Part shown: piece by piece, positions 1-64,000 of the stretch
How the letters are laid out: each line of letters opens with the position of its first letter
How positions within the stretch are numbered: the first letter of the stretch is position 1
Assembly (NCBI GenBank): GCA_030390025.1
Contig: CM059431.1
Location: forward strand, 100,690,001 to 100,754,000
Length of the DNA stretch: 64,000 bases
Direction: 5' to 3'
DNA from: Squalus acanthias
Taxonomy: Eukaryota
Translations under genes and position numbers: made by a program
Notes under the pieces: model-generated
The model's database searches: none
What the model was told of the DNA's origin: nothing
The model's input: only the letters and a program-made list of their open reading frames with translations

Positions 1-769
1 GATTTTTTTTTCCACTTAACGCTCTACAAATGCTTGCCATTCCAACAGTTTTCGCATAATTTTTCAAACTTCCTGGTATAAATGTGGTCTTTTCTATTAT
101 TCAACTCTCTACCCGTCTTTTATTTATTTTGTGTCTCTTTCCGAATGCCATCTTTCTTCAAGCTCCAAATCCCACAAGCTCAAGACATCATGCGCACTAT
201 ATCTTTAGCCCCAGATGTCCTGAGGTACCTCAACCTGTGCACTTATTCTTTGTGTTCACACTAAGCGCTTCGCAGACTATTTAAGTTCAGGGGCATTTTT
301 TAAATTGAACTCCAATTCTTCCATTTCCAAGGCGGAACCTTGAAACATAGTATTTGCTGAGATTCAATGCTGAGCACCAATCATGCAGTGAATGCAATGG
401 TTTCTTTTTTTTTTATTTAATAGCTGGTTTGTGACAGTGAGAAGACACAATTTTTGCGATTAATAAACCTGCTTTTTGAGAGAACTTTCAACTCATCTCT
501 AATGCTAGCCAATGGTATTTTTCCATTTCAAACAGCCAGTCCCGTCACCAAATACTCGCAGGCAAGGCACAGCACAGTTAAATACTGAGTAGAGCTCGCC
601 GTATTCTTCCCCAACAATGTGCCTCAGCCCCAGTCTAAAGCAGTAGCACCACCTCACACCACCACCACCCCCTCCCACCGACTGCGTACGTCTAACACTC
701 TCCACTTCCTTAAATCCAAGTGAAAGTCAATTTAGTAGCAAATTAGGGAGCAGTTTTGTGTTGCATTAA

Positions 770-915
770 ATATGCCCATTAGGAACTGGATTAAACTGTG
801 CAAATTCATTACACTCAGGACCCTTACAGTCAGAGACTTTCATCCCGTCTGTTATTGGCTAGATTTGAAGCCATGTCCCACAGGTGAAAAGCCAGTGATT
901 GAGCCATCCAGCTCT
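770..915 (-). mobile_element. Old LF-SINE-like SINE fragment
   Basis: Minus strand ctggatggctc..ttcacct..ttcaaatctagcc..tccagttcctaatggg resembles the LF-SINE head and body as I recall them; related copies near 41240 and 44984. Confidence 0.5.
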
Positions 916-1073
916 TCAAATAAACCTCAGTTTTAATTACAAGCCTTTCTTGACAAGAGTCTTCAATTAGCGTTAGGGAATTGAACACTTTCCATTTTTA
1001 TCACTCAGTGTTACCATCACATACTCTTAGATTCATGTCTCGCAGAGCTGGGTGCACAGCAAAGCTCCCTCTA

Positions 1074-1310
<237 letters not shown>

Positions 1311-1860
1311 TTATTTTAAACTTTAGCATTATATTTCAATTACTTTTAAAAATCATTGCAGACAGATGATGCACTTCATTAATAAAATGGCAAAGGAATT
1401 TTTTTCACATTGTGCAGTGAAGTGACCGAGTGTACATTGTCCTCCATTTAAACAACGGGCTGAATATAAGAATGACTATTTCAGCATTCACATGCTTTAG
1501 ATTTTACACTACTTGATAAAAATCTGTACATCTCAAATGCCAATAAAATTAGGATTCAAGCACTGTAAAAAAAAAACACAGAATGTTGAGTGTTTTGAAT
1601 AAGCGAAATACTTAATTCTGCTGCTTTCAATTGAGCAGATAAAAATCTGTTTTTCTGGAAGTTCTGGGTTCATTTCCTTGCTTCTCGCGTACCCACAGTC
1701 TAATTAAAATTCATTTCAATCTCCCCCCAAAGACTTAGTTTGTAAAAGCAGTGCATAACTTAAGTCGGACAGATCAGAAGGCTCTCGGGTGAGATCCACA
1801 GCTTTGCCGAGTTCGCCGATCTCAGCCGAGGCACAAGTGCTGTAACTAGTGTCAGAACCC

Positions 1861-2315
1861 TCAGCCATGGCTCGCCTCTGGGTCAGAAGGTTGTGGGTTC
1901 AAGTCCCACACCAGAGACTTGAGCACAAAATCTAGGCCGACACTCCCAGTGCAGTACTGAGGGAGCGCTGCACTGTCGGAGGCGCTGTCTTTCGGATGAG
2001 ATGTTAAACTGAGGCCCCCGTCTGCTCTCTCAGGTGGACGTAAAAGATCCCACGGCCACTATTTCGAAGAGGAGCAGGGGAGTTCTCCCCGGTGTCCTGG
2101 CCAATATTTACCCCTCAATCAACATCACTAAAGCAGATGATCTGGTCATTATCACATTGCTGTTTGTGGGAGCTTGCTGTGTGCAAATTGGTTCCCGCGT
2201 TTCCTACATTACAGCAGTGACTACACTTCAAAAAGTACTTCATTGGCTGTAAAACGCTTTGAGACGTCCCGAGGACATAAAATGCGATATATGAATGAAA
2301 ATCTTTCTTTTCTTT
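1861..2315 (+). mobile_element. Deu-domain tRNA SINE (SacSINE1-like)
   Basis: B-box-like ggttcaagtccc, Deu core gtctttcggatgag..aaagatccca, L2-like 3' tail; more than 12 copies in the window. Confidence 0.85.
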
Positions 2316-3114
2316 ATCTGTGAAATTATTTGTCCTTTTAGTCAAAAAATTTTAAATCTTGCTGTTCATTTAATTTCCTTCTGCTCTGTGTTTCCTTCTG
2401 AAATTGGAATTCTAGTAGCAGATTTTGTATGATATCAAACATCTAAATCCCCTGTATTTGAATTGCTGATTTCCCATCTCAATAAATAATTTCATGCTTG
2501 ATGCAGACCTTTGGAGTATATTTTTCTTCGTTCGATAGTACAAGCACAAAAGTCAGTGACTTTTTCACTAGCATTAATGAATGGGGGAGAAAATTGCCCA
2601 TTTATGTTCTCGCATTATTTAATCCTAGCTAGAAATTGTCCCCAAGAATCTTGATGCAGTGAGCGATGAACACTGACTTGTAACCGCAAATCAACTTGAA
2701 CCAAATTTACTCTCTTAGGGATGCTAATTTTTTATTTTTTTTAAAAGCTAGCACGCTCGTGGGAACTTTCGGTTTGAAATAAATTCATAAATGCTTAATT
2801 TGAGAGGCAAGTTACTAGAAGACAACACTATAAAGCTAATCCGCACCCTGTTTTCAATGTATTTGAGGTTAATGTTTAATTTTTATGAAAATTCAGAATA
2901 TTTCTAAATACTGTATTTTAAATCTGAATTTTAATCCTTAGTAATGTGCGATATGTACAGTTTTTATCGCACACCCAAGTAGGATGGTCCCTCATTCCAT
3001 AAGGCATACAAAAACAATTAATGCCGTCAATCATAGTTGTGCCATTTTGATACAAATTTGAGAAAGATAAAAACCTATTTATATTTTTAAATCATGATAA
3101 TGTATATTAGTGCA

Positions 3115-3553
3115 TTGTCTTCACCCATCACCCCTGTACTTGCTGACCTATATTGGCTCGCTGTCCGGCAAAAACTCGATTTTAAAATTCTCATCCTTGT
3201 TTTCAAATCTCTCCATGGCCTTGCCCCTCCCTATCTCTGTAACCTCCTCCAGTCCTGCAACCCTCCGAGTCCTCCAATTCTGGCCTCTTGTGCATTCCTG
3301 ATTTTCTTCGTTCCACCATTGGCGGCCGTGCCTTCAGCTGCCTGGGCCCCCAGCTCTGGAATGCCCTCCCTAAACCTCTCTGCCTCTCTACCCTCCTGTA
3401 AGACGCTCCTTAAAACCTACTTCTTTGGCCAAGTCTGTCCTAATATCTCCTTATGTGGCTCGGTGTCAAATTTTGTTTGATAACATTTCTGTGACGCGCC
3501 TCGGGATGTTTTACTACGTTAAAGGCGCTATATAAATGCAAGTTGTTGTTGTA
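3115..3553 (+). mobile_element. L2 LINE 3' fragment
   Basis: ITPVLADLxWL..FKILILVFKSLHGLAPPYL motif; ends ggcgctatataaatgcaag(ttg)n. Confidence 0.85.
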
Positions 3554-3587
3554 GTGAAATAAATGAGCTGGTATGGATAAAATCATT

Positions 3588-4269
3588 CTTCTTCTTAGGC
3601 AGTCCCTCGGAACCGAGGATGACTTGCTTCCACATTAACAATGAGTTCGCAGGTGACTGATGAGTCCAATGCGGGACCTACAGTCTCTGTCACAGGTGGG
3701 GCAGACGGTGGTTGAAGGGGCAGGTGGGTGGGGTGCTTGGGTTGACGTGCGCTCCTTCTGCTGCCTGCGCTTAGCTTCCGGCGAAGAGACTCGAGGTATT
3801 CGGCGCCTTCCCGGATGCTTCTCCTCCACTTTGTGCTCTAGTCTTGGGCCAGGGATTCCCAGGTGTCGGTGGGGATGTTACACTTTTTCAAGCAGGCTTT
3901 GAGGGTGTCCTTGAAGGGTATCCTCTGCCCACCTGGGGCTCTCTTGCCATGCCAGAGCGAGCGTGCCGAGTACAGCGCTTGTTTCGGGAGTCTCGTATCG
4001 GGCATGCGGACGATGTGACCCATCCATCGGAGCTGATCGAGCGTGGTAAAAGCTTCGATGCTGGGGATGTTGGCCTGAGCGAGAACGCTGACGTTGGTGC
4101 GCCTAACGTTTGTTTGAAGACCAGGACCTCAAACCCGGCACTAAGCTCATGGTCTACAGAGCAGCAGTGATACCCACCCTGCTGTATGCCTCAGAGACAT
4201 GGACCATGTACAGCAGGCACCTCAAAGCACTGGAGAGGTACCACCAACGCTGCCTCCGCAAGATCCTGC
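3588..4269 (-). mobile_element. RTE-clade LINE 3' fragment with 5' inversion
   Basis: GHIVRMPDTRLPKQ and CPTC..HLRTH on minus, (aag)n tail; segment at about 4110-4269 inverted; 11-bp TSD ataaaatcatt at 3577 and 4270. Confidence 0.88.
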
Positions 4270-4489
4270 ATAAAATCATTAATGTGCTGACCAACAGATT
4301 AGTAAATTCCACTGACACAATGCTTAAAGGAGTCAGACAGGAGTGATTCTTTTTTTCTCCTTATAACTTTCTCCCTTCTTCTCCAGAAGTTGACAACTAA
4401 TGTTGGGGTACAGTCGCACAGTTGTCGAGCACCTTCTCGTAACTCAACCAAATAGCCGCCCCTCAATTGTTAGTCAGGATAGTGAGTAT

Positions 4490-5250
4490 GCTGCATAGAC
4501 CAGGCTTGTATTCCCTCGAGTATAGAGAAGATTAAGGGGTGATCAAATTGAGATGTTTAAGATGATTAAAGGAATTAGTATTATAGAATGATACAGCACA
4601 GAAGGAGGCCATTCAGCCCATCATGCCTGTGCCGGCTCTGTGGTAGAGCTCTCCAATTAGTCCCACTCCCCCCTGCTCTTTCCCCATAGCCCTGTAAATT
4701 TTCTCCCTTCAAGTATTTATCCAATTCTCTTTTGAATGTTACTATTGAATCTGCTTACACCGCCCTTTCAGGCAGCGCATTCCAGATCACAACAACTCAC
4801 TGTGTGAAAAAATGTTTCCTCATGTCGCCTCTGGTTCTTTTGCCAATCACCTTAAATCTGTGTCCTCTGGTTACCGACCCTCCTGCCACTGGAAACAGTT
4901 TCTCCTTATTTACTCTATCAGAATTGATAGGGTAGATAGAGAGAAACTATTTTCTCTGGTAGGGGAGTCCAGAACAAGGGGACATAACCTTAAAATTAGA
5001 GCTAGGCCGTTCAGAGGGGATGCCAGGAAGCACTTCTTCACACAAAGGGTAGTGGCAATCTGGAAAACTCTCCCCCAAAAAGCTGCTGAGGCTGGGGGTT
5101 AATGCAAAATTTCAAAACTGAGATTGATAGATCGTTGTCAGGCAAGGGTGTTAAGGGGTACAGATCCATGACGGGTAGATGGAGTTAAGATACAGATCAG
5201 CCATGATGGGAACAGGCTCGAGGGGTTGAAAGGCCTCCTCCTGTTCCTAT
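4490..5250 (+). mobile_element. CR1 3' fragment interrupted by an opposite-strand CR1 (about 4580-4920)
   Basis: RTRGH..FFTQRVV motifs on both strands; CR1 terminal hairpin and tails. Confidence 0.8.
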
Positions 5251-5670
5251 GGCTATGGCAGAAATTGGGACAGTGGGATTTGTTTACGACTGTCCAGCAA
5301 AGAACCAGCACAGACACGGCCTCCTTCTGTGCTGTAAACTTTGATGGTGCTAAACGGGATCTCAACTGGTGAAGGACCAGCTTGGCTCACTGGTAGGACC
5401 CTCACCTTTGCGCCAGGCAAGGGGTTGTGGGTCAGGTCCCACGACAGAACTTGACCGCGTAAAAAACCAAGGCTGGCACTTCAGCGTAGTACTGCATTTG
5501 TTGGGAGGTGCTGTCCTTCAGACAAGACGACATTTAAATAAGGCCTCGCATCTGCCTGTTCAGGTCAATGTTAGAGATCTGATTCGCAAATACCTACGAA
5601 GCTAGAGTGATTATGCTTGAGCAAGTAATTCATTGACTGAAGCACTTTAGGACATCCTGAGAACATGGAA

Positions 5671-6175
5671 ACGATGTGAAGGCCCTTGAGAGGGTGCAGA
5701 GGAGATTTCCCAGAATGGTTCCGGGGATGGGGGATCTTAGCTACAAGGACAGGTTGGAGAAGCTGGATTTGTTTTTATTGGAGCAAAGGAGGTTGAAGGG
5801 TGATTTAATAGAGGTGTACAAGATTATGACGGGTTTGGATAGGCTAGACGGGGAAAGGCTGTTCCCACTAGTTGATGGTACAAGGACTAGGGGACACAGA
5901 TTTAAGGTTTTGGGCAAGAGATACAGGGGGGACGTGAGGAAAAACTTTTTTACGCAGCAAGTGGTGAGGACCTGGAACTCGCTGCCGACGGAAGTGGTGG
6001 AAGCGGAGACACTCAATGTTTTCAAGGGGAGACTGGATAGGCACTTGAGGGAAATAAACTTGCAGGGCTACGGGGATAGAGCGGGGAAATGGTACTGACT
6101 GGATTGCTCTACAGAGAGCTGGCACGGACTCGATGGGCCGAATGGCCTCCTTCTGTGCCGTTATGACTCTATGAT
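5671..6175 (+). mobile_element. CR1 3' fragment inserted in a degenerate Deu-SINE
   Basis: ALERVQRRF..RTRGHRFK ORF; 9-bp TSD aacatggaa at 5662 and 6176. Confidence 0.88.
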
Positions 6176-7019
6176 AACATGGAAGGGCCTATATATAAAC
6201 ACAATTTTTTTTCCTCTTTCTTAAAGATGGGTACATGTTTCCAGAAGTGCTGCATTCATACTCCAGTAGTTAAAGAGCAACAAGGTTAGCAGCAATTCTG
6301 AATCTAATGTTTATCGATGAACAAGGTGCGTAAGGTTGAAGTACTGGAGCTCTTACTGGAGGCAACAGGGTCTGTAAAAAAAAAGGGGGCAGTGACAAAA
6401 ATATAGTGCTTTAAAAATAGTAGCCTTGAAGGAAGTAAAAAAACAAAACAAATTAAAGCACAAGAACGGTTGGGAAATCAACTGTAGGAAGCATTGAAGG
6501 GCGGTTGCTAAGGCTACAATCAACATTTATTCCGGCTGAAGCAAAACAGATTAAAATGAAACAGAGGTCAACCTGGTTAAGCAGAATGAAAAGCGCTGCA
6601 TTAAGGATGGTCAGAATGGTTTCAAAACTTACAAGGGACCCAGTACGCAAAAGCGATGGGCAAACTATAAAGACAAGCAAAGGCAGAAAAAGGATAATAT
6701 TATGTTATTATGTTTTCTATTCCTCGAGAAATGAACTCCAGTAAGTAAGGTTGTAGACTGCAGCTCTGCACTGGAAAATGGGAGATTAGCCGTGACCTTT
6801 ATGTTCACCAATTCTCTACCCCTTATTGCACTGTAAGTCCTTTTACACACATTACGGGAACGTTTGCAGATAAAGTTTGACAAAAACCTTTACGTCTTTG
6901 AAAATTGTGAGGCCTTCAGCAACCATGTTTTCCCTCGCCAATTTAAATTGTAGTGTGCGAAGTTACAAAGTTGTTTAATACAAGTGCATTGTACTAAGAA
7001 CAAGCCAATCTTCTTGCTC

Positions 7020-7765
7020 CATGTGATCTTCTGGGCTGGTTTTGATCGCCTGAGGGGGTCGGAGAGGAATTTTACAGAGTATTTTTTCCCTTATTGGCTC
7101 TGGTTTTTTTTTGCCTCTCCCAGGAGATTACATGGTGGCGGGGAAGTGGGGGGGGGAATGGGGAAGAGAGGGTGGAAGTGTTTAGTCACTATACTCCAGC
7201 CATCATGAATGTGGGGCAGGCTTGATGGACCATAGGAACAGGAGGAAGCCGTTCAGCCCCTCGAGCCTGTTCCGCCATTCAATGAGTCATAGAGTCATAG
7301 GGCACAGAAGGAGGCCATTCGGCCCATCGAGTCCGTGCCGACTCTCTGCAGTCCCACTCCCCCACTCGCCCTCAGGTTTATTTCCCTCAAGTGCCTTTCC
7401 AGTCTCCCCTTGAAAACATTGAGTGTCTCCGCTTCCACCACTTCCGTCGGCAGCGAGTTCCAGGTCCTCACCACTCGCTGCGCAAAAGAGTTTTTCCTCA
7501 CATCCCCCCTATATCTCTTGCCCAAAACCTTAAATCTGTGTCCCCTAGTCCTTGTACCATCAACTAGTGGGTTAGGGTTAGGGTTAGATAGGCCCCATCT
7601 AGCCTATCCAAACCTGTCATAATCTTGTACACCTCTATCAAATCACCCCGCAACCTCCTTTGCTCTAATGAAAACAAATCCAGCTTCTCATGAGATCATG
7701 GCTGATCTGTAAAAGACCAACTGGTCTTTTCCTGCCCGTCACTCTCGTATGTTTGTGTGTTCTTG
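7020..7765. mobile_element. Triple-nested CR1-type 3' ends
   Basis: Plus-strand 3'UTR-like element split at gacca by a CR1 tail (7231-7710), itself split at atgag by CR1 7286-7689 (minus). Confidence 0.7.
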
Positions 7766-8453
7766 GACTTCAACGCCATTTTGCAGAGCATATTGGTGTC
7801 TACAGGTGCCAGTGCCCACTCGCACCTTGCCCGAGTGGCCTACTCTTCATGTTAGCCTGGGCCATGAGGGCAGTAAGATATTAGACCCCGAGATGGTAAG
7901 AAAAGGGAACCAAAGCTGAACGCAATCCTATTCACACGCACGCACCTTCCAGCAGGAGGGTCACTCAGCACTGATTGACAGCAAGAAGATTTAGCCCTTT
8001 AATATTTGCACTATGATTGTGACAAACATCAAATTTTCAAAGATTTTAGGTAAATTGACCAAATAAAATACACCCATTCTAGAAAAATACACACATATTC
8101 TATATTGCGTTACTGGGGCTATTTTTAAGCTAACCCGCCCAGGTGGGAAACTGAACGGATCAGGTTGAAAATTGGGTTTACACAACAACAACAACAACAA
8201 CTTGCATTAATATAGCACCTTTAACGTAGTAAAGCGTCCCAAGGCGCTTCACAGGAGCGATTATCAGACAGAATTTTGACACTGAGCCACATAAGGAGAT
8301 ATTAGGACAGGTGGCCTGGTCAAAGAGGTAGATTTTAAGAAACGTCTTAAAGGAGGAGAGTGAGATAGAGAGGCGGAGAGGTTTAGGGAGGGAATTCCAG
8401 AGCTTCAGATCTTGGCAGCTGAAGACACGGCCAGCAATAGTGGAGCGATTAAA

Positions 8454-9501
8454 GGCCTAGAAATTCCATTCCCTACGGGTGGGTACATAGAAACATAGAA
8501 CATAGAAACATAGAATCTAGGAGCAGGAGTAGGCCATTCGGCCCGTCGAGCCTGCTCCACCATTCAATACGATCATGGCTGATCATCCAAATCCAGTACC
8601 CTGTCCCTGCTTTAATCCCCACAGTACACATATCCCACCCTACCCCCGTAACCCCACGTATTTAATTCCCCCTAACATATCCCATCCTATCCCCATAACC
8701 CCACATATTTAATCCCCCCTAACACTAAGGGTCAATTTATCATAGCCAAATCAACCTAACCCGCACATTTTTGGTACGCGCTGTGTACTCACCCGTAGGG
8801 CCAACGGAAGTGCCGGTTTTACGCATGCACTGTGCATGCGTTGGAAACCGGCACTTCCGTTCTCTGCAGAAAGGGCTTGACTGGACAAACGCCTGCGCCG
8901 GATAGGCAGCCCTTACGTTAAAAACTTCCGGTTTTTTCCACACTGGCTTGAGTCCAGGTAAGTCGAGAACAGCTGCGCCTAGAAAAGCAGGCGCAAGGCC
9001 TGCTTTTAGCAGGCTAATAGTTTAATAAAGTTAAAAAAAAAATTTCCACTGATTTATCATTTTAAAATACTTTAAAGAAAGGTAAGTTTATTTTTAGCCC
9101 CATTAAAAATTTTAATTCTTTTTTTCAAAAATTTAAATTTTTGTTTAAAATAGTTAATTTATGTAATTTATAGTCATTTTAAAAATGTGATTTAAAAAAA
9201 AAAATTATTTGAAGTTTTAAATATGTTTTGGGGCTCATCTCTATTCATAGATTTGACAGGTCTTCCTGTCAAATCTATGAATGGAGATTCCCTGCTCTGA
9301 TTGGCTCCCCATGGCCCATGTGATCCCAGGGACGCTGCAAACTAGCTGCGCCCCTGGGATACGCGTGCCCTGCACACCGGCAGATTGAAGAGGCACAGCA
9401 ACGGAAGTGTGCGCATCCTGGGAGCCCTCCGGTCCAAGCGGAGATTTTTCCGAGTCGCAGCCTTCCGCCCGCAGGAGGGCTGCGAACGGAATTTCTGGGT
9501 C
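8454..9501. mobile_element. Non-autonomous TIR DNA transposon with internal palindromes
   Basis: Ends ggcctagaaattccattc / gaacggaatttctgggtc (15/18 inverted match); hairpins at 8804-8860 and 9237-9288. Confidence 0.6.
8486..8775 (-). mobile_element. 5'-truncated HE1-like SINE with CR1-type tail
   Basis: caattta.cat.gcca..tcaacctaacc.gcacat body, (catagaaa)n tail, internal duplication of about 48 bp, ggtac on both flanks. Confidence 0.6.
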
Positions 9502-9869
9502 AATATTGGGGATGCGCAAGGGGCCAGAATTGAAGGACTGTCTACTGAAGTCAACAGAGTGCAAAATCGGGTGGGGTTTAAAAACCAGCGTTCAACACGA
9601 TCTAGTCAGTTTTCAACCTGGCGGGTTAAGTCCAAATTACCCCCCATTATATTAGTTAGATATAGAAATTTAGAGGCAATTCAAAACATTAATTCCTAAT
9701 ATTTTATCTCGTCACAATTACGAAAAAAATGATTTATATTTAAAGTAACTTTGGTGTTGTATAAAATCAATTCACCCACTGCTAAAGGAGCTTGCTTATG
9801 GATTGGGCTCATACATGAGCAACAAATATTGCTGTACTACAGGTCTGCCGGCAGCCAGTGGAAACCTTT

Positions 9870-10765
9870 CATAAGAACATAAGAAATAGGAGCAGGAGTA
9901 GGCCATATGGCCCCTCGAGCTTGCTCCGCCATTCAATAAGATCATGGCTGATCTTCGACCTCAACTCCACTTTCCCGCCCGATCGCCGTATCCCTCGATT
10001 CCCCTAGAGTCTGAAAATCTATTGATCTCAGCCTTGAATATACTCAACGACTCAGCATTCACAGCCCTCTGGGGCAGAGAATTCCAAAGATTCACAACCC
10101 TCAGTGAAGAAATTCCTCCTCATCTCAGTCTTAAATGGTCTACCCCTTACCCTGAGACTATGTCCCTCTAGTTTTCCCTAGAAAAAGTCAGCAATATCAG
10201 GAGAGGAGAGAAATGGGGATTATTTTTTTTCCAAGTGTATGATCTGTGTTTCAGTTATGTAGTCAATTGTTGACACCCAACATTTATAACCTGGAGCAAA
10301 GTAAAAGGTAAATATTAAGAAACATTCACCCAGTAGTTTGTTCAAGGACATTAGATGTTAACTGCCAACAACTTACTTACATTCAATACCTCTGAAGGTG
10401 GCAGGACAAGTTGATAATGCAGTTAAAAAGCATACGGCATCCTGGACTTTATAAATAGAGGCACAGAGTACAAAAGCAAGGAAGTTATGTTAAACCGTTA
10501 TAAAACACTGGTTAGGCCTCAGCTGGAGTATTGTGTCCAATTCTTGGAGAGGGTGCAGAGGAGATTTACCAGAATGGCACCAGGGATGAGGAACTACAGT
10601 TATGTGGAGAGACTGGAGATGCTGGGATTGTTCTCCTTAGAGCAGAGAGGGTTAAGAGGAGACTTAATAGAGGGTTTTGATAGAGTAAATAAGGAGAAAC
10701 CGTTTCCATTGGCAGGAGGGTCAGTAACCAGAGGACACAGATTTAAGGTCATTGGCAAAATAACT
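9870..10765. mobile_element. Two CR1 fragments (about 9870-10172 minus; about 10390-10765 plus)
   Basis: cataagaacataagaa tail; LVRPQLEYCVQF motif. Confidence 0.8.
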
Positions 10766-10877
10766 TTCTGTAACTATTGACCACAAAGTTGTGTACATAT
10801 CGTTGTTAAAAATACACAACCAAAATTTCTTCCAGCTATAGACGTTCCTCAATTGGCTGATCTGTATTTGGAAAAAA

Positions 10878-12005
10878 TAAAAGATTTGCATTTATATAGC
10901 GCCTTTCACAACTTCAGGACGTCCCAAAGTACTTGACAGCCAATTAAGTACTTTTTGAAGTGGAGTCACTGTTGTAATGTAGGAAACGCGGCAGCCAATT
11001 TGCGCACAGCAAGCTCCCACAAACAACAATGTGATAAATGATTAGTGATGTTGGTTGATAAATATTGGCCAGGACACCAGGGAGAACTCCCCTGCCCTTC
11101 TTCGAAATAGTGCCGTTGGAGCTTTTGCGTCCACCTGAGGGGGCAGACGGAGCCTCGGTTTAATCTTGGTGTCATATTTGACCCTGAAATGAGCTTCCGA
11201 CCACATATCTACGCCATCTCTAAGACCGCCTATTTCCACCTCCGTACCTCGTCCGACTCTGCCCACCTCAGCTCATCTGCTGCTGAAACCCTCATCCATG
11301 CCTTTGTTACCTCTAGACTCGACTATTCCAACGCACTCCTGGCTGGCCTCCCACATTCTACCCTCTGTAAACTTGAGGTCATCCAAAACTCAGCTCCCCA
11401 TGTCCTAACTCGCACCAAGTCCCGTTCACCCATCACCCTTGTGCTCACTGACCTACATTGGCTCCCGGTTAAGCAACACCTTGATTTTAAAACTCTTGTC
11501 CTTGTTGTCAAATCCCTCCATGGCCTCGCCCCTCCCTAACTCTGTAATCTCCTCCAGCCCCACAACCCCCTGAGATATCTGCACTCCTCTAATTCTGCCC
11601 TCTTGAGCATCCCTGATTTTAATCGCTCAACCATTGATGGCCATACCTTTAGCTGCCTGGGCCCTAAGCTCTGGAATTCCCTCCTTAAACCTCTCCGCCT
11701 CTCTTTCCTCCTTTAAGACCTCCTTAAAACCTACCTCGTTCTGCCCTAATATCTCATGTGGCTCGGTGTCAAATTTTGTTTTATAATCGCTCCTGTGAAG
11801 CGCCTTGGGACGTTTTATTATGTTAAAGGCGCTATATAAATCCAAGTTGTTGTTGTCTCGTCCTAAGACGGCATCTCGGAGAGTGCAGCACTCCCTCAGT
11901 ACTGCACTGGGAGTGTCAGTGTAGATTTTATGCTCAAGTCTCTGGAGTGGGACTTGAACCCACAACTTGATTTGAAGGCAAGAGTGCTACCCACTGAGCC
12001 ACGGC
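10878..12005 (-). mobile_element. Deu-SINE interrupted by a plus-strand L2 (about 11163-11856)
   Basis: SINE halves join across an L2 carrying LIHAFVTSRLDYSNALL. Confidence 0.85.
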
Positions 12006-12774
12006 TGGGAGGGGGGGCGGGGGCACTCAGAGCTCAGCACCATCCGAGAAGAATAAGTGTCACTGTGTCCAACACCAGGAGCTGCTTTTGAGTGGCAATG
12101 CCACACATCTGGCAACCAGCAAGCAACAAGACCGAAGTCTTATTTAAGTGCCACACAAATGTACCTTGTGTCATATTTTCCATTTATTTTGAAAGCGGAA
12201 ACATTCTTTAAAAACGTTTAAAATCATTTTGCGATTAACTTAATTAAGTCTCGCCTCAACTTGACAGTCACATAAGATTAGATAATGGGCACAAATGGGG
12301 TTGGTTTGTTTTTAGTGCTCAAGTTCCCACTCGCTGCACCTTGGGTGCTGTCTCCTCCTATTTTTCACACTGCTTCTGGAGATGAGAGAGAGAGAGAGGC
12401 AGGTACGGCAAATGGAGCATCTGGCTCTGAGCAGGTCTAGGTAAACAGTGGCAGAGAGGAGTGAATGACATTCCAGTGAGCTTCACAAACATACGAAGCA
12501 TCACTCACTGTTTGCTTTAACGGCACCCTCTCAAACAAAACAAACAAAAACAACCTGCCTGTGGTGCTCTGTTTACACTGAGCGCCTGCCTCAGCCAACA
12601 CTCCAACACTTCCCCCAAAACTCCGCCAAATGCCATGTAAAAAAAGGTATCTGATTTCATCCCATTTCATTCTCAATTCATCTCCAATATCAAAGCCGTA
12701 GTGGCGCGATGGAACACTTTTCATAATCGCACTGTTTTGTTTTGTTGCAAGGTTAGTTTCTGAGCATGGCCTCA

Positions 12775-12894
<120 letters not shown>

Positions 12895-14160
12895 TCATTT
12901 GGTCATGTGAGCATGACAGCTGACCATATGTCCAATAACGCTACAGACAACAACTGGTTCACTGAAATCTACATTCAAGTACGTTCTGTACCAGGTGCAT
13001 TATTGCTACTTTTGTCCAGAGCCACATTCAAATCTTGATACATAAACCCCAGTTATAGAATTTGAAGTGAAATTGTACAATACCATTCTGGGTCCACTGT
13101 AGTTATGACATTATTAGTTTGGATAACTTGTTCTCCTCTTCCCCCTGCTCCCTCCCCACCCAAAGAAGATAGTAATGAAAAAATAGTAAGAGCAGGGATC
13201 AAACAAGGTTCAGGTCTTTTTGGTTAAGTTTATTACCCACCAAGAAAAAAAATATTTTATATCTTACTTCTTTGCAAATACATGCATTTAAGAGGAAGTG
13301 CATGAGGGAGAATGGAATACATGAGGGAGAAAGGAATAGAAGGATATGTTGATGGGGTGAGATGAAGAGGGGTGGGAGGAGGCTCGTGTGGAGCATAAAC
13401 ACCGGCACGGACCAGTTGGGCCGAATGGCCTGTTTCTGTGCTGTAAAGACTATTGTAGTAAAAATTAATCCAGTTGATGATACTTCAGCGTTATTCGTCC
13501 TATGTGTCAGGTCACCAGGAATTGTGCAAGCAGAAACGGCATATATTAATACAAACACACATTTCTTTATGTATCGGCATGCCAAAATGCGGCACCACAA
13601 ATCAGTCGGTGCAGGTATGCACTCGAGCTAATCCCAACAGCGAGTTCCCTATCTCGGTCAAGTCACGAAGCAAAGGCTAGGCACTTCCCCGCAAGGGGGG
13701 GGGGGGGCAAGGAAACCGGCAGGTCACCCTGGGTAACTCTTACAGATCGCCTCATGGCCAGTTGCAAAGTGGCACCATCAGGCACCTAGATTGCCTGCTC
13801 TCTGTCAGACCGGAAATAATGCATCTTGGTGGGAGGCAGGTGGAGGAAAGGAGAGGAATCTAAAAGAATGGGACGGTAACAAAAGAATGTCAAAGGGAAT
13901 AGAAACAAAATGCAAAAAATAAAAAGTTACGTTCAATAATTATTTACTATGAAAAATAAAATAACTGAACAAGTCTTTCACAAAAAAGTTTATATCTTCT
14001 ATTTATCCTTGTTTTCCAAAATTAAATCATAAAATCTCTAGACAGCAGTTTTAATCAATAATTTACACACACACATATATATTATTACATAGACATACAT
14101 ACTCACATGCATGCATACATAAATAAAAGAGTGGCATGATGGTTAAACTTAACACCTTAC

Positions 14161-14197
14161 CAATTTCCCTGGCAATTTTGACAGCTTCATCAGCATC
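14161..14197 (-). CDS. PCCA: PCCA exon (exon 8 equivalent), 37 bp, phase 0-1
   Basis: ttacag|DADEAVKIAREI-G|gtaagg; continues the frame of the previous exon. Confidence 0.95.
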
Positions 14198-14238
14198 CTG
14201 TAAGAGCAGAAAATAAGACCAAGCATTAATCCCGTCAA

Positions 14239-14350
14239 TAGAAAACGCTGGAAAAACTCAGCAGGCCAGGCAGCATCCGTGGAGAGAGAAAGAGAGTTAA
14301 CGTTTCAGGTCGATGACCTTTCATCAGAACTGGGAAGAGCCGGAAATCAA
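14239..14350 (-). mobile_element. Penelope-like terminal-repeat fragment with hammerhead motif
   Basis: 14-bp TSD attaatcccgtcaa at 14225 and 14351; homologous to copies at 32471, 46688, 49835 and 63758. Confidence 0.8.
14295..14331 (-). ncRNA. Minimal type I hammerhead ribozyme motif
   Basis: AGUU-CUGAUGA-A-AGGUC(AUC)GACCU-GAAA-CG-UU-AACU: stem I, catalytic core, stem II, palindromic ACGU in place of helix III. Confidence 0.75.
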
Positions 14351-16524
14351 ATTAATCCCGTCAACCTCTGTCCTTTCTCCGTGAGGCAGCTATATATTAC
14401 ACTATTGTCACCTTGGGTAGACTTTATGTTGGGTTTACAATCCACCTACACTTTCTTATTTAGATGAACACAGAATTAATTCCACAATTGGAAACATAAA
14501 GCTTTTCCTGTTGATCTTCCAAGTCTCTAAACTTTTGGAGAGAGACAAAATAATTTAGTTCAAACCTTTGTGTGTCCCTGTTCTGCAAGATAATTCACCA
14601 CTCTCAAGTACATTTATTTTAATAGCTTTTTTCTCACGAAATGTCACTTTGTATAAGTTTTCTCAAAACTTCAATACAAGTTACAGTTTTCTGGAGTACT
14701 TCATCACAGATGAACACTGCGAACTAAACAAAATTAAATCACTTGGCAGGAACTTTAGCAATGTTATTAAGTGGATTCAATTGCTGCAAAAGAATTGCAA
14801 GCTTCAATGGTTTTCAGTCAGTTGCTAAATGTAAATCAGCCTTTACAGTATCTGCCCACCAGCGTAGGTTTTAATCATCTTCAACTACTCTAAGCATTGT
14901 GCTGTCCCTTTAACTGACAGTAGGGGGAGTCGACTGTCTACACTTACAACGAACTCGAGTATTTATGGGGTTCCTAAGACTCTCAGTCATTAAAGACAAA
15001 TAAATTAATGCGGAAAATTCTTCTCAGAGACATTAACAGTCACTTTCACGAGTTAGCAAATTTGGCTTTTTCCCCCCCACAGAACGGTAAGATGTTTCCC
15101 GCTTCCATTTTTTCCATCCTGGTGGAACATGAAAAGCTACGAGAAAAATAAGCTGAATACATTTAGCAAATTATTCGGAAATTACCCCCCCAAAATCCGT
15201 TTAAATGTTTGTGTAAGCATTACATTTTTTTTTGCTTACTCTCTGAGAAAGGGACATGAAAGAGAAGAGAGGTCCAATTTAATATCTGTCTGTTGCATCA
15301 ATTTTAAGTAAAAAAATTTTTTACAACACTACGATTCTAGTGTTTCTGTCGTAATTAACTGGGTTTTATATGTTTCAGAAGGAAATTATATTTTCTGGGA
15401 TTTGTTTTTTTATTCGGAAACCCTCCCCCCCCCCCCCCCACTTGAGCAGCAAAAAGTTGGAAGGGATCATGGAAGGGAGTAATGTCTGGCAACCACCAAG
15501 AGCTGTATGTGGCTGAAGCTACAGGGGTTGACTTATGAACATTAAAATGAAACCCAATAGTTTTTAAAGCTGCGCGCACAATACCCTTTGACGACTAGAT
15601 AACAGCTGATGGTAAATAGTAGTCTTTCACCAAACTATCTGGATAGCAAGGGAAAAGTGCACAGCTAGTTATGAATAGAAACAACAGTAAAAATCCTTTA
15701 TAAAAATATATATTGTATATATGAAGTAACAGCAAGCAAGCGAGAGTGGGGGTGGGGAAGTTGGCAGAAAATTTAATTTCCTTTCATTAGCTTGTCTGCT
15801 CCACAAATCAGTGCTTGTTAAGTTCAAAGCAAACCTGAAAGGAGTATCTGTTTTAGGTCCTTTTTTTTTGTTGGAAAAGCCGTGATTGTTAAATGGCATT
15901 TTTCCAAAGAATAATCATTTTCAGGTAAAACAAATAATTCGATTTTAAAAAGTTTAATGCCTTTGCTAAACTCTCCAGTTACCTCGGCTCCGCGGAGGGA
16001 AAACACCTTCCGTCATTTTAGCAGAAGAAACCAAAAAAAAAGGAATCAAAAGAGAGTAATTTAGGCATGTTAGTGGTTTCCACACATTGAGTTTCAAGTG
16101 CCTTTGTTCAACTCGATGACAGTTATGCGAGAATACTTCGCCTTAATAGCCACTCTGTCAGAAAGTGTTAAACCAGTCAAATGCAGACAATTAGAGCCTC
16201 TTGAACTCAATGCATGAGAGTAAAGGCTGATGGTGTTCCACCATTTATAGTTAAGTGGAAACACTTTGAATTGTCTTTGCAGTTGCAAATTGCACCTTTC
16301 ATTTACATTCTGCTTAAATAAGTAATGTTTCACTTGTTTTGCTGCAAAATCTCAACTCCCAAAAGGCAAGAAACTTGCTGATGTGCAGCCCAAGGTTTTA
16401 GAGATTCTTGTGAGATGAGATTACATTTTAGAATTAAACACACTTAAAGGGCACAACTTCTCTTTGGACAAGACATACCAATGCCTTAGCGTTGTACCAG
16501 GTTCGTTAGACTTTGCTACAGTAC

Positions 16525-16930
16525 CATAGAATTTCAGAGCACAGGACGAGGCCATTCGGCCCATCGTGCCTGTGCCGGCTCTTTGAAAGAGCTCTCCAAT
16601 TAGTCCCACTCCCCTGCTCTTTCCCCATAGCCCTACAAATTTCTCCTTTTCAAGTATACATCCAATTTCCTTTTGAAAGTTACTATTGAAGGTGCTTCCA
16701 CCTCCCTTTTCAGGTAGTGCGTTCAAGATCACAACAACTCGCTGCGTGAAAAAAACCTCCTCATCTCCCCTCTGGTTCTTTTGCCAATTATCTTAAATCT
16801 GTGTCCTCTGGTTACCGACCCTCCTGCCAACAGAAACAGTTTCTTCCTGCCTACTTTATCAAAACCCATCGTAATTTTGAACACCTCTATTAAATCTCCC
16901 CTTAACCTTCTCTGCTCTAAGGAGAACAAT
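16525..16930 (-). mobile_element. CR1 3' fragment
   Basis: LEQRRLRGDLIEVFK..TRGHRFK on minus. Confidence 0.85.
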
Positions 16931-17109
16931 ACCAATATACATGCGCTTACCCCAATTAATGGTCAAATTTCTGTCAATAAAATCGACGTTTAGAATTATG
17001 AATATTTTATCCAAGAATCTTGGTTAGAATATATTTTTGAATGTTAATTATTTACTATATATTTTCTGCATTTTCTCCAGTCAAATATTTTGCATATATG
17101 TGGAAAGAC

Positions 17110-17530
17110 GATTGAAGCGGAGATTGTTCTCCTTAGAGCAAAGAAGGTTAAGGGGAGATTTAATAGAGGTGTTCAAAATTATGTTAGGTTTTGAGAAGAG
17201 TAAATAAGGAGAAAATGTTTCCACTGGCGGGAGGGTCGGTAACCAGATGACAGGGATTTAAGATAATTGGCAAAAAAGCCAGGGGGTAAATGAGGAGAAA
17301 TACTTTTACGCAGTGAGTTGTTGTGATCTGGAATGCGCTGCCTGAAAGGGCGGTGGAAGCAGATTCAATAGTAACTTTCAAAAGGGAAGTGGATAAAATA
17401 CTTGAAAATTGAAAAATTCGCAGGGCAATGGAAAAAGAGCAGGGGAGTGGGACTAATTGGATAGCTCTTTCAAAAAGCCGGCACAGGCACGATGGGCTGA
17501 ATGGCCTCCTTCTGTGCTGTATCATTCTAT
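17110..17530 (+). mobile_element. CR1 3' fragment, inverted relative to 16525-16930
   Basis: Same subfamily and interval on plus; ends cattctat. Confidence 0.85.
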
Positions 17531-17618
17531 TTCTAAAATGCGTGTTTCAAATTGATAACTGAATGGCATGGACCTGTATCAATGCCAGGCTAATCCAACA
17601 AAACTCCAGCTTTCTCAC

Positions 17619-17750
17619 CTTGACCACTCCATCAAAGCCAGGGATGGTGTTGACTTTTGCCTTCTTGGCTATTAATTTGCTTTCAATCTTGTCTCCCATG
17701 GCCTGAAGAGCATGCGTGTCGGGCCCAATGAAGGTGACACCTTCAGCAGC
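17619..17750 (-). CDS. PCCA: PCCA exon (exon 7 equivalent), 132 bp, phase 0-0
   Basis: cag|[44 protein letters not shown]|gtgaga. Confidence 0.97.
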
Positions 17751-18469
17751 CTGCGGAGATAATTAAGCTGTTAGATTTACAATAGTAACATATTTGGCTT
17801 CACGACGCTTATATTTACAATACTTTAATTGGTAATGACAAAATCATAAAGATAATCACCATTAAAAGGCACCGTGCCTCAACCCCAAATGTTAATCTAC
17901 CTTTTCTATCGAACTACTAAACCAACTATATAACTTGAATCTTTTTCTGATTTCATTTTTATATTTTCAGCATTCGGCTTTTCTCTCTTAGTTCTGTTAA
18001 AAGTACTGCATTGTGCCCAGTTGTTATACAGATGAGAGCACTCCAGACTTCGCAATGCTGTTCAGTGTCAAATACAGTGAAAGACGGCAAGGAATTGGCT
18101 GGTGAAAAGTGCTCCAAATCCTGATAAACCAGCCTTGGTGTAAACATGCGGCCAAGTCCTCAGGGAAATCAATTGGCTGGAACAGGAACTGTCCGTGCAA
18201 TGGCATCATAGTATCATAAAACTGAAAATGCATACTGGGAGCGAGAACTCTATGTGCATTTCACAAGCAGTTAAAGGAATGAGAGTTATACGGAATGGTT
18301 GAGCGGACCCGAGATGCAACTGCAGTGATCTCTGAGCAATCAATGTCAGTCCCAATATAAAATCTGGCACACAATACTGCATACGCCAGGAAATGACGAA
18401 GACAAGATCTTCAGAAAATAGCTAAATATTACTTTTTTTTAATGCCTGGACGAATGCCTTTGCTGCTGA

Positions 18470-19530
18470 TTTATGTTAAACTTGTTCAGAACCTTGGTTA
18501 GGCCACACTTTAGAGTACAACAACAACAACTTCCATTTATATAGCACCTTTAACACCGTAAAAACGTCCCAAGGTGCTTCACAGGAGCGTTATCAGAAAA
18601 TAATTTGACACCGAGCCGCATAAGGAGATATTAGGATAGGTGACCAAAAGCTTGGTCAAAGAGGTAGGTTTTAACGAGAGTCTTAAAGGAGGAAAGAGAG
18701 GTAGAGAGGAAGAGAGGTTTAGGGAGGGAATTCCAGAGCTTAGGGCCTAGGCAGCTGAAGGCACGGCCACCAATGGTTGAGTGATCAAAATCGGGGAAGC
18801 AAAAGAGGCCAGAATTGGAGCGGTGCAGAGGTCTCGGAGGGTTGCAGGGATGGAGGCGGTTACAGAGATAGGGAGGGTCAAGGCTATGGAGGGATTTGAA
18901 AACAAGGATGAGAATTTTTAAATCGAGTGGTTGCCGCACTGGGAGCCAGTGTAGGTCAGCAAGCACAGGAGTGATAGGTGAGCAGGACTTGGCGCAGTTC
19001 TGGTCTCCATATTATAAAAAGAATATAGAGGCACTGGAAAAGGTGCAAAAAAGATTTACAAGAATGATACCAGAACTGAAAGGTTATACCTATCAGGTAA
19101 GATTGAACAGGCTGAGGCTCTGCTCTCTAGAGAAGAGAAGGCTGAGGGGCAATCTGATTGAGGTCTTTAAAGTTATGAAAGGGTTTGATAGGGTAGACGT
19201 AGAGAAGATGTTTCCACTTGTGGGGGAGACCAAAACTAGGGGCCATAAATAGTCACTAATAAATCTAATAGGGAATTCAGGAGAAACTTCTTTACCCAGA
19301 GAGTGGTGAGAATGTGGAACTCGCTACCACAGGGAGTAGTTGATACAACTAGCATAGATGCATTTAAGGGGAAGTTAGATAAACACGAGTGAGAAAGGAA
19401 TAGAAGGATATGCTGATAGGATGAGATGAAGTAAGGTGGGAGGAGGAACGTGTGGAGCATAAACACCGGCACGGACCAGTTGGGCCAAATGGCCTGTTTC
19501 TGTGCTGTACATTGTATGTAATTCTATGTG
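18470..19530 (+). mobile_element. CR1 fragment with nested minus-strand L2 (about 18517-18995)
   Basis: LVRPH...QFWSPYYKK split by an L2 with (caa)n tail. Confidence 0.82.
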
Positions 19531-19879
19531 ATGAGCAGCCCAGTTTATCTTTAGCAAGCTACTGGAAGATATGAGATACAGCCCAGTGCCTCAGTCTGAT
19601 CCCCTGTACAAAATACCACAGCCTCCACCTAGTGCTTCCACATAGAGCACACTTTAAATCAGGAACTGAACAGGATGGAAGATTGAACCTGGACCCTCCA
19701 ATTCTGGGCTCTGAACAACTATTTCACAACACATAAAAGGTTATGCTGATAGGTTTAGACAGGCTTAGATGAAGAGAGTTGGGAGGAGGTTTGTGTGGAG
19801 CATGGACCAGTTGGGCTGAATGGCCTGTTTCTGTGTCATTCTATGTAACAGTACCAGTAATCTGATCAACATGGTTTTA

Positions 19880-20290
19880 CTGTCAGCCGAGAGTGGGTAG
19901 CACTCTCACCTCTGAGATTGTGGGTTCCCGGCCCACTCCAGAGACTTTAGCACACAATCTAGGGTGACAGCCCCAGTGGAAGACTGAGGGAGTGCTGAAC
20001 TGTCGGAGGTGCCGTCTGTCAGATGAGACGTTATACCAAGTGGCTATAAAAGATCCCATGGCACTATTTCGAAGAGGAGCAGGGCCAATATTTATCCCTC
20101 AACCAACATCACAAAAAACAGATTATCTGGTCATTATCACATTGCTATTTGTGGGAGCTTGCTGTGCGCAAATTGGATGTCGCAGTTCCTGCATTACAAC
20201 AATGACTACACTTCAAAAAAGTACTTCATTGGCTGTAAGGCGCTTTGGGACATCCTGAAGATGTGAAAGGCACTGGAGAAATAGAAGACT
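19880..20290 (+). mobile_element. Deu-SINE
   Basis: Same family as 1861-2315. Confidence 0.8.
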
Positions 20291-21409
20291 TTTACAGAGC
20301 AAGATGCAACGACCTATGGAAGTTCAGTGCCATCCAACTTGAAAGAAGAAAAATGTTTACAAAGTAGAAATTTGTCATCTGTGGCAAGTCAGAACGGAAA
20401 GGGGGGAAAGCTCCACATGAACCAGACATACAAACTGAACATATTTTCTAGTATTGAATAAACAATTACACCACTGGATATGTTACAGGCTCAACTTTAT
20501 TGGTGCCGCGCACTGACACAGTTGTGAGGGAGGACTACATTAACGTCACAAGCTCTGCTTGTTGGCACATTTGAATGGGTTTGGTTGGTCGGCTTGTCTG
20601 TGGAGCTAAATGAAGGAGGGGGAAAGTAATACCTGACTTTAAAACCACAGTTAGCAATTTGTCCGGCTTCAAATCTCATTAGATTTCTTTCAGAAAATAA
20701 TATTTTGGGACACACTATACGAGTAATCTGAGGCATGAGATATGATGAGTTCTTGAGATAGTTTGAGATGTGGGGAGTGTAGCGTTCTTGGGAGGAACAG
20801 GCGACTTTGGAGCGATGGTTCCCAAAGCTCTCCACCACTGGAATTTTCCTCGCCTCATGTCTGGGTCTGTTGTAGACAATTCGATGGAGATTGATCGCTG
20901 TGATTCGTCAACAACTCCATTATCGTTGTATCGTGCGACTACCAGGATGATGCTACAATTGCTATTAGCATTCTTGGGTTGGGGGTGGGGGGGGGGGGGG
21001 GAAGAAAGAGTTTAGTGCTCTTGCTCCTATTTGCTATCCATTGACCTTTTCTTGGGGGGCGGGGGAAGAGAAGAAAATTCAAGGAGGTGAAAAAAGCTGT
21101 GGAATTGGGTAGCAAATACAAAAACCTTCTTTCTGCTCTCTTGGTGGTGCTGTAGCTTGGGGCCATGCTTGGAACAAAGCAGTTGATTTGCTTGGTAAAC
21201 ATGAGAAACCAGGAATGAGTCTTTTCAGCTGCAAATTTTATTGCCAGCATTTCTCAAACAGAATAGCTGGTTCAAACAGCCAACTAAGACCGCTCAAGTT
21301 AATGTTAACTTCAACTGCTCTACACCATCGACAGTACAAAGCAAGAGGAATGCAGGTGTTTATGCCAAACCGCTCTCTCATTAGATTCAATTAGTCAAGG
21401 GAAATGGTT

Positions 21410-23285
21410 ATAAGAACATAAGAACATAAGAAATAGGAGCAGGAGTAGGCCAATCGGCCCCTCGAGCCTGCTCCGCCATTCAATAAGATCATGGCTGATC
21501 TGATCCTAACCGCCAATCTACTATCTATCACAGAACCATCTCCTGCATCTAACAGAATTGCACACACGAAATAGGAGCAGAATCAGGCTACACAGTCCCT
21601 GGGCCCGCTCCACTACCCACAGGGCCATGACCGATCCGAACCTAGACTCATGTCCAAATTCCTGCCCGCTCCCCGTAACCCTTAATGCCCTTTACTTCTA
21701 GGAAACTGTCTATTTCTGTTTTAAATTTAATTAATGTTGTAGCTTCTACAGCTTTTTGTGGCAGCATATTCCATGGACCTACCACCCTCTGAGTGAAGTA
21801 GTTCCTCCTCATCTCAGTTTTGAAAGAGCAGCCCCTTATTCTAAGACTATGTCCCCTAGTTCTCGTCTCACCCGTCATCGGGAACATCCTCCCCGCATCC
21901 ACCCGATCCAACCCCTTCACAATCTTATATGTTTCAATAAGATCGCCTCTCATTCTTCTGAACTCCAATGAGTAGAGTCCCAATCTACCCAACCTCTCCT
22001 CATATGACCACCCCCTCATCCCCGGGATTAACCGAGTGAACCTTTTTTGCACTGCCTCGAGAGCAAGGATGTCTTTCCTTAAGTAAGGACACCAAAACTG
22101 TATGCAGTATTCCAGGTGCGGTCTCACCAATACCTTGTACAACTGAAGCAATACCTCCCTATTTTTATATTCTATCCCCCTAGCAATGAAAGCCAACATT
22201 CCATTTGCCTTCTTAATCACTTGCTGCACCTGCATACTAACCTTTTGAGTTTCGTGCACCAGGACCCCCAGATCCCTTTGCACTTCAGTACTCTCCAGTT
22301 TCTTGCCATTAAGATAATAAATTGCTCTAGGATTTTTCCTGCCAAAGTGCATCACCTCACACTTTCCAGTGTTGTATTCCATCTGCCAAATCTCTGCCCA
22401 CTTACTTAGCCTGTCTATGTCCCCTTGCAGGTTTTTTATGTCCTCCTCACTCACTACTTTCCCTCCCATCTTTGTATCATCTGCAAATTTTGATATGTTA
22501 CACTTGGTCCCTTCCTCCAAATCGTTAATATAGATTGTGAAGAGTTGGGGACCCAGCACTGACCCCTGTGGAACACCACTAGTTACTGATTGCCAGTCTG
22601 AGAATGAACCATTTATCCCAACTCTTTGCTTTCTGTTAGATAGCCAATCCTCTATCCATGCCAGAATATTACCCCCAATCCCGTGATTTTTTACCTTAAG
22701 CAATAATCTTTTGTGTGGCACCTTGTCAAATGCCTTTTGGAAGTCTAAATATACTACGTCCACTGGTTCCCCTTTATCCACTCTATATGTTACTTCCTCA
22801 AAGAACTCCAGCAAATTTGTCAAACATGACTTCCCCTTCGTAAAACCATGCTGACTTTGTCCTATTAAATTATGATTATCCAAATGTCCTGTTACTGTTT
22901 CCTTAATAATGGACTCCAAAATTTTACCTACCACAGATGTTAGGCTAACCGGTCTATAGTTACCAGCCTTCTGTCTACTGCCCTTTTTAAATAAGGGTGT
23001 TACATTAGCAGTTTTCCAGTCTGCCGGGACCTTAGCGGAATCCAGGGAGTTTTGAAAAATTATTACCAATGCATCTACAATCCCTACCGCCACTTCCTTC
23101 AAGACTCTAGGATGTAAGCCATCAGGTCCAGGTGATTTATCCGCCTTGAGTCCCATTATTTTACCGAGTACCACTTCCTTAGTGATTTTGATCGTGTTTA
23201 GCTCCTCTCCCCCTATAGCCCCCTGTTTGTCCAGTGTTGGGATATTCTTAGTGTCCTCTACTGTAAAGACTGATACAAAATATAG
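21410..23285 (-). mobile_element. Young 5'-truncated CR1 LINE with uninterrupted reverse transcriptase frame
   Basis: ORF 21648-23321 with KSPGPDG, NYRPVSLTS, YLDFQKAFD, GVPQGSVLGP, KFADD; no endonuclease domain; (ttcttatg)n tail. Confidence 0.95.
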
Positions 23286-24084
23286 GCGCTGATTACAAGA
23301 AGATAGAAGTAAAAACATCAAGCATACGCAAAAGAAATGGCAACAATTAGTTCATCCTCCAAACGCCCATTGACACTTGCGGCTCATAATGGGGACCAGA
23401 GAGTTTTATGCCTCCAATGGTAAAACGTGTCACCAGCGCTAAGCCAGTACAGTATTTGCTCCCACAATACTACAAGCATTGCCTTTGACTAAAAGGGGTT
23501 ATCTTTCATCTAATTATATAGGAACAGGAGGAGGCCATTGAACCCCTCGAGCCTGACCCGTCATTCAATGAGATCATGGCTGATCTGCAATCTAACTCCA
23601 TATACCCGCCTTTGCCCCATATCCCTTAATACCTTTGGTTAACAAAAATCTATCAATCTCAGATTTGTCGTTTGCGGAAGAGTGTTCCAAACTTCTACCG
23701 TGTGTAGAAGTGTTTCCTAATTTCACTCCTGAAAGGTCTGGCTCTAATTTTTAGATTATGGCCCCTAGTCCTAGACTCCCCAACCACGGATATAGATCTG
23801 TCTCTCTTTTAAGTGCGTGGGCATTTCTACTTGTGTATGGCAACTTGAATTTTTGTGTATATGTGGGGATGTGTTGGACGTTCTGTGTATTGGAGCTCAG
23901 GTAATCATGCGGCCTACTGTCTGCTTTGGACAGATGTATCCAGCCACCAGCTCTGAAATGCTGGAACATCCCTGGTACAGCTGACTCAATGCTCCGATCA
24001 TTGGAATGGGTCTATCACCTGGTGCCTCTGATGGAAACTGCCACAGCAGTAGGCATCAGGTCACTTGGTAGTAATGGCCACTAA

Positions 24085-24500
24085 TGTTAGCTGTGACTCA
24101 GTGGGTAGCACTCTCGCCTCTGAGTCAGAAAGTTATGGGTTCAAGTCCCACTCAAGAGACTTGAGCACACTATCTCGGCTGACAGTCCCAGTGCTGCACT
24201 GTTGGAGGTGCCGTCTTTCGGATGAGATGTTAAACGGAGGCCCCGTCTGCCCTATCAGAAGAGCAGGGTAGTTTTCCCCGGTGTCCTGGCCAATATTTAT
24301 CCCTCGACCAACATCACTAAAACAGATTATCTGGTCATTATCACATTGCTGTTTGTGGGAGCTTGCTGTGTGCAAATTGGCTGCTGCGTTTCTTACAGTA
24401 ACAACAGTGACTACACTTCAAAAGTACTTCACTGGTTGTAAAGCGCTTTGGGACGTCCAGAAGTCGTGATAATGTTATATAAATGCAAGTCTTTCTTTCA
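24085..24500 (+). mobile_element. Deu-SINE
   Basis: tRNA-like head tgactcagtgggtagc..ggttcaagtccc plus Deu core and tail. Confidence 0.85.
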
Positions 24501-24854
24501 ACATTCTTGCAAGTTGAAACATTTGTGTTACGTAATTAAAATTTAATTTCATCTCTGCTTGGTTGGCAATACAATTGGATTCGGCACATCCCGGCAAAAT
24601 ATCCGCCAGGCTTCCCATCCTGGTCGTTATCTGGTGACCCAGGATGGACACCCTGTGAAGGCTCAGTCACAACCTCTGTGACTTAAACTTTGCTCCAAAA
24701 TACCTCAACCCCGACTTCAGAAAAAGCTAGTCCGACTGCACCGGTGTGATTGTGCCACTTTTAACTCCAGCCACGCTTATGATCTCTGAGTGAGATCGCC
24801 TCTTTATGCTCAAGATCTATCGCCAATAGGCCACTTTCGTTTCACACAGATGTA

Positions 24855-25830
24855 GTCATGAGGGGTCTAGACAGAGTAGATAGAGAGAAACTGTTCCCAT
24901 TGGCGGAAGAGTCGAGAACCAGAGGACACAGATTTAAGGTGATTGGCAAAAGAACCAAAGGCGACGTAAGAAAAAGCTTTTTTACGCAGCGAGTGGTTAG
25001 GATCTGGAATGCACTGCCTGAAAGGGTGGTGGAAGCAGACTCAATCGTGACTTTCAAAAGGGAATTGGATAAGTACCTGAAGGAAAAAGGGTGGGGGAGT
25101 GGGACTTGCTGAATTGCTTTTGCAGAGAGCCGGCATGGGCTCAATGGGCCGAATGGCCTCCTTCTGTGCTCTAACCATTCTATGATTCTATGCCAACAAT
25201 CCAAGTTGGCTTCAATCCTAAGTCCAAGAGATGAAAGGATTATTATTCCAATCCACTACATCATCATATCTCCTGCAACATTTTTGTGCACAGTTCTGGT
25301 CTCCATATGATAAAAAGGATATAGAGGCACTGGAGAGGGTGCAAAAAAAAGATTTACATGGATGATACCAGAACTGAGCAGTTATACCCATCAGGAAAGA
25401 CTGAACTGGCTGGGGCTCTTTACTCTACAAAAGAAAAGGCTGAGGGGGCGACCTGATAGAGGTCTTTAAGATTATGAAGGGGTTTGATAGGGTAGACACA
25501 GAGAAGATGTGTCCATTTGTGGTGGAGTCCAAAACTAGGGGCCATAAATATAAGATAGTCACCAATAAATTCAATAAGGAATTCAGGAGAAACTTCTTTA
25601 CCCAGAGAGTGGTGAGAATGTGGAACTCGCTACCACAGGGAGTAGTTGAGGCGAATAGTGTAGATGCATTTATGGGGAATCTAGATAAGTACATGAGAGA
25701 GAAAGGAATACAAGGATATGCTAATAGGGTGAGATGAAGTAGGGTGGGTGGAGACTCATGTGGAGCATAAACACCGGCACGGACCAGTTGGGCCGAATGG
25801 CCTGTTTCTGTGCTGTAAAATTCTATGTAA
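24855..25830 (+). mobile_element. Two CR1 3' fragments (about 24855-25192 and 25285-25830)
   Basis: TRGH..FFTQRVVRxWN motifs with attctatg tails. Confidence 0.85.
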
Positions 25831-28814
25831 ACACTGCGTATTTAACTATTATACACAACTACAAACTTTTCATACGCTGAGAGATTTGTAAAACATGTCA
25901 AATTTAAAGCATCGTTGACAAAAGGGCACTATAAAATGTTATTTTTTTCAAGTATTTACATAAAATTCCTGTTCAATATCCAGGATTGGTTTTAGGTGGC
26001 GGGGGAACCAGCACAGACATCACTGACCCCCTTCCCTCAGTGCAACCTATGTACTACATATAAGTAAAATTTATACTTAATCTATAAAATAATGTCATTC
26101 AGTCCTTCTTTTACAATGTAATTTGTGGAATTTTAATTGATTACTTTGAATGCTCTATATTTAAATTACTGTTAAGCACACATCACATGTAGTAGATTAG
26201 CTATGAATTTTAATTTAGTACAGTATACGAGATGCCATTTAAAATAAATTACACAAAAATACATTTTACAAATTCCATTTCAGAGAATTATTAATTTTTT
26301 GCTCAGAAGCCAAATATTTTGGTCGTCAATTTAATGGATTTGAATGGGTTTTTATTACTAATCGAAGGTGATGCGTCTCAGTTCAAACTGATTTACGCAC
26401 ATCAAATAGATTTGATGGCTAACATGTTCTATAACCTTCGGAGGAAAACCTTTTAAAATTGTGTTTAAGTAAAAGTTTGCAAGATGCACCACTGTTTCAC
26501 AGTCATATTTCCTCGTTATTAATGGACAATTAATAATAAGATGAGATGAGGAGAATTTTTTTTACGCAGCGAGTTGTTGTGATCTGGAATGCGCTGCCTG
26601 AAAGGGAGGTGGAAGCAGATTCAATAGTAACTTTCAAAAGGAAAGAGCAGGGGGGGACGGGGACTAATTGGAGAGCTCTTTCAAAGAGCAGGCACAGGCA
26701 CGATGGGCCGAATGGCCTCCTTCTGTGCTGTACGATACAATGATTCCAATTAGCTCTATTTGCAAATCAGAGGAGCATTTCCGTATCACGCACAAGCAGC
26801 AATTGCCTTTTCCAGACTGCACCAAGTTCACATAGCAAAGGCTTGTGCTTCAGATTAAATAAATGACCACAGGAAGGGATGCAACTGAGAGCTTAAACAG
26901 TCAAAATTTAATTGCAATAGGTCTTTGCATATAATTCCTGAAGACAAGACTGAAAATGCATTTTAAGACTAACAACACAGAGAGGGCATCACAGATAGCA
27001 GACTCCAAATAATTAATCAAGCTTTTAACACCTTGCCATATGCCTAGCTGTGCTGGACAACAGTTACCATCACTTCATTAACTGTCTCTGTTTAGCTTGT
27101 TTGTCTTAATATCCTCAGCCTTGTTGAAATGCAACTCATTTAGAATAGATATAAACTGCTAATTAAAAGCAGATGTCATTTATTACCCAAACACAGACAT
27201 ACTGGAACTCTGACACAACCCTAAACTTTTTGCCAACTTCACACCACTTTGGAACAAGCAGTGAGCTGCATCACTGCTGTTTTAAAGTAGTCTTTTAAGA
27301 TATTAAGAATCGCACTAACAAAGCAAGTCTTAAACAGGCAAGTAACAAGTCGTATCTCTTCTTGCTGGCCACATTCCCAAGGGTCTGAAGGATACAGAAA
27401 CTGGTTCATTCTCTGTGGCAGTAGCACTGTATCTCCATCTGTTACTTTGAATTGCAGCCCACAAACAAAAATCAAAATCAAATGAATTCTGCTTTGTAAC
27501 ATGACTCAAATTCTTGTGTATGTTTTATGCAGTATCATTAAAAATATAGTTTGTACATAAACTCTTCAGTTTACTACCATTAGGTCTCTAACCCTCTTCA
27601 TAATATTCTGTTTTAAATAAGTAACCTGGACTTAAATTTAAAATAAAAGGAAGACTTATATTTATATTGGGCCTATCACAACCAAAGCGCTTTACAGCCA
27701 ATGAAGTACTTTTTGGAGTGTAGTCACTGTTGTAACGTAGGAAACGCGGCAGCCAATTTGTGCACAGCAAGATCCCACAGACAGCAATGTGATAATGACC
27801 AGATAATCTGTTTTAGTGATGTTGGTTGAGGGATAAATATTGGCCCCAGGACACCGGGGAGAACTCCCCAACTCTTCTTAAAAATCAACATTTGCACGAA
27901 CTGTGGGCGCGACAACACACAGAAATAAAATTCAAAATGAACTGAGTCACGACACCAAAGCTAGGCCTATTTTCTCACTTACACTCATATTTTCACAACC
28001 TCCCCCAGGTAACAATTCCACTGAAAGCAAGCAGCAGTTTCACCAGCAAGGGGAAGAATGCGGTGGCCAAGAAATTGACTTTAAAAAAAAACCATAGCCA
28101 GCTTGCTGCAAGCTTTACTCATACTGGCACAGTATGGTTTTAGAATCACTGCCTGGTCCCCACAGCTCCTTTGGATGTTTAAATCGGGGGTGGAAGAAAT
28201 GAAGGGTATGTCCATTTTGACCAGAAGGTCCGGTCCCAGCTTCAATCCCAATCTGGGCAGTTTCCTGCTCTCAGCCAGGGTAGCAACTGAAGTGTTACAA
28301 ATGGTCCAAAAACTCCGAGGCTAGAGAAAGCAGGATGACCTCCGCCCAGTTTTCCACCAGTGTCAGGTTTTGGGGGTGAGCTACCCTGTAATGAAGATGT
28401 TCTAAAAGTTTTCAGAAGCTCTGGACAGGAGCTTTTTGAAAATATTTGCTTTGCACATGCATGGATTTGTCTGCATGCTTGTTGCTAAAAAAAAGTTTTA
28501 CTGCTTTCTTCAAAGTACCATGCCTATGTGCCAGTAGGTCCGCATTGCTTCCATGTTCCACTATTAGTATTTACTGGCCATATCCGACACATTTCAGGCC
28601 CTCAGGAGAGACAAGGGTACTGAGAGACATGCAGATAGTAATAAGTTCAGGAAGTTAGTTCTGACAGTAGGAGTGTGTTGAAACGCATAATCCATTAAAT
28701 TAATAATGGACGATTCCTACAGAAAGTAAGCCAATCCTCAATACAGCCGCAACAGAGCAGCCTACAGCGATGAAGGCTCTGTGCATAAAGAATAGCCATC
28801 AGTTTGCACTATTA

Positions 28815-29167
28815 TATCATTGAATGGTACAGCACAGAATGAGGCCATTCAGCCCATCGTGTCTGTGCCGGCTCTTTGAAAGAGCTCTCCAATTAGTCCC
28901 ACTCCCCCTGCTCTTTCCCCATAGGCCTGTAAATTTTTCCCTTTCAAGTATTGATCCAATTCCCTTTTGAAAGTTACTATTGAATCTGCTCCCACCGCCC
29001 TTTCAGGTAGAGCATTCCAAATCATCATAACTCGCTGCCTAAAACAAATTCTCCTCATCTCCTCCTCTGGTTTTTTACCAGTTACCTTAAATCTGTGTCC
29101 TCTGGTTACCGACCCGCCTACCAGTGGAAACAGTTTCTCCTTATTTACTCTATCAAAACCCCTCACA
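28815..29167 (-). mobile_element. CR1 3' fragment
   Basis: GFDRVNKEKLFPL..TRGHRFK. Confidence 0.85.
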
Positions 29168-30159
29168 TAAATGCACTGCCAACATTAAGTGCCTTACAAA
29201 ACCTACCAAAATAGATCCTACCTGTCATGTTGTGATTGTGCAACTGCCTTTACCCCTGACTATACAATTATATATATATGCTCATTAACAATATTTTGTG
29301 CAGAACACTTTGAAAAATGGGTCTTTAACAGTAAAACTAAATCTAAAAATCAAAAAAATGGGTTTGGTATGACTACATTTTGGGAGTCGGGGTGTTAAAC
29401 AATGTGATGCTTATGGTTTTGTCCTTTGATCAGCGTTCATTAGAGAGCGAGATGGAAACTTACTGGTCCCAACAAGACATGGAAACTATAAATTTCAAGA
29501 TGAAAGATTTTTGCGGAAATTAGTCATCAGTCTGACAGGCAGAGAACCTGCCTACTGTCTACTGCACTACCCTGTCCAGTTTGGGACTCGACATCCTAAG
29601 GGAAGGGGTGGGCGGGTCAGGGAAGGGGGCCGGGCGGGGGGATAGAAATATCAGCCAAAAATAAAAAGAAAAGAAATGTCAGCAAATGGCATACGAATAT
29701 TTCTTTTTTTTTTTTGGTAACACCCCCACTCAAAAGAGATTTAAACAGATCACAAGGGGAGCCATGGGGCCAGTAAGATGTGTTTGTAAAACTGCTTAGC
29801 AACAGTAGGGGAAAGAGTGAAGGGGGCTTCGGGTAACCTGGCTGCCAGCAGCCATGTTATTTTGGACAGTGCTGAGTGTGTATTTCACGCTGCCACATTT
29901 TATAGTCCCGAGAACAGAAAGTCAGAAGTCACATCTGGAGACTCTGCCTGGTAGAAATCCAGCAGAAGGGTGTTTAGCTTAAGTCAGTCTTTTGGCATTC
30001 TTAACGTTTATAGTGGCAGAAGAGAAACAAAGGTCACGTGTTCCTTCAGCTCCGATACACAACTATAAATAGGTATCAAATTCATAGCAGAAATCATGAC
30101 TTTTTTTTGTAATTTCAGATCCGAGAAGAAGCGTTGAAGTAATATGCTGCTTAGTAAAA

Positions 30160-30592
30160 GAAAGACAGACTTGCATTTCTATAGCGCCTTTCATGACCAC
30201 CGGACGTCCCAAAGCGCTTTACAGTCAATTAAGTATTTTTTTTTTTAAAGTGCAGTCACTGTTGTAATGCAGAGAATGCAACAGCCAATTTGCACACAGT
30301 AAGCTCCCACAAACAGCAATGTGATAATGACCAGATCATCTGTTTTCGTGATGTTGATTGAGGGATAAATATTGGCCCCAGGACACCAGGGAGAACTCCC
30401 TTCTCTTCTTTGAAATAGTGCCATGGGATCTTTTACGTCCATCTGAGAGAGCAGACGACTCATCCAAAAGACGGCACCTCCGACAGTGCAGCACTCCCTC
30501 AGTACTGCCCCTCCGACAGTGCGGCGCTCCCTCAGTACTGCACTGGAGTGTCAGCCTAGATTTTTGTGCTCAAGTCTCTGGAGTGGGACTTG
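30160..30592 (-). mobile_element. Deu-SINE containing two copies of the 33-bp unit
   Basis: cgacagtgc.gc.ctccctcagtactgc repeated at 30481 and 30514. Confidence 0.85.
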
Positions 30593-30692
30593 AAGTAGCA
30601 TTTTTGTTTCTCCAACTGCGCTCCCAAACCCATGGAAACGCTGATTAGTGTTGCGGTACAGTTCCACAGACACCAGTAGCTTTCTGGTGCCT

Positions 30693-31145
30693 TGTCACCC
30701 CTGTGCTCGCTGGCCTACATTGGCTCCCGGTCCTGCAACACCTCAATTTTAAAATTTTCATCCTTGTTTTCAAATCCCTCCATGGCCTTGCCCCTCCCTA
30801 TCTCTGTAACCTCCTCCTAGCCCTGCAATCCTCCGAGATCTCTGCGCTCCTCCAATTCCGGCCTCTTGCGCATTCCCGATTCTAACCCCTCCACCATTGG
30901 CAGTCATGCTTTCAGCTGCCTAGGCTCTAAGCTCTAGAACTCGCTCCCTAAACCTCTCCGCCTCTCTCTCCTCCTTTAAGACAATCCTTAAAACCTACCT
31001 CTTTGACCAAGCTTTTGGTCACCTGTCCTAATATCTCCTTATGTGGCTCGGTGTCAAATTTTGCTTGATAACTCTCCTGTGATGGCCTTGGGATGTTTTA
31101 CTATGATAAAGCCGCTATATAAATGCAAGTTGTTGCTGTTGTTGT
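30693..31145 (+). mobile_element. L2 3' fragment
   Basis: LHWLPV..FKSLHGLAPPYL; (ttg)n tail. Confidence 0.85.
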
Positions 31146-32470
31146 CCCAGGAGGCCGTTTTGCATATTCAAGAATAAGCAGTAAGCGGTAAAAAAAAAAA
31201 GCTATTCGACCACGGGGGCATCACAGCCAATTTAAATCTTATCCCCACCCAACATACGTCTTCTGGCAAAAAGATCCTGGACAGCAATCAGGGTGGGAAA
31301 TCTGCCTGAATTTTGCGTTCTCTAGTCCACAGACAGTGAAATCAATTGTAATATCCTTGCCGCTAATATCACACACATGATGCCTCTTTGCAGCTCTTAT
31401 CAGTTCCTCGGCATTCCTCAGCCTATCTTTATAGATCTCCCTATCCTGTTTTCTTTCCTGAACATTTTAAATAAATGTTGTATGCTTTCCCTTTCTCCCT
31501 AATGCCTTTCGCAACTTTCTTAGTAAGTCAAATCGGTTTTACTCTTTTATTCTGCCCTTGACTGGGGGAAAGAGAGATGAGGAGATTTTTTTTTATGTAG
31601 CGAGTTGTTATGATGTGGCATGCACTGCCTGAAGATTCAATAGTAACTTTCAAAAGGGAATTGGCTATGTACTTAAAAAGGAAAATTTTGCATGGCTATG
31701 GGGAAAGAGCAGGGTGGGGGAGCGGGGGGGAGTGGGACTAATTGGATAGCCCTTTCAAAGGGATGGCACAGGCACGATGGGCCAAATGGTCTCCTTTGCT
31801 GACGGTTCCAGGATTTAAAACAATTTTTTTTTAAAAATTGCCATTATTCTTCAAACTTCCTTTACATAGCATTGACTTGAGGCTTTATCCATTACTCCTG
31901 CTGGCACAGATCAGCCATGATCTCATTCAATGGCAGAACAGGCTCGAGGGGCTGAATGGCCTCCTCCTCTTCCTCTGTTCTCTGTCTCTGCACGAGTCTA
32001 TGACAAATTTCAGGGATAAATTCCTGTCGCATTGTAAAAATTATTCCTTTGAAACTATTTCACTCTCCTTTCATATCTTTTTCTTCAAGTAAAAGAGCGC
32101 TAGACATAATTAAGGGGAAGAGGGAGCAGTTTGTCAGCATGGACTAAGAGTTGGTGGAGGAGAAACTCCCCATGAGCAGGGCAGGAAGTCAAGGGGATAC
32201 AGGTTCGTTGTGAACTGGGGTGGGGGTGGTTGTACATGGGAGGATGCATTGTGACAGCTTTTTGGGAACTGATAGTTTGTCTACTGAAAACCCAAATTAC
32301 ACTTGGGTTTTCCTTTTTTCTAAAAAAAAAAATAAAAATCTATCAATTATGAACGATAAAGGGAGCAATTGTGACGATAGTGAATCAGCAGCCTGGTTTA
32401 CATCTCTCCCGATTTTCATATTCATTGACTTCAATGGAAATGACAACAGGCAAAGGTGTAAAAAGGGCCA

Positions 32471-32620
32471 AAATAACAACAGAAAGCGCTGGAAAAACTC
32501 AGCAGGCCAGGCAACATCTGTGGAGAGAGAAACAGAGTTAACGTTTCAGGTCGAAGACCCTGCGTCAGAACTGAGAAAAAAGCAGGAAATGAAACAGATG
32601 AAAAAGCAAGTTGGAGGCTG
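32471..32620 (-). mobile_element. Penelope-like fragment with mutated hammerhead (32536-32572)
   Basis: AGUU-CUGACGC-A-GGGUC(UUC)GACCU-GAAACGUU-AACU; core A9 changed to C; sits inside a palindromic repeat at about 32360-32675. Confidence 0.75.
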
Positions 32621-33713
32621 CCCATTCGCTATCGCCCGTTTTACACTATTGCACCAAGTCAAAATTACCCCCGCAAGTCTTTAACATTAACCAGAATTGG
32701 CCAATATTTATCCCTCAACCAACATCACTGAAAACAGATTATCTGGAAATTATCACATTGCTGTTTGTGGGACCTTTCTGTGTGCAAACTGGCTGCCGCG
32801 TTTCCTACATTACAACGGTGACTACACTTCATAACGTACTTAATTGGCTGTAAAGTGCTTTGGGACGTCCTGAGATTGGGAAAGGCGCTATATAAATGCA
32901 AGTTCTTTCCTTTTCAGAATGAACCATTTTTCAGGGAGCAATGCCCCAGATCAATGTTTCCCGCAGTTCTTTTTTGGGTGCACGGCCCATTCATGTGTGA
33001 AATTTAACATTGAAAAAGCCAGTCCTGGGCTGCGTGAGACCGGCAGAGAAATACACAAGGATGGTCACATTTGGAAGGAATGTGTACAATTATAAATTTG
33101 CTGCCTACAGCTCAAGCTACAGATCCTTAGTCAATGAGAGGAGACTCAAATCCTCCATTTGCCATTAGGCAATCTTAAGAAAAATTAAAACTTTTTTTCT
33201 CCCAGCACTAGATTATTTGCTGCTACTGGGAGGAAGAATTAAATGTATTTGGTCCCAAATGGTAAAAAGCGAATAGTTTGGGAAAACTCAACAAATGTAC
33301 TTTTTTAGATGAAAAAATGCAAAGTCCATGCTCACTGCAGATTTCAAAATATTGGAAAATGTACCAAATAAAGAGTCAAAAATCTAAATTTTGGGGTGCA
33401 TAAGGGGACATACCTCAGAACCTCCCCCCAGAAATAAATATTGTGCCTCCAATATTTGTATTTCCCCTTTAGACTTTCACATTTATGCTTTTTTCCCCAT
33501 CCAATGCAAAGAAAGGAATGTTGAGTGTAGTTTGTTACCAGCCCACAGAACCACTTGTTTTCCAAATCTCAGGACTATGCTTGAGCTGAAACACAAAGAG
33601 AAACCACTTGAGACCCTCAGTAGGTCAGGTAGCTTCCGTCGGGAAAACATGAGTCAGTTGACGTCACAGGTATTGTCCCTTCTCCGGGTTTGTTGAATGC
33701 CCAGGCGCGGTCC

Positions 33714-34890
33714 GTAGGAACAGGAGGAGGCCATTCAGCCCCTCGAGCCTGTTCCACCATTCAATTAGATCATGGCTGATCTGCATCTTAACTCCAGCTA
33801 CCCGCCTTGGTTCCATAACCCTTAATATCCTTGCCTAACACAAATCTATCAATTTTTAAATTTTCAATTGATCCCCAGCCTCAACAGCTTTTTGGGGGGA
33901 GGGAGTTCCAGATTTCCACCACCTTGTGTGTGAAGAAGTGCTTCCTGACATACGAACATACGAATTAGGAGCAGGAGTAGGCCACTCAACCCCTCGAGCC
34001 TGCTCCGCCATTCAATAAGATCATGGCTGATCTGATTACTCCACATTTCCGCCTACCGCCGATAACCTTTCACCCCCTTGCTTATGAAGAATCTATCTAC
34101 CGCTGCCTTAAAAGCATTCAAAGACTCTGCTTCCACCGCCCTCTGAGGAAGAGAGTTCCAAAGACTCGCGACCCTCTGTGAGAAAAAATTTCTCATCTCT
34201 GTCTTAAATGGGCGACTCCTTATCTTTAAACAATGACCCCTAGTTCTAGATTCTCCCACAAGAGGAAACATTCTCTCCACATCCACCCTGTCAAGACCCC
34301 TCAGGATCTTATATGTTTCAATCAAGTCACCTCTTACTCTTACTAAACTCCAGCAGATACAAACCTAGCCTGTCCAACCTTTCCTCATAAGACAACCCAC
34401 CCATTCCAGGTATTAGTCTAGTAAACTTTCTCTGAACTGCTTCTAACGCATTTACATCCTTCCTTAAATAAGGAGACCAATACTGCACACAGTACTCCAG
34501 ATGTGGACTCACCAATGCCCTGTATAACTGAAGCATAACCTCCCTACTTTTGTATTCAATTCCCCTCGCAATAAACGATAACATTATTAGCTTTCCTAAT
34601 TACTTGCTGTACCTGCATATTAACCTTTTGCGATTCATGCACTAGCACACCCAGATCCCCCTGGGCATCACCCCTGAACGGCCTGGCTCTAATTTTAAGG
34701 TGATGCCCCCTTGTTCTGGACGCCCCCCACCTGGGAAATAGTTTCTCTCTATCTACCCCATCAATTCTTTTAATCATCTTAACCACTTCAATTAGATCAC
34801 CCCTTAATCTTCTATACTCAAGGGAATACAAGCCTAGTCTGTGCAACCCGTCCTCATAACATAACCCTTAGCACCCCGGTATCATTCTGG
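33714..34890 (-). mobile_element. CR1 with a second CR1 (about 33950-34660) nested in it
   Basis: Host splits at cttcctg.cat / cctgggcatcacc; inner copy has its own catacgaacatacgaa tail. Confidence 0.82.
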
Positions 34891-35267
34891 TCCTTCTGGT
34901 ACAGTAGGGAAGTGCAAGTGAAGGCCACCTGCTTCTCCGGAGGGAAGAGGAAGATGGAGAATTCCCTCGCTGCTCTTGTAGACCTGCTATTTTTCATGGT
35001 TTCACAGCAACACTGGTGTATTTCTCTAAGAGTAGGTTAAAAGCCCTCCTCTCACCAGGGATGGAAGGGAGACAATTAACTTTCTTTTTAAAAAAGTAGT
35101 CTCAACCTAACAAAAAAAAACAAAATGTTTTGAAGCTCCTGCATAATTTTATTTGTTAAAGCTTTTTGCCAATCGGGGGTGGGGGAATAAAAAGGCTTCC
35201 TTGTCTTTACAATGTATTGTATGAACAGGTTTAGCATTGCATATAAATATATTCCCACTTAGAGCAG

Positions 35268-36470
35268 ACAAGGAGCTGAATTCCAGAGGTGAGGTGAGAG
35301 TGACTGCCCTTGACATCAAGGCAGCATTTGACCAAGTCTGGCATCAAGGAGCCCTAGTAAAACTGAAGTCAATGGGAATCAGGGGGAAAATGCTCCACTG
35401 GCTGGAGTCATACCTAGCACCAAGGAAGATGGTTGTGGTGGTTGAAGGTCAATCGTCACAGCCCCAGGACATCGCTGCAGGAGTTCCTCAGGGCAGTGTC
35501 CGAGGCCCAACCATCTTCAGCTGCTTCATCAATGACCTTCCCTCCAACATAAGGTCAGAAATGGGGATGTTCGCTGATGACTGCACAGTGTTCAGCGCCA
35601 TTCACAACTCCAGAGATAATGAAGCAGTCCATGCCCGCATGCAAAAAGACCTGGACGACGTTCAGGCTTGGGCTGAAATGTGGCAGGTAACATTCACGCC
35701 ACAGAAGTGCCAGGCAATGACTATCTCCAACAAGCGAGAGTCTAACCACTTCCCCATGACATTCAAAGGCATTACCATCGCCGAATCCCCCACTATCAAC
35801 ATCCTGGGGGTCACCATTAACCAGAAACTTAACTGGACCAGCCACATAAATACTGTGGCAACAAGAGCAGGTCAGAGGCTGTATTCTGCGGCGAGTGTCT
35901 CACCTCCTGACTCCCCAAAGCCTTTCCACCATCTACAAGGCACAAGTAAGGAGTGTGATGGAATACTCTCCACTTGCCTGGATGAGTGCAGCTCCAACAA
36001 CACTCAAGAAGCTCAACACTATCCAGGACAAAGCAGCCCGCTTGAGTGGCACCCCATCCACCACCTTAAATATTCACTGTCTCCACCACCAGCGTACTGT
36101 GGCTGCAGTGTGTACCATCTACAAGATGCACTGCAGCGACTCGCCAAGGCTTCTTCGACAGCACCTCCCAAACCCGCAAACTCTTCCACCTAGCAGGACA
36201 AGGGCAGCAGGCACATTGGAACACCACCACCTCCAAGTTCCCCTCCAAGTCACACACCATCCTGACTTAGGAGTATATCGCCGATCCTTCATCGTCGCTG
36301 AGTCAAAATCCTGGAACTCCCTCCCTAACAGCACTGTGGGAGTACCTTCACCACACGGACTGCAGCGGTTCAAGGCGGCGGCTCACCGCCACCTTCTCGA
36401 GGGCAACTAGGGATGGGCAATAAATGCTGGCATTGCCAGCGATGCCCAGATCCCATAAACGAATAAAAAA
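35268..36470 (+). mobile_element. Second CR1/L2-superfamily LINE, frameshifted RT and 3' end
   Basis: ALDIKAAFD, GVPQGS, MFADD; frameshift near 35880; same family at about 45325-46025 and 60017-60530. Confidence 0.88.
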
Positions 36471-36472
36471 AA

Positions 36473-36842
36473 AGTTAAGAGATTTAATTGAGGTGTTCAA
36501 AATTATGAGGATTTTTGAAAGAGTAAATAAGGAGAAACCGTTTCCACTGGCAGGAGGGTCAGTAACCAGAGGACACAGATTTAAGGTAATTGGCAAAAGA
36601 ACAAGAGGCAACATGAGGAAACTTTTTTTTTTACGCAGCGAGTTGTGATCTGGAACGCGCTGCCTGATAGTAACTTTCAAAAGGGAATTGGATAAATACT
36701 TGATGGGAAAAAATTTACAGGGCTATGGGGAAAGAGCAGGGGGGAGCGGGACTAATTGGAGAGCTCTTTCAAAGAGCCGGCACAGGCACGATGGGCCGAA
36801 TGGCCTCCTCCTTCTGTGCTGTATCATTCCACGATTCTATGT
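36473..36842 (+). mobile_element. CR1 3' fragment
   Basis: LRDLIEVFK..TRGHRFK, attctatg tail. Confidence 0.8.
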
Positions 36843-38072
36843 TTAAGTTATCGTAAAAGTACTTGGAGAATTTCCAAAATGACGTAACAAAAGTAAAATC
36901 CTCATAAAAACTCATTCCTAAGCAGCGTGTCTGTACCTGGTCCAAGTGTTGACCGATAATACAGTATCCCATGGCTCGCACACTACTTCTCGCTGCAAGT
37001 TTTATTCTCAGTACTGTCTGCTTTAGCCTTCCATTAAACCCTGAACAAGCTGGTATCAATCAGGCAAAGGGGGGGAGAAATGAGTCCTAGAGCAAATATT
37101 CACAGGGATCCCACTAACAATAATCTGATCCTGTGGCGCTGTAAAGCCCATCAAGTCTTTTGTTTCTTCGAGGGCTTCTTGCATAACAATTAAGACTTTG
37201 CTTAACAGTTGGAGGGGGCTGAGCAACCCAGTATTGTCCATCTCCGTGTGTCGAATGCATTGCATTTTTCACATTAACAGGGAACCAGCGGAACTCCAGG
37301 ACTATGCCCAGGACGGGATTTTTAAAAAGGTAGCAACAAAAAAAGGGGGAGTTAATAAGATAGCCTACCTGTGGTAACTTTTGTGTTGCTTAACTTTGCA
37401 TTCCAAACTGCTGCACGCATTGCTAATCAGTGATCAACTGGAAACTGCAGATCATTCTGAAAAGCCCGGCAGGGTATTTGGCTTTCAATTCTTCTACTCT
37501 GTTTATTCCCAATACAAGTATATTCATCAAGCTTAGAAACAACTCTTGAACAAGGGGCAGCCTTTTGGCAATGAAATGTAAATCACAGACTTGTGCTTAA
37601 AATGTAGACTTGCCATTGCTAATGAGTGCACCGAGAGGAAAATACTCACTAGATGATTTAAATGTTTCCATTTAACCCGACACATTCTAATGCCTCCACC
37701 GCACCCAGGAGATGGCTACAACAAAGAACTGATGAAAGTAGCAGACTGACTGTAGTTCTTATCATTCTGCATGGTTCCCAATATTAAAATGTTATGGTTG
37801 CAGGAGCCTTTTAATGTTTCAATATTACAAGTTACGAAACCACAACTTAAATTGTGTGAAAGAATACAAGTGAATCACTTGCACAAAAAAAAGTGAACGT
37901 CTTTTATTAACGTCAGTTTTTCTACTCTTGGTTTACTAGAATAGCGATAGCACAGGAGCAAGAACCGAAACTAGACTGAAGGTTTAATATAGAATTGTAG
38001 AATGTCAAAATATGTTAGAAATCTTCTGAATAATAATAAAAGTCGTTGTTTATAAATTAAAGTTGCATTTTT

Positions 38073-38465
38073 AGACGGTTAAGGGGTGATTTGATTGAAG
38101 TTTTCAGGATATTAAGGGAAACAAGTAGGGTAGATAGAGAGAAACTATTTCCGCTAGTTGGGGAGTCTAGGACGAGGGGGCATAGTCTAAAAATTAGAGC
38201 CAGACCTTTCAGGAGTGAAGTTAGGAAACACTTCTACACACAAAGGGTGGTAGAAGTTTGGAACTCTCTTCCAGAAACGGCAATTGATGCTGGGCCAATT
38301 GTTAATTTTAAATCTGAGATTGATAGCTTTCTGTTAACCAAAGGTATTAAGGGATATGGGCCAAAGGCGGGTATGTGGAGTTAGGTCGCAGATCAGCCAT
38401 GATCTCACTGAATGGCGGAACAGGCTCGAGGGGCTAAATGGCCTACTCCTGTTCCTATGTTCCTA
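38073..38465 (+). mobile_element. CR1 3' fragment
   Basis: RTRGHSLKIR..FYTQRVVEVWN; cctatgttcctat tail. Confidence 0.85.
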
Positions 38466-39359
38466 TTATCTGAAACATTGGCCATGATTTTCCTTAATTT
38501 AAAGAACATGTTCCACATTTTGGTAACACATACCTAAATGTTCTAAGGTACAGTGAATCAAAATCGCCTTAACACCTTAAAATGTATATTAATCTCAAAT
38601 CAGGCCAAGTTTCATTCAGCAGATTGTCTGTCGACAGGTTAGCATGCATCATCTGCAGGGTTCGGGTCAACACTGTTACCCCAAAGAACTTGAGGGGAAT
38701 GTATTAAGGAGTCTAGTTTCGACAAAAAGAAACTTTGCTAAAGTGAGCTACAGCATTCATTGACACAGGAAAGAAAGTAATTGGTCAGCGTTAAAAAGCG
38801 TGCGGAATTTGTACTAACGGGTGAATCGTATTGCTCTGTACTGCTAAGCAGGTTGGAAAAAAATTGGTGAACCAGAAAAGCTAGCAAAATTATTATTTTA
38901 AAAGCATACAATGGACCCTTGTTTCCCATCACTTACTCTTCATTGTCAATTTTATTTTTCTGAGACCCAACTTTTTTGCATGGACTTTACAAATCCTTTA
39001 TTGTTCTGTGGACAAATGCTACTTGGCGCCATTTCCTTTACATAGGCAGTGGCAAACTAAGATTTGTGGGGGGGGCTTTCCACACCTTTTGATTGTGATC
39101 ATTGAGACACAACAGTTACACAGCAAACAAATGCCTGACCTGCTCCTTCAGTCACATGAAGCTGTCCCACTGGAAAAATGGGCGAGAGAGGAAAATACAA
39201 AACCTCGACAGCAAAGGTTGCTGCCACAAGAAACAGCAACAATTGTTGGTGTGAATTGAGGTTATTTTAAAAATGCGTCAGTTTCACTTTCACTCTTGCA
39301 GTTTATGATTCCATCTAATCTCCTAACCTGCAGTACAGCTTTGTAACGTGCTACAGGTA

Positions 39360-39930
39360 TTACATATAATTTAGCAGGACAAAAAGAGCCCAACTGGTCG
39401 TCGTCTTCTTCTTCTCTTCTGTGCTGGTGTTAATGCTCCACATGAGCCTCCTCTCACCTTACTTCATCACACTCTATCAACATATTCTTAAATTCCTTTC
39501 TCCCTCATGTGTTTATCCAGCTTCCCCTTAAATGCATCTATGCTATTCGCCTCAACCACTCCCTGTGGTAGCGAGTTCCACATTCTCACCACTCTCTGAG
39601 TTAAGTGGTTTCTCCTGAATTTCTTACTGGATTTATTAATGATTATATTATATTTATGGCCCCTAGTTTTGGTCTCCCCCACAAGTGAAAACATCATCTC
39701 TACATCTACCCTATCGAACCTTTTCATAATTTTAAAGACCTCTATCAGGTCATCCCTCAGCCTTCTCTTTTATAGATAAAAGAGTCCCAGCCTGTTTAGT
39801 CTTTCCCGATAGTTGTAACCTCTCAGTTCTGGCATCACCCTTGTAAATCTTCTCCAGTGCCTCTATATCCTTTTTGTAATATGGAGACAAGAACTGTGCA
39901 CAGTACTCTCAAGTGTGGTCTAACCAAGGT
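39360..39930 (-). mobile_element. CR1 3' fragment
   Basis: KTRGHKY..TQRVVRMWN. Confidence 0.8.
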
Positions 39931-40721
39931 TTTATTTCATGCTGCTAGTCTCAAAAACTCATTCCCAACCTTGTGGTTAGTGCTCAGAATCATGAGAATG
40001 CTTCCAAACAAGGGCAGGTCTACAAACTCACAGCGGAAGGATTTGCTGTCTGCAGTCTCATTATTATCGGGCATCTCCATATTCATTTTACAAAGACAAA
40101 GAGAAAACTTTCCCATTTACAACTGCATTCCATCTAATCCTCTCCATGCCATGATGATGGATTTTGATTTGTGTTTCCTTAAAGATTTTTTTTCCCGACA
40201 TTACAACACTTCAAAAGTACTTCATTGGCTGTGAAGTTTTGGGACATCCTGAGGTCATGAAAGGCGCTGTGTGAATGCAAGTTCTTTTCTTCTTTATTAT
40301 ATTAGTCAGTTTCATAAGTTGCATGCGTGTGTAAGTACAGCAAATTGACATGACATGAGGTACTGATTTGAAAAACTACAAGTGGCCAGTATAAATGGCA
40401 TCTCCTTATTTCACCATCACAAAACCCGTACTTCAGCCTGCCAATGTTACCTTTAATTTTTTTTTTCGATGCACGGCACATTCAAAATACCGCACATGCG
40501 CAGTTTTTCCTATTTAAAAGCCAGTGAGCTGGCTGCCCAGGAGCTGCAGAGTGTTGCACAGCCGCGCAGCTTAAAGAGAACCTGCTCTGTAGTATAATGA
40601 GGAATTAGAATGTTACAATCCTCCAAGATCTCTGCGTTCCTCCAATTCTGGCCTCTTGCACATCCCCGATTTCCATCGCTTCATCATTGGTGGTTGTGCC
40701 TTCAGCTGCCTAGGCCCTAAG

Positions 40722-40837
40722 CAATGTTCCGTCTAATTTATTTTTTGTGCACGGGCCTTTTAAATTTCTTCCAGCGGCAGCGGCCTGCGCGAGACCTTGC
40801 GATTGATGCACAGCCGCGCACCTTAGGGGGAACATTG
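40722..40837. mobile_element. hAT-type MITE inserted in an L2 (about 40615-41045)
   Basis: TIR caatgttcc/ggaacattg; 8-bp TSD gccctaag/gtcctaag. Confidence 0.8.
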
Positions 40838-41599
40838 GTCCTAAGCTCTGGAATTCCCTCCCTAAACCTCTCCGCCTCTCTATCTCTCTCTCTCCTCCTT
40901 TAAGATGCTCCTTCAAACCTACCTCACCTGTCCTAATATCTCATGTGGCTCGGTGACAAATTTTGTTTGATAATCGCTCCTGTGAAGCGCCTTGGGACAT
41001 TTAACTACGTTAAAGACGCTATATAAATGCAAGTTATTGTTGTTATGTCTGACCTAAATGTAGCTTTTATATGACTCCCCCATTCGATAATATACATTGA
41101 GCATAGCCCTCTAAATGTGTACTTAGTATTCAGTCTACTGCAGTTCTGCTAATCAAATATACAGAAGTATTCACTACTGTGAATAGTACAATCACCATTA
41201 AATTAGCAACACATCTCTGTCTGCTGGCTGCAAGAACTCCTACATGAAATGAGTTCGGGCAGTCTTAACCTAGTTCCTAGTGGTCATGGGCCCACATCTC
41301 AAAACTGTTTTAAAGTTGATACAATCTCACTCAGGGAAGCAGTAAGATATCTGATGTTGGAAGTGGCAAACATCACACTGGTGCTGGTCTGAAGTTGCGA
41401 TTAAGGCACATTCTTAAGGCAGAGTAGAATAATCAGCATCAAATCCATGCTTATCAGATCCAAGACTGATTGATGCGGACAATGGCTGCTCAAATATGCG
41501 AATTCCATTTCCAAGCTCTAGCATTCTCTCACCTTGATGAGCAGTGAATTTATCAAATAAAAATGTTGTTGTTGTTGAAAAAATAGGAATGCAATCATA

Positions 41600-41950
41600 G
41601 CAACAACAGCAACTTGCATTTATATAGCACCTTTAACGTAGTAAAATGTCCCAAGGTGCTTCACAGGAGCAATTATCAAACAAAAATTGACACCGAGCCA
41701 CATAAGGAGATATTAGGGATAGGTGACCAAAAGCTTGGTCAAAGAGGTAGGTTTTAAGGAGCGTCTTAAAGGAGGAGAGAGAGGCGGAAAGGTTTAGGGA
41801 AGGAATTCCAGAGCTTAGGGCCCAGGGAGCTGAAGGCACAGCCGCCAATGAGGGAGCGATGAAAATCAGGGATGCGCAAGGGGTCAGAATTGGAGGAGGG
41901 GGGAGATCTGGGAGGGTTGTAGGGCTGGTGGAAGTTACAGAGATGGGTGG
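41600..41950 (-). mobile_element. L2 3' fragment
   Basis: FKTLLKTYLFDQAFG; (caa)n tail. Confidence 0.8.
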
Positions 41951-43239
41951 GGGGGGAGGTGGATTTGAACACAAAACGCAAGTGACAGGCACTGTTAAAA
42001 GTGAAAATCACATAATATTCAGACTATTTCCTCAATGCGAGCCGCATCCATGCTAGGTTAGTACCCATATTATAATGAAGCTCAGTTAGCGTCACTTCCT
42101 GCTTATTGTCACATTCTGGGCTGCCTAATTGAAAGTGACAATAACAAGGCTCCACTGCATTAATTAGTGACTGAGTACCTCTGCTTGATCGTCAGTGGAA
42201 GTGCTGTAATGACGCCTCCTGACCTAGAGGGTCACTATCTGCCAGTGGAGCATGTCCATATTACAATAGACGAACAGCTGCGCTCTTTAGCACTTTTTTG
42301 GGGGGGGGCATTTAAAAAAAATGAGGATAAAACTCCTCATCAACTTCTGCTTTGAAGAAATAAACTGAAGAAAATGCTGTAAACACAGCCAGAAAAAATG
42401 TTCAGAAAATTTGGGAAATTGTAAGCTCCTGTTAGGCTGTTGAGTTATTATGAACAATTAGTTATATCAGAAGTTCCACTTAAGCTACTAAACAGTCAAC
42501 TATGTTCTTTTTTTGTCCAACTGAACGAAACCTTATGTCTTAAATTAAAGCTGTGGGTTTATCCCTGGTTGGAATGGCTTTTAAACTACATCTAAACAAA
42601 TATTCCATGACTTAAACAGATACTTTAAAAAATTTAATATGGCCATAAACTGTGCACTTTCCTGTGAAGCATGTGATCTAAAGCATTGTCCTGTAGTTGC
42701 TGACAAAGTAATTACACCCTATGCAGGGAACTAGTAAGCAAATGCATAAAGTGAAAAGCAGTTTTAAATGGTACACGACATTCTGAGATTTTATATGTGC
42801 ATTATGGAACACCGAAAGTTAAAGTGATGATGCACTAACTTTTAACAGGTCTAAAGGGTTAATTTTAAGGAACAGAATTGCAGTATAATTTCAGGAACTG
42901 GCCACTATTCTCTGATTTTTCTAGAATCATTATGCCATTCAAACACTTTTCCGGCCTGCTTGCGCCAGCGAGGCTCGTGCAATTTTCCCTCCATGCTTTC
43001 GGTTGAATCTGATCAAGCCCGAACTCTCGAGTTATCATAATACAGACTGATGAGCCCAGCTGAGTCATCAAAAGCACCACTGTGAAGGTTTCAGCCTTGC
43101 TTTAAATCAGGCCCCTCTCTCTCAACTCACATGTTCGTTACTCACAGGCGAACTGCCATGTCTGTCCTTTCCGCAAGATTAATCAACAGCAAGGGGGGGG
43201 CGGGCGGTGGGGGGGTTGGAAATCAACAACAAAACTTAC

Positions 43240-43293
43240 CAGACGTCTGGCAAATTCTTTGTTTTCTGAAAGAAACCCATATCCTGGGTGGAC
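43240..43293 (-). CDS. PCCA: PCCA exon (exon 6 equivalent), 54 bp, phase 0-0
   Basis: tag|VHPGYGFLSENKEFARRL|gtaagt; HPGYGFLSEN is the biotin carboxylase signature. Confidence 0.97.
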
Positions 43294-43831
43294 CTAAGGC
43301 AGAGAAAAAAAGCAGAAGGCATATATAATATAATCTTTTAAGCTTCTAATTAATCTTAAGTCTATCACCATTTATCTTATTCACCACTCGAAACAAGGGA
43401 AGAAATTTTTAGCGCATTGTCTGCCTGGCCATGTGTATTGGCAATGCTAATGTTCACTGATTTCCTGCATAATGAGTGGCTTATGGAACAACTACTACAA
43501 CAAATATTAAAGGGAAAATGCTAATCTGATGCTCAAAATTAATTAGAATTTTTTTTTAATTAATAATACTAATAAATAAAAGTAAATTATAAAATGAACT
43601 CAAGTTGCTCCCTGGTGTGAAGAGCTGAAGTCTGCAGCCACCTGCAAGAACAGTAACAGGCACTGCCAGATGCTACAGAGCCTTTGATTTCCAGTAGCGA
43701 TCAAGCTTGCAATTTAACTCGTGTCATATGAACTAAACTGGAAGAGGATAGTCGCTCCTTTACAAGTTCTGCCGTTTCCCGAGGAACATACAAGCAAGCA
43801 GCAATGGGCTTTAAAGCACATTCAGACTCAC

Positions 43832-43945
43832 AGCTTGGGCACCCGTCTTTTGAATGGCTTCCATGATGGCATCCAGGTTGAGGTAGCTTTTGTTGGAGGG
43901 GGCTGGTCCAACGCAGGAAACCTCATCTGCCATTTTAACATGAAC
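43832..43945 (-). CDS. PCCA: PCCA exon (human exon 5 equivalent), 114 bp, phase 0-0
   Basis: Reverse complement reads cag|[38 protein letters not shown]|gtgagt; biotin carboxylase N-terminal motif. Confidence 0.96.
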
Positions 43946-45211
43946 CTGCGGGAACAAAGAGAAAATTCTGCTTCAACAGGATATTCTCAAGTGAAAATAA
44001 TTAACTTATATTTTACATTCACGCGAGGCTTTAGAAGAGGTGACTCTGACAGGATTTAAAACATGTTCTTTATCCACGTTGCGTTTTGGTTTGGTGAACA
44101 ATGAATGTACTGCAGTACCTACAAAATGATTTAAAAATCAGCAAGAGACTTTTAAAGTGCACTTTTACACAAGAGAATGATTATGGGCAATCACTGTATC
44201 AATTGTTAAAATTAATTGTGATTAAAAATGAATGAATGGCCGTGGTCATTTAATGTGTCTGTAGCAATGAATGTTTGGAAATACAACTGACGATTACATG
44301 TAGCCTAGGTAGTTAATAAAATTGCACTGAATAACAAACACTCATGGCCATTTCTAAGCAGGCTCCCCAGGATGTTGGAGATAATTAGAGTGAATTGAAT
44401 GCAGGGATGCTCCAAATGTCCCTGCACAGCATCAGGTCAGCAACATGCACAAATTAAGGGCAATGTCTAAAGAGTTCAATATCGTTTCACGTGAACCGGA
44501 AAATCTAGGGAATTATTTATCCAGGCAGGCACTGACTCAAAAGTTTCACCCACACCCATAATTCTTCTTTTCTAAGAAAAAAGAACCAGAGGGAGTTATC
44601 TGCGGTTTAACATTCAATTAAAGTGCAGAATGTTATCGAATTTAATGTCGTTAGTCTGTTGCATTATAGCGCTTTACTGGCCGGAATTACTGCGACACGC
44701 GCGTGCTGAATTCTACTTAGAAGAGTTGTCACAATCAATTTTAAAAGTAATATTCACAAACTTTTTTTAAAAAGTGACAAATTTAGTGCAAGCTTACTTG
44801 ACTGGTTCTGGTTTAAGGGGGCGGGGGAGGAGACAAAGATTTCCGCTGTCCACCATTCAGGGCAAAATCAAAAACATGTACATAAAAAAAAGATTTATGG
44901 TTTTGCCATCAATAGTAAACAGTGGCATTCTTCTCCTTTAAACTAGGACTAGGATTGTTCTTCAGAACTATCTCACCTGAAAACTGATTGGTGCAATGGT
45001 TTAGACATTTGTTTGCACCTCTAAGACGGAGTTCAAATCGAGTAAGGGTGCGATGTGAGATGAGTCTGGTTAGTCTCAATCCAGCTCCTAGTGGGCAAAC
45101 GGTGCCATGAATGGAAGGTGTTCCATTCCATCGCACGAGCATCCTGCACCTTCATGGGTGCAAAAAATTCACCAAGAAAACAGCTAGATCAGCCAGACCA
45201 AATCATTAAAA

Positions 45212-46100
45212 AGAAAGAACTTGCATTTATATAGCGCCTTTCACGACCTCAGAATGCCCCAAAGCGATTTACAGCCAATGAAGTACTTTTGAAGTGCAGT
45301 CACCATTGAAAAGTAGGAAACGTGGCTGATAAGTGGCAAGTAACATTCGCGCCACACAAGTGCCAGGCAATGACCTTCTCCAACAAGAGAAAGTCTAGCC
45401 ACCTCCCCTTGACATTCAATGGGATCACCATTGCCGAATCCCCCACCGTTAACATCCATTGACCAGACACTTAACTGGACCAGCCACATAAATCTGTGAC
45501 TACAAGAGCAGGTCAGAGGCTGGGTATTCTGCAGCGAGTGACTCACCTCCTGACTCCCCAGAGCCTTTCAACCATCTACAAGGCACAAGTCAGGAGTGTG
45601 ATGGAATACTCTCCACTTGCCTGGATGAGTGCAGCTCCAACAACACTCAAGAATCTCGACACCATCCAGGACAAAGCAGCCCGCTTGATTGGCACCCCAT
45701 CCACCACCTTAAACACTCACTCCCTCCACCACCGGCGCACCGTGGCTGCAGTGTGCACCATCTACAAGATGCAGTGCAGCAACTCGCCAAGGCTTCTTCG
45801 CCAGCACCTCCCAAACCCGTGACCTCCGACACCTAGAAGGACAAGGGCAGTAAGCTCATGGGAACACCACCACCTCCTTCCCTAACAGCACTGTGGGAGT
45901 ACCTTCACCACACGGACTGCAGCGGTTCAAGAAGGCGGCTCACCACCACCTTCTCAAGGGCAATTAGGGATGGGCAATAAATGCTGGACTTGCCAGCGAC
46001 GCCCACATCCCATGAATGAATAAAGAAAAGCCAATTTGCGCACAGCAAGGTCCCACAAACAGCAATGAGATAATGGCCACATACACTGTTTTTTTAGTGA
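45212..46100. mobile_element. Minus-strand Deu-SINE fragment interrupted by a plus-strand LINE (about 45325-46025)
   Basis: IYKAQVRSVMEYSPLAW motif; SINE resumes at gccaatttgcgcacagc. Confidence 0.8.
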
Positions 46101-46687
46101 TATAGAAGTGAAAAGATATGTGTATTTCTATATCCAGTTTGCATTTTCATCAAATGTGGAGTTGGCTATATTCAGAGGAGGGGGCTGACATTTAGCAATA
46201 TTTACTCAATGGGAGTTTTTCTCATTGTGAAGCATTTAGGAACAGTTCCATTGCATGATGAGGTTTACACTTACCTAACCAGCAGTTTCCCAGTATTATT
46301 TCACCGGCTTGCTGCATCTATTAGACGGGTCTTATTTGAGAATTATGAAAAATGTCATTTAGATTCTTAATATCAATTAAGTCTGGGAGATATACGGGAA
46401 TACTCGGATGAGAAATTCCTACAAGCAAGAGCTGGATTCCTTCACGCGAGAGCTGGACCTGTTTGTGGCTGGGGCGGACATCACCTCTTACAGAAGGGAG
46501 GTACTGCAGGGAATTCAGGGCCAGAGTGATCTCCTGGACTAGTTTCAATCGGATGGGTCGGTAAGGCATTTCCCAGATTTTTTCCCCCAAAATAGCCTGG
46601 GTTTTTCATCTGGTTTTCTGCCTCTCCCATGAGAGCACATGGTTTCGGGTGGGGTGGAGAGTGTATATGTTGTGGGGTGGAGAGTGT

Positions 46688-46945
46688 CCCATTACCATCT
46701 CGTCTTGCCTTGAGCATCTCTTAATGTCTCTACTTACCATAGACCACCCCTTTTGTTCTCCCCCCAGCCTCCCCCTTGCTTTTTTATCTGTTTCATTTCC
46801 TGCTTTTTTCTCAGTTCTGACGAAGGGTTTCGACCTGAAACGTTAACTCTGTTTCTCTCTCCATGGATGTTGCCTGGCCTGCTGAGTTTTCCAGCATTTT
46901 CTGTTGTTGTTTCAATTTTCTAGCATCCACAGTATTTTGCTATCG
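46688..46945 (+). mobile_element. Penelope-like 3' end with hammerhead (46813-46848), inserted in a CR1-type 3'UTR repeat
   Basis: AGUU-CUGACGA-A-GGGU(UUCG)ACCU-GAAACGUU-AACU; ends gtattttgctatcg; 20-bp duplication tggagagtgtatatgttgtg at 46655 and 46946. Confidence 0.8.
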
Positions 46946-47239
46946 TGGAGAGTGTATATGTTGTGATACACAAGGTATCGCAATTGTGTAGGACAGGCTC
47001 GATGGACCGGTCCTTCATTGTTCATATGTAACCTGACCTTTCTGAGGTAACAGCACTTCTTTTAGTTTTGGAATCTGCCCTCTCTCACCACAAGAAAATA
47101 AAGATAGTGCAAATGGATATAGGCATATCCTACTTAACTCCACAACTATAACCACTCTTTTCCCCACACCCCCTCCAACCTTCCCCAGCAGACACCTTAA
47201 TACCGAGCCACACAGTCCAGGCTCGATCTCTCGCTGCAC

Positions 47240-48770
47240 TATTTTGAAGAAGAGCAGGGGAGTTCTCCCCGGTGTCCTGGCCAATATTTATCCGTCAATC
47301 TCAACATCACTAAAAAACAGATTATCTGGTCATTAGCACATTGCTGTTTGTGGGAACTTGCTGTGCGCAAATTGGTTGCCGTGTTTCCCACATTACAACA
47401 GTGACCACACTTCATGGCTGTAAAGTGCTTTGGGATGTCCGGTGGTCATGAAAGGCGCTATATAAATGCAAGTCGTTCTTTCTTTTTACTAAACCCATGT
47501 CCCTTAGTCTAGTGGCAGACTGGTAGACACATAGACCCACCAAACACTGAGTCCACTGCCAAGTCCCGTTCACGCATCCTCCCGTTGCTCACTGACCTAC
47601 AGTGGCTCCCGGTCTGGCGACACCTCGATTTAAAAAATTCCCATCCTTGCTTTCAAATCCCTCCATGGCCCTCACCCCCTCCCCATCTCTGTAACCACCT
47701 CCAGCCCTACAACCCTCCGAGATCTCTGCGCTCCTCCATTCTGGCCTCTTGTGCATCCCCGATTTTCATCGCTCCACCATTGGCAGCCGTGCCTTCAACT
47801 GCCTCGGCCTCAAGCTGTGGAATTCCCTCCCTAAACCTCTCGCCTCTCTCTCCTCCTTTAAGACGCTCCTGTCCTAATATCTCCTTATGTGGCTTGGTGT
47901 CAAATTTTATTTAATAATGCTACTGTGAAGCGCTTGGAGACGTTTTACTACATTAAGGGAGCTATATAAATGCAAGTTCTTGCTGTTAAGGGAGCCAGTG
48001 TCTAATTTTTATCCCTTCCTGTGGTGAAGGACTGGTTTCAGTTCAACGCTACTCCCTGGTAGTTAACATGGCTGCAATGAAGAACACAGTATGCAGGAAA
48101 CTGTGGGGACAAACCTACATCCTACCACTCTATGGAACATGGAGAACCAATCTATTCCCTTGCTCTATTTATTTTGTGGTCGTTTTTTTTAGCTGAATGG
48201 TTGATGAAAGTATCTTACAGCACTGAACTCAATTCTGGTTCTAGCAAAGAGCCAAAATTGGAATAAGCAGCAGCAGTCAGTGGCATACAAATACAAACGA
48301 CATATTTCTGAAATAGATGGCTTCTGTGCAACATTAAAACAACAGCAACATACATTTATATTACATAGGATATACGGCACAGAAACAGGCCATTCGGCCC
48401 AACCAGTCTATGCCGGCGTTTATGCGCCACTCGAGCCTCCTCCCGTCTTTCCTCATCTAAATCTATCAGCGTAACCCTCTATTCCCTTTTCCCTCATATG
48501 CTTGTCCAGCCTCCCCTTAAATGCATCTATACTATTTGCTTCAACCACTCCCTGTGGTAGCGAGTACCAGATTATAGCGCCTTCAATGTAGTAAAATGTC
48601 ACAAGGCGCTTCGTAGAAGTGTAAATCAGACAAAATTTGACAAAGAGGTAGGTTTTAAGGAGCGTCTTAAAAGAGGAGAGAGGGGTAGAGAAGTTTGAGG
48701 AGGGAAATCCAGAGCTTGGGACCCAGCAGCTGAAGGCAAGGCCACCAATGGTGGGGCACTGAAAATCGGC
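47240..48770. mobile_element. Cluster: Deu-SINE tail (+), L2 (+, about 47560-47987), CR1 tail (-, about 48360-48567), L2 (-)
   Basis: Similarity to other copies in the window. Confidence 0.75.
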
Positions 48771-49834
48771 AGATGGAAGAATGTCTTTTTTCTCCACAAT
48801 AGCTCACCTTTAGCTCTTACTGATACGACAAAGGTTCAGTTGTGCAGCATCGGTGGGACACTGCAGCTTTAAATGTATAACGGGACAAATAAGCCCTCGG
48901 AAACACTTCAAACTGACCACAGATCCATGTATCCAAAAAAATATTAGGCACATTAGTCTGTGTCTTATATGATGTCAATATTGGCATCCAAGAACTAAGG
49001 ATTTTCAGCCATGCTAAAGAGCAATACTTTATTTTGACCGATCTTCTCAAATCATAGACTGAGATGGGTCTTTGTCTCCCTGAGTGCCTCAAAAATGGCC
49101 ATTCTTCATGTACAAGCTTAATCAAAGGCCAAGCATCATGTACTTAATCATCAGGTGCCGGGCATCACAGAAGAGCCCGATTCTGTTTCACCCAATATCT
49201 ACACAGGCACACTTTCCGGCAGAGATCATAAGACAGCAATCAGAAGCTGCAACACTGACTGAGTTTCCTTCCCCTCGTTAGGCAATTATTCACGCCTACC
49301 GCCATTCTAGCAGGGATCAGCTACGTGGGTACAAACCAAGTACTGTACTGAACTTGGGATCTTCCTGTTCTGGCATCACTCGGTACCACAGCATCACCTG
49401 CCCCGCCATAAGGTAAATGGAAGAACTCAGTAATGGGGACTAAGAGGATGAAAACTATTTTTTTTTAAATTGCATTTTCTACCTGTCACGTCTCTAGGAT
49501 AGTAATAACTTGTTTCTAAGGGCCTGCTTTAGGCTGAAAATGCGACAAAAATAGGCCTTTAGAATATGTAACTGGGCCTACATATGTACCACACACATAG
49601 AGCAAAGTACTTACAAGTGCTGCAATTGCGTGCACATTTATTGAGAAAGAATCAGGGAAAAGCAAATCTACAGTATTTACTGTGTTTACATATAAGAATT
49701 AAGAGTATTCTTGCTGCATATATTTTAACCCCCTCACTAGCCAACCGCATTCGTACAAACACTTCCTCTGGCACTTAGTTCCGTTTGCTAGCAAGTGGCT
49801 GTTGACAACATTTTATCAAACTAAATTTAATTCA

Positions 49835-50161
49835 TAATAACAACAGAAAACGCTGGAAAAACTCAGCAGGCCAGGCAGCATCCGTGGAGAGAGAAACAGA
49901 GTTAACGTTTCAGGTCGAAGATCTTTCGTCAGAACTGGAAAAAGCAGGAAATGGAATAGATTTAAAGCAAGGATAAAGCTGGGAAAATATCCTTGCTTTA
50001 AATCTATTTCATTTCCTGCTTTTTCCAGTTCTGACGAAAGGTCTTCGACCTGAAACGTTAACTCTGTTTCTCTCTCCACAGATGCTGCCTGGCCTGCTGA
50101 GTTTTTCCAGCGTTTTCTGTTGTTATTTCGGATTTCCAGCATCCGCAGTATTTTGCTATCG
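49835..50161 (+). mobile_element. Penelope-like element with inverted terminal-repeat arms and two hammerhead motifs
   Basis: Arms 49836-49975 and 49988-50127 with about 3 mismatches; 13-bp TSD taaatttaattca at 49822 and 50162; same 3' end as the 46688 copy. Confidence 0.88.
50027..50063 (+). ncRNA. Minimal hammerhead ribozyme motif
   Basis: AGUU-CUGACGA-A-AGGUC(UUC)GACCU-GAAA-CG-UU-AACU. Confidence 0.72.
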
Positions 50162-50731
50162 TAAATTTAATTCAGGCCAGTTTAAACACATTAAGAGTCA
50201 CCTACTGCTCACATAAAATGGAAAACTGAAGCAGGTGACACATCTAGATTTGTAACACGGGGAAGGCTTTTGCAAAAAAAATACAAGTTATGCACTGTCG
50301 AAGAGAATTACTAACACAGATGAGTGTCGAGCTCGCTTAATCACTCAGTGGGGAAGAGGACTGCCTTGGTGCAGCACTGGCGTTGGTAACTCTGGTTGGA
50401 GGCAGTCCCGGAGGTTCCACCACATGAGCTTTTGCCTCCAACCCTCCCGCCAGTGGTCTCCCAACATGTCCACCCTTGCAGTGCCCCGCCCTCCCACGCC
50501 AATTGGAAACAAGACTCTTCATTACCTGACTGGATGATTCATGACCGTCAGTTCAACAGCCTTTCCCAGCCCCCCATCTCCAATACTTTCAGAACTAATA
50601 AATGAAAGCGTTCAAAGAATATTTTCACGGCCCCACGATTTTTTTTTTTCTCCTGGGTTACTCGCAGGAGTGTCCTGGAGCTCAATCTTTAATTCCTGGA
50701 GATTCCAGGGCAATCCAGAAGGGTCAGCAAC

Positions 50732-50875
50732 CAATGTTCCCTTTAAGCTGCACGGCGGCACAGCACTCCACAGCTCCCGCGCAGCCGGCTCACCAGCTTC
50801 TAAATAGGAAAAACCGCGCACGCACGGGATTTTGAATGGGCTGCACACCCAAAAAAACAATTAAAGGGAACTTTG
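50732..50875. mobile_element. hAT-type MITE (same family as 40722 and 54506)
   Basis: caatgttccctttaa ... ttaaagggaactttg; no clear TSD. Confidence 0.65.
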
Positions 50876-51199
50876 TTGGAAGCCCTATGCAGCACTTAGC
50901 TTGGCAATTCAGGAAGACTCTGGGTTTGTTCCAGGTCTGTGCTAAGCTAATTGATCTCCGCCAGCTTGGAGGCAGGGCCAGTGACATTTATTTCAAGCCC
51001 CCCCCCCGCCGCCCCTCAGGAAACAATTGTTCAGGATTCCCGCTTGTAACAATATGTAGTGACTGTTGACTGGGATTGGTGGGCAATGGCTGAGAAAAGG
51101 ACCAGGTTTGGCTGTGCCCAATTGAGTACCCTGCTGAAACTTACTGTCAAGGCTTAACAGGAGTTGCAGGCTTCAAAAGAATGGAGAAGAAAGAAAGAG

Positions 51200-52190
51200 A
51201 GAGACTTGCATTTATACGGCGCCTTTCATGACCTCAGGCCGTCCCAAAGTGCTTCAAATCCAGTGAAGTGCTTTTGAAGTGTAGTCACTGTTTAATGTAG
51301 GTAAACACCAATTTGCCCATAGCAAGGTTCCCACAAACAGCAGTAAGATATATGACCAGGTAATCTGTTTAGTGGTGTTGGTTGGGTGATAAGTATCGGC
51401 CAGGACACCAGGGGTAGCTCCCCTGCTCTTCTTCGAATATTACGCGGAATCTTTTACGTCCACCTCAAAGAGCAGATGTGGCCACGGTTTAATGGCTCAT
51501 CTGAAAGACGGCCCCTCCAACAGTGCGGCGCTCCCTCAGTACCGCCCCTCCGACAGTGCAGCGCTCCCTCAGCACTGCCCCTCCGACAGTGCAGCACTCC
51601 CTCAGTACTGCCCCTCCGACAGTGCGGGGCTCCCTCAGTACTGCCCCTCCGACAGTGCGGGGCTCCCTCAGTACTGCCCCTCCGACAGTGCGGCGATCCC
51701 TCAGTACTGCCCCTCCGACAGTGCAGCACTCCCTCAGTACTGACCCTCCGACAGTGCGGCGCTCCCTCAGTACTGCCCCTCTGACAGCGCGGCGCTCCCT
51801 CAGTACAGCCCCACCGACAGTGCGGCGCTCCCTCAGTACTGCCCCTCTGACAGCGCGGCGCTCCCTCAGTACTGCCCCTCCGACAGCGCGGCGCTCCCTC
51901 AGTACAGCCCCACCGACAGTGCGGCGCTCCCTCAGTACTGCCCCTCTGACAGCGCGGCGCTCCCTCAGTACTGCCCCTCCGACAGCGCGGCGCTCCCTCA
52001 GTACTGCCCCTCTGACAGCGCGGCGCTCCCTCAGTACTGCCCCTCTGACAGCGCGGCGCTCCCTCAGTACTGCCCCTCTGACAGCGCGGCGCTCCCTCAG
52101 CCTGGATTGTGTGTTCAAGTCTCTCAAATGGGACTTGAACACACAACCTTCTGACGCGGAGGCGAGAGTGCGACCCATTGAGCCACAGCG
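51200..52190 (-). mobile_element. Deu-SINE expanded by an internal minisatellite
   Basis: SINE head at about 52190, tail at about 51200. Confidence 0.85.
51518..52100. repeat. 33-bp minisatellite, about 17.7 units
   Basis: Unit cgacagtgcggcgctccctcagtactgcccctc; starts at 51518, 51551 ... 52079. Confidence 0.95.
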
Positions 52191-52634
52191 GATAACAAAA
52201 AAAACAACAAAGCTGTGTGAAAACCGCATCATTATTTCACTTCAAAACACCCTTACTATCACTCAACTCTTTAATTCCAAAAAACAGAATGGATCACTAG
52301 AAATTAGTTTGGTAGCTAAGCCACATGGAGACAGCATGGTGGGGAAGCAATATGATAGCACCAAGGTGTAATGGAACATCAGTGGGATGTAGAACCTCTC
52401 ACCACGGTACTGGGTTCCCAGACTTGGGTGCAATGATGTGAGAAAGCCCCAAGCAAAGGTCAGACTAAAATTAATTAGCAGTTGCACCCACAGACTGCTC
52501 CTCTGCATTCCAAGCAACCTACTAAGAGCGTCATTGGAGATGAAGGCCTGGAAGCAGAGCACCCACAGGACAAATGCTTTTAATCAAAAACAAAGGCAGC
52601 CTCATGTCTAGGTTATTATATCCAGTAATTCTTA

Positions 52635-53025
52635 AAGAAAGACTTGCATTTCTATAGCGCCTTTCACGACCTCAGGACGTCCCAAAGCGATTTACAGCTG
52701 ATGAAGTGCTTTTGAAGTGTAGTCACTGTTGTAATGTAGGAAACGTGCCCGCCAATTTGTGCACAGCAAGCTCCCACACACAAAATGTGATAATGATCAG
52801 ATCATCGGTTGGTTGAGGGATAATGATTGGCCAGGACACCGGGGAGAACGCCCCTGCTCTTCTCTGAAATAGTGCCGTGGGATCTTTTAGCGTCCACCTG
52901 AGGGGGTAGCCGTTAACGTCTGGTTTAACGTCTCACCCAAAAGACGGCACCTCCGACAGTGCGGCACTCCCTCAGTACTGCACTGGTGTCAGCCTGGATT
53001 TTGTGCTCAAGTCCCTGGAGTGGGT
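52635..53025 (-). mobile_element. Deu-SINE
   Basis: Family similarity; single 33-bp unit. Confidence 0.85.
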
Positions 53026-53834
53026 TACGTAAATAAAAAATGATGTAAGCACATAAATAGAGATGCGTGTAGATGTTAGCTTCCCCGATGGCTCAGCGAG
53101 GTTATTCAGAGAGCAGCTGAGCCATGGGGACCAGCAAGGTCCCAGGTTTGAGTTTTGGTCCGTGTTGAGTTAGGTCACCTGATTTTCCATTCGGTAACTT
53201 TGGATATGAAAGAGGAATATTGGCCAGGCTCCCACGTGATTAAGGCTCACTTGGACATCTGGCATTGGCGAAGTTGTACCTCAGTGAGGAGTTATAATGC
53301 CTTTAAGAGAAGAAAGGGGGGGGGGGAAATTGCCAAGAAAAAAAAACTGAGCGCAGATGACATTCACATTTAATCTTGTGGATGGCGTCACTGTATACAG
53401 GATTGGTACATATCATTTATCACCAAACAGCTCCGTAGCTCGCTGGATAAATCTGTCTCCTGCTGCAATTACCTTATCAGGCAAAAGTTCTCATTTTAAC
53501 ATCACCCTATGAAGACTACAAACAAATGTTCATCAAGAAGTCGTAGACTAAATTTTCACTAGTGTGATAATGCAGTGATTGATGATCTAATAACAGGCAA
53601 CAATGGGTTACAACTGACCTTTGTGAAGTATTTTCTCATTAAAATGACAAACACGAGAAGAGCAGCTCTGCTGGAACTACGCTGAGCATGAACCTACTTG
53701 GTCTAACTGAGTAGTTTGGAAAATTACTTCAGTGTTTCCTATATATGTGTCAGCAAGAGTAATGGACAAAGCCTCAAGTCAATGCTATATAAAGGAAGTT
53801 TGAAGAATAATGACAATTAAAAAAAAAAATTTAA

Positions 53835-54110
53835 GTCATAGAATCGCACAGCACAGAAGGAGGCCATTCGGCCCATCGTGCCTGTGCCGGCTCTTTGAAA
53901 GAGCTCTCCAATTAGTCCCACTCCCCCCTGCTCTTTCCCCATATTCCTGCAAATGTTTCCTTTTCAAGTATTTATCCAATTCCCTTTTGAAAGTTACTAT
54001 TGAATCTGCTTCCACCGCCCTTTCAGGCAGCGCATTCCAGATCACAACAACTCACTGCGTTGAAATTTTTTTTCCTCATCTCCCCTCTGGGTCTTTTGCC
54101 AATTACCTTA
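53835..54110 (-). mobile_element. CR1 3' fragment
   Basis: IWNALPERAVEADSIVTFKRELD. Confidence 0.8.
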
Positions 54111-54505
54111 GTATTTCCAAGTAGCACATTTTTCATTTACAATATTATGAAAATATGCATTCATATACACACAGCTCCGCTTCTGATAACTGATAGATGT
54201 TAATTGTGGATCTCTGTGATCTTTTTTTAAACACTTTTTTTTTGTTAAAACCTAAAAATCACAAGGATTACACCATACTGAAAGAATAGAGAGTCCAAAA
54301 ATCAGATCAAATCATGTTCGAATTTAACTTTGCGATGCAATGCATTGAAAAATGTAATTTGGTAGAATTGCATTTTAGGAAACATAGTGGCATTGCAGAT
54401 TTCACCTGACTGTAAATATAGCAACTACTCTCTGGAATGATAATGCAACTCCTTAGTTAATACGGGAACCATAAATGTGTTGATGCTTGCGGTAACAGTG
54501 AGGAG

Positions 54506-54669
54506 CAATATTCCCGCTAATTTCTTTTGGGGTGCGCGGCCCCTTTAACAGGCTGCGCGGCCCGTTCAAATTATCGCACATGCGCGGTTTTTGCCATTTA
54601 CAAGCCGGCGAGCTGCCTGCACCGGACATCCAGACCGCTGCGCGGCTGCGCGGCTTAACGGGAACATTG
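54506..54669. mobile_element. hAT-type MITE
   Basis: TIR caatattccc/gggaacattg; perfect 8-bp TSD gtgaggag at 54498 and 54670. Confidence 0.85.
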
Positions 54670-55229
54670 GTGAGGAGTTACTGTAACACATATGAATTGA
54701 ATTCAGTTTTAAAGACTTTTGTCAGGAATTTGCCGTGGTCACAAAGAGGCCATTTTTTTTGTGTCAGAAGGCAACAGAAGTAGAAATCCACCAAGAGTTT
54801 TACACCAAGCGGTATGGTGTTTTAAAAGTGCAGTACTTATAGCAGAAAACTTTAACAAAAGTCTACAAAGCTTGCATGCAAAACAAAAAGTGCAAAATTA
54901 TGAGCATTAGATAAATGCCACAGAGGTTGCATTAGCCCGTAATTAAACAAAGTCCTGGTGTGGGGACTCGAGCCGGATCTTCAGCCAGTATTGGTTAAAC
55001 TGCGACGGCGGTGAGGGTGTTACAACTGGCCTCGTCGCTCCTCAATTAGGGGCAAGAAAATCAACCAGGGCTCCCACTATCCAGGCATCACTGCAGGAAT
55101 TGTGCATGTGTGTTGACTATGAATATTACGTATTACATAGGATATACGGCACAGAAACAGGCCATTCGGCCCAACCAGTCTATGCCGGCGTTTATGCTCC
55201 ACTGGAGCAGATGAAATTTAGCAAGTGTA

Positions 55230-55650
55230 ATGTCAGCTGTGGCTCAGTGGGCAGCACACTCGCCTCTGAGTCAGAAGGTTGTGAGTTCGAATCCCTCTCC
55301 AGGGACTTGAGCACATAAAGCTCAGCTGACACTCCAGTGTCTTTCGGATGAGATGTTAAAGCGAAGCCCCGTCTGCTCTCTCAGGTGGACATAAAAGATC
55401 CCACGGCACTATTTCGAAGAAGGGCAGGGGTGTTGTTCTCCCCGGTGTCCTGGCCAATATTTATCCCTCAACCAACAGATTATCTGGTCATCATCACACT
55501 GCTGTTTGTGCAACATTGCTGTGCGTTTCCCACGGTCTTCTGCTATAAGTACTGCATTACAACAGTGACTCCACTTTAAATAGTACTTCATTGGCTGTAA
55601 AGCGCTTTGAGACGTCCGGTGGTCGTGAAAGGCGCTATATAAATGCTTTC
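55230..55650 (+). mobile_element. Deu-SINE (paralogue of the copy at about 56835-57260)
   Basis: Shared private variants and shared 5' flank. Confidence 0.8.
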
Positions 55651-55679
55651 ATTGGAACAGTGGTGTCAATACTCACTTT

Positions 55680-56010
55680 AAAAAAAAGGGAAATCGTTCA
55701 TGAGATGTGGTCGTCGCTGGCAAGGCCGGCATTTATTGAACCGCAGAGGGCAGTTAAGAGTCAACCACATTGCTGTGGGTCACATATAGGACGGCAGATT
55801 TCCGTTCCCTAAAGGACATTAGTGATTTTACGAGAATCCGGTAGTTTCATGGTCACCATTACTGATACTGTTTTTTTTTCCAGATTTATTTAATTAACTG
55901 AATTTAAATTCCCCAGCTGCCGTGGTGGAATTTGAACTCGCGTCTCCAGATCATTAGTCCAGGCCCCTGGATTACTAGTCCAGTAACATAACCATTATGC
56001 TGCCGTACCC
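55680..56010 (-). mobile_element. tRNA-headed SINE sharing its 3' tail with the second LINE family
   Basis: Head gcagcataatggtt..gagttcaaattccacc; tail caataaatgccggccttgccagcgac..cacatc..atgaacg matches LINE ends at about 36420-36465 and 45975-46025. Confidence 0.7.
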
Positions 56011-56099
56011 GCTGAGCAATCGAAAGCTATTCCATTTATTCAAAGAATGGTCATTAATAGTGAGATGCCTTAACAGAACAATAAATGTTCGGATTATGA

Positions 56100-57260
56100 C
56101 TTGCTATAGACAAGCTTGTAAGGCTCAAAACAAATAAATCTCCTGGGATGGATGTTATTTATTTCGGAGTAATAAGAGGCAAGGGATATAATGAGTGAGA
56201 CAATGTCAGTCATTATGAAGTAATCAAACACTGGAGAAATCCCAATAGATTAGAAACAGGATAACTCCGTACCTATTTTCCAAAAAGGATGATAAAACAG
56301 AACCAGGCAACTACAGACCTAATAGTCTTACTTTACTATTGGTTAAAAAAAATGGAATTTGTCAGGAGTAAACTTAGATTACCTGCATAATACCGAGTAA
56401 ACAGCAGCCAACACAGATTCAGAAGGGGAAATCCTACCTGACCAACCTCCATGACTTATTTTGGAGAAAGATACATCCCAAGTGAACTGTGAAAATACCT
56501 AAGTGGTTTACTTTGTAGCCAAAAGCATTCGACAAACTTCTACACGAAAGGATACGAGTTAAGCTTAAAGCGGTGGGGATTCAGCGTAAAATTTGGGATA
56601 TGAAATTGGCCAATGAATAGAAAACAGCGGGCTCCTATTTAAGGAGTGATGCAGAATTGGGGGGGTGTGGGGTAAATACTAAATGGAGTGCCCCAGGGAT
56701 TGATGTTTGGACTTGTACCGTTTCTATTATACATTAAACATCTGAGGAGAGAGTTAAGGAACTACGAGATATGAGTTGGACAAAATATGTAATGGGCTGA
56801 ATGACAGCAGATGAAATTTAGCATGGACAAGTGTAATGTCAGCTGTGGCTCAGTGGATAGCACACTCGCCTCTGAGTCAGAAGGTTGTGAGTTCGAATCC
56901 CTCTCCAGGGACTTGAACACATAAAGCTCGGCTGACACTCCAGTGCAGTGCTGAGGGAGCGCTGCACTGTCGGAGGTGCCGTCTTTCGGATGAGACGTTA
57001 AACCGAGGCCTGTCTGCTCTCTCAGGTGAACGTAAAAGATCCCATGGCCAATATTTATCCCTCAATCAACATCACTAAAACAGATTATCTGGTCGTTATC
57101 ACATTGCTGTTTGTGCAACATTGCTGTGCGCAAATTGGCTGCCGCATTTCCCACATTACAACAGTGACTCCACTTCAAATAGTACTTCATTGGCTGTAAA
57201 GCGCTTTGAGAGGTCCGGTGGTCGTGAAAGGCGCTATATAAATGCAAGTCTTTCTTTCTT
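56100..57260 (+). mobile_element. Highly decayed CR1 RT relic followed by a Deu-SINE
   Basis: ggcaactacagacc (GNYRP), ggagtgccccaggga (GVPQG), cagatgaaatttagcatggacaagtgt (QMKFSMDKC) with many stops. Confidence 0.7.
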
Positions 57261-58249
57261 TTATGTACTGCACATATGGGCCCAGATTTTGCTCTCAGCA
57301 GCAAAGATTCACCTCACTGACAGTTGCCCACAGACATTTCACAGACATATCATCGGAGATTTCCACTAATCCACCATCTTCTACAGGGGATCTGTGGCGT
57401 CTGTGAACAGGTCAAGCAACAGCGAAGCTCTTCAACCAATCAGGTTGAAGAATCCTCAGTAAGACATGCAGAGCTCAAATCAGGAAGCATAAAGCAGGAA
57501 ATATAAATTAGATTTTAAATGATGTGGAGAAAGCGAAATAAAGATTGGGAAATACAAATGGGATTAAGGGGGAGAGATAAAAGAGACAAACAGAAAAAGT
57601 TAAAAAAAAAATAATAAATTTTTAAAAAATCTGCAACAATCAGATAGATGGATAGTTGGATAGATGGATGGATAGAAAGAAAGAACAAACTTACATTTAT
57701 ATAGCACCTTTCACAACCTCAGGACGTCCCAAAGCGCTTTACAGCCAATGAAATGCTTCTGAAGAGCAGTCAGTTGTAATGTAGGAAATGTAGCAATGTA
57801 CGAAACAGGACAATAGTGACCATGTTATGATGTATTTTAATTTGATTTGGGAACAGCACGTCAAGTAACCAAACATCAGCGTACAGTTTGAGAAAAGTAA
57901 ATTTCAGGGGCATAAAAGCCAAGCTTAGTCACAGAGTAAAGGAAGGGGCACTACCCAAGAATATGTTGAGATTAAATGGGCATCTTTCAAAACATTCTCC
58001 AAGACACAATGGCTAAGTGCAAATTTAAAAAAAAAATTGGGTGAATCCAAAACTTGTCAGGAGCAGAGATCAGGTGACCATTAGGCCAAGTACAACTTAT
58101 AGAGAAGCGGGTTTAAAAAATAAATTAAGTTTCCAACAAAAAACTGGAAAGGGGCACAGCAGCAAATACAAAACATAATGACAAAATATTCTTCCAATAG
58201 TATATCAAGAAGGCAGCAAGGGAAGAAGTTAAAACACTAAGGGAGCCAA

Positions 58250-58600
58250 AACAACAATAACAACGTATATTTATATAGCGCCGTGAACATAGTAAAACAT
58301 CCCAGGGCGCTTCACAAGACCGTAATCCGACAAAAATTGACACCGAGCCACATAAGGAGGTATTAGGACAGGTGACCAAAAGCTTGATCGAAGAGGTAGG
58401 TTTTAAGGAGTGTCTTAAAGGAGGAGAGGTAGAGAGGCAGAGAGGTTTAGAGAGGGAATTCCAGAGCTTAGGGCCTTGGCAGCTGAAGGCACGGCCGCCA
58501 ATGGTGGAGCGATGAAAAACCGTGATGGGCAAGAGGCCAGAATTGGAGGAGCGCAGATATCTCGGAGGGCTGTAGGGCCAGAGGCAGTTACAGAGGTTTG
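58250..58600 (-). mobile_element. L2 3' fragment
   Basis: TIGGRAFS..GPKLWNSL. Confidence 0.8.
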
Positions 58601-60016
58601 ACTTATACCTCCCACCGAGTTTCCGCCCCCTTCCTGACATTTAGCAGATGAGAGAACTCCTAAGTAAGCCAAGTACACGTCTAACATCCACCACGGCATT
58701 TATTCACACATGAAGAATGTGTATTTGAAGATCACCTGATGACGTAGTGGGTAAATACTCTCTCACCTGTGTTAAGTTAGCTCAGCTAGGGCCACATTAG
58801 ATGTGCCACAATTGGCCCCCAGCATCCTGGAGTCGGGAGTGAAAAATGAGCCGGAATTCTCACTCTTCATCACTATTCAGTGACCTACGTTGGAAAGTGT
58901 ACATGCATTGACATCAGGAGAGGTTGAAATCAGCTTCATTTGTGATGCAGCCCCACCAACCCCACCCCACCTCCCCACCACCCCCATAGCAAAATAGCCA
59001 GATAACACTACTGCCATGGCCACACATGAATGGCACTCTGGCATGAGGCACTTGAGACCGATAGTGACCATGGAACTTGGAGGAGAGGAGAAAAACTGGA
59101 TGAAAGTATGGCCACTTGGGCACGGGACTGAAGCATTGCTGGCACGCATGGCACACTATTCCATCAAAAGTCACTGCCTATGATAAGAGACAGAGAGAAA
59201 ATTGGGGGGATGAAAGAAATTTTAAAAAGGAATTTACTTTTAAGTACTGTAATGCATTTCAGTGAATCACAGTGAAGAACAAAGCTTACGGAAATTATCT
59301 ACAAATGGTGACTGGTTCATGATTGTAATCTACTGAAAGAAATTTTCTCGAACCAATATATCTCTCATTTTAAATCAATGTGTTTTATGACCAACAAACA
59401 ATTCAACTATCAGTTTCCTAAATCAATACAAATGAAGATCTTGCAGCAACTATAAAGTATTTGTCCACAAACATACAACACCATCAGTCTACAGACCTTA
59501 GTCTGTAGGATCAAGAAAAGAAATTGTATGGGACACCCTCCAGCTCAATAAAACATAGTTGATATAATCTGTACATGATGCACCCTCCAAAAACTATTAC
59601 TACATTGATGTAGTGACCTGGGTCCCACTACTTAGGTCAGAAAGCAATGTTTCTGTGTGGTCCACACCATGCTAACCCCACTATCTCACTGAATTCCCAC
59701 GCAGCCCACATTTGCTGGAGCCACAGATCCTACTCCCATGTATAATCAGTATCCAGCACAGAAAAGCCAAAATGCTCAATATCCAGATGGGTTTCAGTGA
59801 TCACAGACTGTCCCCTACCACGAGCAATTTAAACTAATGATCACCAATAGGGATAGGGAATACATGGACATGAAACTTGCCCAACATGAAGAGACAATTG
59901 ACAATGCATAATATCAGGTTCACAAAGCCACACGGAAATGCACTATCATGCTGCCCCAACTGAGCAACAGAATTTACGCTCACATTCACTAATCTCCAGG
60001 CAGTAAACTCTATCTT

Positions 60017-60530
60017 TTTTTAATTTAGTTTATGGGATGTGGGCGTCACTGGCAAGGCCAGCATTTATTGCCCAGGCCAGCATTTATTGCCCATCCCTCA
60101 TTGCCCTTGAGAAGGTGGTGGTGAGCCACCTTCTTGAACCACTGCAGTCCGTGTGGTGAAGGTACTCCCACAGTGCTGTTAGGGAGGGAGTTCCAGGATT
60201 TTGACCCAGCGACGATGAAGGATCGGCGATATACTTCTAAGTCAGGATGGTGTGTGACTTGGAGGGTAACTTGGAAGTGGTGGTGTTCCCATGCCCCTGC
60301 TGCCCTTGTCCTTTTAGGTGGAAGCGGTCGCGGGTTTGGGAGGTGCTGCCGAAGAAGCCTTGGCGAGTTGCTGCACTGCATCTTGTAGATGGTACACACT
60401 GCAGCCACGGTACGCCGGTGGTGGAGGGAGTGAATGTTTAAGGTGGTGGATGGGGTGCCAATCAAGCGGGCTGCTTTGACCTGGATGGTGTCGAGCTTCT
60501 TGAGTGTTGTTGGAGCTGCACTCATCCATC
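60017..60530 (-). mobile_element. Second LINE family 3' fragment
   Basis: WMSAAPTTLKKLDTIQ..WNSLPNS. Confidence 0.85.
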
Positions 60531-60789
60531 CACTATACTCACCTAAAAAGGCACTGAATGAAGGGGAGGCAATCACTCAAGGGGCAAGAAGGAAAGTCAG
60601 AAGATGAGTTACACTGGACTTCTCTCAGAGTCTAGATATTGATGCCAGAATACATTGGTTAACAATGTTAGCTGAGGATGAGTTACACTGGACTTCAGTT
60701 CTAGGCATTAATTCTAGGACACATCAGAACAGGCTTGGGAGCAGGTTAGCTGTCTACCCTGGTGACCAGAGAATAGTGCAAGGAATTCA

Positions 60790-61940
60790 ATTTACAATTC
60801 TAAAGGAGGTGCATGAACAGAGAGACCTGTGGGTATTTGTGCACAAATCGTTGATGGTGGCAGGGCAGGTGGAAAGCGGTTAAAAAAGCAATACGGGATC
60901 CTGGGCTTCATAAATAGATGCATAGAGTACAAAAGCAAGGAAGTTATGATAAAAGAAAAAGAAAGACTTGCATTTATGCAGCGCCTTTCACGATCACTGG
61001 ACGTCTCAAAGCGCTTTACAGCCAATGAAGTATTTTTTTTGGGACTGTAGTCACTGTTGTAATGTGGGAAACGCTGCAGCAAATTTGCGCACAGCAAGCT
61101 CCCACAAACAACAATGTGATAATGACCGTTTTTTTGTTATGTTGATTGAGGGATAAATATTGGCCAGGACACCGGGGATAACTCCCCCTGCTCTTCTTTG
61201 ATATAGTGCCATGGGATCTTTTACGTCCACCTGAGAGAGCAGACGGGGCCTCGGTTTAACGTCTCATCCGAAAGACGGCACCTCCAACTGCACTGGAGTG
61301 TCTGAAACCCACAACCTTCTAACTCAGAGGCGAGTGTGCTACCCACTGAGCCACTGAAGAACCTTTATAAGACACTGGTCCAGCCTCAACTGGAGCATTG
61401 TGTCCAATTCTGGGCACCGCACTTTAGGAAGGATGTGAAGGCCGTAGAGAGGGTGCAGAAAAGATTTACAAGAATGGTTCCAGGGATGAGGGACTTCAGT
61501 TACATGGACAGACTAGAGAAGCTGGGGTTGCTCTCCTTAGAGCAGAGAAGATTGAGAGGAGATTTGATAGAGGTGTTCAAAATCATGAGGGGTCCAGACA
61601 GAGTAGATAGAGAAAAACTGTTCCCAATGGTGGAAGGGTCTAAAACCAGAGGACACAGATTTAAGGTGAATGGCAAAAGAACCAAAGGTGACATGAGGAA
61701 AAACCTTTTTACGCATGAGTGATCAGGATCTGGAATGCACTGCCTGAAAGGGTGGTGGAGGCAGATTCAATCGTGGCTTTCAAAAGGGAGTTGGATAAGT
61801 ACCTGAAGGAAAAAAATTTGCAGGGTTATGGGTAAAGGGCGGGGGAGTGGGACTAGCTGAAGTGATCTTGCAGAGTGCCGGTACGGGCTCAACGGGCCAA
61901 ATGGCCTCCTTCTGTGCTGTAACCATTCTATGATTCTATG
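60790..61940 (+). mobile_element. CR1 interrupted by a minus-strand Deu-SINE (about 60950-61355)
   Basis: IEYKSKEVM...NLYKTLVQPQLEHCVQFW joins across the SINE. Confidence 0.85.
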
Positions 61941-61954
61941 AGACGAGCCATTGT

Positions 61955-63630
61955 ATTTACAGTAGAAGAAAAGTGCTGGAAATCCCAAGGAGATTAATAT
62001 TGAATCGGGGATAGGGACTCAATAAAATTAACGTAAGTAAAATAACAGTAATGAAGAAAATAATGGCACTAAAGAGTGACAAATCCCCAGGACCAGATGG
62101 TTTCCATCCCAGGGTTTTAAAGGAAGTAGGTGAGCACATTGCAGATGTTCTAAGTATATAATCTTCCAAGTTCTCTAGATTCAGGAACCGTTCCTTTAAA
62201 TTGAAAAATTGTGCACGTCACTCCGCTATTTAAGAATGGCGAGAGAGGGAAACCAGGGAATTATAGACCAGTTAGCCTAACATCTGTTGTGGGGAAATTG
62301 CTAGAGTCTATAATTAAGGATAGGGTGACTGAACACCTCGAAAATTTTCAGTTGATCAGAGAGAGCCGGCATGGATTTGTGAAAGGTAGGTCATGCCTGA
62401 CAAACTTGATTGAATTTTTTGAAGAGGTGACTAAAGTAGTGAACAGGGGAAGAATGTCTATGGATGTTATTTATATGGACTTCCAGAAGGCATCTGATAA
62501 AGTCCCACATAAGAGACTGTTATCTAAGGTAGAAGCCCACGGAATTGAGGGCAAATTATTGACCTGGTTAGGAAATTAGCTGAATGGCAGGAGACAGACA
62601 ATAGGGATAATGGGTAGGTCCTCAAATTGGCAGGATGTGACTAGTGGTGTCCCGCAGGGATCTGTGTTGGGGCCTCAACTATTCACAATATTTATTAACG
62701 ACTTAGATGATGGCATAGAAAGTCATATATCCAAATTTGCCGATGACACAAAGATAGGTGGCATTGTAGGCAGTGTAGATGAAAGCATAAAAATACAAAG
62801 GGATATTGATAGATTAAGTGAATGGGCAAAACTGTGGCAAATGGATTTCAATGTAAGCAAATATGAGGTCATCCACTTTGGACCTAAAAAGGACTTTCTA
62901 AATGGTGAAAAGCTCAAAACAGTGGAGGTCCAAAGAGACTTGGGGCTCCAGTTACATAAAAAATCATGAACAGGTACATAAAATGTCATGAACAGGTACA
63001 GAAAATAATCAACAAGGCTAACAGAATGCTAGCCTTTATATCTAGAGGACTAGAATACAAGGGGGTAGAAGTTATGCTGCAGCTATACAAAGCCCTGGTT
63101 AGACCACACCTGGAGTACTGTGAGCAGTTCTGGGCACCACACTTTAGGAAGGATATAGTGGCCTTGGAGGGAGTGCAGCGTAGGTATACCAGAATAATAC
63201 CCAGACTCCAAGGGTTAAGTTACAAGGAGAGATTACACAAATTAGGGTTGTATTCCCTAGAATTTAGAAGGTTAAGGGGTGATTTGATCGAAGTTTTCAA
63301 GATATTAAGGGGAACAGATAGGGTAGATAGAGAGAAACTATTTCCACTGGTTGGGGATTCTAGGACTAGGGGGCATAGTCTAAAAATTAGAGCCAGACCT
63401 TTCAGGAGTGAAATTAGGAAACACTTCTACACACAAAGGGTGGTAGAAGTTTGGAATTCTCTTCCACAAACGGCAATTGATGCTAGATCAATTGTTAATT
63501 TTAAATCTGAGATTGATAGCTTTTTGTATGAAGGGGTATGGGCCAAAGGTCACAGATCAGCCATGATTTCATTGAATGGCAGAACAGGCTTGAGGGGCTG
63601 AATGGCCAACTCCTGTTCCTATGTATGTTC
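61955..63630 (+). mobile_element. 5'-truncated CR1 with disrupted RT
   Basis: NYRPVSLTS, MDFQKASD, GVPQGSVLGP, KFADD in three frames; CR1 tail. Confidence 0.92.
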
Positions 63631-63757
63631 AATTTATACCACAGAGATTTATCGTCCTCTTGATTCTTTAAAATTTAAATATATGTGTTTTCTCTTAGCA
63701 AACAGCTCTTTTACAGTGGAAGACTGAATTCCATTAGATCATATTCAACGATCATTG

Positions 63758-63826
63758 GACGAAGGGTTCGACCCGAAACGTTGACTCTGTTTCTCTCTCC
63801 TCGATGCTGCCTGACCTGCTGAGTGT
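63758..63826 (+). mobile_element. Truncated Penelope-like hammerhead fragment
   Basis: gacga-a-gggt(tcg)accc-gaaacgtt-gact; 5' part of the core missing. Confidence 0.65.
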
Positions 63827-64000
63827 TGTAGAATTCGCAATATATCGCGATTTTGTTAATAAGGAGAAAACACAGAGTTTCGTTCAAACAGCTTTTATTT
63901 CAGCAGAATGCTGGCAGGTTTAAAGTGGACACAAGCAGCCTGTAAAATGGCCGCCGCACCTCGTGACAGAACATTCTAGACTTTTCAACAGGCAGACAAG

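What the first reader, a model, noticed from the sequence alone, without database searches (positions are those of the whole stretch)
14239..63826. Dispersed short Penelope-like element family carrying a minimal hammerhead ribozyme
Seen: six related motifs at 14295-14331(-), 32536-32572(-), 46813-46848(+), 49900-49936(-), 50027-50063(+) and 63758-63786(+). Consensus AGUU-CUGAYGA-A-[stem II]-GAAA-CG-UU-AACU. The stem II closing pair varies A-U, G.U, G-C and the loops vary (AUC, UUC, UUCG, UCG) while pairing is mostly kept, which is the pattern expected of structural constraint. Three insertions have 13-20 bp duplications and two share the 3' end gtattttgctatcg. Established: Penelope-like retroelements carry minimal type I hammerheads whose helix III is reduced to a palindrome and which are thought to cleave as dimers. 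Inference: these are recently mobile, non-coding, ribozyme-bearing retroelements. The predicted site is GUU, usually a slow triplet.
Basis: partly seen in the sequence, partly recalled or inferred. Interest (0 to 1): 0.8.

Follow-up and report, generated by a model that had tools for sequence, protein, structure and literature searches.

The report
Penelope-element tail fragments with minimal hammerheads
The six motifs are real minimal hammerhead-ribozyme sequences, but they sit in broken-off tail ends of a very abundant, recently active Penelope-like jumping gene of a shark-like genome, an arrangement already described in other vertebrates.

Summary
All six motifs are at the stated coordinates. 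Three (c1, c3, c5) fit a strict minimal-hammerhead descriptor, against 0 hits in 100 shuffles. Three insertions have 13, 14 and 20-21 bp target duplications.

These are not a separate short non-coding family. They are 5'-truncated, sometimes inverted, 3'-terminal fragments of an autonomous Penelope-like element (PLE) of about 3.1 kb. Its single frame carries a reverse transcriptase (RT) followed by a GIY-YIG endonuclease (EN), with a Neptune-type CX4CX2C linker.

The known PLE hallmarks are present:
- partial tandems
- head-to-head inverted arms inside a single target duplication
- two 3' ends about 34 nt apart (the "tail")

The family is young and very large:
- copies are 99-100% identical
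- 4,992 exact copies of the main hammerhead variant
- 10,195 exact copies of a 42-mer just downstream of it

The hammerhead matches the min-HHR class of Cervera and de la Pena (2014). Stem pairing is kept across subfamilies (A-U, G.U, G-C) and in a second, unrelated family with 12,930 exact copies.

I found no evidence of cleavage in vivo. 5' ends do not pile up at the predicted cut site, and the active dimer fold is predicted to be disfavoured.

This scan had already noted the same class next to this window and in another shark genome. Verdict: a new member of a known kind, of low interest.

The parts
14239..14350 (-). Copy c1: 112-nt 5'-truncated tail fragment ending at the tail-less 3' end. 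Intact min-HHR at 14295-14331 (CUGAUGA, A10.1-U11.1, loop AUC). 14-bp target duplication at 14225-14238 and 14351-14364.
32468..32610 (-). Copy c2: older fragment with no target duplication found. The hammerhead at 32536-32572 has core change A9 to C (CUGACGC).
46685..46945 (+). Copy c3: 261-nt fragment of an older subfamily (B) ending in gtattttgctatcg. Intact min-HHR at 46813-46848 (G10.1.U11.1, 4-bp stem II, loop UUCG). 20-21-bp target duplication at 46654-46674 and 46945-46965.
49836..49987 (-). Copy c4: inverted, 5'-truncated arm ending at the tail-less 3' end. The hammerhead at 49900-49936 has a broken stem II pair (G to A). It forms a head-to-head pair with c5.
   Evidence: (I22: 147-nt arms, 96% complementary)
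49988..50161 (+). Copy c5: 174-nt direct arm ending in gtattttgctatcg. Intact min-HHR at 50027-50063 (subfamily A, A10.1-U11.1, loop UUC). A single 13-bp target duplication (49822-49834 and 50162-50174) encloses c4 and c5 together.
63758..63827 (+). Copy c6: 70-nt fragment of a third subfamily (C), 5'-truncated inside the hammerhead core. It is 100% identical over all 70 nt to 37 of the 44 other matches listed. Full copies of this subfamily carry G10.1-C11.1 and G1.1.U2.1.

Best explanation
What it is. The six motifs lie in dead 3'-terminal fragments of one autonomous Penelope-like element (PLE) family. The genome is 3.7 Gb and shark-like.

The full unit is about 3.1 kb. It has one frame encoding reverse transcriptase followed by a GIY-YIG endonuclease. 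The linker is of the Neptune type (CX4CX2C). After the stop codon comes a 3' UTR of about 400 nt. The last 135 nt of that UTR form a conserved module: the 37-nt minimal hammerhead plus 98 nt of tail.

How the fragments arose (inferred from known PLE biology). Copies are made by target-primed reverse transcription that starts inside the tail, at one of two sites about 34 nt apart. Synthesis usually stops early, so insertions are 5'-truncated. An inverted second arm is often added. The result is bounded by a 13-21 bp target duplication.

What the hammerhead does (inferred). In full copies a truncated upstream copy supplies a second hammerhead, about 170 nt before the start codon. The hammerhead has no helix III of its own, only the palindrome ACGU. 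It could therefore cut only when two copies pair, for example in a transcript that crosses a tandem, probably with help from the element's protein. It would cut after GUU.

The isolated fragments in this window have no promoter or ORF of their own. They are not expected to do anything, apart from forming a long hairpin in any host transcript that crosses the inverted pair.

Shown: the identity, anatomy, age and abundance of the element, and the conserved pairing of the motif. Inferred: reverse-transcription priming in the tail, and dimeric, protein-assisted cleavage.
For: Shared 3' end and variable length. 28 of 28 other loci fetched with the 174-nt copy share its 3' end. Their lengths range from 178 to at least 898 nt.

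Link to a coding element.
- An 880-nt copy (L010) runs into a frame with the GIY-YIG signature ..VYCIRCSRCGLLYIGETKRRLGDRFKEH.. and has an 11-bp flanking duplication.
- A search of the genome with that 108-aa piece gave 56,030 first-look candidates. The 150 that were scored were all 94-100% identical, with open frames up to 1004 aa.
- Two long frames that were fetched (1004 and 815 aa) both hit RVT_1 (E 3e-5 and 2e-5) and then GIY-YIG (E 2e-3 and 5e-4), in that order.
- The linker CTRRRCNTC fits the CX2-5CxxC motif that marks Neptune and Nematis (Craig 2021 passages).
- 1125 homologues had E <= 1e-10. The listed ones carry precomputed PF00078 and in part PF01541. One is a Chiloscyllium punctatum protein, 71% identical.

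PLE hallmarks.
- Partial tandem in L043: 4300-5535 matches 1094-2327 at 98.9%, and the hammerhead module is present at both ends of the full frame.
- The tail-to-5' junction is bridged by contigs in 3 of 4 public runs laid.
- Head-to-head inverted arms occur in the window and in 5 of 28 other loci.
- There are two 3' ends. Of 11 endonuclease-anchored copies, 7 end about 34 nt short, 3 end at gctatcg and 1 is cut earlier. Loose ends appear at both places.

Hammerhead.
- The descriptor gives 81 hits in 305,732 nt of window plus loci. It gives 0 in 60 shuffles.
- Exact genome counts, each with a reversed-pattern control of 0: 4,992 for variant A, 183 for variant C and 12,930 for an unrelated second family.
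- On 8 representative rows, 98.6% of 69 cells pair. 7 of 9 pairs change on both sides. 0 of 500 shuffles reach the covariation score. Versions with one strand slid pair in only 4-44% of cells.
- Between subfamilies A and C all 5 differences in the motif fall in stems or loop, and none in CUGACGA, GAAA or UU.

Agreement with the published class (Cervera and de la Pena 2014, parts 1-2 read): short helix I, an unpaired base after A9, a palindromic 15.2-16.2, motifs in flanking repeats, and pairs on opposite strands.
Against: Identification of the ORF.
- Both Pfam hits are below the curated cut-offs (24.1 against 29.6 bits, and 18.8-20.8 against 22.6 bits).
- None of the source names shown for the 120 listed homologues is 'Penelope'.
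- No RT phylogeny was made, so clade placement rests on the linker motif alone.

Identification of the hammerhead.
- No Rfam hammerhead model matches, even at E <= 10 on short stretches.
- The main variant has A10.1-U11.1 where the published class has a highly conserved G-C.

Predicted folding. Nearest-neighbour energies favour an inactive fold in which core UGACG pairs with CGUUA. For variant A, two such monomers total -18.2 kcal/mol, against -9.7 for the double-hammerhead dimer. Monomer z-scores are unremarkable, from -1.4 to +0.65.

No footprint of cleavage. 5' ends at the predicted cut site number 36 pattern hits, against 10,195 exact copies of a 42-mer starting at the same base. Control positions gave 89 and 169 raw hits. 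After removing recurrent variants the three positions are within about 2-3 fold of one another.

Conservation is not specific to the ribozyme. The 98-nt tail is as conserved (85-90%) as the hammerhead (86-95%), while the 150 nt upstream are 56-63% identical.

Bias. Most of the covariation comes from the second family, which was found with a descriptor that demands pairing.
Confidence: 0.88

Rival explanations
1. The motif is kept mainly as part of a 135-nt 3' recognition and priming module for the element's reverse transcriptase. Ribozyme cleavage is negligible or dispensable, so the hammerhead is a passenger or a structural element.
For: - The hammerhead and the 98-nt tail are conserved as one block.
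- The predicted active dimer is disfavoured.
- The most successful variant has A10.1-U11.1 and a GUU site.
- There is no clear excess of 5' ends at the cut site.
- 73 of 89 hits at position -4 fall in prefix classes whose fetched representatives join an unrelated repeat to the tail from CGUU onward, without the catalytic half.
- Frangieh 2024 reports that catalytic mutants do not affect insertion in vitro, and that no reads end at the site (passages).
- Craig 2021 notes that Naiads thrive without hammerheads (passages).
Against: - The core is invariant between subfamilies, while stems change in compensating ways.
- A second family with an unrelated tail keeps the same architecture.
- The literature shows low but real cleavage for this class, and protein-assisted cleavage in one Poseidon element.
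Confidence: 0.3
2. One reading: a separate family of short, non-coding, ribozyme-bearing retroelements (retrozyme-like) that is mobilised in trans.
For: - All six window copies are short (70-261 nt) and non-coding.
- Non-LTR retrozymes derived from PLE terminal repeats are reported in vertebrates, including one chondrichthyan (Li 2026 preprint, abstract and passages).
Against: - 5' ends differ from copy to copy, and longer copies continue into the endonuclease ORF.
- There is no head-to-tail array of the short unit in the window. The six copies are dispersed or inverted.
- The same tail ends full-length frames.
Confidence: 0.06
3. The hammerhead-like motif is a chance resemblance inside a repeat.
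For: - There is no Rfam hit.
- Helix I is short (4 bp).
- The monomer fold is not unusually stable.
Against: - 0 descriptor hits in 100 shuffles of the window and in 60 shuffles of 305 kb.
- The same architecture occurs in an unrelated family.
- Compensating changes are seen.
- Its position in a PLE terminal repeat is as published.
Confidence: 0.02

Closest known systems
Minimal hammerhead ribozymes (min-HHR) in the terminal repeats of metazoan Penelope-like elements (Cervera and de la Pena 2014, PMC4209133; parts 1-2 of the text read)
   Same: - Type I motif with no helix III, only a 2-nt palindrome at 15.2-16.2.
- Helix I of 4 bp.
- An unpaired base between A9 and 10.1.
- Sits in the element's flanking repeat.
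- Mostly found as solitary motifs in truncated copies.
- Pairs on opposite strands 100-700 bp apart are described there, as here.
   Different: - The main variants here have A-U or G.U at 10.1-11.1 instead of the 'highly conserved' G-C.
- Helix II is 4-5 bp, against 7-8 bp in the Schistosoma families.
- Cartilaginous fishes are not named in that text (0 hits for shark, Callorhinchus, chondrichthy or elasmobranch).
- Exact copies of just three variants total 18,105. That paper gives about 4,000 for coelacanth and about 9,000 for Xenopus.
Neptune-clade EN+ Penelope-like elements (Arkhipova 2006, recalled; Craig et al. 2021, PMC8557442, passages read)
   Same: - A single ORF with RT followed by a C-terminal GIY-YIG EN.
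- A CX2-5CxxC linker.
- Pseudo-LTRs formed by partial tandems.
- Inverted 5'-truncated copies.
- A 30-40 bp tail.
- A hammerhead in the pLTR.
   Different: - Clade membership was not tested by phylogeny.
- No microsatellite target bias is seen in the three target duplications of the window.
Poseidon element PAc of Anolis carolinensis (Frangieh et al. 2024, PMC11167929, passages read)
   Same: - Reverse transcription starts at two nearby internal sites, giving a genomic 'tail' signature.
- The hammerhead lies at the pLTR-ORF junction.
- Cleavage is not needed for insertion in vitro.
- No RNA-seq reads end at the cut site.
   Different: - In PAc the ORF starts inside the hammerhead. Here the first in-frame ATG lies about 40 nt after the tail end, roughly 170 nt after the motif.
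- Nothing was tested biochemically here.
Non-LTR retrozymes (Cervera and de la Pena 2020, search listing only; Li et al. 2026 preprint, abstract and passages read)
   Same: Short, non-coding, hammerhead-bearing sequences related to PLE terminal repeats.
   Different: - Retrozymes are head-to-tail tandem arrays with canonical type I hammerheads, and they give circular RNAs.
- The window copies are dispersed single or inverted fragments with variable 5' ends.

Membership tests
Penelope-like elements (EN+) | A single ORF with reverse transcriptase followed by a C-terminal GIY-YIG endonuclease | tested here: met
   Two long frames (1004 and 815 aa) hit RVT_1 and then GIY-YIG. Both hits are below Pfam's curated cut-offs. 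Homologues carry precomputed PF00078 and in part PF01541.
Penelope-like elements (EN+) | Pseudo-LTRs formed by partial tandem copies | tested here: met
   In L043, 4300-5535 matches 1094-2327 at 98.9%, and the tail module is present on both sides of the full frame. Contigs bridge the junction in 3 of 4 runs.
Penelope-like elements (EN+) | An inverted 5'-truncated copy adjacent to the insertion | tested here: met
   Window pair 49836-49987 / 49988-50161 lies inside one 13-bp duplication. Head-to-head partners occur in 5 of 28 other loci.
Penelope-like elements (EN+) | A 30-40 bp tail extension, that is, two alternative 3' ends | tested here: met
   Of 11 EN-anchored copies, 7 end about 34 nt before gctatcg and 3 end at it. 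In the window c1, c2 and c4 are tail-less, and c3 and c5 are tailed.
Penelope-like elements (EN+) | An RT that groups with PLE and telomerase RTs in a phylogeny | not tested
   No tree was built.
Neptune clade | A CX2-5CxxC zinc-finger-like linker between RT and EN | tested here: met
   CTRRRCNTC lies upstream of the GIY-YIG motif. The criterion is taken from Craig 2021 passages.
min-HHR of metazoan PLEs | Core CUGANGA ... GAAA ... UH flanked by helices I and II | tested here: met
   3 of 6 window motifs fit. Variant A has 4,992 exact genome copies.
min-HHR of metazoan PLEs | No helix III; palindromic 15.2-16.2 | tested here: met
   CG in this family and GC in the second family.
min-HHR of metazoan PLEs | An unpaired nucleotide between A9 and 10.1 | tested here: met
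   An A at alignment column 12 in 8 of 8 rows.
min-HHR of metazoan PLEs | A highly conserved G10.1-C11.1 pair | tested here: not met
   A-U in c1, c4 and c5; G.U in c2 and c3. G-C occurs only in subfamily C and in the second family. The paper calls this pair highly conserved, not obligatory.
min-HHR of metazoan PLEs | Self-cleavage as a dimer | not testable with these tools
   Only energy models were available. The double-hammerhead dimer scores -9.7 kcal/mol, against -18.2 for two inactive monomers of variant A.
Rfam hammerhead families (Hammerhead_1, _3, _II, HH9, HH10; names recalled) | A covariance-model score at the gathering threshold | tested here: not met
   0 matches at gathering score in the window. 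No hammerhead family appears at E <= 10 in 49800-50200 or in 14200-14400.
Non-LTR retrozymes | Head-to-tail tandem arrays of a short hammerhead unit | tested here: not met
   The six copies are dispersed or inverted, and none lies head to tail.

The most novel reading that the evidence does not exclude
The element's reverse transcriptase may need the 98-nt tail rather than the ribozyme. An unrelated, hairpin-rich repeat of at least 330 nt is joined at one fixed point to the same tail. That point is CGUU, directly after the GAAA box, so the catalytic half of the hammerhead is missing. 73 of 89 hits at that position fall in prefix classes of this kind. If this composite is mobilised as a unit, it would be a SINE-like passenger of a Penelope-like element that lacks the hammerhead core. 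It would be natural evidence that the hammerhead is dispensable for mobility.
Probability: 0.2. Interest if true: 0.5.

Novelty: new member of a known kind. Interest (0 to 1): 0.2.

Why it matters
The finding adds a well-resolved cartilaginous-fish example to a class known since 2014, and it documents the family's scale. There are at least 18,105 exact minimal-hammerhead motifs from three sequence variants in one genome, and the copies are near-identical, so the element was active very recently.

It does not answer the open question about these ribozymes, namely whether they cut in vivo and what that is for. The genomic test I could run was to look for 5' ends of insertions at the cut site. 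It gave no clear signal, which agrees with the 2024 in vitro work.

The practical value is for annotation. These motifs should be labelled as PLE tail fragments, not as independent ribozyme genes or as a new retroelement class.

Tried and rejected
1. Rfam. The gathering scan of the window gave 0 hits. E-value scans of two short stretches gave no hammerhead family. The miRNA-like hits in 49800-50200 are produced by the inverted pair.

2. My first motif pattern had the wrong spacing and found nothing.

3. RNA evidence. All 24 runs offered were kept as contigs only, and 23 had their kind merely guessed. I laid X1, X5, X8 and X11 on L043:900-4080.
- X1, X5 and X8 cover the whole element, with depth rising steeply towards the 3' end. 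That is what genomic copy number would give, so they may well be DNA.
- X11, the only run recorded as RNA, holds 3 small contigs at depth about 2.
- Contigs cannot show RNA ends. No statement on expression or cleavage can be drawn.

4. A DNA search of the genome with the tail alone found nothing, because its words are masked as too common. I used exact patterns instead (onward).

5. Test for 5' ends at the cut site. The pattern was four upstream bases all unlike the family, followed by an anchor.
- 36 hits at the cut site, 89 at -4 and 169 at +5.
- Of 20 of the 36 that I fetched, 6 are simple 5' ends, 9 are inverted-arm junctions and 5 are internal indel or mutation variants.
- At -4, 20 were fetched, one or two per prefix class. 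By class, the 89 split into 73 chimeras with another repeat, 12 inverted junctions and 4 simple ends.
- At +5, most hits are a 2-nt deletion variant. Only about 8 of the 100 listed rows look different, and none of these was fetched.
- Conclusion: no clear spike. The classification is partly by eye and by extrapolation.

6. Downstream tail hairpin (GAUGCUG/CAGCAUC). Only one-sided changes were seen, and the z-score was -0.64. It is not supported as a conserved structure.

7. A script meant to tabulate copy lengths against L043 was unreliable, because that copy has a local rearrangement next to its hammerhead.

8. The unrelated repeat joined to the tail has no tRNA and no Rfam match at E <= 0.1.

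9. I did not determine the host gene context of the window.

Full report
**Observation**

A 22-mer just downstream of the motif occurs six times in the window with up to 3 mismatches, and never in 100 shuffles.

I wrote a strict descriptor for a minimal type I hammerhead: 4-bp helix I, CUGANGA, an optional bulged base, helix II of 4-8 bp with a 3-8 nt loop, GAAA, a 2-nt Watson-Crick palindrome, U, then a non-G base. It recovers three of the six motifs (14295-14331 minus strand, 46813-46848 plus, 50027-50063 plus). It finds nothing in 100 Markov-1 shuffles of the window.

The other three are damaged copies:

| Motif | Damage |
|---|---|
| 32536-32572 | A9 changed to C |
| 49900-49936 | G-to-A change that breaks a helix II pair |
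| 63758-63786 | begins inside the core |

The three target-site duplications are real, at 14, 20-21 and 13 bp. The 13-bp one encloses the inverted pair 49836-49987 / 49988-50161 as a single insertion (read; inverted repeat I22).

**What the copies are**

The window lies in a 3.7-Gb assembly. A search of that genome with the 174-nt copy returned 41 matches from 653 first-look candidates, nearly all 99% identical over the whole query.

I compared the 28 other loci with each other.
- All share the same 3' end.
- Their lengths differ: 178, about 235, 295-330, 400-670 and at least 898 nt.
- This is the pattern of 5' truncation, not of a short element with fixed ends.

The 880-nt copy in L010 continues upstream into a frame with an unmistakable GIY-YIG signature (..VYCIRCSRCGLLYIGETKRRLGDRFKEH..). 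It is flanked by an 11-bp duplication.

Searching the genome with that 108-aa piece gave 56,030 first-look candidates. The 150 that were scored were all 94-100% identical. Surrounding open frames reached 1004 aa.

I fetched two of the long ones as examples.
- Both frames (1004 and 815 aa, stop to stop) hit RVT_1 and then GIY-YIG.
- Both hits are below Pfam's curated cut-offs.
- The order RT then GIY-YIG in one frame is, to my knowledge, peculiar to Penelope-like elements (PLEs).

A protein search found 1125 relatives at E <= 1e-10. The listed ones carry precomputed PF00078, and some also PF01541. One is a Chiloscyllium punctatum protein 71% identical. Many marine-invertebrate proteins are 45-57% identical. 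None of the source names shown is 'Penelope'.

The linker CTRRRCNTC fits the CX2-5CxxC motif that Craig et al. 2021 give as the mark of the Neptune and Nematis clades (passages). I did not build a tree.

**Anatomy of the full unit**

In L043 a truncated upstream copy (4300-5535) matches the 3' part of the full copy (1094-2327) at 98.9%. The hammerhead module stands on both sides of the long frame. This is the partial-tandem, pseudo-LTR arrangement described for PLEs.

From tail end to tail end the unit is 3,135 nt (unit length printed). The first in-frame ATG lies about 40 nt after the upstream tail end, roughly 170 nt after the upstream hammerhead.

Contigs in 3 of the 4 public runs laid bridge the same tail-to-5' junction.

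Head-to-head inverted arms like the window's pair occur in 5 of 28 other loci (L007, L014, L016, L019, L024).

There are two 3' ends.
- Among 11 copies chosen only for containing the endonuclease, 7 end about 34 nt before gctatcg, 3 end at it, and 1 is cut earlier.
- In the window c1, c2 and c4 have the short end, and c3 and c5 the long one.
- This matches the 30-40 bp 'tail' of Craig 2021 and the two internal initiation sites of Frangieh 2024 (passages).

**The hammerhead**

The motif reads AGUU-CUGAYGA-A-[helix II]-GAAA-CG-UU-AACU. Its features match the min-HHR class of Cervera and de la Pena 2014 (parts 1-2 of the text read):
- helix I of 4 bp
- an unpaired A after A9
- no helix III, only the palindrome ACGU

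That paper also describes solitary motifs in truncated elements, and pairs on opposite strands.

No Rfam hammerhead model matches, even at E <= 10. This is expected for a motif without helix III.

Three subfamilies of this element differ in the 10.1-11.1 pair:

| Subfamily | 10.1-11.1 pair | Age and abundance |
|---|---|---|
| A | A-U | 4,992 exact genome copies; copies 99% alike |
| B | G.U | copies 91-95% alike to c3 |
| C | G-C, plus G1.1.U2.1 | 183 exact copies; 37 of the 44 other matches listed are 100% identical to c6 over 70 nt |

The change from G-C to A-U is carried by whole lineages, not by decayed single copies.

A second family, unrelated in its flanks and absent from the window, has the same architecture with every helix I pair changed: UCAC-CUGAYGA-A-GGAGC-AGC-GCUCC-GAAA-GC-UU-GUGA. 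It has 12,930 exact copies.

On eight representative rows:
- 98.6% of 69 cells pair.
- 7 of 9 pairs change on both sides.
- 0 of 500 shuffles reach the covariation score.
- Versions with one strand slid pair in only 4-44% of cells.

Two cautions apply. The second family was found with a descriptor that demands pairing, although that descriptor gives 0 hits in 60 shuffles of 305 kb. Within the first family only one pair changes on both sides.

**Is the core specially conserved?**

Between subfamilies:
- the 150 nt upstream of the motif are 56-63% identical
- the motif itself is 86-95% identical
- the 98-nt tail is 85-90% identical

All five A-versus-C differences in the motif lie in stems or loop. 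The core is conserved, but so is the whole 135-nt 3' module. Conservation alone does not single out the ribozyme.

**Does it cut?**

I could not test this directly.

Energy models argue against easy self-cleavage.
- As monomers the family-1 motifs prefer a fold in which core UGACG pairs with CGUUA.
- For variant A two such monomers total -18.2 kcal/mol, against -9.7 for the double-hammerhead dimer.

As a genomic test I counted insertions whose 5' end lies exactly at the predicted cut.
- Exact pattern counts over the whole genome gave 10,195 copies of a 42-mer starting at A1.1.
- Only 36 of a shorter anchor were preceded by four bases all unlike the family.
- Of 20 fetched, 6 are simple 5' ends, 9 are junctions with an inverted arm and 5 are internal variants.
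- Control positions gave 89 hits at -4 and 169 at +5. Most of these are recurrent variants: a chimera at -4 and a 2-nt deletion at +5.
- About 4-16 genuine ends remain at -4. At +5 only about 8 of the 100 listed rows look different, and none was checked by fetching.
- There is no clear spike at the cut site, at most a 2-3 fold excess resting on partly manual classification.

This agrees with Frangieh 2024. There the hammerhead needed the element's protein to cut, catalytic mutants still inserted, and no RNA-seq reads ended at the site (passages).

The sequencing runs offered were contigs only, and their kind was mostly guessed, so they say nothing about RNA ends.

**Mechanism**

The most likely account has four steps.
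1. Transcripts that cross a partial tandem carry two hammerheads.
2. These can pair through ACGU and cut after GUU, slowly and probably with protein help.
3. Reverse transcription starts inside the tail, downstream of the 3' hammerhead, at one of two sites.
4. Synthesis usually aborts, and sometimes a second, inverted arm is made.

Steps 1, 3 and 4 fit the anatomy shown here. Step 2 is inferred from the literature.

A serious rival, which I put at about 0.3, is that the motif is kept as part of the RT's 3' recognition module and that cleavage does not matter.

**Comparison with what is known, and novelty**

This is the min-HHR / PLE association of 2014, in a Neptune-like element of a cartilaginous fish.

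The 2014 text does not mention sharks. A 2026 preprint reports hammerhead-bearing PLE derivatives in one chondrichthyan. My two literature searches found no paper describing this family.

Earlier notes of this scan reported the same class 7.6 kb before this window, and in another shark genome. I confirmed their 'two families' statement independently.

The points of difference are A-U or G.U at 10.1-11.1 in the main lineages, and the very large copy number. I rate it a new member of a known kind, of low interest.

**Side observation**

At position -4, 73 of 89 hits fall in prefix classes whose fetched representatives join an unrelated, hairpin-rich repeat of at least 330 nt to the tail. The join is at CGUU, so the catalytic half of the hammerhead is absent. 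That repeat has no tRNA and no Rfam match.

If this composite moves as a unit, it would show that the tail alone is enough for mobilisation. I did not establish its 5' end or any target duplications.

Noticed in passing
L101-L126 (genome loci; not in the window): An unrelated, hairpin-rich repeat (at least 330 nt shared between L122 and L124 at 77%) is joined at one fixed point (...aaaatccagcc|CGTTAACTCTG...) to the PLE tail, without the catalytic half of the hammerhead. By prefix class, 73 of 89 pattern hits at that position are of this kind. No tRNA and no Rfam match.
   Followed up: partly
L021:878-914(-) and 1020-1056(+), L061:9-45, L073:2895-2931; genome-wide count: A second min-HHR family with unrelated flanks (UCAC-CUGAYGA-A-GGAGC-AGC-GCUCC-GAAA-GC-UU-GUGA) has 12,930 exact copies. 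Among the first 100 listed places, 6 pairs lie head to head with only 2-9 nt between the two motifs, which suggests a preferred 5' end at the edge of the hammerhead. It is absent from the window.
   Followed up: partly
L094, L097 (and a third place with the same prefix): Snap-back-like junctions ...GGAGAGAGA|AACTCTGTT|TCTCTCTCC... in which the direct arm starts exactly at the predicted cleavage site. Seven further hits (TCAG|AACT) join an inverted arm through the 4-nt helix I sequence, which is its own reverse complement partner.
   Followed up: partly
window 50032-50060 and equivalents: As a monomer the family-1 motif is predicted to pair core UGACG with CGUUA around helix II. This is an inactive fold that hides both the core and the cleavage site.
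   Followed up: yes
window 51376-52199, with related units at 30459-30541 and 52932-53014: A 33-bp tandem array (about 17-19 units, 60-92% alike) of a C-rich unit (CTCCCTCAGTACTGCCCCTCCGACAGTGCGGCG-like). It is unrelated to the finding.
   Followed up: no
L043:1086-1125 (minus strand): The downstream copy of the full-length example has a local duplication next to its hammerhead (..ctcctgatgaaagttctgatgaaagg..). This breaks alignments there.
   Followed up: no
genome-wide: A frequent variant of the tail lacks 2 nt just after the cleavage site (GTTAACTGTTTC instead of GTTAACTCTGTTTC). It makes up most of the 169 hits of the +5 control pattern.
   Followed up: no
window, many places (families D3-D20): The window is dense with other dispersed repeat families of 70-300 nt, 60-94% alike. 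None was examined.
   Followed up: no
P0001 relatives: Apart from one shark protein (71% identical), the named relatives of the RT-EN region are from marine invertebrates (Littorina, Nucella, Diadema, Oculina, Biomphalaria) at 49-53% identity over 86-100% of the query.
   Followed up: no
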